Shown here: positions 1 through 24,000 of the stretch, in pieces
Numbering within the stretch: the first letter of the stretch is position 1
How the letters are laid out: every line of letters begins with the position of its first letter
Assembly (NCBI RefSeq): GCF_049723875.1
Contig: NZ_JBNAKN010000005.1
Coordinates: 15,112 to 39,111, forward strand
DNA length: 24,000 nt
Reading direction: 5' to 3'
Source: Methanobacterium sp.
Lineage (GTDB): Archaea > Methanobacteriota > Methanobacteria > Methanobacteriales > Methanobacteriaceae
Translations under genes and position numbers: made by a program
Notes under the pieces: generated by a model
What the model saw: the letters and a program-made list of their open reading frames with translations, nothing else
Database searches by the model: none
What the model was told of the DNA's origin: nothing

Positions 1-1003
1 ATCTTGCATAAACAGATCTTGCAATATTAGGATCGTTAGTTCCTTTAATTATTGCTCTTCCATCTCGAAATACAGATATTTCATATTTTTCTGTCTTAAA
101 AAGCAAAATAAAATCGGCGCATTTAATGCTGCCTAAGTGTTCCAGGTTAGATGCAAGCTCTCTTAAATCCATATCTTTTGGATCTGCAGGAGTTATTTGA
201 ATTGCATTTCGACCGCAAAGAGAGGTAATAATTTCTCTATCTTCTGAGTTCAGATATTCATATTCTTCAAGGGAACAGCAGTTACATTCATCATTTTTTC
301 TGACGAGTATTTCATCCATTGAATGATTCCATGCATCATAAACTATAAGACGCCCATCCTGTTCATTTTCTGGCCTTGCTTCACCAAGAAGTATTCTTAT
401 AGCTTCTGTACTTGCCATCGATCCCATAATCACGGTTATGGTATTTAATACACCCATTGTATCACATGTTGGGAGCGAACCTGGTTTTGGAATATGTGGG
501 TAAAGACATCGAATACATGCAGCACCAGGTAAGATATTCATTGTCATTCCTGATGTTCCGATTGCACCAGTGTATATCCATGGAATTTCTTCTCGAACAC
601 ACACATCGTTTATGAGCATTCTTGTTAGGATGTTATCTGTCCCATCAAGAACTAAATCAACGTCTTTTATGATTTCTTCCACGTTAGTATGGTTTAAATC
701 TTTTACAATAGGTTCAACTTCAATAGCAGAGTTAATGAGTTTAAGTTTTTTGGTTGCAGCAACCGCTTTTGGTTCTCCAACATCAGTTTCATCAAATAAT
801 ACCTGTCTTTGTAAATTATTTAATTCAACAAAATCTCTATCTAAAATGGATATTTTACCAATTCCAGCACGTGCAAGATTATTTGCGGCGGCTGTTCCAA
901 GAGCTCCACATCCTACAATAAGAACATGGCTTTCTGAAAGTCTTTTTTGACCTTCTTCCCCAATGTTCTGTAATATTTCCTGTCGTGAGTATCTATTTTC
1001 CAT
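1..1003 (-). CDS. ThiF/MoeB/HesA-family E1-like adenylyltransferase (partial; 3' end runs off the left edge)
   Basis: My own minus-strand translation from the ATG at 1003..1001 reads MENRYSRQEILQNIGEEGQKRLSESHVLIVGCGALGTAAANNLARAGIGKISILDRDFVELNNLQRQ... and stays open to position 1. It has the RYSRQ motif, a GxGxxG Rossmann motif and a Cys cluster (CIRC...PTCD) typical of the family. A GGTGA sits 7 nt upstream of the ATG. It is missing from the ORF track because no stop lies inside the window; track ORF 570..950(+) is its antisense shadow. Confidence 0.8.
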   Translation of the reverse strand, partial: MENRYSRQEILQNIGEEGQKRLSESHVLIVGCGALGTAAANNLARAGIGKISILDRDFVELNNLQRQVLFDETDVGEPKAVAATKKLKLINSAIEVEPIVKDLNHTNVEEIIKDVDLVLDGTDNILTRMLINDVCVREEIPWIYTGAIGTSGMTMNILPGAACIRCLYPHIPKPGSLPTCDTMGVLNTITVIMGSMASTEAIRILLGEARPENEQDGRLIVYDAWNHSMDEILVRKNDECNCCSLEEYEYLNSEDREIITSLCGRNAIQITPADPKDMDLRELASNLEHLGSIKCADFILLFKTEKYEISVFRDGRAIIKGTNDPNIARSVYAR

Positions 1004-1145
1004 ATTTCAATCACCTGAAGTTTTGGGTCAATCCCTGTAAAAATTGAAAATATTTACGGTTGCGAAGCTCTGCTTCGTAAACATCAAAAATCTTCGATTT
1101 TTGATAGGATTGTCTGGAGTATCTATTTTCCATGTTATATTCACC
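981..1145. repeat. Hairpin array A1 flanked by an imperfect 35-nt direct repeat that duplicates the ThiF-like start codon region
   Basis: Direct repeats at 981..1015 and 1111..1145 match at 29/35 positions, with a 17-nt exact core gagtatctattttccat that includes the start codon. Between them are the stem-loops tgcgaagc-tct-gcttcgta (1061..1079) and atcaaaaatc-ttc-gatttttgat (1083..1105, 10-bp perfect stem). Confidence 0.85.
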
Positions 1146-1186
1146 AGATATGTAAGTTACTATATAAAATTTAATAAAAACAAAAA

Positions 1187-2527
1187 TTATGCAGTTATAG
1201 GATTCATATCTTCAATATTTACCCTTTTTCCAATAATTTGAGCCAACCGTTTAGCAAGCGCAGTCACTGTAAGTATTGGAGGCCTACCTGGAGCCTGTGG
1301 AATTACACTTGCATCTGCAATGAAAAGTCCTTTAATTTTAGTTTCAAGGTTGTTATCAACCACTTTACCAACTGCGGCTGTTCCACCAGGGTGAGCTCCC
1401 CTTATTGGTGTTGAAACTATTGATAAAGGATCCACACCCGCTTTAACGAGTACTTCAACACTTTTTTCATATCCTTCTTTTAAGAGCTCAAGATCTCTTT
1501 CAGTAAGAGGCTTTTCAATATATTTATTTGAATTAAGTTTTCCATTGGCTTCATCAGCTATTTTAACCATTATACCCATTACATCCTCAGGATTTGCATT
1601 GAATCCTTTCTCTTCTAAAAGAGGTATAATTTGAGTAGAGAAATGTGGAGATAAGAAATATGGGCCAAATTCAGCTTTAGTTCCCATTGGAATCTCTTTG
1701 TTAAGTTTTGCATCCTCTAAAAATCCCCCAACAGTTATAAAAAGATCACAGAATAATCCTTCACCAACATTTTCTTCAATTTCAGAATTTTTTAGAATAA
1801 CAGGAGTATTTAAAGCACCTGCAGCAATTATTACCTTTTTTGCCTCGAAAGCTTTTGTTTTATCTCCAAATAGGCCCTCAACTCCAGTAACTTTTCCATC
1901 ATCATGTGTGATTTTTGTAACTGTGAAATCTGAAATGAGTGTTGCTCCATTATCCATGGCTTCGTTTACAAATTGAGTTGAATCCCATTTTGCACCTTTT
2001 TTACAACCACCGATACACAGTCCACAACTGTTACACTTGGAAAAATCAATGAATTTAGGCATAGGCTCCATGAAATAGCCGAGACTTTCTCCAGCATCGA
2101 CTATTTTACGTGTTGCAGGTCCCATTAAATTAGCTGGAAATGGGTTAACTTTTAAATCTGCACTTGCATCTATAAGTTCCTTGAAGAGATCAAGGTCATG
2201 AATTTTAAATTGAGTTGTTGCAGAATTAGAATAACATGTACTACACGCATAACACGCGTTTGCAAGTGAAACGGGCGTTGTACCGCCTACATCTTCCAGA
2301 TACATTAATTCTGCAGGGTAATTAAGAAAATCATATTTAGCTAGGTCTTTATTAGATAAATCTGCCTTTAAATCTAGAGGAATATTTTTGAGATAATTTA
2401 CAGATGTGCCAGTTTTATGGCGTTTTCCTTTTTCCAAAATCAAGACTTTATAGTCTTTTTTTGAAAGTTCTCTCGCTACTGTGGCGCCCCCAGCACCAGT
2501 TCCTATTACTATTACGTCAAAAGTCAT
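1187..2527 (-). CDS. FAD-dependent GMC-family oxidoreductase
   Basis: The N-terminal dinucleotide-binding motif MTFDVIVIGTGAGGATVARELS and the C-terminal ADASVIPQAPGRPPILTVTALAKRLA resemble the GMC oxidoreductase C-domain. I place the start at the ATG at 2527 (MTFDVIV) rather than the track start at 2569. Confidence 0.7.
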   Translation of the reverse strand: MTFDVIVIGTGAGGATVARELSKKDYKVLILEKGKRHKTGTSVNYLKNIPLDLKADLSNKDLAKYDFLNYPAELMYLEDVGGTTPVSLANACYACSTCYSNSATTQFKIHDLDLFKELIDASADLKVNPFPANLMGPATRKIVDAGESLGYFMEPMPKFIDFSKCNSCGLCIGGCKKGAKWDSTQFVNEAMDNGATLISDFTVTKITHDDGKVTGVEGLFGDKTKAFEAKKVIIAAGALNTPVILKNSEIEENVGEGLFCDLFITVGGFLEDAKLNKEIPMGTKAEFGPYFLSPHFSTQIIPLLEEKGFNANPEDVMGIMVKIADEANGKLNSNKYIEKPLTERDLELLKEGYEKSVEVLVKAGVDPLSIVSTPIRGAHPGGTAAVGKVVDNNLETKIKGLFIADASVIPQAPGRPPILTVTALAKRLAQIIGKRVNIEDMNPITA

Positions 2528-2684
2528 AAAATTCACTTCAAAAATAATTTTAAAATATATTTGTAACAATTGTTATATAACAATCGTTATTTATAGTTTT
2601 TGTTTAAAAATTCAAGTGACCAGTAAATTGAAGTCCTTCGAAATTATAACTTATAATACTTACAAAATAAACCGAATTAAATAT

Positions 2685-3185
2685 ATGAAATGCTGTGAAA
2701 TTATGAATAAGACCATAATACTCGCTATTTTTTTAGTTATAGCATCAAACATTTCTACTGTTTCAGCATGGGACTGGATTACACATGATGAAATAGCAGA
2801 AAGTAACTACTATTCATTACCTGAAGATATGCAGCATAATTTAAACTTGGATCTAATAAAAAAAGGATCTATATCTCCAGATTTTATATTTCTTGATTTT
2901 AAATATCATAGTTACCCCAATAGTTATGGAAAAGCTATTTACTGGTTAAACAAAGGACAATCATACTATAAAAAAGGTGATTTTTATTATGCAAGTTATT
3001 GTTACGGTGTATCATCCCATTATATTACAGACAGCTTTTCAGCACCCCATGCTGCCGGTATGACTGGTGTCCAACATCTTATCTATGAGACAAAAGCCAG
3101 CTTTTTAAAGCCCGAAGTAGTAGATGTTACAGGAAGTTTAAATTCCACCATGTATAAGGGGGATTTAAACGGAACAAAAAACTGA
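2685..3185 (+). CDS. Secreted zinc-dependent hydrolase of the phospholipase C / S1-P1 nuclease superfamily
   Basis: A signal peptide (MNKTIILAIFLVIASNISTVSA) precedes a mature N-terminus WDWITH, matching the Trp1...His6 zinc ligands of nuclease P1. It also has HYITDSFSAPH (H-x3-D-x5-H) and QHLIYE (H-x3-E) ligand spacing. The start is the ATG at 2685 or 2703; the track start at 2481 lies in the divergent promoter region. Confidence 0.55.
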   Translation: MKCCEIMNKTIILAIFLVIASNISTVSAWDWITHDEIAESNYYSLPEDMQHNLNLDLIKKGSISPDFIFLDFKYHSYPNSYGKAIYWLNKGQSYYKKGDFYYASYCYGVSSHYITDSFSAPHAAGMTGVQHLIYETKASFLKPEVVDVTGSLNSTMYKGDLNGTKN

Positions 3186-3361
3186 AACATGTGGATTAAA
3201 AATAAAAATAATTCTTTGATCCAAAATAGTTTAGATCATGCTACAGGTACATCTTACAATGCAATATACATTTCTTTAAAAGATGCATATCCTATTAAGG
3301 AAAATAAATCAGATAATAATACCAGATTAAAGTTTTTAATGCCTTTCGATCCAATTTAATT

Positions 3362-4171
3362 TTATTTACTCTTTTTAATTATCTCCTTTAATTCATTTAT
3401 TTCAGATAACATTTCATGACGCATATTTTCCATTTGCGCCTTCATTTCAGCCAAATTTTTAGCATGTTCATCATTAGATTCTTTTTCCATCATAATAGAT
3501 GATAGTGAAGCCGTTAACAAGCTCATAAAGAATACTCCCGCAATCATTATAATAGCACCGACCATTCGGCCGCCTACAGAATCAGGGCTTATATCTCCAT
3601 AACCTACAGTAGTTATCGTAACTACAACATACCATAGAGCATCATCCCAACTGTTAACCTCTCCATTTGAACCATTTTCCAATAAGAAGAAAGAAATTGT
3701 CCCAGCTCCAAAAATAAATAAAAATATAACTGCACCATGGACCAAATTAGTTTTCTTTAAAAACTCAAGAATATTTTTTTGTCCCTTTCTAAGGAGTATT
3801 AAAACCCTAACAAGCCTTACCAGCCTTAAGAATCTTATAAAACCCAAATAATCTGCAGCAATTAATATCAAGAAATCTACAGGTATCATTGCAACTATGT
3901 CAATCCAATTTTTACGTATATACTGTAGCTTGTTTTCTTCATTCCGCATTTTAACTACAAATTCCAAAAACAGTACGATACAAACAAAAAGATCAAAATC
4001 AATTATCACACCAACTGTCTGGGGAGGTATGTTAATAAAGCTCATCAAGATAATTAAAAATAAGTCTGAAATTATTAAAATAATTATAAATGCCTCTAAA
4101 ATCTGTTTAATTTGATCATTAGGCATTATTGTTCCTAAATATTGTTTGAGTTTTTGATTCATCCTATCCAA
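3362..4171 (-). CDS. Voltage-gated potassium channel (six-TM Kv type)
   Basis: It has the K+ selectivity filter TVGYGD, an S4-like voltage sensor RFLRLVRLVRVLILLRKG (Arg at every third position), multiple TM segments and a C-terminal coiled-coil tail. Confidence 0.85.
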   Translation of the reverse strand: MDRMNQKLKQYLGTIMPNDQIKQILEAFIIILIISDLFLIILMSFINIPPQTVGVIIDFDLFVCIVLFLEFVVKMRNEENKLQYIRKNWIDIVAMIPVDFLILIAADYLGFIRFLRLVRLVRVLILLRKGQKNILEFLKKTNLVHGAVIFLFIFGAGTISFFLLENGSNGEVNSWDDALWYVVVTITTVGYGDISPDSVGGRMVGAIIMIAGVFFMSLLTASLSSIMMEKESNDEHAKNLAEMKAQMENMRHEMLSEINELKEIIKKSK

Positions 4172-4485
4172 TTAAGGATTTAATACATAGCAATTTAAAT
4201 ATTTCCATAATTATTTGGAATTCATTTTTATTTGATTTAAACTAATTTTTTGCATAAAATATTAAAATTTAGAATAAATCATGAAGATTTTCTCAATTAA
4301 TTTACACTTAAACTATTAAGATAGATTAATACATTAAATTGCATTTAATAAATATAATAAAAGTTCAAAGCTTATTATGGATGATAAAAACGAGTTAATA
4401 TAAAATAATGATATAAAATAGCAAAAAACTTTAATGAGTTAATGATTTTACAAATTTAAAATAGATTATTTTAAATAAAAATAGA

Positions 4486-5745
4486 TTATGCATCATCTTT
4501 AGTTCTGACTGCACATAAGCTTTGATTTTGCAAATCATGTTTTTTAGGCTTTTCTATAGTCTTGAAAATACTTTTTGCATTCTCAATTAAGTTTTTATCA
4601 TCATTTTCAGCGGCATTTTTGATATTTCTTATGATATCACAGAAAATTTTATCCACTACAACCTGCGTGAGGTCTTCCACTATTTTTTCCTTGCCTTCAA
4701 TGTCTCCAAGCATTCTAAATGCTTTTTCAGTTTCATGAGACCTTATTTTTTCTGCATTTCTTCTTATATCTGAAATAAGAGATTCAACTTCAAGACGTTT
4801 TAATGATTTTTTCAGAAGTAACAGTTCTTCTTCAATGATTTTTTCGGCATCTTTAGCTTCAGATTCCCTTAATTCCCTGTTTTTATCGGCGATTCCCCTT
4901 AAATCATCTATATTAAATAATTTAACCCCAAGTTTTTTGACATCTTCCTCGACGTCTCTTGGATTTGCAATATCCACCATTACAAGTTTTTCCAGTTTTT
5001 CTGGTGAAACAGCATTTTTTATTTTTTCACAAGTTAAAATAGGGTGGGGCGCTCCAGTAGCACTTATTATAACATCAGCATCACTCATAGCTTCATCTAA
5101 CTTGTCAAAATGTATTGCATATCCACCAAGTTCTTTTGCAAGGTCTACTGCACGGTCATGAGTTCTATTAGCTACAACTATCGCTTTAAGATGTTTTTGA
5201 ACCAATGCTTTTGCAACGAGAGTTCCCATTTTTCCAGCACCAATTACAAGGACTTTTTTACATTTTAAATCCCCATGTACTGACTCTGCAAGTTCTACTG
5301 CTGCAGAACCTATTGAAATAGATCCTTTGTTAATATTAGTCTTTTTTCGAACTACCTGACCCACATGAATAGCCTTTGTAAATATGGTATCTAAAAGCTC
5401 TCCAGCATACCCATCATTGAGATGTTTCTTTCGGGCATCTTTTATCTGTCCCAGTATCTGATCTTCACCTATTATCATAGATTCCAATCCGCAGGAAAGC
5501 CTTAAAAGGTGATTTAATGCATGATCATCGGTTTCAACTACAAAATCAAGGAAATCAATATTATCAATATAACAATCATTTAAAACTAAGTAAAGTTCAG
5601 CACGGTTACATGTTTTCATCTGGAGATACTCACGTACGCGGCATTCATCCTTGATTTTCTCAAAGATTTCACCCATCTGAGAAGTAGACTTCTCCATTGT
5701 ACATATATCCGCCGTATTATGGTCGATTCTGATATTTAGAATCAT
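4486..5745 (-). CDS. hemA: Glutamyl-tRNA reductase
   Basis: [12 protein letters not shown]..., the [10 protein letters not shown] active-site Cys region, the NADPH motif [10 protein letters not shown] and a C-terminal coiled-coil dimerisation domain are all typical. I place the start at the ATG at 5745, preceded by a GGGGG-containing RBS; the track start at 5793 adds 16 unlikely residues. Confidence 0.9.
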
Positions 5746-5815
5746 TTTACGCCCCCAACTAACATTTAAATTATTAAAACCACTGAAAATCAATGGAATT
5801 TTGCAAATTATAGCA

Positions 5816-6430
5816 TTAATTACTTAATTGCTGTTCTATATATTTTTTAGCATCTTCTAAATTTCCCTGCCTTAGATATTCCTGTATGTTTTTATCATTT
5901 AAAATTTTATATAAATAATCTCTACGTTTTTTTTGATCATTCATATTTTCTTTTAAAATGTTTCGTGTGAAATTCTGGAGTTCTAACTGTAAAACATCTT
6001 CTTCAAGTATCACTTTTTGTATTCTTTTTCTTAACTCTTTTGCCATAAGAGGGCTTTTTCCACCAGTAAATATACAAAATTGCACATCCCCTATAGAAAA
6101 AGAAGAAGGAATAATTAAATTACCTTCATCTGGCTGATCGGCCCGATTTAAAAGCTTTCCTTTGGCTAATTTTGCCACGCGCTCATTTAATTCATGATCT
6201 CCAGTAGATATTACCACAAGATCAGACCAATTAATCCATTTTTCAACTTCATCTAAAGGTTTGAAAGTAGCTCCAAGATCAATTAGATCATTTAAAATTT
6301 CTTTATTTATAATAGTAACATTGGCCCCTGATTCAAGGAATCTTCGGGCTCTTCGAGTTCCAACCTCTCCTGCACCAACAATTAAAACATTTTTGTTTTC
6401 CATTTGCAGGAAAAGAGGTGTCCAACCCAT
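5816..6430 (-). CDS. sirC: Precorrin-2 dehydrogenase / sirohydrochlorin ferrochelatase (CysG N-terminal-domain type)
   Basis: The N-terminus is typical of the family: [41 protein letters not shown]. It is about 200 aa and sits immediately upstream of hemA in the same orientation. Confidence 0.8.
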
Positions 6431-6706
6431 ATTTAGATCTCCGATTCATAATTGAAATTTAGTTGACTTAACCTTTTCCCTAAAAGATTAATATTGTCGA
6501 AAGTTATGGACTTTCTGACCTGAAAAATCAGTGATTTTTCAGGGGTTTTTTGATCAAGCCTTTTTTCTCTGAAAAAAGCCCTTGAAAATCTACGATTTTC
6601 GGGGCGCCAAAAATTCAAAGAATTTTTGAGCGGTTGATGCTGTAGAGATGTCCAACCCATATTTAGATCTCCAATTCATAATTAAAATTTAATTGGCTTA
6701 ACCTTT
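6414..6706. repeat. Hairpin array A2 flanked by a 63-nt direct repeat that duplicates the sirC start codon and leader
   Basis: Direct repeats 6414..6476 and 6644..6706 match at 58/63 positions, and all 5 mismatches are G/A transitions. Stem-loops lie between them: cctgaaaaatca-g-tgatttttcagg (6519..6543), cttttttc-tct-gaaaaaag (6560..6578), gaaaatc-tac-gattttc (6584..6600) and caaaaattc-aaa-gaatttttg (6608..6628). Confidence 0.9.
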
Positions 6707-6755
6707 AAGATTAGACCAATTTAGAGTAAAAATAAAATATATTTAAAGTCTTAAA

Positions 6756-7235
6756 TTATTTGCTTGATTCTAAACTTTTCATCTTCAAAATCTTTGCAGC
6801 CATCCTTAAATCGTTTCCACATTCTTGAAGAATGTTATTTGCTTCTTCTTCTGGAATATCAAAAGCATCAGCAAGTGCCTTAACTTCTTCCTGTGATGAT
6901 TCAGATACGCCTACAAGCTCTTCAGATAATTGTTTTTTAAGTTCCATATATTCATCAGAGCTCATGTTTATCCTTCTCATTACCATATCCCTTAAAGGAC
7001 ATGGTTTGGATGGTTTACAGCACCAGACAAGAGAACCAAAACAGGTTCCTTCTCCTTGACCTAATCTTGTTTTTTTACCAAATTCTTCTTTTTTTGCTAT
7101 ATAATCTTGAGAACTGAGATTTGCATCTTCAAGTGCATATATAATTGGGCAAGGTTTAACTGGCGGACAACAAAATGCCAACGCTCTTTTGTCCCCTCCC
7201 CTGCATACGTGTGATGGTGAATCTTCCCATACCAT
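6756..7235 (-). CDS. Small cysteine-rich protein with two CC-P-x-KPCP motifs and a UBA-like C-terminal helical domain (possibly a methanogen-specific marker protein)
   Basis: An internal duplication is visible: CRGG...[16 protein letters not shown] and [21 protein letters not shown]. The C-terminal [26 protein letters not shown] resembles the UBA domain of archaeal NAC/EF-Ts. It lies directly upstream of atwA. I cannot confirm a family name without a search. Confidence 0.6.
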
Positions 7236-7322
7236 TATATTCCTCCATTATAAATCTAGTATTTTAACTGAAAATCTAATTTTCAGTAATTAAAAATAAT
7301 TTAAATCTGAAAAAAATAAAAT

Positions 7323-8918
7323 TTAGTCTTCAGTAAGCATTTCTTTCTTTTCAGTTGGAGTCAAATCTTCTACTATATCCTTTGGATCTCCTATTTTGAG
7401 GATTCTTCCCCCTCTCATAAGAGCAGCCCTATCACAGACATCGAGTACAAAGTCCATATCGTGGGATATTATAACAAAAGTTTGACTTAATTCATCTCTC
7501 GCCTTTATTATAGAATCTGTAACCTGGACTCTAGTTATCGGGTCCATAGTTCCAGTAGGTTCATCAAGAATGATTATGTTAGGTTCTTTTATTAAAACTT
7601 GCGCTAAAGCAACCCTGTGACGTTCACCGCCACTTAATTCATCAGGATATTTATCCAATAAGCTTGTAGCATATTGTTCATCGAATCCAACTACTTTGAG
7701 CGTGTATATTGCTTTCATTTTTGCAAATTCTGCAGGTAATTCTAAACTTATAGCTTCAGTTAAATTCCCTAAAACAGTCCTATGAGGGTAAAGACTGTAT
7801 TCTTGATGAAGAATACCCAAATAAGGTTTTATTCTTCCCCTCCCAAGAGGGCCTGATTGGGTCATGTCAATCCAGTCATCCCCCAGTTTTGCAGATATAT
7901 TACCCGAACTTGGCTCTGTTAATCCATAAAGTATCCTTGAAAGAGTTGTTTTACCTGCCCCACTTAAACCAACAATACCAAAAATTTCTCCTTCACCAAT
8001 AGTCAGACCTATACCATCTACAGCTTTAATTACTCCCCTTTCAATGGAGTAATAATGCTTTTTGACGTCTTCCATTTCGATGATTGGGCCGCCAGTTTCG
8101 AATTCTTCTTTCTTTTCAGGAAGTGGAACCTGTTCTAAAAATCTAGCTACGACCTCTTCAGGGTCACCTTCATCTACTATTTCTCCCCTTTCAAGCCAGA
8201 TTACATAATCAGAAAGTTTTCTCATAACTTCAGGCCAGTGAGAAGTTATAATCATTGTAGTGCCTTTTTCTTTTACACCTTCAAGCAAAGCGTGGTGTAA
8301 AAGTTCAGCAGTTTTTGGATCAAGTGTACCTGTAGGTTCATCTGCAAGAAATATCATAGGTTCCTTTGCTATTTGTCTTGCAAGCACTACCCTTTGTTTT
8401 TCCCCACCACTTAGATCTCTTGCAATATGAGTTATCCTGTGAGTCATCTGGGTCATTTCAAGGAGATCTATAGCCATATATGTACTTTCTTCCTCATCAT
8501 GACCATTAATGGATTTTAATACATTATCGATTACAGTATCATCTTCATAGAGGGCAAATGTCCTCTGTAACATTATTGAAATTCTTTTTCTAACTGCAGC
8601 AAATATTTTCCTATCGGTGTCCCACAGATCAACACGTTCTGCTTCAAATTCACCGCCGCAGGAACATTTCTGTCCGACTTTTGATGGAGGATCTACCATG
8701 TAACACTTTGAACATAATGCAATATTTAAGATAATTTTACCATTATCAGGTTTATATTCCTTCATTCCACGAAGCATGTTAATAAGAACTGATTTTCCAG
8801 CGCCGCTTCTACCTAAAATTCCCAATACGCTGCCTTCATTTATAGTTATACTCAAATTTTTTAAAATTTCTACGTCATTAAATGTTTTAGTGACGTTTTC
8901 TAATTCTATAAAAGACAT
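7323..8918 (-). CDS. atwA: Methyl-coenzyme M reductase system component A2 (tandem ABC ATPase)
   Basis: It has two ABC cassettes: Walker A GRSGAGKS and GLSGAGKT, signatures LSGGEKQR and LSGGERHR, and Walker [10 protein letters not shown] and [10 protein letters not shown] Cys4 insertion (CSKC...CSCGG) sits in cassette 1. It has no TM domain and is about 530 aa, as expected for component A2. Confidence 0.8.
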
Positions 8919-8996
8919 GCAATCACCTTTGGATATAAGTTTAGAGTAAATATGTTATATATTTGATCGTAAATTTACTAATTAAAATTCAATGTT

Positions 8997-9707
8997 TTAT
9001 ACTTGAGACAAGTCAAAAGGAACGCTTCCTTTTAATGTAGCTCTTGCTATTGATATCCCATCTGCACCAGCAGAAAGCATATCACGTGCAGATTTAAGAT
9101 CATGAATAGAATTATTACCTATTAAAAATATTTCAGTGTTTTCTTTAATTGTCCTTATAATGTTGTAATCTGCATGGTTATATCCTGGTTTCATGGCATC
9201 TACATGCAAATAATCAGCACCTGCTTTTTCAATAGCTTTTGAAACTTCAATATCATTTACATTTCGAACATTTGCTCTGATCTTAACTGATACTTTACTT
9301 TCAGCTCTTTTTACCACATTTTTTGTAAAATTATATAATTTTTTGGTATCATAAAGAAGTGCCTGTCCACAGCCAATATCAGTTATTTCAGGTTGTCTGC
9401 AGTGTGCATTTATTTCCACTACATCAATTTCATGTAGTTTCGATACTTCAACAATAGGTTCAAATGAAACTGAACGTAGGTTAACAGATACAGTTCCCTT
9501 CCAGGAAGTTTTAAGTATATTTGCTTCTTTTTTAATAGATGATAACAAATTTTCTTCATCTATATCAAATTCTTGTCTTCCTCTTTGAATAATACTGCAT
9601 CCCGCTTCCATTGTAGGTTTATCTGCGTTATAGCCGCCAAGGGTTACCATGTCAAAACCATAAGGAGCCAATTTTAAGCAAAAATTTCCATCGGTTATTC
9701 CTGCCAT
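8997..9707 (-). CDS. Dus/NifR3-related TIM-barrel flavoprotein (archaeal type)
   Basis: MAGITDGNFC matches the PMAG(V/I)TD motif of dihydrouridine-synthase-like TIM barrels. It sits next to GTP cyclohydrolase III. The conserved-looking residues IAGEFIEVLAP continue in frame upstream of the ATG with no ATG/GTG/TTG, so the true start is uncertain. Confidence 0.6.
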   Translation of the reverse strand: MAGITDGNFCLKLAPYGFDMVTLGGYNADKPTMEAGCSIIQRGRQEFDIDEENLLSSIKKEANILKTSWKGTVSVNLRSVSFEPIVEVSKLHEIDVVEINAHCRQPEITDIGCGQALLYDTKKLYNFTKNVVKRAESKVSVKIRANVRNVNDIEVSKAIEKAGADYLHVDAMKPGYNHADYNIIRTIKENTEIFLIGNNSIHDLKSARDMLSAGADGISIARATLKGSVPFDLSQV

Positions 9708-9780
9708 TGGCGCTAAAACTTCAATAAACTCACCTGCAATAAAAAATTATTAATTTAGAGTAAAATATAAATTGAAATGA

Positions 9781-10548
9781 TTAATCCACTAATTTTTCAT
9801 TCATAACATGGACAAGATCGTAGGTGACTCCACCTCTTATCTCTTCCAGAGCTAGATCTGCCAAATTAGCAGCTTTTTCAGCCGTAGGTGCTTTTCCAAT
9901 ACCTGCTTTAAGCGCTATATTGGTTTCATCTTCAATTTCTTCAACTATTTTTAAGAGTCCTTCAGGGCTAAGTCCATTACATGGAGACATAAAATTATCT
10001 CCCCCTATAAAGAAGACAAGTGAACCTTTTTCAATTAACTTTTTCATTAAGAAATGTTGAACTCTATTTACAATAAAAGAAGTATCATAAGCCGGGATTA
10101 TATCAGTTAAAGAATCTGTAATTCCATTTATATCTATATGGGCAATTTGAACAAAACTGTCATCTTTATTTACAAGACCATCTATAGCCAGAACTTCTTT
10201 TCGCTCTTCAGATTGTGCTCCACCATAATTTTGAAGAGCTGCTGTAGCATCTCTTTGAGCTTCATAAGGAGTTTCAGCTGCTCCAACACCCATACTTATG
10301 GTTATTGGATATCTATTGCCTATTGATTTCTGGATTCTCAAATGATCCTCCACATCTACATTATTAGTAATTGCAAGCATGTTATCAAAGCGGGTGAAGA
10401 AAACAAGTCCACCTTTAGCAGCAAATTGTCTTTGAATATCAGCATAAAGCTCTGCTTGCAGGATTTGAAGATCTGCTTCAGCCCTTGGAGTCGGAGTAAC
10501 AGTCCATGGGCCGTAATTATCAATTTGAATTAAAGTCATCTGTATCAT
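9781..10548 (-). CDS. gch3: GTP cyclohydrolase III
   Basis: The N-terminus [22 protein letters not shown] is the hallmark of the archaeal GCH III family (MJ0145 type). It is about 255 aa. Its ATG overlaps the cofD stop as ATGA (10548..10545), which suggests translational coupling. Confidence 0.85.
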
Positions 10549-11450
10549 AAAATTTCACCCAAAATAATTCTGGCTAACCTCACTTTATCATTGATGGTCT
10601 TCATGTTTGTGTTTGTTATAACGACCTTTGATATTAGTTTTTCTATTTTTTTCTCAGATTCTATGTCCTCAACATCTATGATAAACTTGTCCATAAATTC
10701 CTTATAAATTGTTGCAACACCTTCACACGATACTTCGTATCCCATTGCATTCATAAACTTTGCTGCGGGACCACTTACAGGATTTCCACCTATTATTGGA
10801 GATACTGCAACAACATAAGAGTTTTTAAGAGCTTTTCTTACTCCATTCATTGAGATTATTGGCCCTATGGATGTTATCGGATTAGATGGCCCTATTATGA
10901 CCATATCTGAATCTTCAATAGTACTTATTACATCATCTGAAGGTTCAACATCTGCATATATTATATCTTCCACTTCAGGCTGTGCCTTTTTTCCAACCAG
11001 AAATTCGTGGAAGCTCATTTCCCCTTCATCTGTTATAATCTTGATATTAGATTGCTCATCACTCATAGGAATGATCTTTGATTTAACACCTAATTTTTTT
11101 CTTTGAATATCTACGACTTCAGAAAGAGGATACTTCTCCATTAGCATAGTCTTTTGTATCTTAATGGCGCGATCTTCATCCCCAATTCTTAAAATCTCAT
11201 TATAACCCATTTCTTTTAAAGTTTCATGGGTTGTAAATGTATCTTTGTCAATACCGTACCATGTGTTTTCATTTATAATTCCTGCGAGAGTATACATCAC
11301 AGTATCTATATCTGGTGCTATATAGTTTCCTGATATATATGTATTTTCTACTGTGTTTACAATTATATTGAGATCTTCGGGATCGGTTGTCTGGACTATC
11401 CCCTGAATTAATTTTGGAGTTCCAGTTCCTCCAGAAAGTATTGTTATCAT
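10545..11450 (-). CDS. cofD: 2-phospho-L-lactate transferase (F420 biosynthesis)
   Basis: It has the characteristic CofD N-terminus [18 protein letters not shown], is about 300 aa, and neighbours cofE. Confidence 0.9.
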
Positions 11451-11708
11451 ATAGCTCGTTTTTAAAGTTTGTTTTGTAGTTAATGATTTTAATGAAGATT
11501 AAAGCATACACGTTTTATTTATAGTTAAATACTCACTATTTTTTGGATCATATTAATCTTTTGAAAATCACAGCCCACAGGTTTTTAGGATTTGATGCTT
11601 TAATTCATGCTATTCAAAACAGTGTTTTTAAGAGTTTCAGTTTCATTAGTGAGTATTTATCCATATAACCTGTCTTTAAAGTTTGTTTGTATTAACGTTT
11701 TTATGATG
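11448..11708. repeat. Element A3: imperfect ~47-nt direct repeat duplicating the cofD start codon and leader, enclosing a ~165-nt insert
   Basis: 11448..11495 (catatagctcgtttttaaagtttgttttgtagttaatgattttaatga) and 11662..11708 (catataacctgtctttaaagtttgtttgtattaacgtttttatgatg) are roughly 80% identical with small indels and share a 14-nt exact core, tttaaagtttgttt. The insert has a 12-bp inverted repeat aaatactcacta (11527..11538) / tagtgagtattt (11647..11658) and weaker A/T-tract hairpins such as caaaac-agt-gttttt. Confidence 0.7.
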
Positions 11709-11743
11709 TTTTAAATATTACTGTAATTCACATAATTTAAGTT

Positions 11744-12505
11744 TTATCTAAATATATCATATTTTTTAGGCCTTATCAGATCGTTAGCTGTTGCATTATT
11801 ATTCTTTAATTTTTTAACGTAGTCAACGCCCCTTATTATAACAACAGGTATTCCTTCATCTGCTTGACCCATTAAAATTGATGCCGCAGATGCTAATTCA
11901 TCTGCAACAGCGATACTTGTAGTTTGAAGTTCCCTTCCGTAGAGATCTTTTTCACCTTTTCTATCCCAAAGAGCATTCATTCCAGATATACCAATTGCAG
12001 TACCAATAGCTCCTTCTCGAAAGGCCCTTCCTTGAGTATCCGATATTATAACAACAACTTCCTTTTCACTCAAAGTTTCTATTTTTTTCATTATAAGAGA
12101 TGCGCTTTTATCTGGATCTTCAGGCATAGGTGTAGCCATATCATTTTCCACATTCGATTCATCTATTCCTGCATTTGCACACACAAAGCCATGTTTAGTT
12201 TCACTAATTATAAAATCAGGACCTACTTTTAATATTTCAGTAGATTCCTGAATTATTGCCTCTACAACATGAGGATCTTTTCCCGTTTTTTCTGCAAGTT
12301 CAAGGGCTTTTTGAGTTGGTTTAATAGTTTTAAGGTTGATTTTATTTCCTTCTGCCTTTGATATTATAGTTTCAGCTATGACAAAAATATCTCCATCTTC
12401 AATGTTAATATATTCATCATTCATTGCATCTACTATTAAAGCAGCGATGTCATCGCCTTCTGCAATTAAAGGAATATTTTCAATTCCAATGATCTTGATA
12501 TCCAT
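11744..12505 (-). CDS. cofE: Coenzyme F420-0:L-glutamate ligase
   Basis: [20 protein letters not shown]... and [19 protein letters not shown] are typical CofE motifs. I place the start at the ATG at 12505 (GGTGA RBS), which avoids overlapping purO; the track start at 12565 is unlikely. Confidence 0.85.
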
Positions 12506-12527
12506 GCATTCACCAGACTGAATCAGA

Positions 12528-13142
12528 CTATAGAGAACCAATTTTCCATTCATCATCTTCTGCAAATGCAGCCACGGAATCTACAGGATTAGTGAATTCT
12601 TCAAATTTGCCACCACCATATATAAATTTAGCGGCTTCATCAGCGTTATTACAAACAAATTCGACATAATTTGGTTTTATGTGTTCATAAGTTGAAATAT
12701 AACTGCACTGTTCAGCTTTAACCTTTTCAACTATGAGCGTATCACTTGTAACAATCCCTATATAAGAATCCCCGCCTAATGTTGTAGCTCCTGCGATACG
12801 TGGAGTATTTAACTCATCTTTTTCATAATCCATTGTAAGTAATGTTAATGCGATTGAATCGCGTATATTCATGCCAGAAGCTATTTTTTCTGCAATGATA
12901 TCAGTATGAGCTCCATTTGAAACTACAGCAACATCATCCACAATTCGTATACAATTATAAGCAATGTAAGGGTTTTTAAAAACGTCTTTTTCATATCCTT
13001 CCTTTGGTACAATTGCAGCCCTGTCTTCAAATACATTTACCATTCTATTTGGAAAAGACCGGCTTGAAACCCTATATGCCACAAATTTTCCTGCTTCTGT
13101 ACTTCCAACTGCTAAGATTCTTCCAAGATACATTTTTTTCAC
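12528..13142 (-). CDS. purO: Archaeal IMP cyclohydrolase
   Basis: It has the PurO N-terminus [10 protein letters not shown], is about 200 aa, and keeps the conserved purO-cofE-cofD order known from Methanothermobacter (recalled from memory). The start is at 13142 or 13133. Confidence 0.85.
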
Positions 13143-13200
13143 CTTTTAATTCTATATTCTTTGTATTATTTTTTATGGTTATTTAATCAATAGTTTTATT

Positions 13201-13599
13201 TCATTGAGTAGGTATTGATACCGCTTTATTTATAGGGAATCCTGCGGGTGTAGTTATAATAATTTCCCCAGCTTTAGACCGTATAATTATTTCCCCTTCA
13301 TCAATCACTCTTGTATGTACTGCAATTGCTCCGTTTCGTATATAACTTGACATATCTTGCCCATTTACTGTAACTTTCTTTAAACCAGCAACTGGAACTA
13401 AATAATACTCGGATGTTCCACTACTTTGCGTTACCTGAGGTTTTCCAGATGCAGACTGAGTTTGATCAGCAGCACCAAAGCTACTTGTAACCATTAAAAA
13501 TATAAGAATTGTAAAAACAACATCGATAAACGGGACCATGTTGAATCTAGGAGTATTTTTCCTAACTTTATTTCTGTATCTGCTTACATCAAGAACCAT
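13201..13599 (-). CDS. ExbD/TolR-family biopolymer transport protein
   Basis: It has a single N-terminal TM with the ExbD signature NMVPFIDVVFTILIFLMV, is about 130 aa, and lies directly downstream of an ExbB-like gene. Confidence 0.75.
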   Translation of the reverse strand: MVLDVSRYRNKVRKNTPRFNMVPFIDVVFTILIFLMVTSSFGAADQTQSASGKPQVTQSSGTSEYYLVPVAGLKKVTVNGQDMSSYIRNGAIAVHTRVIDEGEIIIRSKAGEIIITTPAGFPINKAVSIPTQ

Positions 13600-13634
13600 C
13601 GAATAACTTCCTATACATTTAAAGAATTTTTATC

Positions 13635-14474
13635 TTACTGCATTAACTTACTTTCAATAATCTCAGCTTTAGTGTTACATTTTTCCATAATTATATTGTG
13701 AATACTTTTTTCAAGCATACTGGGCTTTAAAGCCACCAAAACATTTGCATCATAATCTTCGATTTCTTTAACTTTTACAATTCCTTCCGCTTCTTTTAAA
13801 GCCTCAACTGCGATTTTAGGATCAATCGCCACTTTTATTCTCATAACTGCCGAGTTCCAATTAGTCATTTTCTTAGCAATCTCTATCTTATCCATCTCAT
13901 CTTCTATTTTACCAGTAATATAAGAATGAAGAGGAACTAAAGCTATTGCAACAGTAAGCCCAGCTATAGTGGTAATTAGAGCAATGTAAATCCCTTCTGC
14001 CATTCCTGATGAACTTGCCCCCATTCCAAGAGCCCTAAATGTATACCACATACCCAAAACTGTTCCTATTAATCCTAATAGAGGGGCAACTTCAATTATC
14101 ATTTTAATTGTGCCTAGACCCCTAGTCATTCTTCCCATCTCAACTATGAATACACGTTCCATTGCATCTTCAACTTCAGTTTTATTTCTGTAACCAATTT
14201 TTAAGGCTTCTGAAATGATTTTTGAGACTGGATTTTGATATTTACCTATGGAGCGCAATGCTTCAAGAGATCCTCCCTTTTCCATAGCTTCATTCACTGT
14301 TCCCATAATTAAAGGTGGAGAAACCTTTGATATTTTGCGTAAATAACGAATCTTCTCAATGGAAGCTAAAAACCCATATATTCCTATAATAGTTATTATA
14401 TAAGTTATAATTCCCCCACTTTTGAACATCTCCAATATAGTGCCAAAAGAACTGCTTAAAAACTCATATATCAT
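13635..14474 (-). CDS. MotA/TolQ/ExbB-family proton channel protein with a C-terminal soluble extension
   Basis: It has three TM segments and the conserved APLLGLIGTVLGM motif. About 85 extra residues follow the last TM. Confidence 0.75.
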   Translation of the reverse strand: MIYEFLSSSFGTILEMFKSGGIITYIITIIGIYGFLASIEKIRYLRKISKVSPPLIMGTVNEAMEKGGSLEALRSIGKYQNPVSKIISEALKIGYRNKTEVEDAMERVFIVEMGRMTRGLGTIKMIIEVAPLLGLIGTVLGMWYTFRALGMGASSSGMAEGIYIALITTIAGLTVAIALVPLHSYITGKIEDEMDKIEIAKKMTNWNSAVMRIKVAIDPKIAVEALKEAEGIVKVKEIEDYDANVLVALKPSMLEKSIHNIIMEKCNTKAEIIESKLMQ

Positions 14475-14557
14475 TGTATCTTGGTCCTACTGATTTTAAC
14501 ATGTTTCAGTTTAGTTGTTGTGTCCTTTCATATCGTCAAAACTATGTCTTTACAAGT

Positions 14558-14623
14558 GTAAAATCTGTGATTTTTTACCAGCAAAAACTTCAGTTTTTAT
14601 GCCGTGAAAATTATAGTTTTCAC
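14558..14623. repeat. Hairpin array A4 (three modules)
   Basis: The three modules are gtaaaatc-tgt-gattttttac (14558..14578), gcaaaaac-ttca-gtttttatgc (14581..14602, imperfect) and gtgaaaa-ttatag-ttttcac (14604..14623). The array lies between the rnhB stop and the exbB-like start. Confidence 0.75.
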
Positions 14624-14794
14624 AGGCTTTGATTTTCGTTTGTGTTAATGATTTAAAATAGTTACTGAAATTTTTATTATCTAATTGGCAATTTTTATGA
14701 TTATATTAATTCTTTTGATATCTTTGCCTTTGAAAGGTAATTAATGGAAGAATTAAGATAATAAATTTAAAAAAATAGTTTTTATGAAGGTATT

Positions 14795-15403
14795 TCACCT
14801 GTTCTTTTTAACTGTGGCCCATGAATGCCTCACAAAATCAGGTAAATTTTCATAGGTAAATCTCTTTAAAAATGCAATTGTTTTAGGATCGCTAGGATAT
14901 CCTGATCCAACATCTTTATATTCCTTTCTTATTCTATCAATAGCTAAATCACGTTCAACTTTGGCAACTATAGATGCTGCTGCCACAATTGGAAATTTAT
15001 CTTCAGCTTTATGTTCAGCTATAACCTTAAGATTCTCCTTAACACTCTCCATTTCGTCGCAAAATCTTTGAGGTTTAATATCTAAACAATCTATATAAGC
15101 CACATCAGGGTCAAAATGTCCTATAACTTTTTTCATGGCAATTTTTTCAATTTCGTTTAGATTGACATCTTTAGCCCTCAAATTATCAATGTCTTTAGCT
15201 TCTATTCTAACAGTGTAAGATTCCGCAATTTTATTTATTCGTCTTGCCAGTACAGTCCTTCTTCCAGAAGTCAATCTTTTAGAATCTTTTAACTGAAGCC
15301 TTTCAAGCTTCTCAAGTTTCTCTTCGTCTATTGCTACTCCGCACACTACAAGAGGTCCAATTACAGGCCCTCTACCCGCTTCATCTATGCCGATTATTTT
15401 CAT
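14795..15403 (-). CDS. rnhB: Ribonuclease HII
   Basis: MKIIGIDEAGRGPVIGPLVV carries the DEAGRG catalytic motif. The size is about 200 aa, and the C-terminal half has the GSGYPSD motif. Confidence 0.9.
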   Translation of the reverse strand: MKIIGIDEAGRGPVIGPLVVCGVAIDEEKLEKLERLQLKDSKRLTSGRRTVLARRINKIAESYTVRIEAKDIDNLRAKDVNLNEIEKIAMKKVIGHFDPDVAYIDCLDIKPQRFCDEMESVKENLKVIAEHKAEDKFPIVAAASIVAKVERDLAIDRIRKEYKDVGSGYPSDPKTIAFLKRFTYENLPDFVRHSWATVKKNR

Positions 15404-15489
15404 TGTATCTAAAAAAAGTTTTTTTTGATTTAATAAAAAGTTTAGTATTTAATTTAAGAAAAAAATTTGAGAAATAAGTCAGGAACAAC

Positions 15490-16563
15490 TTACTTCATAG
15501 CTTTCAGACGTACTTCTGGTTCAAGTGCCCTTGGTTCTGCAGCTACAATAGCAGCTCCTTTTGCGACTACAGTCATAGGGTCATCTGAAATTTCTACAGG
15601 AACGCCAACTTCTTCATATATCCTTTCTTTTAATCCTCTAAGTTGTGATGTTCCACCAACAACTACTGTTTCTTTGTAGACTCCAGATATAAGTTCAGGA
15701 GACATTCTTTCAAGTATAACTTTTAATGCTTCAATAAGTTCAACTACTACAGGTTCTGCAGCTTCTGCTACCAGTGCCGAATCCAATTCAACTTCTTTTG
15801 GCTTGTTAGTTTCCATATCTTTTCCAATGGCAGTAGTTTTTATAATTTCAATATCTGAACCAGAATGAACCATTCCAACTTCTATTTTAGCTTTTTCTGC
15901 TTCATGAATTCCTATCTGGACATTGTAAAGATCTTTAACTTTTTCTACAATGTTATCATCAATATTATCTCCACCAAGTCTTACTGTTTCTATATCAGTG
16001 ATTCCACCAAGAGAGATAACCACAATATCACTTGATCCAGCACCTATATCAATTACCATTGTACCAGATGCTTCTGCAATTGGTAATCCTGCACCTATAG
16101 CTGCTGCGAGACCTTCACTTATAACTAAAACATAACTTGCTCCAGCTTTTCTACCTATTTCTTCTACAGCATTCTTTTCTACTTCGGATGCATCTCCAGG
16201 AATACCTATAACAATTCTATCAATATGATCCATTGAGTCTCCTGCACCTTTATCCATAGCATAAATAAGAAGAGCTTCAGCTTGAGCTACACTTTCTATA
16301 ACTCCTTTTCTTAGGGGCCTTACAGCTATAATATCCTCTGGCGTTCTTCCAAGCATTAATTTTGCATCTTCACCTACTGCAAGCACATAAGATGGATCTT
16401 CTTTTTTTACAGCTACTACAGATGGTATTTTATAAAGATCAAATTTATCTCCTGAAGGTTTTGCGACAACAGTATTGAGTGTACCTAAATCAATTCCTAA
16501 GGTATTTGTTATCCCTTCCTTCCTCACTTCTTCTGTTTCTTCCTTCTTTCCAAAAAGATTCAT
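15490..16563 (-). CDS. mreB: MreB-like actin-family cytoskeletal ATPase
   Basis: Actin/Hsp70-fold phosphate and adenosine motifs are present: GIDLGTLNTVVA, VIDIGAGSSDIVVISLGGI and VVVGGTSQLRGLKERI. It is about 350 aa with no Hsp70 substrate-binding domain. Confidence 0.75.
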   Translation of the reverse strand: MNLFGKKEETEEVRKEGITNTLGIDLGTLNTVVAKPSGDKFDLYKIPSVVAVKKEDPSYVLAVGEDAKLMLGRTPEDIIAVRPLRKGVIESVAQAEALLIYAMDKGAGDSMDHIDRIVIGIPGDASEVEKNAVEEIGRKAGASYVLVISEGLAAAIGAGLPIAEASGTMVIDIGAGSSDIVVISLGGITDIETVRLGGDNIDDNIVEKVKDLYNVQIGIHEAEKAKIEVGMVHSGSDIEIIKTTAIGKDMETNKPKEVELDSALVAEAAEPVVVELIEALKVILERMSPELISGVYKETVVVGGTSQLRGLKERIYEEVGVPVEISDDPMTVVAKGAAIVAAEPRALEPEVRLKAMK

Positions 16564-16564
16564 T

Positions 16565-17203
<639 letters not shown>

Positions 17204-17289
17204 GTCTTACTTCTCATGGTAGAACTCCACACATAATAAATAAATAATTTTTTTAAATATTTTAGAAAATATGTAATATTTTCTAACTC

Positions 17290-17413
17290 TTACAAATCTT
17301 TGATTTTTAATGCTCACAAAACATAAGGTTTTATGGCCGTAAAAACTTTGTTTTTTCATGTAGAAAAAGCGTTGCTTTTCCAACTCCCAAAAAATTCTAC
17401 AAATTTTTTGAGG
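17290..17413. repeat. Hairpin array A5 (about five modules) in a divergent intergenic region
   Basis: The modules are tacaaatc-ttt-gattttta, acaaaac-ataag-gttttat, aaaaac-ttt-gttttt, gaaaagc-gtt-gcttttc (~17362..17381) and caaaaaatt-ctac-aattttttg (~17387..17411). I found no flanking direct repeat. Confidence 0.7.
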
Positions 17414-17686
17414 ATTTGCATACTTATTTTAATATACTATTACAATTCCTACATATAAAAAACTATAAATAAATATGCCCAAATTTATCCCAATAGTACC
17501 CCACTAATATGTTATATAATATATGACAATTAAGCAGAATAGTTATATAAACTTTTATGAATTGATAAGATAGTAAATTAAATGCATATCTCCTTGTTAA
17601 AAAAGAGCACTTAACTCTTTAAAACAAGTTGAATGTATTAAAATTCTATTTTTTAATATTAATAAGATTAAATGTGGAAAAAATTC

Positions 17687-17720
17687 AAAATTTTGAATAT
17701 AAAAAAATTTTGAATATAAA
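17687..17720. repeat. Perfect tandem duplication of a 17-mer (AAAATTTTGAATATAAA x2) overlapping a 16-bp palindrome
   Basis: 17687..17703 equals 17704..17720. The first copy is embedded in the perfect palindrome attcaaaattttgaat (17683..17698). It lies about 120 nt upstream of the psd start. Confidence 0.85.
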
Positions 17721-17836
17721 TCAATTCATGAAAGACATGTTTCTATATTTTTTATACAAACAATTTTTATAATAATAAGCATAAAAAGTCTGCAGTAAAT
17801 CCATTGATAATATTCATTAAAAAATTTGTGATTCTT

Positions 17837-18508
17837 ATGTTCGTTAAAGGAACTTTAAAAAAGGCAGGATTATTTTTAACTTTAGCAGTCTTACCCTTTT
17901 TATTTGGATATTTCTTAGTAAGCTTAATCCTATTTTCAATTCTAGCATTTATTATGCAGTTTTTCAGAGATCCAAATAGACGTGTACCTCAGGAAAAAGG
18001 AGTTGTAGTAGCTCCTGCAGATGGAAGAGTACTCAAAGGACAAATTGACAAGATAGAGATAGTTGAATACAACGATCCATTAATGAAGCATATATTAAAA
18101 AAAGGGGAAAAAGGAGTTCGTATAAGTACATTCATGTCTCCATTTGATGTCCACGTGAATAGATCTCCTGTTTCTGGAAAAATTGTAAAGACCAAACACT
18201 TTCCCGGAAAATTTAAATTAGCGTTTAAAGATGCGGAAACTGAAACTGAAAAAGAAAAAAATTTAATAGTAATTGACTCACAGTACGGAAAAATTGGAGT
18301 AGTTCAAATTGCAGGTTTTGTAGCAAGGCGTATAGTCCAATATGTTAATGTAGGTGACAAAGTTGAAATAGGAGAAAGATTAGGGATGATAAAATTTGGA
18401 TCTAGAGTAGATCTAATTGTACCCTATGAAAAATGTAAATTAATGGTTAAAGAAGGTCAAAAACCAAAAGCAGCAGAAACAATAATGGCTAAAATAATAA
18501 ATAGTTAA
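17837..18508 (+). CDS. psd: Phosphatidylserine (archaetidylserine) decarboxylase proenzyme, short type
   Basis: It has an N-terminal TM, FRDPNR, and the pyruvoyl-forming cleavage motif in MIKFGSRVDLIVP. The ATG at 17837 is preferred over the TTG at 17804. It neighbours pssA. Confidence 0.8.
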   Translation: MFVKGTLKKAGLFLTLAVLPFLFGYFLVSLILFSILAFIMQFFRDPNRRVPQEKGVVVAPADGRVLKGQIDKIEIVEYNDPLMKHILKKGEKGVRISTFMSPFDVHVNRSPVSGKIVKTKHFPGKFKLAFKDAETETEKEKNLIVIDSQYGKIGVVQIAGFVARRIVQYVNVGDKVEIGERLGMIKFGSRVDLIVPYEKCKLMVKEGQKPKAAETIMAKIINS

Positions 18509-18747
18509 TTAAATACACGTGAATCTTTTTAAAATTATTCCATTTCAATTTACAAACCTTTTTCTTTTAAATATCAATATTTATAAAATTTATTTTGATT
18601 CAAAATCATTACTAAAATTAAACCATCTTACTATAAGTATATTGCATACCAAATAATCATATTTCATAATTTCTGCAATAATTTTGCAGATGATTTTACT
18701 ATAACTATATTTATAACTATTATCAATGATTACACACGGGGGCAAAT

Positions 18748-19458
18748 ATGAATATTAAATCTTTTACATCTATTGCAGACATAGTTTCAATTGCGAACGC
18801 TTCATCAGGATTTCTAGCAATCATAATGGTAACAACAGGTAATTTTGTATTAGCCGCTAAGTTTATGTTACTAGCAGTCATATTTGACGCGTTAGACGGA
18901 TGGGTTGCCAGGAAATTAAATAGAAAAGATGAATTTGGTTTTGGAAAGAACGTCGATTCTTTATCAGACATTATATCCTTTGGAGTCGCTCCAGGAATGT
19001 TTTTGTATATATTAAGCCAGTCCTCAGGAATATTCTACTTTAATATAATTGTAGCTCTTTTAATAGTCATATGCGGGATACTGAGACTTTCAAGATTCAA
19101 TGTAATTACAGATTCACATGATGACAAGTTTGTTGGGTTACCTATTCCATCAACAGCATTGATACTCTCCTCATTTTATCTTTCAGGATTTTTCAATGCA
19201 AGCTTAGCTTTAGTCATTATGACTGTTGTATCCCTATTCATGATAAGTACAGTCAAATATCCCAAATTTAGAGGCATTAAAACATTAGCAGTGGGGAGCA
19301 TACTAATTATAGCAACGCTATTACCTCAAAACATTTTATCATATATTACCTATTTCCCCGCAAAGCTTTTATTTATTATTATGCTACTATACTTATTGAT
19401 TGTACCAGTTATAGATTTATACATTAAATTCTTTAGAAGTGGTCCGAATGTTAGATAA
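18748..19458 (+). CDS. pssA: CDP-alcohol phosphatidyltransferase: CDP-archaeol/diacylglycerol--serine O-phosphatidyltransferase
   Basis: It carries the CDP-alcohol phosphatidyltransferase motif DALDGWVARKLNRKDEFGFGKNVDSLSDIISFG (D-G-x2-A-R-x8-G-x3-D-x3-D), is polytopic, and has a GGGGG RBS. Confidence 0.85.
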   Translation: MNIKSFTSIADIVSIANASSGFLAIIMVTTGNFVLAAKFMLLAVIFDALDGWVARKLNRKDEFGFGKNVDSLSDIISFGVAPGMFLYILSQSSGIFYFNIIVALLIVICGILRLSRFNVITDSHDDKFVGLPIPSTALILSSFYLSGFFNASLALVIMTVVSLFMISTVKYPKFRGIKTLAVGSILIIATLLPQNILSYITYFPAKLLFIIMLLYLLIVPVIDLYIKFFRSGPNVR

Positions 19459-20731
19459 GATACGTGGAAAAAAGAAAGACGATACAGATACTCCTGATCT
19501 TAGGGGAAATAACAATAAGAAGGATGACTCTGATATAGGAGGACGCCTTAAAGGCATGGTAGGCAAAGTAACTGGAAGAGGAGACGAAGATAAAAAAGAA
19601 GAAATGAAAGCTCCTCCAGAAAGGAAAATGCCACGACCTATGCCTAAACCTATGGCAAAACCCGGTGAAAAACCACGGTTAAAATCTCCTCAAAAGAGAC
19701 CAGAAGATAAAAGGCCAGGAATGGGTGGTTTTGGAAGAAGAATCCCTGATGATGATCAGAGGACTCTTGTTGGAGCTGCAGTTTTTGGAATAATATTGAT
19801 TGTACTTGTTGGAGCAGGTTATTACTTTTTAGTTTATGCACCTTATCAAGATACATTATCAAATGCCAAACAAACAAAACTTAGTGCAGTTAATACATAC
19901 TTTACAGGGCCACTAGCAACAGATGCACGGGGAATAAATCTTAGAGCTCAAATTGAGAGTGCTACAACGCCTGATCAAGTAGATGCTATAGATGTTCTTG
20001 GTCCCGCAACAGAAGCGTGGAGAGAATATCAAAATCAACAGATTAATTCACAAAAGGATGCCTATGGGCGAGTTATGATAACATATGCTGCAGGTACGCA
20101 GAAGAATGTAATATTAAAAGTTGCAGACGCTAAAACATTGGTTTCACAGGCAGATGCCACTGTCTTATCAAACATGGAAATTAAAACCCCAAATACTGTG
20201 GCTATTCCAATAATAATTTCTAGATTACAGGCTGCAGGAGGCCTTATAAATGTCGGAAATTCGGTTGACGTGTATTTACTGAATGATACTTCAAACAGCA
20301 CCGTATCAACAAATGGTACTCCTCAAATAAGTGGGGCAACTGTTCTCGCAATTCTAAGAGCTAAAAACAGTGGAACAATAAATGCAAATAAGTCACATGC
20401 AACAGATATTGCCATGAGCAATCTGGTTCAAGGTAGTTCACGCAGTGAATCCGCATCAGAAGATGTTGATGAACTTTTAAAAGCTGCTGCTGCCAATAAC
20501 TGGGATCAAAGTGAAGTAAGTTCCTTATTGAACTCATATGGTTGGAGATTATCAGATTTCGAGAGAAGTTCAAACCTCGGAGAACTTGATGCACAATACC
20601 TATTATTACTAGAGGTTCCAAGAGAAAATGCAATATTCCTTATACAAAATATGAACAACGTTATACTTACAGTCCCAACCCAGCAAGCTCCGAACTGGAT
20701 GATTAAGGAGCTGAAGCAAATATACGGATAA
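19448..20731 (+). CDS. Single-pass membrane protein: basic Pro/Lys-rich N-terminal tail, one TM, large extracytoplasmic domain (CpaB/RcpC-like architecture, unconfirmed)
   Basis: The ATG at 19448 overlaps the pssA stop by 11 nt (a GTG at 19439 is an alternative start). The tail includes ...KMPRPMPKPMAKPGEKPRLKSPQKRPEDKRP..., and the TM is LVGAAVFGIILIVLVGAGYYFLV. Downstream, IPIIISRLQAAGGLINVGNSVDVYLL and YLLLLEVPRENAIFLIQNMNNVILTV recall the SAF/beta-clip and C-terminal segments of Flp-pilus CpaB. That resemblance is inference only. Confidence 0.6.
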   Translation: MLDKIRGKKKDDTDTPDLRGNNNKKDDSDIGGRLKGMVGKVTGRGDEDKKEEMKAPPERKMPRPMPKPMAKPGEKPRLKSPQKRPEDKRPGMGGFGRRIPDDDQRTLVGAAVFGIILIVLVGAGYYFLVYAPYQDTLSNAKQTKLSAVNTYFTGPLATDARGINLRAQIESATTPDQVDAIDVLGPATEAWREYQNQQINSQKDAYGRVMITYAAGTQKNVILKVADAKTLVSQADATVLSNMEIKTPNTVAIPIIISRLQAAGGLINVGNSVDVYLLNDTSNSTVSTNGTPQISGATVLAILRAKNSGTINANKSHATDIAMSNLVQGSSRSESASEDVDELLKAAAANNWDQSEVSSLLNSYGWRLSDFERSSNLGELDAQYLLLLEVPRENAIFLIQNMNNVILTVPTQQAPNWMIKELKQIYG

Positions 20732-20742
20732 TCATCCAAGCA

Positions 20743-20790
20743 GGATATATGTGATAAATCGGGCCATTTTAAGGGAAATCACATATATCC
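20743..20790. promoter_or_regulatory. 13-bp perfect inverted repeat (ggatatatgtgat / atcacatatatcc) with a 22-nt spacer, upstream of the sortase-substrate gene
   Basis: The arms at 20743..20755 and 20778..20790 are perfectly complementary. The repeat starts 12 nt after the stop of the upstream gene and ends 28 nt before the ATG at 20818. It could be a terminator/attenuator stem-loop or a dimeric regulator site. Confidence 0.5.
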
Positions 20791-20817
20791 CCATATAATA
20801 ATAAAAAGGGGATAGTA

Positions 20818-21759
20818 ATGAATATAAATAAAATGTGTATTGTATTAATGGTATTTATTGCAGTTATAGGAATAATAGGTTCAAATTCAACTAGTAATGC
20901 GGTATATGGGGCAGAAACATGGGTAAAACCAGAGAATACTAGCGTGTATATGACCAACTTTTATGTGACTATTCATGCTACTATTAAAAATAATGAAAAT
21001 CATGTTCAGTATTTTAAAATAAGTCAAACTTATACTGATAGTCTAGACAGCCCTATTAATTGGCAGATTACCAGTAAACCCGGCGCAGTAAAAATGGTAG
21101 ATTCAGTTTCTCCAGAACTTAATGGAGACTGGGGATGGAAAATACAACCAGGACAAACAAAAACAGTGTGTTTTACCCTTTTAGCTGTTAGTAGTAATAA
21201 TACGGGCCAAGCTGCGAGATTTAATATATTAAATAAAGGTTCTGTAGCAAATAAATACTGGCCAATAATTCCAGATCCAGGTTTATATACTTCATGGTTT
21301 CAGCCAAATGAAATAGAAATACTTAATCCAAGTTTAGATCTTAAGTACTGGAAAGGACAATTTAGTTTTGTGCTTTTGAACTATGATTCACACAGTGTTT
21401 CAGGAATAATAAGAGCTCCAATAGTACCAACTGATTCAAAACTTGTAGCTAGCAGTCCAAAAGCAACATTTTTAGATAATGACATAGTAATGAACGGGAA
21501 AGTTGCAGCATGGGACGTTACTTTAGGTCCAGATGGTTCAGATACGGGTGCAGGATTTTATAAATATACTTATGTATGGCCTTATTCAGGTTCATCATCA
21601 TCAGGCATAGGGAAATACTCATCAACATCAATACCAACAGCCAATGCAGCATCAGACAATTCATCAGCATCCACTAAAAATACAGGGATTCCATACTTCC
21701 CATTCGTAATTGGAGGTATTTTAGCTGCCGGCGGACTAGCATATGCAAGACTTAGATGA
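20818..21759 (+). CDS. Secreted surface protein with a tripartite C-terminal sorting signal (candidate sortase substrate)
   Basis: It has an N-terminal signal peptide (MNINKMCIVLMVFIAVIGIIGSNSTSNA) and a Ser-rich linker. The C-terminus reads ...SSASTKNTG-IPYFPFVIGGILAAGGLAYA-RLR, i.e. short motif, hydrophobic stretch, basic tail. The RBS is GGGGA. It lies immediately upstream of a sortase gene. Confidence 0.65.
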   Translation: MNINKMCIVLMVFIAVIGIIGSNSTSNAVYGAETWVKPENTSVYMTNFYVTIHATIKNNENHVQYFKISQTYTDSLDSPINWQITSKPGAVKMVDSVSPELNGDWGWKIQPGQTKTVCFTLLAVSSNNTGQAARFNILNKGSVANKYWPIIPDPGLYTSWFQPNEIEILNPSLDLKYWKGQFSFVLLNYDSHSVSGIIRAPIVPTDSKLVASSPKATFLDNDIVMNGKVAAWDVTLGPDGSDTGAGFYKYTYVWPYSGSSSSGIGKYSSTSIPTANAASDNSSASTKNTGIPYFPFVIGGILAAGGLAYARLR

Positions 21760-21815
21760 TAACTCATAAAAAATAACATTAACCTTAATAATAATAAACG
21801 ATAAAAAAAGGTTAC

Positions 21816-22550
21816 ATGAAGTTATCAACACTTTTTATCATAGCAGGGATGGTAATCATCTCCCTTTATTTTATGGTAGAAGTAAGTTTCTATGCAACAA
21901 CAGAGAATGTTGTTCTAAATAAATCAGATACTCCTTTTCTTGAAATACCCAAAATAAGTGTTGATCAAAATATCAACAACAAATCCGTAAATTACGGAGT
22001 GTATTATGAACCCGAATCTGCAAAACCCGGTTATGGAACTGTGGTACTAGCAGGACACAGAACATTTTACAGTTCTCCTTTCTTAAATCTAGATAAACTA
22101 AAAACTGGAGATAATATAACTGTATCATGGCCAGAAATAGGAAATGTCCAGTACACAGTAGTAAGATCATATATTGTTCCTGCATCATACCAGCTATCTT
22201 TAGATCAGGGCAAAACTCTTATTCTGTATACATGTTATCCTCTGGGATCATCCAAAGAAAGATTAATTATACAGGCAAATCAAACTAAAATAACCCCATT
22301 TGCCTATTCAAAAGCAGCAAATTCGAATAACGGGAAAAAAGATTTCCCATATGCTCCGTTATTAATAGCTGCCTTTTTAGGAATAGGTTTAGTCTTAAGC
22401 TATTTATATCCTGTAAAAGATGATAAAATATTTATTTTCATAACTGCAGTTGCCCTCACACTGTTTTTATTATATGGGTACCTGTTTCCAGTTCCAGGAG
22501 ATCAAATATCATCACAGATATCCAATTTGAGCGATATATTTGGAGGTTGA
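21816..22550 (+). CDS. Sortase-family cysteine transpeptidase, membrane anchored (N-terminal TM plus two C-terminal TMs)
   Basis: LEIPKISVDQNI...PGYGTVVLAGHRTF supplies the His, TLILYTCYP supplies the TLxTC-type Cys, and ERLIIQA supplies the Arg, completing the sortase H-C-R triad in canonical order. The TM segments are FIIAGMVIISLYFMV, LLIAAFLGIGLVLSYLY and IFIFITAVALTLFLLYGYLF. Confidence 0.8.
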   Translation: MKLSTLFIIAGMVIISLYFMVEVSFYATTENVVLNKSDTPFLEIPKISVDQNINNKSVNYGVYYEPESAKPGYGTVVLAGHRTFYSSPFLNLDKLKTGDNITVSWPEIGNVQYTVVRSYIVPASYQLSLDQGKTLILYTCYPLGSSKERLIIQANQTKITPFAYSKAANSNNGKKDFPYAPLLIAAFLGIGLVLSYLYPVKDDKIFIFITAVALTLFLLYGYLFPVPGDQISSQISNLSDIFGG

Positions 22551-22551
22551 A

Positions 22552-22597
22552 GAAAATCTCTTCGAGATTTTCGAAACCCCAAAAACTTTGTTTTTGG
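22552..22597. repeat. Hairpin array A6 (two modules) immediately after the sortase stop
   Basis: The two modules are gaaaatctc-ttc-gagattttc (22552..22572, 9-bp perfect stem) and ccaaaaac-ttt-gtttttgg (22579..22597, 8-bp perfect stem). Confidence 0.8.
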
Positions 22598-22667
22598 AGG
22601 TTAAATCCAATATATACGCCAAATTTTATAATCAGTACCACCCAAATATAAAACCAGGTAGATTTTA

Positions 22668-23039
22668 ATGGATGTCGAAGATAAATATTTCAAAAATATT
22701 TCAAGCAGAGAACGAGCAATTTTTGAAGGTGCAATTACAATGGGCGCTTTATTCCATCAGTTTATTGGAACACCTGTAAATTCAGAAAGTGCAGAAATGC
22801 TTGAAAAATCAATAAAAAGAGCAATGGAACTTCAACCATGCATTGAAAAAGTCGAAGTGAAAATAGACAGGAAAATGCTTGAAGAAGCTAAAAGTGAATT
22901 TGATTATGTATCTCTAAACGGAGATATGATAGATGTAAGAGTAGTTTCAACATATAATAACAAAAAAGCGGTTTTAAGGATGGAATATATCAAAGAGTTA
23001 AAGTATCCTTTGATGTATGTGGAATATATTGATGAATAA
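22668..23039 (+). CDS. mptD: Probable archaeal dihydroneopterin aldolase (MptD-like, methanopterin biosynthesis)
   Basis: It is about 120 aa, with ERAIFEGAITMGALFHQFIGTPV near the N-terminus. From memory this matches the conserved ERAIFE-G-x-LGAL-HQF-GTP block of the MJ0408/MptD family. I did not verify this by search. Confidence 0.5.
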   Translation: MDVEDKYFKNISSRERAIFEGAITMGALFHQFIGTPVNSESAEMLEKSIKRAMELQPCIEKVEVKIDRKMLEEAKSEFDYVSLNGDMIDVRVVSTYNNKKAVLRMEYIKELKYPLMYVEYIDE

Positions 23040-23438
23040 TTAATAAATTACAGAATGTTTTTGATCCTATCAAACCTTCGGTTTGATTGTTTACGAAATT
23101 ACATTTCGTAACCGGAAAAATTGGAAATTTTTCCATGCCCAAAAATCAGAGATTTTCGACAGCTATTGAAAATCTTGATTTTCAATGCCGCAAAACTACG
23201 TTTCGCCGGCTTTTTTATAAAAAGCCAGCAAAATTTATAATTTTGTGGTGTGCAAAAATTATAAATTTTTGCAGTTACGAAACGCGGTTTAGTAAACGTT
23301 AAAAATCTATGATTTTTAACATCCTGCAAAATCAAGTGTTTTGCGGCCCACAAAATCCTTGATTTTGTTGGGGCTGTTGAGGAGTTAAAGTATCTTTGAT
23401 GTATGTTAAAAATATTGATGAGTAAACAAATTACAGAA
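22995..23438. repeat. Hairpin array A7: 13 consecutive stem-loops flanked by a ~60-nt imperfect direct repeat that duplicates the 3' end and stop codon of the MptD-like gene
   Basis: Direct repeats: 22995..23055 (gagttaaagtatcctttgatgtatgtggaatatattgatgaataattaataaattacagaa) and 23382..23438 (gagttaaagtatc-tttgatgtatgttaaaaatattgatgagtaa---acaaattacagaa). The stem-loops span 23069..23368. Perfect 9-10 bp examples are at 23091..23111, 23114..23134, 23165..23186, 23251..23273 and 23298..23320. Confidence 0.9.
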
Positions 23439-23470
23439 AAATTACTGTAATTACTTTTTGTGGTGACTTC

Positions 23471-23788
23471 ATGGATAGTTTAAAATTATATGATGACTTG
23501 AAATTTGCTATAAGATGTGTAGACATCTGGGAAAAGTTAAAATCAACTGATGCTGAGATGGAAGAAGTTCTTAAGCATGAAGCAAATAAAAAAAGTCTAG
23601 ATCAAAGCGCCCTATTTTGCCAGCCTTTGCAAGATTATTTAGAGATGCTAATCGCCATGATTCACAATGAGAGCGGAGAATGGTTTTTTTATGTGGATAT
23701 TGCAGGTGTTTTATACGATTTTGTTTCAACAGATGAACTTTCAGTATATAAAACTGAATCAGGTTATTGTGTCTGTTTCAAAAAATAA
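23471..23788 (+). CDS. Small acidic hypothetical protein
   Basis: A 105-codon ORF with coding-like composition and no TM or signal peptide. I recognise no motif. Confidence 0.4.
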   Translation: MDSLKLYDDLKFAIRCVDIWEKLKSTDAEMEEVLKHEANKKSLDQSALFCQPLQDYLEMLIAMIHNESGEWFFYVDIAGVLYDFVSTDELSVYKTESGYCVCFKK

Positions 23789-23884
23789 GAATTAATGGCA
23801 TAATTTATGATACATTTATTTTTATATAACTACTAACACATATTTATTTAAGATTATCTATTTAATAATCAAGCTATTAAAACT

Positions 23885-23927
23885 GTCAAAGCTGAAAGTT
23901 TTGACGCAGCAAACACCAAGTGTTTGC
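23885..23927. repeat. Hairpin array A8 (two modules)
   Basis: The two modules are gtcaaagc-tgaaa-gttttgac (23885..23906, one G-T position) and gcaaacac-caa-gtgtttgc (23909..23927, 8-bp perfect stem). Confidence 0.65.
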
Positions 23928-23963
23928 ATGTTTCTATTCTTTTATAAACTTCCCAGTGATAAC

Positions 23964-24000
23964 ATGATAAAAGTTAATAAAGAACTATGTAAAGGGTGCA
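23964..24000 (+). CDS. Start of a probable 4Fe-4S ferredoxin-domain protein (partial; runs off the right edge)
   Basis: ATG at 23964 gives MIKVNKELCKGC..., the common N-terminus of 4Fe-4S dicluster proteins (start of a CxxCxxC motif). Only 12 codons are visible. Confidence 0.3.
   Translation, partial: MIKVNKELCKGC

Follow-up and report, generated by a model that had tools for sequence, protein, structure and literature searches.

Intergenic hairpin arrays in the Methanobacterium window

The DNA that we analyzed, hereafter the window, is a stretch of 24,000 nt from Methanobacterium sp. Its source is a low-GC Methanobacterium (genome, 33% G+C). About 34 hairpins are spread over eight intergenic gaps of the window, which we number A1 to A8. 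Perfect stems of at least 8 bp with loops of 2 to 5 nt occurred 22 times, versus 3.1 ± 1.6 times in dinucleotide-preserving shuffles. Nineteen of these 22 stems fell within the 3,926 intergenic bases, for which per-segment shuffles gave 1.6 ± 1.3 (maximum, 5), bearing out the excess over random sequence that had been proposed in a sequence-only reading of this DNA. The arrays cover ∼916 nt, roughly 23% of the intergenic DNA in the window. The same reading had described 2 to 13 stem-loops in each of eight gaps, falling into recurring types I to V. Hairpins are present in all eight gaps, and the types are real and recur at further sites and in further genomes. Seven arrays carry 2 to 13 hairpins, but A3 is weak, with one clear hairpin and degenerate ones. 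The duplicated flanking DNA reported around four arrays was confirmed at all four brackets. Most arrays lie between codirectional genes; many copies belong to arrays, occur at 3' ends, or run antisense to their neighbors.

Features below carry no strand unless one is given. A1 (1060..1105) consists of two hairpins, TTGCGAAGC-tct-GCTTCGTAA and ATCAAAAATC-ttc-GATTTTTGAT, and the two-hairpin segment recurs at the nonsyntenic loci L199, L148, and L115 with identical linkers and compensated stem changes. Its bracket (981..1148) is a direct duplication of 38 nt (981-1018 and 1111-1148; 82%) that takes in the start codon and first codons of a minus-strand gene starting at 1004. A2 (6499..6628) contains five hairpins, including CCTGAAAAATC-agt-GATTTTTCAGG and CAAAAATTC-aaa-GAATTTTTG, within a bracket (6414..6706) formed by a direct duplication of 63 nt (6414-6476 and 6644-6706; 92%) that comprises the 5' UTR, ATG, and first codons of an NAD_binding_7/siroheme-type gene (5816-6430). 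A 47-nt two-hairpin segment of A2 matches the nonsyntenic locus L144 (91%; E = 3e-13). L081 has an empty orthologous gap of 95 nt, and that of L088 is intermediate. A single conserved hairpin, ACTGAAAAT-cta-ATTTTCAGT (7267..7287), lies in the gap between a 159-aa gene (6756-7235) and an ABC-ATPase gene (7323-8918); it is kept in L081 and L088, and arrays of ∼7 to 13 hairpins occupy this gap in L087, L213, and L214.

A3 (11520..11665) is enclosed by a 19-nt inverted repeat (11520-11538 and 11647-11665; 89%), with an outer bracket that is a direct duplication of the cofD start (11448-11474 and 11662-11688; 27 nt, 85%). L081 and L088 align with it at ∼60 to 70%; L087, L091, and L092 lack it and have a gap of 31 to 80 nt. 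A3 is an old, degenerate array. A4 (14560..14623) has three short hairpins; the orthologous gap holds four in L081 and none in L087 and L088. A dispersed match to A3 or A4 was sought among the nonsyntenic family loci and was not found. A5 (17262..17410) has six hairpins in a divergent gap. Two of these, TTAGAAAATAT-gta-ATATTTTCTAA at the beginning of the array and CAAAAAATT-ctaca-AATTTTTTG at its end (with AGGATTT after it), sit side by side at the nonsyntenic loci L154 and L196. L081 and L092 carry 10 to 13 hairpins in the A5 gap, which has none in L091.

A6 (22545..22602, plus strand) is one complete GTTGAAGG-family module, ordered GGTTGAAG, GAAAATCTC-ttc-GAGATTTTC, CGAAACC, CCAAAAAC-ttt-GTTTTTGG, and AGG, and flanked by a duplicated TTTGGAGGT (9 to 12 nt) that corresponds to the last codons of a sortase gene. 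The site is empty in L002 (tttggagg joined to ctaaatcc), holds three modules in L081, and carries a nested insertion in L088. A7 (23069..23368) is made of 13 hairpins, 10 perfect and 3 with one mismatch or wobble, and displays a large-scale mirror symmetry (arms 23082-23156 and 23230-23304; 75 nt, 72% complementary). Its bracket (23008..23438) is a direct duplication (23008-23055 and 23394-23438) of the 3' end and stop codon of the gene at 22668-23039, and the distal copy begins at GAGTTAAAG, which is similar to the family linker GAGGTTGAAG. The A7 site is empty in L001 and filled with different contents in L002 and L003, and multihairpin segments of A7 match the nonsyntenic loci L190, L154, L126, and L119. 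A8 (23879..23927) has two hairpins, including GCAAACAC-caa-GTGTTTGC of the CAAACAC type, which is found at the end of many composite units. Four hairpins occupy the A8 site in L003, and the match of A8 to L171 is weak.

Geometry and pairing of the units

The module is a hairpin of ∼20 nt composed of an A-run, a 3-nt loop, and a T-run, and short linkers rich in G+C, conserved from copy to copy, connect the modules. In a set of 83 units from the window and its syntenic relatives, the loop was 3 nt long in 61, stems were mostly 7 to 10 bp, and the centre-to-centre period had a median of 26.5 nt. The spacers between units contain 60% G+C, versus 33% for the genome. The A-run formed the 5' arm and the T-run the 3' arm in 76 of 81 units (217 of 240 in a second count), an orientation that puts a U-run on the 3' side of the hairpin whichever strand is considered. 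T-runs of at least 5 were present in only 34% of the units. Among 15 altered base pairs in stems, 10 were double compensated changes, 5 were single changes, and none was a double change that broke the pair. Likewise, 55 of 64 hpA tips were distinct and all were paired, and RNAalifold recovered three hairpins. The loops were strand symmetric and an excess of G.T pairs was absent, which points to symmetry at the DNA level. From the unit measurements and inspection of the sequences, A-tracts alternate with T-tracts at intervals of about 12 nt.

Modules at unlinked loci and nested units

A pattern scan of metagenomes returned 116 stretches, of which 66 were distinct palindromic copies with the layout GTTGAAGG, variable hairpin, CCTGAACC, and second hairpin. 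These copies lie at many unlinked loci of a low-GC Methanobacterium clade, none syntenic with the window, and have conserved linkers and variable yet perfectly paired tips. Similarity between loci is limited to ∼90 to 150 nt around the element (75 to 86% identity). Six of the eight window arrays (A1, A2, A5, A6, A7, and A8) share multihairpin segments and linkers with nonsyntenic loci, and one second-hairpin variant was found at three unlinked sites. Six copies in genome UOOM01 all have different tips, so a recent burst that produced identical copies is not apparent.

A four-hairpin unit of ∼100 nt with CT..CT flanks was found inside the tips of host hairpins of L088, L171, L164, and L162, and the site in L088 has an uninterrupted orthologous hairpin in L081 (271-289). 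The 2-nt CT duplication was seen in four cases, two of them possibly copies of one composite. The sequence CCCCAAACAC..GTGTTTGAGG closes several composite units, with GTTTTTT after it; some composites finish in a hairpin richer in GC and then an oligo-T run. Direct repeats at junctions vary, being 2 nt (CT), 4 to 12 nt (GGAG and longer), or a gene end of 27 to 63 nt; those at copies of the subtype described next are locus specific (permutation P < 0.0005).

One subtype terminates in TTTTGGAGG, 5 to 9 nt upstream of a start codon, and therefore provides the ribosome-binding site. Twenty copies lie directly upstream of ORFs in sense orientation, and the genes behind them, mcrB, aIF5B, POR, and ParA among them, are unrelated in function. 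The right arm of the second hairpin continues into GGAGG, 5 to 9 nt before the start codon, and the hairpin loops are A-rich in sense orientation. RNA folding paired UUUUGG in three of four sequences, and in the fourth the upstream repeat instead formed a helix with the left arm of the hairpin.

Filled and empty gaps among close relatives

Close relatives differ at the syntenic loci: a given gap may be filled, filled differently, or empty, so array positions are not conserved. The window, L081, L087, and L088 have arrays in different gaps, and L092 has arrays in further gaps. The close relative L091 has none at these sites over 12 kb compared, and L001 (6 kb compared) is empty at a site that is filled in the window, L002, and L003. 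The flanks run continuously across empty sites. Alignment of orthologous gaps, which the sequence-only reading had proposed, revealed filled and empty sites among close relatives, and conservation of the arrays in position and sequence across genera was not observed. The family is present in relatives with 80 to 91% IMP cyclohydrolase identity, including M. oryzae DSM 11106 and GCA_000746075.1, and absent from L091 and from a Methanobacterium locus of 42% GC.

Origin of the arrays

The arrays are probably clusters of a lineage-specific, dispersed, and mobile family of short modular palindromic DNA repeats. The insertion or duplication events of REP/BIME-like or MITE-like character suggested at the outset agree with the dispersed conserved linkers, the polymorphic gaps, and the nested unit with its uninterrupted orthologue. 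On the best reading, the family is scattered through, and still mobile in, one group of Methanobacterium species. As judged from junctions, new copies would enter beside the Shine-Dalgarno-like (T)TTGGAGG. Since the element itself ends with (T)TTGGAGG, every insertion would regenerate the target and tandem arrays could grow. Copies may also enter the tips of existing hairpins beside CT, giving nested structures. Tandem and inverted duplication would later remodel the arrays, and the adjacent gene end would be coduplicated where the local sequence resembles a linker; such microhomology is clear at duplicated gene ends only for A6 and A7. The 27- to 63-nt duplications of gene ends differ from ordinary target-site duplications. 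The pattern of all-different tips could also be the product of long-term selection on a functional structure. We sought a mobilizing gene and found none, and no multicopy protein family adjoins the arrays; the family has no conserved pair of terminal inverted repeats. We found no Rfam match for the hairpin modules and, in a literature search, no archaeal description of such repeats, in agreement with the earlier remark that no element of this architecture was described in methanogens.

The sequence-only reading had also offered stacked bidirectional terminators or insulators. As intrinsic terminators with an oligo-T on both strands, the units would be kept by selection because they stop read-through between transcription units. 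We consider this unlikely, and it was not supported as the main explanation. The orientation of the A- and T-runs (76/81 and 217/240 units), the strand-symmetric loops, the prevalence of codirectional neighbors, and the composite units ending in CCCCAAACAC..GTGTTTGAGG and GTTTTTT all suit terminators. However, only 34% of units have at least 5 T, arrays of 10 to 13 hairpins, among the largest, occupy the divergent gap of L081 and L092, the ribosome-binding-site subtype is sense oriented right before start codons (including that of mcrB), the same gaps are empty in close relatives, with L091 free of arrays over the 12 kb compared, and conserved linkers at unlinked loci and nested insertions are left unexplained. 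Termination would be at most a weak, additive side effect. Also rather improbable is a cis-regulatory structured RNA in UTRs, in which the last hairpin would sequester part of the Shine-Dalgarno sequence and might serve as a thermosensor or a brake on translation. The arm running into GGAGG, the pairing of UUUUGG in three of four folds with the alternative helix in the fourth, the stem covariation, and the A-rich loops of the second hairpin in sense orientation would fit such a role, with the upstream direct repeat as a possible antisequestor. Yet no shared function links the genes downstream, many copies are part of arrays, are located at 3' ends, or run antisense to the neighboring genes, a sense-strand G.U excess and an Rfam match are absent, loops overall are strand symmetric, and presence/absence polymorphism at orthologous sites is unlike that of a dedicated regulator.

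Replication slippage or template switching at quasi-palindromes could create and perfect hairpins in place, without dispersal. Tandem and inverted duplications do occur in and around arrays (the A7 mirror symmetry, the flank duplications, a 56-nt duplication in A5 of L081, and a 210-nt duplication in L088), run lengths vary between duplicated units, and similar neighbors show compensated stem changes. Nevertheless, identical linkers and multihairpin segments recur at unlinked loci in several genomes, as does one second-hairpin variant at three unlinked sites, and a discrete unit lies inside an otherwise intact orthologous hairpin, which makes this account very unlikely. As a sole explanation, local mutation is contradicted by the shared segments and the nested unit. 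Finally, DNA-level symmetry, regular ∼26-nt spacing, and the A-tract/T-tract alternation every ∼12 nt might denote dyad-symmetric double-stranded DNA sites for a dimeric protein or chromatin component, but the half-sites vary freely with complementarity kept, which fits hairpin formation and not sequence-specific binding. The arrays are also dispensable at orthologous sites and we know of no candidate protein, so we regard this as extremely improbable. For a mobile repeat family, effects on the host are probably secondary. UTRs and operon spacers would gain structure, transcription might terminate weakly and additively in either direction, and the subtype that supplies the ribosome-binding site would partly occlude it.

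Comparison with known systems

Archaeal intrinsic termination does not require hairpins. The arrays resemble oligo-T terminators in having T-runs on both strands and, in some composites, a hairpin followed by oligo-T; they differ in that most units have fewer than 5 T, lie also in 5' UTRs and divergent gaps, and are dispensable at orthologous sites. With IS200/IS605-type elements and their palindrome-associated derivatives in archaea (PATEs), the family shares hairpins as the recognizable feature and, probably, insertion beside a short specific sequence, and recognition of single-stranded DNA hairpins, as in IS200/IS605, would suit the DNA-level symmetry. In contrast, no TnpA/TnpB gene is linked to the arrays, their ends lack the conserved subterminal hairpins of a single IS, and direct repeats are present at junctions.

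Modular MITE-like repeats include pneumococcal BOX (boxA-boxB(n)-boxC), Neisseria Correia elements, and enterobacterial ERIC. Like these, the Methanobacterium repeats are small, nonautonomous, intergenic, strongly structured, and modular with a variable number of internal modules; they are probably cotranscribed with neighbors, and some supply expression signals. They differ in having no clear terminal inverted repeats, junction repeats of varying size (2 nt, 4 to 12 nt, or 27 to 63 nt), and modules that are themselves independent palindromes.

The REP/BIME sequences of Enterobacteria and Pseudomonas are mobilized by RAYT, a Y1 HUH transposase; a RAYT-like gene was not found for the Methanobacterium family, and to our knowledge none is known. 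The Methanobacterium units are archaeal, AT-rich, and shorter, at ∼20 nt; the A-run is on the 5' side and the T-run on the 3' side, and the GTAG/CGTC tag is missing. Nearly every copy has a tip of its own, unlike the near-identical REP copies. The arrays reach 13 units, and one subtype ends in, and supplies, a ribosome-binding site. Still, both are short, extragenic, imperfect palindromes of high copy number that lie in operon spacers and 3' UTRs. Their clusters mix several palindrome types with conserved linkers, and orthologous sites differ in copy number. The loops of the palindromes are insertion targets in REP sequences, where IS1397 and ISKpn1 insert, and apparently in the Methanobacterium family as well. 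The Methanobacterium family is thus best read as a putative archaeal analogue of REP/BIME mosaics or of modular MITE-like repeats such as pneumococcal BOX.

Intergenic gaps of the window carry hairpin units

The window has a G+C content of 33%, and its genes are Methanobacteriales housekeeping genes, encoding glutamyl-tRNA reductase, a siroheme-type NAD-binding protein, a two-domain ABC ATPase, CofD, CofE, IMP cyclohydrolase, RNase HII, MreB, and a sortase; a search for tRNAs in the window found none. Its nearest relatives are Methanobacterium genomes and metagenome-assembled genomes (MAGs). For IMP cyclohydrolase, identity is 90% with GCA_000746075.1, 80% with M. oryzae DSM 11106, and 70% with a protein that NCBI names M. 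formicicum, and the 123-aa PF04038 protein (22668-23039) shares 87% identity with a MAG homologue.

A sequence-only reading had named eight intergenic gaps (A1, from about position 1060, to A8, ending at about 23927) as filled with arrays of short stem-loops. A stem search and inspection of the sequence found the described hairpins in all eight, and the description as arrays held, with 13 units in 300 nt in A7, except for A3, where the array is weak and degenerate. We counted 22 perfect stems of at least 8 bp with loops of 2 to 5 nt in the window, where dinucleotide shuffles gave 3.1 ± 1.6, and 19 of them lay in the 3.9 kb of intergenic DNA, where 1.6 ± 1.3 were expected; the proposed enrichment over shuffled sequence was thus borne out within the window. 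Overall, the 24 kb contain about 34 units, each an A-run arm, a short loop, and a T-run arm, and nearly all are intergenic. Among 83 units from the window and syntenic relatives, stems measured 7 to 10 bp, the loop was 3 nt long in 61, the median period was 26.5 nt, and the linkers between units were 60% G+C. The A-run formed the 5' arm in 76 of these units versus 5 in the reversed arrangement. The 314-nt gap downstream of the minus-strand gene for glutamyl-tRNA reductase (4486-5793) contains an isolated perfect 10-bp hairpin, ATTTAAAATA-gat-TATTTTAAAT (4454-4476), which belongs to no array.

Orthologous gaps are filled or empty among relatives

We compared the syntenic region (10 to 20 kb) in eight relatives and the locus of the 123-aa gene across 80 species, and found both filled and empty sites. 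Downstream of the 123-aa gene, the A7 gap holds 13 hairpins in the window; in L001 it is empty, with only the stop codon, a native hairpin, and the next ATG; L002 has 1+5 hairpins and three copies of the gene end; and L003 has three hairpins, the first and last of which are common with the window. Between the 159-aa gene and the NAD_binding_7 (siroheme-type) gene, the A2 gap measures 325 nt in the window and 95 nt, with continuous flanks, in L081. The gap between MreB and RNase HII is empty in the window and contains 6 to 10 hairpins in L088 and L092. Between the ABC ATPase and the 159-aa gene, the window has a single hairpin, ACTGAAAAT-cta-ATTTTCAGT (7267-7287), which is kept in L081 and L088, and L087, L213, and L214 have arrays of about 7 to 13 hairpins there. 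The divergent gap A5 contains 6 hairpins in the window, 10 to 13 in L081 and L092, and none in L091. In fact, the L091 locus, whose IMP cyclohydrolase is 91% identical and whose G+C content is the same, has no stem of at least 8 bp in 12.4 kb, and neither has the L215 locus (42% G+C). The hairpin arrays are therefore without positional conservation.

At the end of the sortase gene, the site is empty in L002 (tttggagg|ctaaatcc) and occupied by one module in the window and by three in L081; these three have the same linkers and differ in their tips, the tip being the variable loop-proximal part of a hairpin. Faster change of arrays between strains was not a conclusion that L081 and L082 allowed, since 5 of their 19 differences lie inside arrays, non-array intergenic DNA is also variable, and the counts are not decisive. 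In L213 (11392-12356 of NODE_14_length_277174, UOOM01 assembly), the CofE-CofD gap reaches 964 nt, versus 31 to 484 nt in other relatives. In the window, the 600-nt divergent gap (17203-17804) marks a switch of gene orientation and also of GC-skew sign. Next to A5 in this gap, L081 and L092 conserve a block of about 70 nt (about 17413-17490) that has a TTTATAT motif and may be a promoter whose transcripts run through the A5 array.

The arrays belong to a dispersed family with conserved linkers and variable, paired tips

A k-mer comparison of arrays at separate sites showed that hairpin cores recur and also yielded a nonpalindromic motif, GGTTGAAGGAAA. We scanned public metagenome contigs with the pattern GTTGAAGGAAA-N(4-20)-TTTYCKRAACC and obtained 116 matching stretches. 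In the first 80 matches, the inner bases were perfectly palindromic in 49, almost all of these in contigs of 29 to 38% G+C; the nonpalindromic matches, mostly in higher-GC contigs or apparent coding regions, were taken to be chance. With the loci already compared, the scan gave 66 distinct family copies, whose similarity is confined to about 90 to 150 nt around the element (75 to 86% identity), and the loci of dispersed copies had no coding sequence in common with the window. The scan also matched GTTGAAGGAAAAAAGTTTTAC/T..TTTTTTCTAAACC in L100, L117, L120, L163, and L168 (about 29 to 34% GC), an orthologous locus of a different, array-less organism that adjoins a cluster of small membrane-anchored proteins and is probably unrelated to the family.

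The element is laid out as [..TTTTG-GAG] GTTGAAGG - hpA - CCTGAACC - hpB, where hpA and hpB are successive hairpins of one module. In hpA, GGAAAnnn-loop-nnnTTTCC, the tips were distinct in 55 of 64 copies and paired in all. Since these variable tips were misregistered by MAFFT, a covariance model of the whole module was dropped. In the predicted RNA fold, pairing of the two linkers gives an outer GGUU/AACC helix that encloses a small internal loop rich in purines; a canonical k-turn at this GA/AG loop was discarded on inspection, as its register is mismatched. A subtype internal to arrays keeps the order hp0-GTTGA-hpA-GAACC-hpB-AGGC-hpC at many loci, frequently begins directly after a stop codon, and frequently ends with CCCCAAACAC..GTGTTTGAGG followed by an oligo-T run.

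In the window, the GTTGAAGG and CCTGAACC linkers occur in A6 only, the remaining matches being at chance level, so the other window arrays represent other linker subfamilies. Over at least two hairpins and their linkers, A1, A2, A5, A6, and A7 match nonsyntenic loci (for A2, 47 nt at 91%, E 3e-13; for A1, 49 nt), and A8 does so weakly; no multihairpin match to nonsyntenic loci was found for A3 and A4. Fifteen base pairs are changed in these matches, 10 of them double and compensated, 5 single, and none double and broken. We considered that a second hairpin might be a fold-back copy of the local flank, an idea that came from CCAAATAT-gaa-ATATTTGG, found where the sortase gene ends, and rejected it because the identical variant occurs at two other, unlinked sites and the right arm in L087 is nonnative. 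The comparisons show a dispersed modular palindromic repeat family that has insertion polymorphism, kept pairing, and conserved linkers and is restricted to a low-GC Methanobacterium clade. The dispersed copies and the filled and empty orthologous sites uphold the earlier suggestion of insertion or duplication resembling REP/BIME or MITE behavior.

Modules adjoin Shine-Dalgarno sequences and nest in hairpin tips

In one subtype, the module ends just before a start codon: hpB is CCAAAAnnn-loop-nnnTTTTGG and is followed by AGG(T), with the start codon 5 to 9 nt on, which implies that the element supplies the ribosome-binding site. Twenty such copies, associated with a Shine-Dalgarno (SD) sequence, precede ORFs without a common function, among them those for methyl-coenzyme M reductase beta, aIF5B, a 2-oxoacid:ferredoxin oxidoreductase subunit, a ParA-type ATPase, an ABC permease, and an M42 peptidase. 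Upstream of the element, the flanking DNA finishes with (T)TTGGAG or TTTGAG, as does the element itself. These repeats between flank and element end are locus specific (permutation P < 0.0005) and extend up to 17 nt between tandem modules and 2 to 5 nt at solitary insertions.

A second kind of site is the hairpin itself. In L088, a 101-nt unit of four hairpins splits GGAAAAA^CTACGTTTTTCC, and the orthologous hairpin in L081 (271-289) is intact, GGAAAAAC-tac-GTTTTTCC. The same nesting was seen in L171, L164, and L162, with three different types of host hairpin, one of them the type of the window hairpin at 17262-17286. The split arms lie 1 to 4 nt ahead of hp0 and 48 to 50 nt past CCTGAACC, and the nested unit, with ends CTGTCAAA..TTTGWCAG, is flanked by CT..CT. 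Units nested inside host hairpins point to hairpin tips as insertion sites.

The four duplications of flanking DNA noted from the sequence alone were confirmed, with a gene boundary within each. A7 is mirror symmetric overall: its 75-nt arms (23082-23156 and 23230-23304) are 72% complementary, and units 2, 3, and 4 have their mirror images in 10, 9, and 8, which suggests either that a part of the array was duplicated in inverted orientation or that the array grew outward from its center. A 19-nt inverted repeat (11520-11538 and 11647-11665, 89%) encloses A3; it is far less clear in L081 and L088 and is overlapped by a second, perfect 10-nt inverted repeat (11498-11507 and 11595-11604). The 19-nt repeat may represent the arms of a split host hairpin or, as in MITEs, a terminal repeat. 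In L088 (11240-11745), the cofD start region is present in three copies, and a further tandem duplication, about 210 nt long, comprises a degenerate array and the cofD gene start; smaller events of this kind bracket A1, A2, A3, and A7 in the window. The symmetry of A7, the inverted repeat of A3, and the 210-nt duplication of L088 indicate that arrays have also been reshaped by inverted and tandem duplication. At A7, the distal copy of the duplicated gene end begins with GAGTT(A/G)AAG, similar to the linker GAGGTTGAAG, and the A6 gene end TTTGGAGGTTGA matches an element junction. Plausibly, then, duplication boundaries would be set by linker-like microhomology, which is not evident for A1 to A3.

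Hairpin symmetry is probably a property of the DNA

If the hairpins had been selected in a transcript, a strand signature would be expected at the RNA level. We scored 246 further units around 60 dispersed copies and did not find one: loops were equal in both orientations relative to the linkers (GAA 26/TTC 24, AAA 18/TTT 16, GTA 12/TAC 10), except for the SD-proximal hairpin, which has A-rich loops in the sense orientation, and G.T mismatches showed no excess over A.C mismatches in the element orientation. These results favor symmetry of the DNA itself over selection on a single transcript strand. The same arrays had been read as stacked bidirectional terminators. Archaeal intrinsic terminators have an oligo-T tract of at least 5 where a transcription unit ends (3' side), and some composites do finish in a hairpin plus T6. 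That reading is weakened, since the T-runs are short (at least 5 T in just 34% of units), mcrB and other essential genes have sense copies in their short leaders, the divergent gap holds large arrays, and close relatives do without arrays. Additive weak termination may occur, as may a genuine terminal terminator hairpin.

Translation of the arrays or of uORFs was also rejected. Frames from duplicated ATGs cross A1 and A2, and an 84-aa ORF covers A7; however, stop codons in array frames were not depleted compared with dinucleotide shuffles, so the open frames are compositional. ORFs of 44 to 125 aa are called over arrays by ORF finders and in public gene calls (window 23099-23353, minus strand; L213 16545-16922; L087 15678-15932; L088 11475-11609), and as the composition of the arrays makes them poor in stops, these calls are very likely spurious.

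Possible mechanism and significance

We infer that an element would insert next to an SD-like sequence or into a hairpin tip, that arrays would grow by repeated insertion into the targets thus regenerated, and that secondary duplication would follow. A bolder and rather doubtful proposal is that these tiny hairpin modules, with no linked transposase, are a new archaeal mobile DNA that homes to SD sequences and hairpin tips and rebuilds the ribosome-binding site in a hairpin, thereby rewriting the 5' and 3' UTRs of hundreds of genes, the mcr operon included, in cold-adapted and wetland Methanobacterium, with hairpin-templated copying or flip-flop keeping each changing tip perfectly paired.

Arrays make up about a quarter of the window's intergenic DNA and, extrapolated from the window, could amount to several percent of a methanogen genome. 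They adjoin start and stop codons of core genes, methyl-coenzyme M reductase among them, a position from which they can affect where transcripts end, how stable mRNAs are, and how translation starts in organisms relevant to wetland and permafrost methane. In practice, arrays cause spurious ORF calls, may break short-read assemblies, and would suit as high-resolution strain markers. Experiments are feasible because carriers include cultured, genome-sequenced strains (M. oryzae DSM 11106, GCA_000746075.1).

Comparison with known repeat systems

A literature search returned no prior description of this repeat family, in agreement with the initial remark that no such element had been described. 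Rfam 15 gave no match to the window at gathering score and none to five element-rich loci at E <= 1, and a viral scan for viral or plasmid carriage gave two chance matches, in coding sequence. CRISPR arrays consist of identical repeats and unique spacers, whereas here every unit differs and is palindromic, with linkers of 1 to 10 nt as spacers.

A RAYT (Y1 transposase) gene flanked by REPs is a hallmark of REP/BIME systems. We clustered 571 ORFs of array-bearing loci and found no recurrent array-associated family that could represent a linked transposase. To our knowledge, descriptions of dispersed palindromic repeats in archaea are scarce, and we know of no RAYT-type enzyme there. A term search of the paper defining REPs returned no archaeal or methanogen entries (PMC3733652). 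REP/BIME sequences are short (20 to 40 nt), imperfect, extragenic palindromes with many copies per genome, for which the counts in the window and at dispersed loci provide a counterpart, and their clusters, like those of this family, have conserved linkers between palindrome types. The 5' GTAG or CGTC tetranucleotide of REPs is absent, however; units begin with variable bases, and the linkers are GTTGAAGG and CCTGAACC. MITEs have terminal inverted repeats; here one hairpin is flanked by GGTTGAAGG and CCTGAACC as an imperfect inverted repeat, and one conserved terminal pair was not found across family copies. Instead of the fixed-length target-site duplication of MITEs, the junction direct repeats vary in length: CT in four nested cases, 2 to 12 nt for the GGAG type, and 27 to 63 nt for gene ends. 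MITE-like dispersal and presence/absence polymorphism at orthologous sites are both seen in this family. Among known systems, REP/BIME mosaics and modular MITE-like repeats come closest; lacking both the REP tag and a fixed MITE target-site duplication, the family is a variant of that kind and a member of neither.

Follow-up and report, generated by a model that had tools for sequence, protein, structure and literature searches.

In bacteria, repetitive extragenic palindromes (REP/BIME) are arranged in mosaic clusters and mobilised by RAYT Y1 transposases (PMC2817692). Insertions with long target duplication leave direct repeats of >30 bp and of variable length, both of which align to the one copy that a related genome has (PMC2853133). 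These repeats are unique to their locus and often overlap a gene end, and no transposase or integrase is associated with them (Nobusato et al. 2000; Furuta, Abe and Kobayashi 2010, PMC2853133). The known cargo of such insertions consists of kilobase-sized bacterial restriction-modification complexes, and no archaeal case survived the screen (PMC2853133). For Methanobacterium thermoautotrophicum, a review reports no apparent MITEs (PMC10969869), and the palindromic repeats of Volvox organelle DNA are hairpin repeats spreading in an A/T-rich genome (PMC2670323). [quoted passage not shown]

The locus described here is part of a window of 24,000 nucleotides from Methanobacterium sp. (GCF_049723875.1 NZ_JBNAKN010000005.1:15112-39111), the whole stretch of DNA analysed. 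A gene of the ThiF family, encoding an E1-like adenylyltransferase, is located at positions 2 to 1003 on the minus strand, as are all features of this locus given below. Its start codon is the ATG at 1003-1001, while the 3' end lies beyond the window. In a Pfam search, the gene product matched PF00899 (ThiF; E-value 8e-79, residues 5-242), and its N-terminus, MENRYSRQ, is common to all orthologues in the locus comparison. The gene for a GMC-type FAD oxidoreductase (1187-2527, stop codon TAA at 1189-1187, PF00732/PF05199) is the conserved upstream neighbour of ThiF according to the synteny in relatives. The start region of the ThiF gene is present twice. The proximal, functional copy (981-1018) consists of tca-GGTGA-ttgaaat-ATG and codons 2-8 and runs on into ThiF, matching the single copy of the relatives. 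The distal copy (1111-1148), referred to as the decoy copy, contains a second GGTGA (1145-1141), a second ATG (1133-1131) and again codons 2-8. Between the two target copies lies an inserted hairpin-module element of 92-95 nt (1019-1110), and A/T-rich promoter-like boxes of putative function (1161-1180) are found 5' of the distal copy. Rfam 15 gave no match at the gathering threshold anywhere in the window.

A duplicated start region with two clean hairpins between its copies had been proposed in an earlier note on this DNA, and both were recovered. Positions 981-1015 and 1111-1145 are identical at 29 of 35 positions, with a longest exact run of 17 nt (ATGGAAAATAGATACTC), and the repeat can be widened to 981-1018 and 1111-1148 (31 of 38 identical). 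The same repeat score was reached by just 8 of 3000 random window pairs placed 130 nt apart in this genome. Hairpin A (ATCAAAAATCgaaGATTTTTGAT, 1083-1105) has a 10-bp stem and a DNA dG of -6.5 (z -4.5), and hairpin B (CGAAGCagaGCTTCG, 1063-1077, within the 1061-1079 of the note) a DNA dG of -5.6 (z -4.4). A degenerate third hairpin, C, is located at 1037-1057. Folded as DNA, the whole insert forms three consecutive hairpins with a z of about -5.3 on either strand. In the RNA fold, an outer 7-bp stem formed by CAATCCT (1112-1106) and AGGGATTG (1036-1029) encloses hairpins A, B and C; the leader RNA as such folds modestly better than shuffled sequences (z -2.1), into independent hairpins. The insert also contains a TATA-like GTAAATATTTT at 1057-1047 and, on its sense strand, two T5 runs.

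The origin of the spacing of approximately 130 nt between the copies was traced in the orthologous loci by searching a 1-kb query spanning the ThiF locus in 40 relatives. Positions 1-490 and 586-1001 of the query align to overlapping stretches of one copy in the relatives G009, G016, G008, G022 and G018, so that both repeat copies map to a single copy there. HSP chaining against G008 resulted in a 35-nt overlap and a 95-nt insert. When the loci were read by eye, a single start region with a short intergenic spacer was present in 16 of 18 congeners, and about 48 of 50 readable species representatives, a set overlapping that of the 18 congeners, have a single start without insert. An ancestral spacing of this size, which the earlier note had named as the observation speaking against its reading, was therefore not encountered; the orthologous loci show the reverse, and the insertion assumed in the note accounts for the spacing. 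The distal copy retains the ancestral upstream context including an A/T-rich promoter-like box, as had likewise been supposed. In alignments made by eye with insert-free loci, the box shared with the relatives is tttttattaaatttta (1180-1165), which overlaps the motif ttttatata (1169-1161). The distance of about 30 nt given for this motif is in line with its position relative to the distal ATG (27 nt) but not relative to the start of the repeat (12 nt). Metagenomes were searched for further insert-bearing ThiF alleles, and none was found among 8 contigs with a readable upstream region. The duplication at ThiF is 35-38 nt long, i.e. it constitutes a direct repeat of >30 bp that aligns to a single copy in an insert-free relative. 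By comparison of the alleles, the ThiF locus is identified as an insertion with target duplication.

The inserted sequence has 56 dispersed matches in the same genome, the best of them with 74-82% identity over 61-81 nt. In these matches, a unit made up of three hairpins recurs, usually in the form ...cGAAAATCgtaGATTTTCg-atgtt-tGCGAAGCtaGCTTCGCa-acc-GTAAAAACCtttGGTTTTTAC.... Arrays, defined as at least three perfect hairpins with stems of at least 7 bp, were counted 175 times in the genome, compared to 10 in a first-order Markov control. On a rough longest-ORF gene map, 153 of the 175 arrays (about 90%) are intergenic, in all orientation classes. A role of the arrays as terminators enriched between convergent genes was considered and dismissed, as their distribution (105 tandem, 25 divergent, 23 convergent) mirrors the numbers of the intergenic regions. 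Of 22 congeners, 19 gave matches to the module; the other genera searched gave none. The right end of the ThiF insert, GGATTGACCCAAAACTTCA, matches the family module, and in a shuffle test the outer part of the insert was similar to the family module ...AAAAGGATTGATCAAAAA in each of three alleles (p 0.001, 0.000 and 0.004). On these matches, the ThiF insert is assigned to a family of hairpin modules with A/T tracts that is spread across Methanobacterium. A recent donor copy was not recognised, the best match elsewhere in the genome reaching merely 89-90% over 46-49 nt. Other arrays share blocks of 100-150 nt at 90-96% with each other, which suggests that multi-module pieces are copied between loci. 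In one methyltransferase-like ORF, the original 3' end has given way to a copy of the family. This case had been taken for an 'in-frame' insertion of 81 nt; actually, 82 nt were added, and the C-terminus is replaced rather than extended.

The earlier note regarded ThiF as the second case of a pattern first noticed in the same window at the start of a sirC-like gene ('A2'). This is correct and understated, since the architecture is found at three further loci of the window. At the sirC-like gene start (6414-6706, minus strand), which has the same family and architecture, 63 nt of duplication were detected, and about 73 nt in relatives: G008 is without insert, G012 and G015 have a duplication of approximately 73 nt around an insert of 31-32 nt, and hairpin modules are present within the duplication in the genome studied here and in G009. 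The start of cofD (11448-11708, minus strand) is duplicated around an insert of roughly 165 nt. The third locus is the 3' end of a gene encoding a 123-aa protein, which ends at 23039. Here, a hairpin array of roughly 320 nt from the same family (22996-23437, plus strand) contains nine perfect stems of at least 7 bp, and the last 14 codons, the stop codon and 17 nt are duplicated (about 60 nt; 62-nt overlap compared to the insert-free G008). Since the duplication also occurs at gene 3' ends, it is a property of the insertion of the element and not of gene starts. For the same reason, the idea that the repeat marks the 5' end of an mRNA, with its left boundary at the transcription start, was abandoned.

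Reciprocal comparison of all arrays with G008 (392 kb) and G015 (1.2 Mb) yielded about 70 presence/absence events. Most insertions of the family show an overlap of at most 7 nt or a few replaced bases; overlaps below approximately 10 nt may be alignment overrun. Beyond these, a tail of long duplications was found, all at gene starts or ends, with lengths of 33 (at C6:117244 of this genome), 35-38 (ThiF), 62, 63-73 and 70 nt. The last of these was detected in G015, where an RNase J-like gene has at its start a 70-nt duplication enclosing a 90-nt insert; the genome studied here is insert-free at this site. The insert begins with GAAACCTTTAGAAAAGGTTTCATCCAAA, the same left module as in the ThiF insert (AATCCTTTAGAAAAGGATTGACCCAAA), and a compensatory stem change distinguishes the two left modules (AAaCCTTTAGAAAAGGtTT vs AAtCCTTTAGAAAAGGaTT). 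Because two unrelated genes carry the same module beside a duplicated start, there is strong sequence evidence that the element, and not gene-specific slippage, accompanies the duplication.

The order of events could nevertheless have been reversed, i.e. slippage might first have duplicated 80-130 nt at the ThiF 5' end in tandem, after which the truncated upstream copy decayed and was colonised by hairpins. With an HSP-chaining screen, hairpin-free duplications of 70-110 nt, either tandem or with filler, were recovered from other gene ends (for example C2:561277 in this genome and, in G008, the homologues of C4:72063 and C5:14119 of this genome), which indicates that these genomes have a background of plain duplication events. 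A tandem origin would also be in line with the simplest insert-bearing allele, that of G006, which has merely about 40-45 nt between the copies. The sequence between the copies, however, does not resemble ThiF codons 9-45 (shuffle p 0.55, 0.89 and 0.67 for the three alleles), yet matches the family module; the same left-end module is present at the independently duplicated start in G015, and the insert directly adjoins both copies at all loci examined. A tandem duplication as the first step is therefore given very little probability, and a duplication of the ThiF 5' end as the source of the intervening sequence was rejected on the missing similarity.

Imperfect direct repeats that overlap a gene end are also typical of the att sites of integrases, and the two copies might be read as the attL and attR sites of an integrated element, which deletion has since reduced to about 90 nt. 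The probability of such a remnant is close to negligible: no integrase or other cargo is present, the repeat differs in sequence at every locus and ranges from 33 to 73 nt, the material between the repeats is always the genome's own hairpin family, and most insertions of this family are without duplication.

Among the loci read, the ThiF duplication is restricted to the genome studied here, to G015 (Methanobacterium sp. MBAC-LM) and to G006, a distant metagenome-assembled genome. The G006 insert consists of the hairpin CAATCCTTT-AGAA-AAGGATTG followed by ACCCAAAG.... In the two other genomes, extra hairpins are nested at the same loop point of a hairpin of the G006 type, directly after CAATCCT. 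Their inserts open with the same hairpin A and diverge afterwards; given the shared nesting point and the shared hairpin A, these two alleles are of common origin. In the trees of both flanking genes, G015 is the sister of the insert-free G008 (support 99/96 and 100/99), the genome studied here groups next to G009, its closest relatives being insert-free, and G006 is placed far outside the clade of the two. Furthermore, the upstream spacer of G015 is identical to that of G016 and not to that of its sister G008. The distribution of the insert is patchy and does not follow the species tree. Consequently, at least three to four precise losses, repeated gains at one site or transfer of alleles are needed to explain it. 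In terms of sequence events, several exact deletions from one direct repeat to the other, interspecies exchange of small patches or a combination of the two would be required. The distal copy of the genome studied here is identical to the single functional copy of G008 at 35 of 35 positions, while the proximal spacer has changed at 4 of 7 positions. A constraint on the distal copy was not accepted from these values (0 of 35 changes compared to G008, 2 of 40 compared to the distal copy of G015), as the sites are too few.

An ORF of 40 codons (1011-1133) extends from the distal ATG through the insert. Its translation agrees with the one given in the earlier note, and its stop codon (TGA, 1013-1011) is indeed the TGA of the GGTGA (1015-1011) located 7 nt before the real ATG. 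The encoded peptide has no Pfam match. A transcript that starts from the ancestral promoter-like region and carries this decoy ORF is plausible, given the ancestral sequence, promoter-like box included, that is still found upstream of the distal copy. The decoy ORF is probably also translated, as an intact Shine-Dalgarno (SD) sequence and ATG are situated behind this region. A purposeful arrangement in which the leader ORF ends in the SD sequence of the real gene was not supported, because both the stop position and the peptide differ in the two other species with an insert. The three alleles encode MENRYSRQS... peptides of 40 aa (genome studied here), 30 aa (G015) and 29 aa (G006), which diverge after residue 9. 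The decoy stop is found 27 nt before the real ATG in G015 and 7-10 nt before it in the genome studied here, and overlaps the gene start in G006. With the exception of two, all orthologous loci read are without leader. Judged from these alleles, the leader ORF is probably incidental and not a conserved regulatory peptide.

A function of the leader would be conceivable if the decoy ORF was kept by selection, with translation proceeding across the T-tract hairpins and being followed by termination-reinitiation at the TGA in the SD sequence. The hairpins would otherwise terminate transcription or block scanning of the leader, and the insertion would have been tolerated solely owing to this coupling. 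T5 runs are potential termination signals for archaeal RNA polymerase, and the two on the sense strand of the insert would be such terminators. The positions of the stop codons fit a coupling as well: the decoy stop overlaps the SD sequence at ThiF, lies 2 nt before the ATG at sirC and forms an ATGA overlap at the RNase J-like gene of G015, and in the three ThiF alleles it is confined to the stretch from 27 nt before to 10 nt after the real ATG, although their inner modules and frames differ. In all three species, moreover, the distal copy has preserved its SD sequence, ATG and first codons, which in the genome studied here are those of the functional start of G008 throughout the 35 positions.

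Much of this is expected without selection. In the hairpin arrays, stop codons occur at 0.047 per triplet compared to 0.078 in shuffled sequences, and 22% of 32-codon windows are open compared to 6.5% after shuffling; since the arrays are stop-poor, open frames across them are common by chance. The TGA within GGTGA is intrinsic to the ThiF ribosome-binding site (RBS), and in some relatives, G020 and G001 among them, the upstream gene appears by eye to end at or beside this TGA. A frame that is out of phase and reaches the A/T-rich region between SD sequence and ATG almost always stops there, so that a stop at this position is nearly automatic once the frame is open. Closure is early in the decoys of cofD (16 codons) and of sirC in G009 (19 codons), and two hairpin-free duplicated starts in G008, inspected by eye, appear to have lost the decoy ATG. 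Decoys that are open throughout and end only a few bases away from the real start were found at ThiF, at sirC in the genome studied here and at the RNase J-like gene of G015. The crude product of the chance probabilities for these three independent loci is about 1e-3, so that read-through translation may to some extent be under selection. The sample behind a functional leader is small, and its alleles are not mutually independent. Together with the peptide, which is not conserved among the three alleles, these observations make a functional leader a distinctly improbable reading.

The locus is very probably explained by the insertion of a hairpin module into the ThiF start, which duplicated the target from the RBS to codon 8 and gave rise to the leader ORF as a by-product. 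A non-coding, REP/BIME-like module was inserted a few codons into ThiF, after ...TACTCACGACA, and 35-40 bases of the target, from GGTGA through codon 8, were duplicated in the process. The gene would have survived this event, as a complete start (RBS, ATG and coding sequence) was re-established on the downstream side of the insert by the duplication; the upstream copy would have persisted as a decoy following the former promoter. The leader ORF would then simply be this decoy start reading into the element up to the first out-of-frame stop, the TGA in the real GGTGA.

With regard to the enzyme involved, the Y1/RAYT transposase (PF01797), reverse transcriptase (PF00078) and Cas1 (PF01867) families were searched in the genome, which is 97.9% complete. 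No match was obtained for any of them, the search for PF01797 being carried out in six frames with controls that responded. An IS200-like Y1/RAYT transposase, a reverse transcriptase or Cas1 as the mobilising enzyme was discarded on this basis, and with it a retroelement insertion by target-primed reverse transcription. The duplications of 33-73 nt also differ from the fixed, ruler-defined length of a Cas1-type reaction (neo-CRISPR repeat or casposon). By eye, the insert ends at ThiF, sirC, 22996-23437 and the RNase J-like locus have no terminal inverted repeats in common, nor is one end of a single insert an inverted copy of the other. Classical cut-and-paste transposons produce a fixed, short target duplication. 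Because the duplication length at the loci described here varies from 0 to 73 nt and shared inverted termini are missing, an event of replication or repair would fit the duplicating step better than a classical transposase reaction. The nascent strand might leave the target, copy another hairpin array and return upstream of the point of departure; alternatively, widely staggered nicks might be filled in around a captured fragment. The mechanism is conjecture, since neither a donor copy nor an insertion intermediate was found. The preference of long duplications for gene ends may reflect that an insertion into a gene end is survived only if the duplication restores the RBS, the ATG and the first codons, or else the last codons and the stop codon, and that only there does selection keep one copy recognisable.

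Compared to the systems described previously, the hairpin modules resemble REP/BIME most in their organisation. They are imperfect palindromes of approximately 20-25 nt with hundreds of copies in variable mosaic arrays, are almost entirely intergenic and genus-specific and show turnover between close species, i.e. many short and mostly extragenic palindromes are present as in REP/BIME. They differ from REP/BIME in their archaeal host, in stems made of A5/T5 tracts and in the absence of a Y1/RAYT gene from the genome. To our knowledge, target duplications of 33-73 nt are not a described feature of REP. With insertions accompanied by long target duplication, the ThiF locus and its sister loci share locus-specific repeats of >30 bp and variable length at a gene end, a single copy in the insert-free relative and the lack of a transposase or integrase. 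The cargo, in contrast, consists of non-coding hairpin modules of a multicopy family (40-350 nt) without restriction-modification genes, and most members of this family are inserted without long duplication. Like MITEs, the modules are small, non-autonomous and multicopy and are able to add ORF segments and regulatory signals; unlike MITEs, they have no shared terminal inverted repeats at the four loci inspected, no parent IS was found, and overlaps of 0-73 nt replace a fixed short target duplication. The palindromic elements of Rickettsia are hairpin repeats of A/T-rich genomes and can sit inside genes. The likeness to Rickettsia and Volvox palindromes lies in the spread of hairpin repeats in an A/T-rich genome, one of them within the methyltransferase-like ORF, while sequences and hosts are unrelated; we know of no report of modular arrays and long target duplications for these palindromes. 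Finally, the decoy ORF ends in the SD sequence of the real gene, which is the usual geometry of termination-reinitiation in coupled upstream ORFs of prokaryotes. It differs from these in being made by duplication, in that sequence, length and stop position are not conserved, and in its putative effect.

New in this study are the series of ThiF alleles with the minimal G006 form and nested growth, the distribution off the species tree and the case of the RNase J-like gene. To these are added the spectrum of duplication lengths, the negative results for RAYT, reverse transcriptase and Cas1, and the stop-codon statistics, which undercut the reading of the leader ORF as functional. For annotation, the duplicated start is a trap, as a gene caller may take the distal ATG as the gene start or call a spurious small ORF. 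It is considered unlikely that the duplication lets hairpins colonise the first codons of essential genes by means of coupled translation, with an undescribed archaeal insertion process behind it. If this was true, ribosomes starting at the duplicated SD sequence and ATG would keep transcription from ending prematurely and feed translation into the gene, and the insertion process, be it enzymatic or based on replication, would generate duplications that are tens of bases long. Matched alleles with and without insert, available in cultured strains such as Methanobacterium sp. MBAC-LM, bring the long target duplication to a scale of 100 nt. As natural experiments, the loci bear on how archaeal genes tolerate leaders with T-tracts, hairpins and a decoy start.

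At the start of the 449-aa RNase J-like gene of Methanobacterium sp. MBAC-LM (G015:C1:355283-355444, corresponding to about 15283-15444 of locus L189), a stretch of 70 nt comprising the Shine-Dalgarno sequence, the ATG and 19 codons is duplicated, with a 90-nt insert between the copies. The decoy ORF, i.e. the frame opened by the duplicated upstream ATG, is 54 codons long and its TGA stop overlaps the real ATG. The source genome is without an insert at the matching site. The duplicated start of cofD (window 11448-11708) encloses an insert of roughly 165 nt with weaker hairpins. Here the decoy ORF is 16 codons long and its stop lies a long way 5' of the real ATG, a counter-example to the rule that such frames terminate where the gene itself begins.

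Duplications were also found at gene ends and in the absence of hairpin modules. At the stop of a sortase-like gene in the related genome G008, a 49-nt duplication flanks a 70-nt hairpin insert, while the source genome harbors one copy of this hairpin-bearing stretch (window 22536-22584, own C5:37647-37695). At four sites, gene starts or ends carry tandem or filler duplications that are 70-110 nt long and lack hairpin modules, namely C2:561277-561299 of the source genome, the G008 homologues of its C4:72063-72156 and C5:14119-14189, and the MBAC-LM homologue of its C18:61833-61923. In both module-free start duplications of G008, the decoy ATG is apparently mutated. An 81-82-nt hairpin element outside the window (C5:116394-116476 of the source genome) lies inside a methyltransferase-like ORF, towards its 3' end; in place of the final ~46 codons found in G008, this ORF has ~33, of which the element encodes 27-28.

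At the ThiF-family gene start (minus strand, window 981-1148), the distal decoy copy (1111-1148) is identical to the single functional start of G008 (L027) at 35 of 35 positions, whereas the proximal functional copy (981-1018) carries, relative to it, a cluster of four changes in the 7-nt spacer between Shine-Dalgarno sequence and ATG (ttgaaat versus atataac); the sites are too few for a statistical test of this asymmetry. In Methanobacterium oryzae (G020, L033) and G001 (L032), the upstream GMC-type FAD oxidoreductase gene apparently ends at or adjoining the GGTGA preceding ThiF, and judged from this arrangement the pair resembles an operon with translational coupling. In the clade of the source genome, by contrast, the genes are separated by 60-80 nt that include a promoter-like box. 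The spacer 5' of ThiF is identical between MBAC-LM (L022/L086) and G016 (L025), although both flanking genes place MBAC-LM with G008, a conflict suggestive of mosaicism or recombination on a small scale between these species at the ThiF locus.

Follow-up and report, generated by a model that had tools for sequence, protein, structure and literature searches.

A hairpin-array insertion with a long target duplication at the start of sirC in Methanobacterium, and the open reading frame that it probably left behind

We analyzed a 24-kb stretch of Methanobacterium DNA (24,000 nt; "the window"). On its minus strand, the gene for methanogenesis marker 9 (6756..7235; TIGR03277, E = 2.8e-56) is 5' of sirC (5816..6430), which encodes a protein of the precorrin-2 dehydrogenase / sirohydrochlorin ferrochelatase family (PF13241, E = 2e-26; TIGR01470, 93 bits with a cut-off of 62), and hemA (glutamyl-tRNA reductase; 4486..5793, minus strand; TIGR01035, E = 1.5e-108) is 3' of sirC. 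The start of sirC is present twice. The initial annotation of this DNA had described a 63-nt repeat, and the repeat comparison across the 24-kb window bore this out: 6414-6476 and 6644-6706 are identical at 58 of 63 positions, the five mismatches are without exception G/A transitions (plus strand), and the local alignment of the flank repeat has a z score of 32.8 against shuffles. Each copy also has the ribosome-binding site, start codon, and first codons that had been reported for it. The proximal, working copy (6414..6490, minus strand) contains the leader, the Shine-Dalgarno (SD) sequence GGAGAT at 6437-6442, the stop codon TAA of an upstream ORF (6433-6435), the sirC ATG at 6428-6430, and the first codons, which read MGWTPL. 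The distal copy (6644..6713, minus strand, with a 63-nt core at 6644-6706) contains the sirC leader, GGAGAT at 6667-6672, an ATG at 6658-6660, and five or six codons, which read MGWTSL. The duplication extends upstream to 6490/6713 with a 7-nt gap. In one relative (L003) it reaches codon 9 (MGWTPLFLQ), and compared with L003, 6 nt have since been lost from the distal copy in the window.

Between the two copies, a hairpin search found a 167-nt array of hairpin modules (6477..6643, minus strand). At least four clean stem-loops had been claimed for this interval. We located four perfect ones, at 6519-6543 (11 bp), 6560-6578 (8 bp), 6584-6600 (7 bp), and 6608-6628 (9 bp), as well as a 6-bp stem-loop within 6496-6518. 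Read along the sense strand, the modules are 6605-6631, 6579-6604, 6560-6578, 6519-6543, and 6496-6518, and ATCAACC (6632-6638) pairs with GGCTTGAT (6553-6560) in an outer "founder" stem. The 24-kb window has 35 such hairpins, and two arrays hold 13 of them. As RNA, the minus strand of 6400-6760 has a predicted folding energy of -85.5 kcal/mol (z = -3.55). A search of the whole window against Rfam 15 gave no match at the gathering score, and the matches within 6300-6850 were at chance level (E = 0.1-4); we rejected a known RNA family. A tRNA scan of the window found none.

The initial annotation had proposed a comparison with orthologous sirC regions that lack the insert. We found five such genomes (L032, L033, L034, and L035/36), and in each of them the stop codon of the marker-9 gene is followed by TTTAAATATA, a single leader, and the ATG, with no array. 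Their SirC proteins are 88-89% identical to the window's, and in a tree built from 1.9 kb of sirC and hemA they form one tight clade that is nested among carriers. At an identity of 85% or more there are at least 22 SirC clusters. The insert has been cleanly lost in this sister clade. Because the clade is nested among carriers, the insert is old and was lost just once, and since these relatives do without it, it is dispensable. Among carriers, the same junction (CCTACAG followed by AATCAACCGCTCGAAAATT) is found in the window, in L001-L004, and in the 80%-identical L017, and L018 has a decayed relic of it; the insert was in place before L017 and L018 split off and has been kept since then. The content of the array differs in each relative. 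A cultured carrier, Methanobacterium sp. MBAC-LM, has the minimal insert at sirC, with large arrays at other places. The insertion breakpoint lies within the loop of a small native hairpin in the 5' coding region of sirC (6396..6414, minus strand), which we identified by reading the sequence directly (TTTTCC, loop tgcaaat, GGAAAA). Between genomes, the distal copies are 73-94% identical and the proximal copies are 86-98% identical (leaving out the truncated distal copy of L004), and the distal copy appears to be a relic under relaxed constraint. We rejected concerted evolution of the two copies, as they group by position (proximal with proximal) and not by genome.

The same architecture, with two copies of a gene start or stop around an array, recurs in at least three more cases in the window, and for all three we found relatives with empty sites. 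At a ThiF-family gene (2-1003), a 38-nt duplication comprising the leader, the ATG, and seven codons surrounds a 92-nt array with three hairpins (981..1148, minus strand; z = 10.8). L004 and L005 are empty at this locus, with one copy, and L001 is filled. The start of cofD (10545-11450) has an older and decayed case (11417..11703, minus strand), with a 76-nt duplication at 76% identity and a 140-nt spacer; L005, L006, L014, and L007 are without the insert. The DHNA gene (22668-23039) is affected at its 3' end, where a duplication of about 61 nt, with the stop codon in it, encloses a 326-nt array that has about 13 hairpins (22995..23438, plus strand; z = 17.8). The duplication at this locus is about 61-70 nt. 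L026-L029 have empty sites, and L024 has three copies and two arrays; an insert in L024 can be as little as one hairpin of 25-30 nt with a duplication of about 70 nt. The DHNA breakpoint also lies within the loop of a native hairpin, and the array took the place of a native hairpin-plus-T6 site that resembles a terminator. Furthermore, L005 has an independent 46-nt duplication at the 3' end of its marker-9 gene. We also examined about 377 kb of Methanobacteriaceae DNA for local direct repeats with a length of at least 28 nt. Many of these repeats enclose hairpin arrays, and among the repeats with more than 85% identity nearly all do. The target duplications that we measured were about 15-23, 35-38, 46, 61-70, and 63-100 nt long. 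At each locus that we examined, some close relatives have the array and others do not, and many arrays are placed between an SD sequence and its gene or within 5' leaders.

Across 72 hairpins in 15 arrays, stems are 5-11 bp and loops are mostly 3 nt. Stem sequences vary between modules and the scaffold alone is common (GC clamp, A-run, 3-nt loop, and T-run), while the two arms keep their perfect complementarity. Most of the hairpins (59 of 72) are "A-first," so that on either strand the 3' arm contains a T-run, and there are three T5-T6 runs on the sense strand of the sirC array. The last hairpins of arrays borrow native sequence for one arm; for example, a CCTC pairs with the SD sequence GGAGG. 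At three unrelated loci, the left end of the array is the same ATCAACC hairpin, and ATCCTATCAAA is exact at two array starts in the window. We dropped ATCCTRTCAAA as a terminal motif because it is exact at two array starts only, and GTTGAG or TTGAG, a candidate end motif for the DHNA array, turned out to be target sequence. On inspection, we made out no terminal inverted repeats in the arrays, and their right ends are not conserved. BLAST against the window and 21 loci (about 330 kb) found no near-identical dispersed copies; the matches were orthologous arrays and module matches of 13-21 nt. A second type of array is joined to its target via 8 nt of microhomology (TTTGGAGG), with no duplication. 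The 24-kb window encodes no transposase or RAYT, and its genes are all housekeeping genes. We also rejected a phage or plasmid origin, as two arrays had no BLAST match in phage and plasmid collections.

The explanation that we favor, and that we consider fairly probable, is that the sirC repeat is a target duplication flanking an old hairpin-array insertion and that the ORF that crosses the array is a by-product. The comparisons above show the insertion and its duplication, their recurrence at other genes, the clean loss in a sister clade, and the varying fate of the ORF, whereas the promoter position, translation of the relic ORF, reinitiation at sirC, and the mechanism of insertion are inferred. 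In an ancestral Methanobacterium, short A/T-rich hairpin modules inserted about 27-30 nt into the coding sequence of sirC. The two copies are the two halves of the target duplication, which originally spanned about 80-100 nt (the leader, the Shine-Dalgarno sequence, the ATG, and 9-10 codons), and this duplication restored an intact sirC on the downstream side of the insert. Single hairpin modules have since been gained and lost in the array, which is why every relative has a different set. The upstream copy is a leftover start, and because it lies behind the only recognizable promoter, it is probably transcribed and translated. The product would be a junk peptide whose length is set by the first stop within stop-poor modules.

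As the initial annotation had indicated, the distal ATG opens a 75-codon frame (6433..6660, minus strand; from the ORF list and translation) that runs across the array and ends at TAA (6435-6433), with a gap of 2 nt before the sirC ATG at 6430. NCBI's annotation of the source genome lists this ORF as a hypothetical protein. We rejected it as a real protein, because its product has no match in Pfam or NCBIfam and because its relatives among 5.8 billion proteins are just two, P0241 (the window's own) and P0242 (of the L003 type). The fate of the ORF varies among carriers. The window, L003, and the P0126 contig represent three lineages in which an array-spanning ORF ends 2 nt before sirC, and the lengths up to this stop, at -5, are 75, 75, and 109 codons (the last in the P0126 contig). 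The lengths in three other lineages are 27, 19, and 16 codons. In L004 and L017, the relic ORF halts within the first hairpin (after 19 and 16 codons, respectively); in L001 its frame is shifted and its end is 21 nt ahead of the sirC ATG; and in L018 the distal ATG is decayed or gone. L002 was unreadable in this comparison owing to Ns.

The initial annotation cautioned that the modules might themselves be poor in stops, and this is so: there are 0.048 stops per codon in the arrays, compared with 0.065 over the window as a whole and with an expectation of 0.07 for its base composition, and TA dinucleotides are depleted 2-4 fold in the arrays. At other loci, arrays have open frames of 61-93 codons on both strands without any start context. 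Also, a reading of the sequence shows that each of the three frames of the proximal leader contains a stop (at -5, -18, and -31), so any open frame will end near the sirC ATG. The probability of an open frame is about 0.075 with resampled modules, versus 0.017 for shuffled sequence, and the probability of an open frame together with a stop at -5 is about 0.02 under random module assembly. Because the arrays are stop-poor, an open frame would arise by chance with a P of about 0.07. The chance of retaining the ORF, about 0.02-0.07 per lineage, assumes independence, and the lineages are not fully independent.

The initial annotation interpreted the ORF as a translated leader that hands ribosomes to sirC, and part of this interpretation stands. 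On the basis of sequence and conservation, a TATA-like box (TTTAAATATA; 6738..6747, minus strand) upstream of the distal copy is a candidate promoter; the interval from the marker-9 stop to sirC has no other good candidate for an archaeal promoter. The box is conserved in L001-L004 and in the insert-free L032-L034, and in all five insert-free relatives the unit of box, leader, and ATG adjoins sirC directly. From the position of this putative promoter, we infer that the mRNA very probably includes the distal ATG, which is probably translated. The distal SD sequence and ATG are a relic that matches the working start of sirC exactly, and their layout (GGAGAT-N8-ATG) is identical to that of the working start and to that of the single start in insert-free relatives. 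In archaeal termination-reinitiation, a stop-to-start gap of 2 nt is within the working range, and gaps of about 20 nt abolish it (PMC10666635); the gap from the relic ORF to sirC is short enough for coupling. As in the translational coupling of Haloferax volcanii and E. coli, the stop is 2 nt from the start and the downstream SD sequence lies within the end of the upstream ORF (PMC6728339, PMC10666635). Unlike in those systems, the upstream ORF here is not a gene but a duplicated start plus hairpin DNA, and not all carriers keep it. Hand-over from the relic ORF to sirC is geometrically plausible, and some hand-over at this distance is likely, as a side effect of the insertion rather than as a proven function or as the reason for the structure. 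The comparison did not support the leader ORF as a conserved device: the ORF is kept in three lineages but not in L004, L017, L001, or L018, the insert is absent from the sister clade, and chance alone would open the frame with a probability of about 0.075.

Could the relic ORF nevertheless be a selected leader, which melts the hairpins, prevents premature termination at the T-runs, and passes ribosomes to sirC, with its frame and its stop kept by selection? We consider this unlikely. The three lineages that keep the ORF cross different sets of modules, yet all stop exactly 2 nt before sirC. This goes beyond a casual expectation, so some selection for read-through in these lineages is possible, and this counts against our favored explanation. 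The upstream box, the start context shared with insert-free relatives, and the short gap with the SD sequence inside the end of the ORF would all suit a selected leader. The three sense-strand T-runs could terminate archaeal RNA polymerase if they were untranslated. Also, in outgroups, the marker-9 stop is 1-4 nt from the sirC ATG (TAA-G-ATG in L007 and L009, TAG-G-ATG in L010, and TAG-CAGG-ATG in L019), which suggests that sirC was once translationally coupled. A hand alignment of the window's ORF with that of L003 shows indels of 6, 54, 51, and 3 nt, and each of these is in frame. However, each segment that the two ORFs have in common is open in one frame only, so in-frame indels are automatic once both ORFs are open, and we rejected them as independent proof of selection. 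The shortened, shifted, or lost ORFs in four relatives, the absence of the whole insert from the sister clade, the long open frames without start context at other arrays, and the faster evolution of relic copies than of working copies all argue against a selected leader.

Within our favored explanation of an insertion with a by-product ORF, the mechanism of insertion is the least secure step. We favor copy-choice (template switching) during replication or repair over a transposase that makes long staggered cuts of variable length. A founder hairpin (GATCAACC...GGTTGATC) would be copied in, and synthesis would then resume upstream on the original template, so that the target is copied again. 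The range of duplication lengths (about 15-100 nt), the lack of terminal inverted repeats, the breakpoints in the loops of native hairpins, the borrowed arms, and the complementary arms point toward copy-choice. In FoSTeS/MMBIR and in quasipalindrome correction, an insert that is copied from elsewhere and a target that is re-copied give a copy-insert-copy layout with a duplication of variable length, as at sirC. The junctions of FoSTeS/MMBIR show microhomology, and strand switching creates or perfects inverted repeats. Template-switch insertions have been described mainly in eukaryotes and in E. coli, as rare mutations, and template switching is not known to give rise to hairpin arrays at gene boundaries repeatedly and across a whole lineage. 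Two more observations count against our favored explanation. The insert is long-lived, although direct repeats of 60-100 nt should favor its deletion, and arrays at three unrelated loci have the same ATCAACC hairpin as their left end, which one would expect of a defined mobile element more than of undirected template switching.

For the insertion step only, the arrays could instead be non-autonomous elements that are moved in trans by a transposase with long and variable duplications, like those of IS1549/IS1634; we rate this as rather improbable. The direct repeats of these elements are unusually long and vary in length between copies (8-514 bp, and about 15-100 nt for the arrays), the family is found preferentially in Euryarchaeota, and no mechanism is known for its long repeats (PMC2266710). 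The ATCAACC hairpin at three loci and the exact ATCCTATCAAA at two array starts would also be expected of such an element. However, IS1549/IS1634 elements are 1.5-2 kb, with a DDE transposase and terminal inverted repeats, whereas the inserts that we describe are noncoding hairpins of 25-350 nt in which we made out no such repeats. Right ends that are not conserved, an insert as small as one hairpin in L024, the lack of near-identical dispersed copies among the sequences compared, the lack of a transposase gene in the window, and the array type that is joined by microhomology instead of a duplication all argue against this mechanism as well.

We also compared the arrays with other known elements. 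They resemble MITEs in their presence/absence polymorphism, with clean empty sites at sirC, the ThiF-like gene, cofD, and DHNA, and differ from them in having left ends (ATCAACC or ATCCTATCAAA) without an inverted right end, in their target duplications (about 15-100 nt instead of a short fixed length), and in the lack of near-identical dispersed copies in the window and 21 loci (about 330 kb). Bacterial REP and BIME sequences are repetitive extragenic palindromes that are thought to be moved by RAYT transposases. Like these, the 72 hairpins in 15 arrays are short imperfect palindromes (20-35 nt) arranged head to tail in intergenic regions at gene boundaries, with copy numbers that vary between close relatives and possible effects on transcript ends or stability. 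Unlike these, the hairpins are in an archaeon, and each has its own stem sequence instead of belonging to one family with a conserved 5' head such as GTAG; there is no RAYT in the window; and REPs are without target duplications, whereas the Methanobacterium arrays are flanked by duplications of 15-100 nt. Hairpin elements of organelles (RHEs of sponge mitochondria, and double-hairpin elements and GC clusters of fungal mtDNA) similarly invade the intergenic regions of compact AT-rich genomes, with structures that differ by lineage and size differences between close relatives (PMC2800124), but their hosts are organelles, they have no sequence relationship to the arrays, and they are not reported to have long duplications of gene ends.

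It is more doubtful still that the array is a selected gene-boundary element (a bidirectional terminator or insulator, or an RNA-stability element) that separates sirC-hemA from the marker-9 gene, with the duplication being merely permissive: the location of arrays at gene starts and stops, the A-first hairpins with T-runs on both strands, the three sense-strand T-runs of at least 5 nt at sirC, the replacement of a terminator-like site at DHNA, and the retention of hairpin structure while the sequence varies would fit, but close relatives differ at every locus examined in whether they have an array, the module content of arrays turns over quickly, many arrays lie between an SD sequence and its gene or in 5' leaders, where a terminator would be harmful, and stem mismatches on the sense strand are mostly C.A (8) and not the G.U (2) that is tolerated under RNA-level selection. 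These mismatches give no support for selection on the sense RNA, and their numbers are too small to conclude from.

A broader proposal, which we put forward tentatively and regard as possible at best, is that an undescribed hairpin-generating process is at work in this clade. A founder palindrome (GATCAACC...GGTTGATC) would arrive together with a duplication of about 15-100 nt and would then grow into an array of hairpins that keep their structure but vary in sequence. Because the duplication rebuilds the gene end that was hit, insertions into start or stop codons would survive, and the rebuilt gene ends would provide spare starts, altered stops, and uORFs. At sirC, the ORF would have been co-opted to bring ribosomes through the array, which would have restored coupling. 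In the literature on hairpin arrays in Methanobacterium, methanogens, and archaea, we found no description of such insertions.

The apparent decoy start of sirC has an ordinary origin, as the scar of an insertion. The locus also matters for annotation, since the database entry for a hypothetical protein is this junk ORF. sirC and hemA feed the synthesis of tetrapyrrole cofactors, including F430, and they work with or without the insert. More unusual is the wider pattern. A single 24-kb window contains at least four array insertions with duplications that are far longer than normal transposon footprints, and each duplication rebuilt a gene start or stop. If this holds genome-wide, then these arrays would be a natural system for the origin of long target duplications, which are unexplained even for IS1549/IS1634, and an example of palindromes that are kept perfect while their sequence drifts. 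They would also supply new uORFs, altered stop codons, and SD-sequestering hairpins to archaeal gene regulation.

The start of sirC (precorrin-2 dehydrogenase/sirohydrochlorin ferrochelatase; matches to PF13241 and TIGR01470) is duplicated around an array of hairpins. The gene lies on the minus strand, with hemA downstream and the methanogenesis marker 9 gene upstream, in a window that encodes housekeeping genes alone. HemA relatives place the window within Methanobacterium (93% identity to Methanobacterium sp. MBAC-LM and 70 to 93% to the others). Three of its products, SirC, the DHNA protein, and the 75-aa ORF described below, match NCBI entries on a 161.5-kb Methanobacterium sp. contig at 100% identity. 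The two copies of the start form a 63-nt direct repeat (6414-6476 and 6644-6706) with 58 matches, and all five differences are G/A transitions on the plus strand. On the minus strand, both copies contain GGAGAT, 8 bases, and an ATG, followed by MGWTPL in the proximal (working) copy and MGWTSL in the distal copy, or relic. The initial annotation had reported this structure, with at least four stem-loops between the copies, and our analysis confirmed it: four are perfect, at 6519-6543 (11 bp), 6560-6578 (8 bp), 6584-6600 (7 bp), and 6608-6628 (9 bp), and a weaker fifth lies inside 6496-6518. The duplication is longer than had been reported, running on to 6490/6713 with a 7-nt gap, and in the related locus L003 it extends to codon 9. 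The flanks of the array align with z = 32.8 versus shuffles, and the whole repeat-array region folds as RNA at -85.5 kcal/mol (z = -3.55). The loop of the hairpin at 6584-6600 is reverse-complemented in the ortholog in L017 (3224-3244; 3 nt, GTA on the window's sense strand versus TAC). Loop flips of this kind are expected when a palindrome undergoes strand switching or internal recombination.

The copy-array-copy arrangement is found at sirC in the window and in four loci from related genomes (L001-L004), with a common left junction (...CCTACAG followed by AATCAACC...) and a different set of hairpin modules in each. Only about 20-30 nt separate the copies in L001 and L002. L017 (SirC 80% identical) keeps the common left junction, with an array of about 340 nt, and L018 (SirC 74%) has a decayed relic without an ATG. 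The site is empty in L032, L033, L034, and L035/36 (SirC 88-89% identical to the window's): the array is missing, and the 97-nt intergenic region contains TTTAAATATA, a single leader, and the ATG. A single nucleotide separates the marker-9 stop from the sirC ATG in the outgroups L007, L009, and L010 (TAA-G-ATG or TAG-G-ATG), and the gap is 22 nt in L006. A neighbour-joining tree built from 1.9 kb of sirC and hemA places the five insert-free genomes in one tight clade, nested among the carriers of the insert. The simplest account is a single old insertion with duplication, followed by a single precise loss via recombination between the copies. Relic copies diverge faster: they are 73-94% identical between genomes (leaving out the truncated distal copy in L004), versus 86-98% for the working copies.

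As initially annotated, the distal ATG opens a 75-codon frame (6433-6660, minus strand) that crosses the array and ends in TAA at 6435-6433, with the sirC ATG at 6430. The accompanying caveat, that the arrays might be stop-poor, was borne out: they contain 0.048 stops per codon, compared with 0.065 across the window and 0.07 predicted by base composition. The TA dinucleotide is 2-4 fold depleted in arrays, and several arrays can be read right through without a stop on one or other strand. We placed modules resampled from 116 real ones behind the authentic distal start: an open frame arose by chance with P = 0.075, and P fell to 0.021 when the stop also had to lie at -5; the value for an open frame in shuffled sequence was 0.017. 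Reading the proximal leader, we found stops at -5, -18, and -31, one per frame, so any open frame ends near the sirC ATG.

L003 also has a 75-codon frame that runs to -5, with a module set unlike the window's. The two differ by indels of 6, 54, 51, and 3 nt, which are in frame because each shared segment is open in one frame only and both ORFs are open. A third array-spanning ORF, longer than these two and known from gene calls only (109 aa), ends 2 nt before sirC on the contig that carries protein record P0126 (23,657 nt, JGI sample 3300075153; the SirC of this lineage is 88.6% identical to the window's). Elsewhere, the frame has 27 codons in L001 (stop at -24), 19 in L004, and 16 in L017. 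A search of a protein collection found no relatives of the 75-aa peptide except the L003 type. NCBI and UniRef list the translated frame at 6433-6660 as hypothetical protein P0241; this annotation is an artefact produced by stop-poor arrays.

Archaeal promoters are of the TATA/BRE type and termination occurs via oligo-T tracts, so both are expected in this host. The only good candidate promoter is a TATA-like box at 6738-6747, upstream of the distal copy. The box is conserved in carriers, and in insert-free genomes it precedes the single sirC leader, which it is predicted to drive. The mRNA would thus run from the relic start through the array into sirC-hemA, and the relic start should be translated because its Shine-Dalgarno (SD) context is native. 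In the window, a ribosome from the relic start would traverse the array, terminate 2 nt short of the sirC ATG, and reinitiate; in passing, it could open up the hairpins and protect three T5-T6 runs. Reinitiation is efficient at distances like this 2-nt stop-start gap, and it is lost at a spacing of about 20 nt (PMC10666635).

The initial annotation had proposed a translated leader ORF that hands ribosomes to sirC. Translation and hand-over are plausible, given the native SD and the 2-nt gap, but a conserved device is not supported: the ORF is cut early in two carriers, and comparison with orthologous sirC upstream regions lacking the insert shows that the sister clade manages without the array. 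For these reasons we call the hand-over a side effect of the insertion; even so, the ORF may be under selection in some lineages, although we consider this less likely than not. The earlier interpretation is partly supported, and it missed the origin of the structure.

The sirC insert belongs to a class: its copy-array-copy layout is seen again elsewhere in the window and in relatives. Across about 377 kb of related DNA, many local direct repeats that are 28 nt or longer, and nearly all of those above 85% identity, enclose hairpin arrays. Duplication length in the class varies between about 15 nt and about 100 nt. At a ThiF-family gene (2-1003), 38 nt comprising the leader, ATG, and 7 codons are duplicated around a 92-nt three-hairpin array (981-1148, minus strand). 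This array begins with ATCCTATCAAA, a sequence present without mismatch at the start of two of the window's arrays. L004 and L005 are clean empty sites here, with a single copy, and L001 is filled, with middle modules unlike the window's. At the 3' end of the DHNA gene (22995-23438, plus strand), a duplication of about 61 nt (the last ~42 nt of the gene, the stop codon, and ~16 nt past it) flanks a 326-nt array of about 13 hairpins. L026-L029 are empty at this locus and reveal the native hairpin and T6 that the insert interrupts: the breakpoint falls within the loop of AATTACAG...CTGTAATT, a hairpin followed by T6. Methanobacterium sp. MBAC-LM (L024, 3325-3700) has three copies of this gene end, parted by one hairpin and a six-hairpin array. 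An older, decayed case lies at the start of cofD (10545-11450): a 76-nt duplication with 76% identity (11417-11703, minus strand) covers the leader, ATG, and about 11 codons, and its 140-nt spacer holds decayed hairpins. This insert is absent from L005, L006, L014, and L007. In L005, an independent 46-nt duplication of the marker-9 3' end surrounds an array, some of whose modules also occur in the sirC arrays.

In several relatives, arrays sit exactly at the SD of the marker-9 gene (L001 8418-8668, L004 3425-3535, L006 4681-4870, L017 2150-2500). They are absent from L003 and from the window, where the equivalent position is about 7236-7260. In the final hairpin of these arrays, the SD GGAGG is base-paired to a CCTC further upstream, an arrangement that could hide the ribosome-binding site. 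Also upstream of this gene, a single 9-bp hairpin (ACTGAAAAT cta ATTTTCAGT, 7267-7287) is conserved across every close relative, in contrast to the arrays, which vary. Several array-type hairpins lie at 17262-17410, in the divergent intergenic region between 16565-17203 (minus) and 17804-18508 (plus), and no flanking duplication was detected around them. An isolated hairpin (GCAAACAC caa GTGTTTGC, 23909-23927), downstream of the ORF at 23471-23788, is of the module type CAAACAC...GTGTTTG, found repeatedly in the arrays of unrelated loci (L001, L003, L005, L028).

A hairpin of the form ATCAACC...GGTTGAT opens the arrays at the sirC, marker-9, and DHNA loci. Polarity is strongly biased: among 72 hairpins from the window and the loci, 59 have the A-rich arm 5' and only nine the T-rich arm. 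Polarity is identical on both strands, so transcription in either direction gives each A-first hairpin a T-run in its 3' arm. A second array type, in the sortase/DHNA interval and upstream of marker 9, is made of two-hairpin units (GTTGAAG-stem-CGAAACCCC-stem-GGAGG). One unit (22542-22600, plus strand) is joined to the last sortase codons via 8 nt, TTTGGAGG; its presence turns the sortase stop codon into GGAGGTTGA, in place of the GGAGGCTAA of the insert-free L024. In L028 (9363-9935), amplification has expanded the unit to about 560 nt, and it also occurs in L026 (9754-9935). Stems are exchanged between units, cassette-like, and vary from unit to unit yet remain perfectly complementary. Rfam gave no match at gathering score anywhere in the window and only chance-level ones for 6300-6850, two arrays compared by BLAST with phage and plasmid collections matched nothing, and we found no description of such arrays in the literature on Methanobacterium, archaeal, or methanogen hairpin arrays.

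How the insertions arose is the weakest part of our explanation. The arrays and duplications would stem from copy-choice synthesis during replication or repair. A defined mobile unit is the rival, and the common ATCAACC left end of the arrays points to it, as does the precedent of IS1549/IS1634, a family common in Euryarchaeota that makes direct repeats of 8-514 bp by an unknown mechanism (PMC2266710). Several features point instead to copy-choice: duplication length is variable, no terminal inverted repeats were seen on inspection, and an insert can be as small as one hairpin with a 70-nt duplication. Furthermore, breakpoints sit in native hairpin loops, the last hairpins borrow native sequence for one arm, joints show microhomology, and arms are perfectly complementary despite sequence differences. 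Overall, the sirC locus is a variant of known hairpin-repeat and insertion phenomena, and the part that deserves follow-up is the long duplications at gene ends across the class.

Follow-up and report, generated by a model that had tools for sequence, protein, structure and literature searches.

A predicted sortase and its putative dedicated substrate in pseudomurein-walled Methanobacteriaceae

Related sorting systems

In the SrtA/LPXTG system of Staphylococcus aureus, the substrate is exported by the Sec route, retained by a hydrophobic segment with a basic tail, cleaved between Thr and Gly, and passed to an amine acceptor. The locus described here, in the window (the whole 24,000-nucleotide stretch of Methanobacterium DNA that was analyzed), shares this overall logic, with T/G cleavage predicted for its enzyme. 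However, the motif and the wall chemistry differ, the methanogen sortase is polytopic, and it has a single putative dedicated substrate, here called sec313, whereas SrtA is a housekeeping enzyme with many substrates.

Class E sortases, such as SrtE1 from Streptomyces coelicolor and SrtE from Thermobifida fusca, which recognize LAxTG, have the same fold, the same His-Cys-Arg triad and, like the methanogen enzyme, an N-terminal membrane anchor. They are its top Foldseek matches among those listed (9.3e-10), its nearest non-archaeal relatives are sortases of Actinomycetota/Thermoleophilia with 30–39% identity, and NCBI and CDD label the archaeal enzymes “class E sortase”. However, the methanogen enzyme reaches 44.1 bits with the class E model NF033747, whose cut-off is 160, and the profile match with SrtE1 reaches only 24.7 bits. 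Unlike class E sortases, the methanogen enzyme has two extra C-terminal transmembrane (TM) helices and its host wall is made of pseudomurein, not murein, while sec313 carries [TS]xxTG, with VP before and xP after it, in place of LAxTG.

Class C sortases, which assemble pili, provide the best sequence-profile match in the PDB (8t28, 48.4 bits). In both cases a membrane segment lies C-terminal to the catalytic domain and the gene stands beside that of a dedicated β-sandwich substrate. The methanogen enzyme nevertheless differs in its score with the class C model NF033745 (36.8 bits against 160), in the absence of the lid segment and in having two C-terminal helices instead of one, and sec313 has no detectable pilin fold.

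The ArtA/PGF-CTERM system of haloarchaea and Methanosarcina (PMC7157517) resembles the methanogen locus in its archaeal tripartite C-terminal signal preceded by a Ser/Thr-rich stalk, in the polytopic membrane Cys transpeptidase (an activity predicted here) and in the nearby genes of archaetidylserine synthase and decarboxylase. In contrast to ArtA, the methanogen enzyme belongs to the true sortases (PF04203), which are unrelated to archaeosortases, and the signal differs from PGF; psd and pssA are of the housekeeping type and their linkage may be mere collinearity.

The locus itself corresponds to “cluster C” of Lupo et al. (2025), which comprises an aminotransferase, an MreB-like protein, a coiled-coil protein, the DUF515/RcpC-like OG0001177 and the Sortase E OG0001178. 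Its genes are syntenic and occur in each of the five pseudomurein archaea examined by that study, which set the cluster aside as pilus or surface related (PMC11915815). The sortase-DUF515 synteny and the restriction to pseudomurein archaea have thus been known since 2025, while the substrate gene and its signal are new here; neither these two nor the psd-pssA linkage and the extra TM helices are reported in that paper (PMC11915815).

The sortase

The sortase gene (21816–22550, forward strand) encodes a protein of 244 residues, which scores 66.6 bits with the Pfam Sortase family PF04203 (gathering score 26.6; E = 2.3e-18) and contains the segments FLEIPKISVD, VVLAGHRTF, LILYTCYPL and KERLIIQAN. 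Foldseek returned 113 matches in the PDB at E ≤ 0.001; the 50 that were listed are sortases without exception, with a probability of 1.00, a sortase-fold match far beyond chance. The protein (AF2 model pLDDT 76.7) comprises an N-terminal membrane anchor (residues 3–27), a catalytic β-barrel (41–161), two conserved TM helices (176–227) and a terminal amphipathic helix. His81 (22056–22058), Cys140 (22233–22235) and Arg149 (22260–22262), encoded within 22056–22262 of the forward strand, are invariant in alignments of 13 and 50 orthologues and are also kept in the three most divergent ones, from Methanothermobacter-like, Methanobrevibacter and UBA587 loci. There are 131 full-length homologues.

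From sequence and predicted structure, the protein is therefore taken to be an enzyme of the sortase fold whose His-Cys-Arg triad is conserved and whose activity is predicted, as the preliminary description had proposed from the sequence motifs. Profiles place it in the Pfam family, and no NCBIfam class model reaches its cut-off; the scores of classes D, E and C (46.7, 44.1 and 36.8 bits) are all far below 160–166. The supposition of a pseudomurein-walled methanogen as the host also proved right: the sortase shares 92–93% identity with its counterparts in Methanobacterium sp. UBA8 and MBAC-LM.

The additional pair of TM helices at the C-terminus, likewise noticed earlier, is real and conserved in the family. 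This membrane module (22341–22496, forward strand) is recognized both in hydropathy plots, which reveal hydrophobic segments at residues 1–27, 176–201 and 202–227, and in the AF2 model, where the helices span residues 3–33, 179–197 and 201–223, the C-terminal ones with a pLDDT of about 91. They are joined by a conserved YPVxxD loop, in which Y198 is invariant and P199 nearly so among 50 sequences. The sequences of the nearest bacterial relatives, from Thermoleophilia, stop right after the catalytic domain, except in L070, where a single hydrophobic segment follows it.

The upstream protein sec313 and its C-terminal signal

The gene directly upstream (20818–21759, forward strand) encodes sec313, a putative dedicated sortase substrate of 313 residues with an N-terminal hydrophobic signal peptide and the C-terminus ...SSASTKNTGIPYFPFVIGGILAAGGLAYARLR. 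Its AF2 model (pLDDT 75.2) contains two β-sandwich domains, at about residues 43–124 and 159–254, followed by a disordered Ser-rich linker (258–292). Profile searches of Pfam and NCBIfam assigned it to no family, and Foldseek found no significant fold match in the PDB. The 174 homologues are all “hypothetical protein” where they bear a name, and the family is tiny: a search of 1.84 billion proteins gave just 36 representatives at E ≤ 0.001. It was detected in Methanobacteriaceae only, whereas all pseudomurein archaea have the sortase. A lysine-containing block, [YF]FK[IV][SG], is present in 88/97 sec313 proteins and is missing from P0267 and P0268, the two homologues without a sorting signal.

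The C-terminal sorting signal (21673–21756, forward strand) consists in the window of the motif T286-K-N-T289-G290-I-P292 (21673–21693), a hydrophobic helix, Y293–A310 (21694–21747), and a basic tail, R311-L-R313 (21748–21756). In a logo of 97 distinct orthologue tails the same tripartite arrangement reads [VI]P[TS]xxTG[VLIA]P[YFW], helix, YA[KR]FxR, which supports the earlier description of a secreted protein with a sortase-type C-terminus. The motif x-K/x-N-T-G given there has to be replaced by the consensus [VI]P[TS]xxTG[VLIA]P; the copy in the window is a degenerate form of it. The core residues are T(0) in 93/97, G(+1) in 97/97 and P(+3) in 97/97 tails; P(-4) and T/S(-3) precede them in 76/97 and 89/97, Y(+20) and K/R(+22) each occur in 95/97, and the distance from the Gly to the C-terminus is 24 residues in 80/97. 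The helix is unusually conserved as well (G+10, G+17, Y+20), and the signal is kept across Methanobacterium, Methanobrevibacter (L055, P0242) and Methanothermobacter.

Since the conserved positions carry about 3–4.3 bits, as opposed to 1.0–2.0 bits in the adjoining linker (-20 to -7), the motif is under selection, although conservation among orthologues could partly stem from an ordinary conserved anchor. None of the curated sorting-signal models matches the signal. LPXTG was rejected as its identity, the consensus being a different one.

Pairing of the two genes

The pairing of sortase and signal is tight and nearly exclusive. In 52/57 loci of Methanobacteriaceae, those of Methanothermobacter and Methanobrevibacter included, the sortase gene is immediately preceded by a signal-bearing gene; the other five have an intact sortase and no substrate gene. 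The only place where the signal occurs in about 1 Mb of flanking DNA is the gene upstream of the sortase, and all 15 genuine metagenome matches to TG[VL]PYGLF[VI] are sec313 genes beside a sortase. Gene order is collinear across Methanobacteriaceae well past the cluster (RNase HII, IMP cyclohydrolase, DHNA), so that adjacency by itself proves less than it might seem to. Given the tripartite signal together with the 52/57 adjacency and the 15/15 metagenome matches, sec313 is very probably the cognate substrate of the neighboring sortase. The pair offers a concrete test case for protein attachment in pseudomurein-walled archaea.

Proposed mechanism and alternatives

The most plausible reading, with a probability of roughly 0.58, is that of a dedicated sortase-substrate pair which fixes sec313 to the envelope of a pseudomurein-walled methanogen. 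The signal peptide would export sec313, and the C-terminal helix and basic tail would retain it in the membrane, where the anchored sortase would have an internal N-terminus and expose its catalytic domain on the outside. The juxtamembrane motif [VI]P[TS]xxT-G-x-P would be recognized by the sortase, whose two extra TM helices probably also read the conserved helix of the signal; the proposed target peptide of the catalytic domain is ...SVPTKETGVPYG... Cys140, assisted by His81 and Arg149, would attack the Thr-Gly bond to yield a thioacyl intermediate, and an amine nucleophile would resolve it, leaving sec313 joined to the cell envelope on its Ser-rich stalk. Cleavage, transpeptidation and the nature of the acceptor are all inferred. 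Among the points against this reading are that neither the Leu nor the Pro of LPXTG is present in the sec313 motif and that we know of no biochemical demonstration of archaeal sortase activity.

By analogy with lipid II, the pseudomurein stem peptide or its lipid-linked precursor most likely supplies a free amine as the acceptor, with archaetidylethanolamine and polymerization as rivals. To our knowledge, the acceptor of every characterized class of sortases is a wall-precursor amine or a pilin lysine, which favors pseudomurein. The 35-residue disordered stalk of sec313, which resembles wall-spanning segments, points the same way, as does the presence of the sortase orthogroup in 5/5 pseudomurein archaea and its absence from other Euryarchaeota (PMC11915815).

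An unlikely alternative is lipid anchoring, in which the amine of archaetidylethanolamine (or archaetidylserine), produced by the upstream Psd and PssA, would resolve the intermediate, the extra TM helices holding the lipid acceptor and the substrate helix. It would be a convergent analog of the haloarchaeal ArtA-PssA-PssD system, where lipidation of ArtA substrates needs HvPssA and HvPssD, archaetidylethanolamine was explicitly proposed to act as nucleophile in a sortase-like mechanism, and artA-pssA-pssD synteny occurs in Methanosarcina (PMC7157517). The archaetidylserine decarboxylase gene psd/asd (17804–18508) and the synthase gene pssA (18748–19458) lie directly upstream on the same forward strand, in 43/46 and 49/49 informative loci, respectively, and also in Methanothermobacter. 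The overlap of pssA with the DUF515 gene, the membrane module missing from the bacterial relatives of the sortase and the conserved signal helix are also compatible with this proposal. However, both enzymes score as general housekeeping types (PssA 311.6 bits with NF038087 arch_ser_synth, cut-off 240; Psd 239.5 with TIGR00164, cut-off 230) and fail the cut-offs of the “protein sorting system” models (PssA 124 against 200 with NF038086; Psd 139 against 240 with NF038088 anchor_synt_D). The synteny may not be functional, since collinearity extends to unrelated housekeeping genes; in some species terminator-like hairpins stand between the DUF515 and substrate genes, and by accession order the cluster genes are dispersed in Methanothermus fervidus. 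Moreover, the sortase is confined to pseudomurein lineages, whereas archaetidylethanolamine is widespread in archaea, and we know of no sortase that uses a phospholipid acceptor.

It is similarly improbable that sec313 is a tail-anchored protein which is never cleaved, with the sortase acting on LPxTG-type adhesin-like proteins elsewhere or cross-linking pseudomurein stem peptides as a transpeptidase. The five loci with a sortase and no sec313, and the narrower distribution of sec313, do indicate that the enzyme may have other or more important substrates. M. ruminantium and M. smithii reportedly have LPxTG proteins (PMC2812497), and only a transglutaminase candidate has been proposed for pseudomurein cross-linking (PMC11915815). 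On the other hand, a simple anchor would have no need for an invariant Gly and Pro and a near-invariant Thr at a fixed spacing before the helix, and the signal is found solely beside the sortase. No sortase known to us cross-links wall peptides.

Pilus-like polymerization, in which a class C-like sortase would link the Thr to a conserved lysine of the next subunit, is less probable still. The candidate is K67 of the [YF]FK[IV][SG] block, whose co-occurrence with the signal, like the two Ig/Fn3-like, pilin-like β-sandwiches and the closer sequence match to 8t28 than to SrtE1, is in line with a covalent fiber on the cell surface. Class C sortases typically carry a C-terminal membrane anchor, to which the C-terminal module would correspond. 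In Methanothermobacter two sortases were reported, as in pilus systems with a housekeeping sortase (PMC3087415). Yet against this proposal stand the lack of structural likeness to Gram-positive pilins (best Foldseek E = 0.009, TM about 0.1), the low class C model score, the about 15 residues between the TM helix and strand β1, which leave no space for a class C lid, the single pilin-like gene per locus and the replacement of the Lys by Arg in one orthologue.

The wider gene cluster

All three open-reading frames of the preliminary description were found at the positions given there, yet they do not form the stand-alone module that it proposed; they belong to a larger conserved cluster, MreB-coil / psd-pssA-DUF515-X-sortase, of which they make up the right arm. 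On the whole, its observations were confirmed and its interpretation is partly supported.

The first of the three genes (19448–20731, forward strand) encodes a single-pass membrane protein of the DUF515 family (PF04415, 73.1 bits). The listed frame begins at 19439, but the conserved start MLDKI corresponds to the ATG at 19448, which confirms the 11-nucleotide overlap with the end of pssA (19458). A Lys/Pro-rich cytoplasmic N-terminus is followed by a TM segment at about residues 106–136 of the listed frame and a large external domain, which includes a weak RcpC/SAF-like β-clip. The earlier label “CpaB-like” finds weak backing, with 25 bits for RcpC (PF16976, cut-off 28.8) and 18.8 bits for TIGR03177 (cut-off 71); a PDB search yielded no relative. 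In 53/53 informative loci the gene lies on the upstream side of the sortase gene; its tightest coupling is with pssA, which it overlaps or follows at a distance of ≤12 nt in 51/53. Its product may be an envelope scaffold.

On the reverse strand (15490–17203), divergently transcribed, are the genes of MreB (15490–16563; PF06723, 334.9 bits) and of a 212-residue protein (16565–17203), which had no match in Pfam and is probably the coiled-coil OG0001176 of cluster C. This pair recurs in Methanothermobacter loci.

Between DUF515 and the substrate gene is a 13-bp perfect inverted repeat (20743–20790, forward strand), conserved with compensatory changes in L001–L004 and possibly a terminator, attenuator or operator. 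A hairpin with oligo-T occupies the same intergenic position in L047, L055 and L040.

The sortase and its membrane module

The three open-reading frames recognized in the preliminary description occupy positions 19448–20731, 20818–21759 and 21816–22550, all on the + strand. The third encodes a 244-residue protein that contains every part of the sortase signature previously read from it (FLEIPKISVD, VVLAGHRTF, LILYTCYPL and KERLIIQAN). Its assignment by profile search is solid, with Pfam family PF04203 (Sortase; MEROPS C60) matched by residues 42–155 at 66.6 bits against a gathering threshold of 26.6 and over almost the whole profile (positions 1–123 of 125). The His, the TLxTC-type Cys and the Arg occur in the canonical order of the sortase superfamily, and H81 (GHRT), C140 (L[IY]TC) and R149 are invariant in alignments of 13 and 50 sequences and in the three most divergent orthologues extracted. 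The host is a Methanobacterium, as this sortase shares 92–93% identity with the enzymes of Methanobacterium sp. UBA8 and MBAC-LM.

The AlphaFold (AF2) model, built on 50 orthologues (pLDDT 76.7), consists of an N-terminal helix, β-barrel strands within residues 41–161 and helices 179–197, 201–223 and 228–242. The strands, together with the Foldseek matches, correspond to the eight-stranded β-barrel sortase fold: the model retrieves 113 PDB matches at E ≤ 0.001, and the best 50 of the 113 are all sortases with a probability of 1.00. The identification as a sortase-fold enzyme is solid at the level of sequence and predicted structure, and the protein is predicted to act as a transpeptidase.

A profile search against the sortase classes, which the preliminary description had suggested, does not place the enzyme, as no NCBIfam class model reaches its cut-off (140–166 bits). 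Class D scores 46.7 bits against 165 (NF033746), SrtD 45.2 against 140 (NF058671), class E 44.1 against 160 (NF033747), GN 37.5 and class C 36.8 against 160 (NF033745). Among PDB sequences the family profile matches a class C sortase best (8t28, 48 bits), with SrtE1 at 24.7 bits, while Foldseek ranks Thermobifida SrtE first and classes A, C and D close behind. Assignment to any one of these classes was rejected, since the profiles favour C or D, the fold favours E and the scores are far below the cut-offs. The label “class E sortase”, carried by the archaeal proteins in NCBI and CDD, is nominal, because the class models stay below cut-off and the sequence and fold rankings disagree. The signature motif of class E, LAxTG, is also absent from the cognate signal, where, counting from the motif Thr as 0, position −2 is variable (K49, S13, Q10, R9, A6 and P5 of 97 distinct orthologue tails) and −3 is Thr or Ser. 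As to the class C lid (DP[FWY]), the ~15 low-confidence residues between the first transmembrane helix and β-1 leave no space for a canonical one; a conserved DTPY lies just before β-1.

The two additional C-terminal transmembrane helices noted in the preliminary description are supported by hydropathy, which gives three hydrophobic segments (1–27, 176–201 and 202–227), and by the AF2 helices 179–197 and 201–223, modelled at a pLDDT of ~91. The loop joining them carries a conserved YPVxxD, in which Y198 is invariant. A C-terminal transmembrane anchor is typical of class C, whereas the archaeal sortase has a membrane module of two helices. The nearest non-archaeal relatives are Thermoleophilia/Actinomycetota sortases with 30–39% identity, which stop right after the catalytic domain and have the N-terminal anchor only, apart from one Thermoleophilia-type protein (L070) with a single C-terminal hydrophobic segment. 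Since these bacterial relatives lack the C-terminal pair, the two-helix module is a feature of the archaeal family.

The C-terminal sorting signal

The gene directly upstream of the sortase gene (20818–21759) encodes a 313-residue protein ending in ...SSASTKNTGIPYFPFVIGGILAAGGLAYARLR, and the peptide across its sorting motif is SVPTKETGVPYGL. The corresponding gene was taken from 62 Methanobacteriaceae loci and combined with database homologues, giving the 97 distinct C-terminal tails. Their common pattern is V/I(−5) P(−4) T/S(−3) x x T(0) G(+1) [VLIA] P(+3) [YFW] [GA] [LP] [FL] ... G(+10) ... G(+17) .. Y(+20) A [KR] F x R-COOH. Gly +1 and Pro +3 are present in 97/97 tails and the motif Thr in 93/97; on its N-terminal side are Val or Ile −5 (75/97), Pro −4 (76/97) and Thr or Ser −3 (89/97). 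Conservation continues through the hydrophobic part with Gly +10 (79/97), Gly +17 (89/97) and Tyr +20 (95/97), and into the basic end with Lys or Arg +22 (95/97) and Arg +25 (81/86).

The 97 tails thus combine TG-x-P, ~17 hydrophobic residues and [KR]FxR-COOH at the extreme C-terminus, and the distance from the Gly to the C-terminus is 24 residues in 80/97 of them. The conserved motif positions hold ~3–4.3 bits of information, against 1.0–2.0 bits in the linker from −20 to −7. These alignments identify the tail as a tripartite sorting signal that is maintained by purifying selection. It differs from LPXTG signals in that neither the Leu nor the Pro of LPXTG is conserved, and no NCBIfam sorting-signal model matches three of the tails or the whole protein at E ≤ 10. 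The copy in the window (STKNTGIPYFPF) is slightly degenerate relative to the family. In Methanobrevibacter the signal core reads ...VPTKNTGIPIGLL... (locus L055) or ...VPTKKTGLPLGLL... (protein P0242), and in Methanothermobacter ...VRKTGAPYGPLVIG..YTRLMR or ...VPSGKTGAPWGPFVVG..YTRLR. A census of LPxTG proteins by Boekhorst et al. in 2005 is said to mention Methanopyrus.

The putative substrate protein

Neither Pfam nor NCBIfam has a family for the 313-residue protein, although faint Fn3-like matches appear in 7/54 family members. In total 174 homologues were detected, and every named one is a “hypothetical protein”. When 1.84 billion representatives were searched exhaustively by HMMER with a full-length profile, 36 proteins, mostly fragments, reached E ≤ 0.001; the search brought up family members, fragments, the mini-variant P0265 and two homologues without the signal, and nothing else. 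The AF2 model (pLDDT 75.2) contains a signal-peptide helix, two β-sandwich domains at ~43–124 and 159–254, a disordered Ser-rich linker (258–292) and a terminal helix (294–312). Foldseek found no significant relative of this model in the PDB and, in particular, no Gram-positive pilin.

P0265 (118 residues) shares its type of signal peptide and its sorting signal (...SVPVQNTGVPYGLFAVG...YARFLNKNARKSA) with the family, and has three EPTLSSPSDI repeats where the other members have two globular domains. It is a deletion derivative or else represents a second type of cargo. The two homologues without the signal, P0267 (522 residues) and P0268 (622 residues), are distant relatives of the two-domain core, which lack the YFKIS lysine block as well and have long, acidic or coiled C-terminal regions.

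Pairing of putative substrate and sortase

The substrate gene is directly upstream of the sortase gene at 52/57 informative loci. A motif scan of ~1 Mb of flanking DNA found the signal pattern only in the gene beside the sortase. In a metagenome scan with the core TG[VL]PYGLF[VI], 21 stretches matched and 16 were confirmed; 15/16 are orthologues that directly precede a sortase gene, with the gene order unchanged, and the sixteenth is a spurious internal match. Because locus adjacency and both scans agree, the signal looks dedicated to one protein family. This apparent exclusivity applies to the flanks and to the metagenome core scan, and more divergent signals may exist elsewhere. The pairing follows the general rule that specialised sortases are encoded next to a single target (PMC8416519).

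The proposal that the upstream gene encodes the sortase substrate is upheld by the conserved tripartite signal in the 97 tails, the adjacency at 52/57 loci and the pairing in flanks and metagenomes. On computational grounds there is thus good support for a pseudomurein methanogen having a sortase and a syntenic substrate, and cleavage of the substrate is predicted. That the neighbour is never cleaved and the sortase acts on other targets is improbable in view of the invariant TG-x-P and the exclusive pairing of signal and sortase, although the sortase is more widely distributed than the substrate family and five loci (L018, L019, L028, L029 and L057) have an intact sortase with no substrate gene between it and the DUF515 gene (~6900–8000).

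Two other loci, L027 and L049, carry truncated substrate copies. At L061 (8001–8594) and L062 (8216–8641), two MAGs with “MFD” isolate names, the sortase frame is interrupted and the neighbouring substrate signal is intact; assembly or sequencing indels are suspected rather than true pseudogenes.

Proposed mechanism and the nature of the acceptor

In the main explanation, the sortase would cleave the substrate at Thr-Gly and anchor it to the envelope. The substrate would be exported by Sec and retained in the membrane by its helix and basic tail, the outward-facing catalytic domain would recognize the juxtamembrane motif, Cys140 would attack the Thr-Gly bond and an amine would resolve the thioacyl intermediate. 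Both the signal helix and the extra helices of the sortase are unusually conserved, which suggests recognition within the membrane; in this respect the system may be closer to the CTERM systems of exosortases and archaeosortases than to classical LPXTG sorting. The favoured acceptor is the pseudomurein stem peptide or its lipid-linked precursor, because the sortase is restricted to pseudomurein lineages and because of the chemistry of every characterised sortase. The peptide chemistry of pseudomurein differs from that of murein, with all L-amino acids and γ and ε bonds.

Throughout the sampled Methanobacteriaceae the genes follow the order psd, pssA, DUF515, substrate, sortase, DHNA, with DHNA at 61/61 informative loci, DUF515 at 53/53, pssA at 49/49 and psd at 43/46. 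The position of psd (17804–18508, +) and pssA (18748–19458, +) immediately upstream raises a cheap, testable and much more surprising alternative: archaetidylethanolamine from Psd and PssA would resolve the thioacyl intermediate, so that the substrate is anchored to a lipid and not to the wall, and the two extra helices of the sortase would bind the lipid head-group and the conserved signal helix. An explicit sortase-like proposal with archaetidylethanolamine as the nucleophile has been made from artA-pssA-pssD synteny and genetics in Methanosarcina and Haloferax (PMC7157517). The pssA and psd products of the window, however, pass the general archaetidylserine synthase and decarboxylase models and fall short of the “protein sorting system” subtypes (NF038086, 124 against 200; NF038088, 139 against 240). 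Collinearity with Methanothermobacter extends beyond the cluster through RNase HII, ExbBD, IMP cyclohydrolase and DHNA, and therefore the conserved order alone is not functional evidence. Furthermore, several species have a terminator-like hairpin with oligo-T between DUF515 and the substrate gene, and the clade of the window has a 13-bp inverted repeat there. A lipid acceptor is therefore unlikely; if true, it would provide the first example of a sortase that uses a phospholipid as acceptor, and would mean convergence with ArtA-PssA-PssD of haloarchaea and Methanosarcina, an unrelated system.

Pilus-like polymerisation of the substrate, to which the class C sequence affinity and C-terminal membrane module of the sortase, the two Ig-like domains of the substrate and a [YF]FK[IV][SG] block (in 88/97 proteins and missing from the two homologues without the signal) might point, is less probable still, given that no pilin fold was found by Foldseek in the PDB, the sortase seems to have no room for a canonical lid and one orthologue has Arg for the candidate Lys.

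Relation to earlier work and significance

Both the sortase gene and its synteny with DUF515 have been described before, the locus being the “cluster C” defined by Lupo et al. 2025 (PMC11915815). These authors found DUF515/RcpC-like and “Sortase E” orthogroups in 5/5 pseudomurein archaea tested (four Methanobacteriales and Methanopyrus), the sortase orthogroup being absent from other Euryarchaeota, and put the cluster aside as being related to pili or the cell surface. The window has the same arrangement as Methanothermobacter, with a divergent arm of MreB (15490–16563, −) and a 212-residue ORF, probably the coiled-coil one (16565–17203, −; no Pfam match), and DUF515 and the sortase on the + strand. 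The M. thermautotrophicus accessions in the supplement of that paper (coil ..656, DUF515 ..659, sortase ..661) fit this order: two numbers are free for psd and pssA, and a single one lies between those of DUF515 and the sortase. Accession numbers also suggest that the cluster C genes are close together in Methanopyrus and dispersed in Methanothermus. Older genome papers merely list sortases in Methanobrevibacter (PMC2812497) and Methanothermobacter (PMC3087415). The literature search found no paper on the substrate, its signal or archaeal sortase biochemistry, and no demonstration of the role of an archaeal sortase, its recognition target or its attachment point on the pseudomurein wall.

New here are the predicted cognate substrate family, its putative extended non-LPXTG signal and the apparent exclusivity of that signal, as well as the archaeal-specific two-helix membrane module and the parallel with the ArtA-PssA-PssD neighbourhood. 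The role of archaeal sortases and the attachment of proteins to pseudomurein form a long-standing gap that the locus makes directly testable, as a defined test case in which a single enzyme is paired with a single putative substrate whose signal is precisely delimited and whose scissile bond can be predicted. Methanothermobacter, for which genetics with a shuttle vector has reportedly been described, has the pair as well. With regard to wall evolution, the sortase gene of all tested pseudomurein archaea now has a putative cognate partner, in line with the idea that the pseudomurein machinery and some of the bacterial wall toolkit were acquired together. On the practical side, sortase inhibitors could be directed at the methanogens of gut and rumen, and methanogens employed for biomethanation could be equipped with sortase-based protein ligation or surface display.

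The DUF515 gene and other features of the locus

The DUF515 frame is listed from GTG 19439, and the conserved start, MLDKI, is ATG 19448, so that the 11-nt overlap with pssA (stop at 19458) reported in the preliminary description is correct. Its product matches PF04415 (DUF515) at 73.1 bits against a gathering threshold of 29, and its Methanothermobacter orthologues have the same assignment, whereas the earlier designation “CpaB-like” is weak (TIGR03177, 18.8 against 71; PF16976 RcpC, 25.0 against 28.8 over ~60 residues). Neither the single sequence nor a 12-sequence profile has any match in the PDB at E ≤ 1, and a link to phosphatidylserine decarboxylase (14 bits, E = 0.019) was rejected as noise. 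Near the C-terminus (20669–20704), DUF515 proteins have a nearly invariant L[TV]VPTQxAPxWM, which resembles VPTxxTGxP of the substrate signal (21673–21693) without a following helix. The resemblance may be fortuitous, or the segment may dock onto the sortase or serve it as a pseudo-substrate.

The 13-bp perfect inverted repeat between DUF515 and the substrate gene (GGATATATGTGAT ... ATCACATATATCC; 20743–20790) encloses a 22-nt loop containing AAATCGGGCCAT. It is kept with compensatory changes in the closest relatives (L001–L004), and a hairpin with oligo-T is at the same position in L047, L055 and L040; the repeat could be a terminator, attenuator or operator that separates two transcription units. 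At 17687–17720 a 17-nt unit, AAAATTTTGAATATAAA, is repeated exactly in tandem (two copies). It is situated in the 600-nt divergent intergenic region (~25% GC) between the 212-residue gene (−) and psd (+), and may represent a regulator-binding site in a bidirectional promoter.

MotA/ExbB-like and ExbD-like genes (13201–14474, −) are located beside RNase HII and MreB, close to the cell-shape and envelope cluster, and have the same position in Methanothermobacter (L080–L083). Such a proton-channel pair is unexpected for an archaeon without an outer membrane. The stretch 8997–13142 (−) encodes ordinary methanogen housekeeping functions: a Dus-like protein, GTP cyclohydrolase III, CofD, F420-0:γ-glutamyl ligase and IMP cyclohydrolase. 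Collinearity with Methanothermobacter includes at least the end with IMP cyclohydrolase, and regional gene order is therefore conserved irrespective of function.

What the first reader, a model, noticed from the sequence alone, without database searches (positions are those of the whole stretch)
22995..23438. Largest array: 13 back-to-back stem-loops bracketed by a duplicated copy of the upstream gene's last ~15 codons and stop
From 23069 to 23368 I read 13 successive inverted repeats with 6-10 bp stems and 2-3 nt loops. Examples are atcaaacc-ttc-ggtttgat (23069..23087), ttacgaaat-tac-atttcgtaa (23091..23111), ggaaaaatt-gga-aatttttcc (23114..23134), attgaaaatc-tt-gattttcaat (23165..23186), tgcaaaaatt-ata-aatttttgca (23251..23273), gttaaaaatc-tat-gatttttaac (23298..23320) and acaaaatc-ctt-gattttgt (23350..23368).

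The block is flanked by 22995..23055 and 23382..23438, which align over about 57-61 nt with a few substitutions and two indels. The left copy is the genuine 3' end of the MptD-like gene (KELKYPLMYVEYIDE-stop plus about 15 nt). The right copy is a decayed duplicate with a 1-nt deletion that breaks the frame.

The picture is a ~325-nt insertion accompanied by an unusually long target duplication, or a duplication whose interior was replaced by hairpin modules.
Basis: seen in the sequence. Interest (0 to 1): 0.8.

Follow-up and report, generated by a model that had tools for sequence, protein, structure and literature searches.

The report
Growing hairpin insertion with long duplication
Downstream of a Methanobacterium folate-pathway gene, a small palindromic DNA element inserted while duplicating about 60 bases of the gene's end and then swelled into 13 different hairpins; this is one member of an apparently undescribed family that does the same at several nearby gene ends.

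Summary
Window 23069-23368 holds 13 back-to-back hairpins. Nine have perfect stems of at least 7 bp, against a mean of 0.38 in shuffles. They are bracketed by a 61-nt and a 57-nt direct repeat: the real 3' end of the mptD-like gene and a frameshifted copy.

Related Methanobacterium genomes include empty sites (L001, L081/L082, L005). They also include minimal filled sites, where the same gene end is duplicated around only a roughly 31-nt tailed hairpin, the "seed", TTTTTGATCAACC-T6-CTA-A5-GGTTG (L089, L021, L002).

In the window the two halves of this seed flank the array, so the array grew inside the seed. It was not a single 325-nt insertion.

The same seed, with target duplications of 28 to 63 nt covering gene starts or stops, occurs at four further sites, three of which have empty alleles in relatives. 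Hairpin modules are nearly all different in sequence, turn over quickly between relatives, and are sometimes copied between arrays.

Large arrays are confined to a narrow Methanobacterium subclade.

My best reading is a small non-coding palindromic element that inserts with long, variable target duplication and then expands locally. I infer that this happens through a replication-linked template-switch or flap process. No transposase was found, and I found no published description.

The parts
22668..23039 (+). mptD-like gene (dihydroneopterin aldolase), intact, 123 aa
   Evidence: ORF; Pfam PF04038, E = 3.6e-43; orthologues in L001-L160.
22995..23055 (+). Copy 1 of the duplicated target. It holds the last 45 nt of mptD including the stop, plus 16 nt that reach into the 5' arm of the native downstream hairpin. 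This is the functional copy.
23056..23068 (+). Left half of the seed element (TGTTTTTGATCCT, compare TTTTTGATCAACC)
   Evidence: Alignment with the intact seeds of L002, L004, L089 and L021.
23069..23368 (.). Array of 13 hairpin modules with a period of about 22-28 nt. Most have the form xxAAAAT(C)-NNN-(G)ATTTTxx. Module 23208-23226 (GGCTTTTT-TAT-AAAAAGCC) is the probable remnant of the seed's own T-first core hairpin.
   Evidence: comparison with L004 CCGGCTTTTTTCTAAAAAGGTTG.
23370..23379 (+). Right half of the seed element (GGGGCTGTTG, compare GGTTG). It directly abuts copy 2.
23382..23438 (+). Copy 2 of the duplicated target. It is decayed, with a 1-nt deletion that breaks the frame and about 88% identity to copy 1 over the coding part.
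23429..23459 (+). Native hairpin AATTACAG-loop-CTGTAATT followed by ACTTTTT. This is the original sequence between mptD and the next gene. The duplication ends just past its 5' arm (23055 in copy 1, 23438 in copy 2).
   Evidence: Sequence; the homologous hairpin directly follows the stop codon in the empty allele L001.
23471..23788 (+). Downstream 105-aa gene with no Pfam family. It lies only about 55 nt after mptD in empty alleles, so it was probably co-transcribed with mptD. It is intact in the window.
981..1148 (.). Sister element. Repeats 981-1018 and 1111-1148 (38 nt, 82%) cover the RBS and the first 8 codons of a ThiF-like gene that starts at 1003 on the minus strand. Between them lie split seed halves (1020-1035 AGTTTTGGGTCAATCC and 1104-1110 AGGATTG) and three hairpins.
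   Evidence: empty alleles L165 and L164, seed-only allele L161, ten-module allele L162.
6414..6706 (.). Sister element. Repeats 6414-6476 and 6644-6706 (63 nt, 92%) cover the 5' leader and the first 17 nt of the precorrin-2 dehydrogenase gene (5816-6430, minus strand). Between them lie an intact seed-like hairpin (6545-6580) and further modules. ORF 6433-6660 is an artefact of the duplicated start codon.
   Evidence: empty alleles L161, L164 and L165, filled allele L162/L163.
11448..11688 (.). Older, decayed sister element. Repeats 11448-11474 and 11662-11688 (27 nt, 85%) cover the start of cofD (10545-11450, minus strand).
   Evidence: empty allele L164, filled alleles L162 and L165.
22539..22605 (.). 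Small sister array of two hairpins (22552-22597) after the sortase-like gene, flanked by TTTGGAGGTT (about 10-13 nt) that includes the stop codon.
   Evidence: empty in L002 and L004, larger arrays in L003 and L001.

Best explanation
The array is the overgrown remnant of a small non-coding palindromic insertion element.

**The seed.** The element is about 31 nt: TTTTTGATCAACC-TTTTTT-CTA-AAAAA-GGTTG. As single-stranded DNA it folds into an 8-nt T-rich 5' tail plus a 10-bp hairpin.

**The insertion (shown).** The seed inserted next to the mptD stop codon while duplicating about 60 nt of target. The copy still joined to the gene keeps mptD intact. The other copy decays.

**The growth (shown).** Hairpin modules of about 23 nt later accumulated inside the seed, between its outer stem halves, giving today's 13 hairpins.
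- Modules arise as perfect palindromes with 3-nt loops.
- They are lost, replaced and sometimes copied from other arrays.
- Array content therefore differs completely between relatives, while the flanks stay put.

**Loss and homogenisation (inferred).** Recombination between the flanking direct repeats can remove the whole insert, which regenerates an empty site. Gene conversion can homogenise the two copies.

**How the insertion happens (inferred).** I think insertion and growth are replication-linked and polar. The mechanism would be a template switch of the nascent strand onto another copy, or ligation of a hairpin-protected flap, followed by re-annealing upstream. I think this more likely than a cut-and-paste transposase with a fixed stagger. 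The grounds are below.
- Duplication length varies from about 10 to 63 nt.
- The GGTTG end of the seed always abuts the duplicate exactly.
- The T-rich end is ragged.
- All five seed sites seen point the same way on the chromosome.

**What the array does.** It probably has no dedicated function. It is tolerated in 5' leaders and inside an operon. It may modulate transcript ends or stability through its T-runs and stems.
For: **Empty and filled alleles at five sites**
- mptD end: empty in L001, L081/82, L005/L083 and L086. Filled in the window, L002 (three copies), L003, L004, L084, L089 and L021.
- Precorrin-2 dehydrogenase start: empty in L161, L164 and L165. Filled in the window and L162/L163, 63 nt.
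- ThiF start: empty in L165 and L164. Filled in L161 (seed only), the window and L162.
- cofD start: empty in L164.
- Fifth site, outside the window: a 28-nt duplication around an exact seed in L161 and L165. In L164 and L162, modules replace the seed core.

**The seed is one family**
- Alignment A2 and the scans show it.
- In the roughly 2.17 Mb scanned, plus the window, it occurs only in relatives with at least about 71% MptD identity to the window.
- The ssDNA fold is -8.2 kcal/mol, z = -4.5.

**Arrays lie between seed halves**.

**Module properties**
- 93 modules gave 92 distinct sequences. 72% have 3-nt loops, 70% have a C-G closing pair, and 65 have the A-run in the 5' arm against 7 with a T-run.
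- Turnover between relatives about 85% identical in sequence runs from 0 to more than 20 modules at the same site.
- A 31-nt stretch is shared by two arrays 3 kb apart in L162.
- Window 6546-6634 is 82% identical to an array at a different site in L003.
- 61 of 76 array modules are perfect, although the flanking duplicates are 8-18% diverged. So modules are younger than the insertion, or they are corrected.

**The duplication is old in the window clade**
- Copy-specific changes are shared across genomes: L002_c3 with L003_c2, and win_c2 with L004_c2.
- The same holds for c1 and c2 of ThiF in the window and L161.

**Gene conversion.** L004 and L162 have lineage-specific changes present in both of their copies.

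**Restricted distribution.** Arrays of adjacent perfect hairpins occur in the window and L001-L004. Six of the other 76 GTDB loci show a single adjacent pair each.

**Precedent.** Insertions with long, variable target duplication overlapping gene 3' ends and lacking a transposase are described in PMC2853133.
Against: - No enzyme or autonomous partner was identified. Only about 2.2 Mb of related sequence was scanned, and none of it was a whole genome.
- The replication-linked mechanism is inferred from junction anatomy at five sites that all lie within about 30 kb. The shared orientation could therefore be chance (about 1 in 16). It could also reflect selection against sense-strand T-runs upstream of genes.
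- The near-perfect duplicates in L089 and L021 sit at almost the same junction in distant lineages. Two readings fit: repeated site-specific insertion, which favours an enzyme that recognises the target, or an ancient insertion kept uniform by gene conversion. I could not separate the two.
- How new modules with novel sequences and perfect stems are born is not shown.
- Two strains 99.9% identical showed no array change, so no elementary step was observed.
- Many arrays have no detectable flanking duplication.
Confidence: 0.55

Rival explanations
1. This is a non-autonomous transposon (MITE). It is mobilised in trans by a transposase that makes widely and variably staggered target cuts, as reported for IS1634 and IS1549. 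The hairpin is its pair of adjacent terminal inverted repeats, and the long direct repeats are true target-site duplications.
For: - The seed has conserved termini and is dispersed at five or more sites.
- The same seed sits at the same mptD position in distant lineages with near-perfect duplicates, which suggests sequence recognition.
- IS1634 and IS1549 create direct repeats of 8-514 bp, and that family is preferentially found in Euryarchaeota (PMC2266710).
Against: - No transposase gene or long element with these termini was found in about 2.2 Mb of related loci.
- The element is asymmetric. One end is precise and the other is ragged, with partial duplications of itself.
- The model does not explain the growth of sequence-diverse hairpin modules inside the element.
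- Many arrays have no duplication.
Confidence: 0.22
2. The array is a selected functional element. One version is a multi-hairpin, T-run-rich transcription terminator or insulator. The other is an RNA stability element acting on mptD and its neighbour. On this view the hairpins are kept perfect by selection on RNA structure.
For: - The region is strongly structured (z = -7.3).
- Every module puts a T4-T5 run in its 3' arm on both strands, and the seed carries T5-T7 runs.
- From established knowledge, oligo-T tracts are the archaeal intrinsic termination signal (see also PMC8716108, listed).
- One probable compensatory change exists: the window's GGC...GCC against L002's AACC...GGTT, with L004 intermediate.
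Against: - Presence, absence and module number vary wildly between close relatives, and empty alleles are common.
- The same arrays sit in 5' leaders between promoter and start codon, and inside a probable operon, where a strong terminator would be harmful.
- The 3-nt loops with C-G closing pairs are what I would expect of stable DNA mini-hairpins rather than RNA. This rests on my own recollection, not on a test.
- Stem mismatches show no excess of G-T over A-C (7 against 5).
- There is no Rfam match.
Confidence: 0.15
3. The structure is a remnant of a site-specific integrative element. The direct repeats are attL and attR, formed when an integrase-bearing element recombined with the 3' end of mptD. 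Most of the element was later deleted.
For: - Gene-3'-end duplications of 40-60 nt are typical of integrase att sites (discussed in PMC2853133).
- The left copy restores the gene.
Against: - The minimal inserts are only 26-46 nt and are a hairpin, not any part of an integrative element.
- The same structure duplicates gene starts at four other sites.
- The duplicates match the host's own sequence in each lineage.
- There is no integrase in the window.
Confidence: 0.03

Closest known systems
[quoted passage not shown]
   Same: - Comparing filled and empty sites shows an insert flanked by direct repeats of more than 30 bp. Each repeat is unique to its site and often overlaps the 3' end of a gene.
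- No transposase or integrase lies in the insert, and the mechanism is unknown.
   Different: - There the cargo is kilobases of genes, and each insert is different.
- Here the cargo is one specific 31-nt hairpin element found at many sites, in an archaeon. It afterwards expands into hairpin arrays.
IS1634 / IS1549 (IS1634 family), which create long variable-length direct repeats (PMC2266710)
   Same: - Target duplications are long and variable (8-514 bp).
- The family is common in Euryarchaeota.
   Different: - Those are 1.5-2 kb elements that encode a DDE transposase.
- No such gene or matching termini were found here.
- The seed is asymmetric (tail plus hairpin), not a pair of terminal inverted repeats around a body.
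REP / BIME and REPIN elements of bacteria (with RAYT transposases)
   Same: - Short extragenic palindromes cluster in arrays between genes.
- They are non-coding, lineage-specific, and present or absent at a given site between strains.
   Different: - REPs of one genome share a consensus sequence with a conserved tetranucleotide.
- Here 92 of 93 modules differ in sequence and share only an A-run/T-run skeleton.
- REP insertion makes no long duplication.
- No RAYT was seen, though this was not testable genome-wide.
Small hairpin-forming mobile elements of AT-rich organelle genomes. Examples are the repetitive hairpin-forming elements of sponge mitochondria (PMC2800124, seen only as a title) and, from memory, yeast mitochondrial GC clusters and the double-hairpin elements of Allomyces.
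   Same: - They are tiny palindromic elements that proliferate in the intergenic DNA of an AT-rich genome.
- They have G+C-richer feet and insert next to or into gene ends.
   Different: - They occur in a different domain of life and have different sequences.
- I know of no report of 30-60 nt target duplications or of in-situ growth into arrays of unlike hairpins.
Template-switch mutations that create perfect hairpins in one step, and centre-break or hairpin-tip processing of palindromes (recalled from memory: Loytynoja and Goldman 2017; Monttinen and Loytynoja 2022; Cunningham et al. 2003)
   Same: - They give a way to make perfect inverted repeats with minimal loops without selection.
- They give a way to remodel a palindrome from its centre.
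   Different: - Those are sporadic events.
- Here the process is concentrated in particular loci of one clade and gives regular modules of about 23 nt with a constant A-run/T-run skeleton.

Membership tests
MITE (miniature inverted-repeat transposable element) | Short non-coding element with terminal inverted repeats | tested here: met
   The seed is a 10-bp-stem palindrome with an 8-nt tail.
MITE (miniature inverted-repeat transposable element) | Multiple dispersed copies with a shared sequence | tested here: met
   Five distinct sites in about 30 kb of chromosome across relatives. Genome-wide copy number is unknown.
MITE (miniature inverted-repeat transposable element) | Short target-site duplication of a fixed length set by the parent transposase | tested here: not met
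   Duplications of about 10-13, 27, 28, 36-38, 38-46, 61 and 63 nt. Many arrays have none.
MITE (miniature inverted-repeat transposable element) | Termini shared with an autonomous IS in the same or related genomes | tested here: inconclusive
   No pair of seed termini 0.6-4 kb apart around a gene was found in about 2.2 Mb of loci. Whole genomes were not available.
REP / BIME | Units of one genome share a conserved consensus palindrome | tested here: not met
   92 distinct sequences among 93 modules. Median pairwise local score is 6 on a scale where identity is about 25. TRF finds no repeat.
REP / BIME | Associated RAYT (Y1 HUH) transposase gene | not testable with these tools
   This needs whole genomes of the clade. 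None is present in the window.
CRISPR array | Constant direct repeat alternating with unique spacers | tested here: not met
   There is no constant repeat. The units themselves are the variable palindromes.
Integrase att-site duplication (integrative element) | Integrase-bearing insert between the direct repeats, or its remnant | tested here: not met
   Minimal inserts are 26-46 nt hairpins. There are no coding hits in the array.
Diversity-generating retroelement (VR/TR pair at a gene's 3' end) | Differences between the two copies confined to adenines of the template copy, with a reverse transcriptase nearby | tested here: not met
   The differences are a C deletion, GG to TA, T to A, A to G and an indel. 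No reverse transcriptase was found among the window proteins scanned.
Insertion with long target duplication (descriptive class, PMC2853133) | Empty and filled alleles, a duplication of more than 30 bp unique to the site, and no mobility gene in the insert | tested here: met
Known RNA family (Rfam 15) | A match at the gathering score | tested here: not met
   No match in the whole window.

The most novel reading that the evidence does not exclude
A transposase-independent, replication-coupled process operates in one Methanobacterium lineage.
- A tailed DNA hairpin is copied or ligated into nascent DNA at gene boundaries, giving 30-60 nt duplications.
- The process then repeatedly creates new, sequence-novel perfect mini-palindromes at that spot.
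- The result would be an endogenous generator of structured DNA and RNA that builds and erases hairpin arrays between genes on short evolutionary timescales.
Probability: 0.3. Interest if true: 0.85.

Novelty: new variant of a known kind. Interest (0 to 1): 0.68.

Why it matters
**Mechanism of long target duplication.** The mechanism behind "insertion with long target duplication" is unknown. Here the cargo is only 31 nt, it recurs at many sites, and empty, minimal and expanded alleles coexist in sequenced relatives. That makes the junction rules readable and the process testable.

**Origin of the hairpins.** The arrays show perfect hairpins of unrelated sequence arising and turning over quickly in intergenic DNA. 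This bears on how structured RNA or DNA elements and terminator-like hairpins originate.

**Annotation.**
- The arrays create spurious ORFs, such as window 6433-6660, 23087-23302 and 23099-23353.
- They probably account for a 109-aa ORF called in a relative's spacer.
- They create decoy start and stop codons next to real genes.

**Genome size.** The arrays might contribute to genome size differences within Methanobacterium. The clade member MBAC-LM has 3.17 Mb against 2.24 Mb for ACI-7 (record lengths). This link was not tested.

Tried and rejected
- **Conserved terminal motif across the window.** TTTTTGATCAA with up to 2 mismatches is not enriched (32 found, 39 expected). The motif matters only as part of the seed.
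- **Tandem repeat.** TRF reports nothing in the arrays.
- **Known RNAs.** Rfam and tRNA scans found nothing.
- **Source genome and near-identical strains.**
  - The mptD protein and P0001 are not in the contig index.
  - P0006 had no DNA available.
  - The one near-identical strain pair obtained, L162 and L163, shows no array indels.
- **Autonomous element with seed termini.** None found.
- **Phage or plasmid origin.** No BLAST match. Five seed-pattern hits in viral contigs were not followed and look like chance.
- **RNA-strand signature.** G-T against A-C mismatches came to 7 against 5, which is uninformative.
- **Duplication boundary equals transcript end.** At the 6414/6644 site the duplicate starts about 30 nt after a TATA-like box, not at a clean TSS distance. 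I dropped the idea.
- **Large-scale palindromy of the array.** Arms 23082-23156 and 23230-23304 are 72% complementary (I1). This is suggestive, but I could not separate it from the shared module skeleton.
- **False positive.** A "hairpin cluster" at the Dus gene end (9015-9033) is conserved coding sequence.
- **Literature.** Four searches and two follow-up reads found no description of these arrays.
Full report
**1. What is there**

The window is AT-rich (33% G+C) and comes from a Methanobacterium. A protein of the window is 100% identical to an NCBI "Methanobacterium sp." protein (P0001). The closest species-level relatives are Methanobacterium MAGs and Methanobacterium sp. MBAC-LM.

- Gene 22668-23039 is a dihydroneopterin aldolase of the MptD type (PF04038).
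- Downstream lie 13 consecutive hairpins (23069-23368). Nine have perfect stems of 7-10 bp and loops of 2-3 nt. Four are imperfect (sequence).
- In 1000 dinucleotide-preserving shuffles of 23056-23381 the number of perfect hairpins with stems of at least 7 bp averaged 0.38, with a maximum of 3.
- As RNA the region folds 7.3 standard deviations better than shuffles.
- The block is bracketed by 22995-23055 and 23382-23438. These align over about 57-61 nt with one single-base deletion, which breaks the frame in the right copy, an indel after the stop and a few substitutions.

**2. Empty, minimal and expanded alleles of the same site**

I fetched the mptD locus from 80 GTDB species representatives (L001-L080) and 80 metagenome contigs (L081-L160).

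- **Empty sites.** These have one copy of the segment, no array, and the next gene about 55 nt after the stop. They occur in L001 (87% protein identity), L081/L082 (84%), L005/L083 (78%), L086 and most others.
- **Filled sites.** These occur in the window, L003, L004, L002 (three copies of the gene end), L084, L089 and L021.
- **Minimal alleles.** These are the most informative.
  - In L089 a 45-nt gene end is repeated with one mismatch around ATTTTGATCAACCTTTTTCTAAAAGGTTGTTGAT.
  - In L021 a 38-nt gene end is repeated perfectly around TTTTGATCAACCTTTTAAAAAGGTTG.
  - In L002 the first two copies are separated by TTTTTATCAACCTTTTTTCTAAAAAGGTTG.
- **The seed.** I call this roughly 31-nt unit the seed. 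As single-stranded DNA it folds into an 8-nt T-rich tail plus a 10-bp hairpin (-8.2 kcal/mol).
- **Split seeds.** In L004 the left end of the seed (TTTTTGATCAACC) and its right part (CCGGCTTTTTTCTAAAAAGGTTG) are separated by two further hairpins.
- **The window.** The left end (23056-23068 TGTTTTTGATCCT) and the right end (23370-23379 GGGGCTGTTG) lie outside all 13 hairpins. Module 23208-23226 (GGCTTTTTTATAAAAAGCC) looks like the seed's own core.

The roughly 325-nt block is therefore not one insertion. It is a small insertion that has grown from within.

**3. Age and dynamics at this site**

- In the window clade the rightmost copies share derived changes across genomes: L002_c3 with L003_c2, and win_c2 with L004_c2. 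The duplication therefore predates these species.
- An mptD neighbour-joining tree (370 nt, weakly resolved) nests the empty L001 and L081 among filled genomes.
  - This implies either secondary loss or repeated gain.
  - Loss is easy through recombination between the direct repeats, which restores an exact empty site.
- L002's third copy is what unequal exchange between the two repeats would produce.
- L004 has a lineage-specific codon change in both copies, which points to gene conversion.
- L089, L021 and L084 are separate lineages interspersed with empty ones. Two of them have nearly perfect duplicates.
  - One reading is that the seed has entered the same place more than once.
  - The other is that an ancient insertion is kept uniform by conversion.
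  - I could not decide between these.

**4. The same thing happens at other gene ends**

Within the window, other hairpin blocks are bracketed by direct repeats that contain a gene terminus.

| Site | Repeats (window coordinates) | Length / identity | What the repeat covers | Supporting calls |
|---|---|---|---|---|
| ThiF-like gene | 981-1018 and 1111-1148 | 38 nt | RBS and first 8 codons; gene starts at 1003, minus strand | 45 |
| Precorrin-2 dehydrogenase gene | 6414-6476 and 6644-6706 | 63 nt, 92% | Leader and first codons | 43 |
| cofD | 11448-11474 and 11662-11688 | 27 nt | Start of cofD | 12, 13 |
| Sortase-like gene | 22539-22551 and 22593-22605 | about 13 nt | Stop codon | 12, 13 |

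I obtained orthologous regions through homologues of the dehydrogenase: L161-L165. Results for each site:

- **Dehydrogenase site.** Empty in L161, L164 and L165. Filled in L162/L163.
- **ThiF site.**
  - Empty in L165 and L164.
  - L161 holds only a seed-like hairpin (ATCCTTTAGAAAAGGATTGACC..., the reverse complement of GGTCAATCC-TTTT-CTA-AAGGAT).
  - The window holds three modules and L162 about ten, always between ATCC and GGATTGACC.
- **cofD site.** Empty in L164.
- **A fifth site, left of the window.**
  - L161 and L165 have an exact seed between 28-nt duplicates that span a stop codon, the RBS and the first five codons of the next gene.
  - In L164 and L162 the seed core is replaced by one or two ordinary modules between AACC and GGTTGATC.
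- **An intact seed without an obvious duplication.** L005/L083, L001 and L003 carry one next to another gene's stop.

An intact seed-like hairpin also sits at window 6545-6580. The seed is thus a dispersed family. In the roughly 2.17 Mb of loci scanned, plus the window, intact copies occur only in relatives with at least about 71% MptD identity.

**5. Anatomy of the junctions**

Written in seed orientation, every site reads: [functional copy]-(0 to about 70 extra nt)-TTTTTGATCAACC...GGTTG-[decayed copy].

- The GGTTG end abuts the duplicate directly: GGTTG|TTGAGGAG, GGTTG|AATTGG, GGATTG|TCTGGAG, GGTTG|GCTTGATT.
- The T-rich end is ragged. The number of T's varies, there are extra nucleotides, and there are partial duplications of the end itself (TTTTTGATGGAA...TTTTTGATCAACC, and GTTTTATGTCAATCCA-TTTTAGGTCAATCC).
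- All five sites have the seed in the same orientation on the chromosome, which is the + strand of the window.
- Duplication lengths are about 10-13, 27, 28, 36-38, 38-46, 61 and 63 nt. Many arrays have none detectable.

**6. The modules**

- Across the window and L001-L004, 93 modules in arrays gave 92 distinct sequences.
  - Stems are 6-11 bp.
  - The loop is 3 nt in 72%.
  - The closing pair is C-G in 70%.
  - Positions 3-6 from the loop are A in 69-86%.
  - The A-run is in the 5' arm in 65 modules, against a T-run in 7.
  - The period is mostly 20-30 nt.
  - G+C-richer feet and spacers were seen by eye in the window's mptD array.
- TRF sees no tandem repeat.
- Alignment of about 10 kb of synteny between the window and L001-L004 (83-95% identity in genes) shows that almost every intergenic spacer carries an array in some genomes and none in others. 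Numbers run from 0 to more than 20 modules, and few modules can be aligned.
- Sixty-one of 76 array modules are perfect, although the flanking duplicates have diverged by 8-18%. The modules are therefore younger than the insertions, or they are corrected.
- Modules can be copied.
  - A 31-nt stretch (one mismatch) is shared by two arrays 3.2 kb apart in L162, and a 24-nt module recurs within one L003 array.
  - Window 6546-6634 is 82% identical to an array at a different locus of L003.
- Paralogous modules can differ symmetrically at the apex. Compare ...AAAATC-GAA-GATTTT... with ...AAAATTC-TAT-GAATTTT... in L003.
- Arrays of adjacent perfect hairpins occur in the window and L001-L004. Six of the other 76 GTDB loci show a single adjacent pair each.
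- Two strains 99.9% identical show no array difference.

**7. How it most likely works**

*Shown.* A small specific palindromic element inserted at gene boundaries with long duplications of variable length that preserve an intact gene end. Hairpin modules then accumulated and turned over inside it. Empty alleles exist.

*Inferred.* The features fit a polymerase-driven, polar event better than a transposase with a fixed stagger. Those features are the variable duplication length, one exact and one ragged junction, the partial self-duplications at the ragged end, the single chromosomal orientation, the lack of any mobility gene in the sampled DNA, and module copying between arrays.

Two concrete versions:

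- **(a) Template switch.** The nascent strand leaves its template just past the gene end and primes in the T-run of another seed copy. It copies that seed until the new hairpin snaps shut at GGTTG, which ejects the 3' end. It then re-anneals to the original template some tens of nucleotides upstream and recopies that stretch.
- **(b) Flap ligation.** A free seed hairpin is ligated by its 3' end to a long displaced 5' flap of an Okazaki fragment. This protects the flap from Fen1, and the flap sequence is then present twice.

Either version predicts a continuum from no duplication to long ones. Either also predicts that at gene ends only insertions whose duplication spans the start or stop codon survive. 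That would explain why all the long duplications seen contain a gene terminus.

Growth of the arrays would use the same template switching among hairpins that share AAAAT/ATTTT microhomology, plus fold-back synthesis or hairpin-tip processing to create new perfect palindromes. This last step is the least supported.

*Function.* The arrays sit in 5' leaders and, at mptD, between two genes only about 55 nt apart in empty alleles. They cannot be strong terminators. They are most simply selfish or neutral, with possible side effects on transcript ends and stability, or through TATA-like sequences such as AAAATTTATAATTTT at 23230-23244 (one search lists a promoter-like match at 23214-23241).

**8. 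Comparison with what is known**

[quoted passage not shown] It was defined by genome comparison for restriction-modification genes, with 45-49-bp duplications among its tabulated cases that can overlap gene 3' ends (PMC2853133).
- Also close are the long variable direct repeats of IS1634 and IS1549 (8-514 bp; PMC2266710).
- The clustering of extragenic palindromes recalls REP/BIME elements. However, REPs share a consensus and make no long duplications.
- The structure fails the defining tests for CRISPR, an att-site remnant, a DGR and Rfam families (see the membership table).
- Four literature searches and two follow-up reads found no description of these Methanobacterium arrays or of the seed. 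One review notes that Methanobacterium thermoautotrophicum was reported to lack MITEs (PMC10969869).
- The library excludes most subscription journals, so absence of a report is not proof.

**9. Verdict**

The finding is real, is not chance, and is not ordinary.

- The original insert was a hairpin of about 31 nt.
- The array is secondary growth.
- The case is one of a family.

I rate it a new variant of known kinds: small palindromic mobile DNA, and insertion with long target duplication. The mechanism is unresolved and potentially novel.

Noticed in passing
window 17687-17720: A perfect 17-nt tandem duplication (AAAATTTTGAATATAAA, two copies) sits upstream of the phosphatidylserine decarboxylase-like gene. 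L001-L004 have a single copy.
   Followed up: partly
window 6433-6660 (minus), 23087-23302 (plus), 23099-23353 (minus): These ORFs of 71-84 aa run through hairpin arrays. The first starts at the duplicated start codon of the neighbouring gene. They have no Pfam hits and are almost certainly annotation artefacts. A 109-aa ORF called in the same spacer of the P0006 contig is probably the same kind of artefact.
   Followed up: partly
L006 10400-10720: The homologue of the 105-aa gene downstream of mptD seems to contain in-frame stop codons in this MAG (for example 'gtctagaaaag' and 'aattaaaatc'). It is a possible pseudogene or a sequencing error.
   Followed up: no
L164 12783-13322: The GMC-oxidoreductase gene upstream of ThiF is called as only 179 aa, against 446-460 aa in the window, L161, L162 and L165. 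It ends 10 nt before the ThiF start, which suggests a deletion in this relative.
   Followed up: no
window 11523-11534 and 11647-11658: Inside the old insert at the cofD start, a 12-nt inverted repeat (AAATACTCACTA and TAGTGAGTATTT) and a second one (ATTAAAGCAT and ATGCTTTAAT) are arranged in interleaved rather than nested order. I have no explanation.
   Followed up: no
window 23229-23273: Modules with AATT inner stems and TAT or ATA loops give sequences such as AAAATTTATAATTTT and AAAAATTATAAATTTTT. These resemble methanogen BRE/TATA promoter elements on both strands, so arrays could create promoters. The consensus is recalled from memory, not tested.
   Followed up: no
L161 1320-3011 and L165 7636-9327: The ABC-ATPase gene is called 563 aa in these contigs, against 531 aa in the window, L162 and L164. 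The extra N-terminus overlaps the end of the Dus gene and looks like a start-codon miscall.
   Followed up: no
window 23880-23927; L003 10960-11053; L002 about 11170-11360: Another variable array lies between the TATA-like box region and the next gene (a ferredoxin-like gene starting near 23966). It is absent in L001, has two modules in the window, four in L003 and about eight in L002. There is no long flanking duplication.
   Followed up: partly
L166-L170 (viral contigs): Five IMG/VR contigs contain an exact match to the relaxed seed pattern. They were not inspected and are probably chance matches.
   Followed up: no
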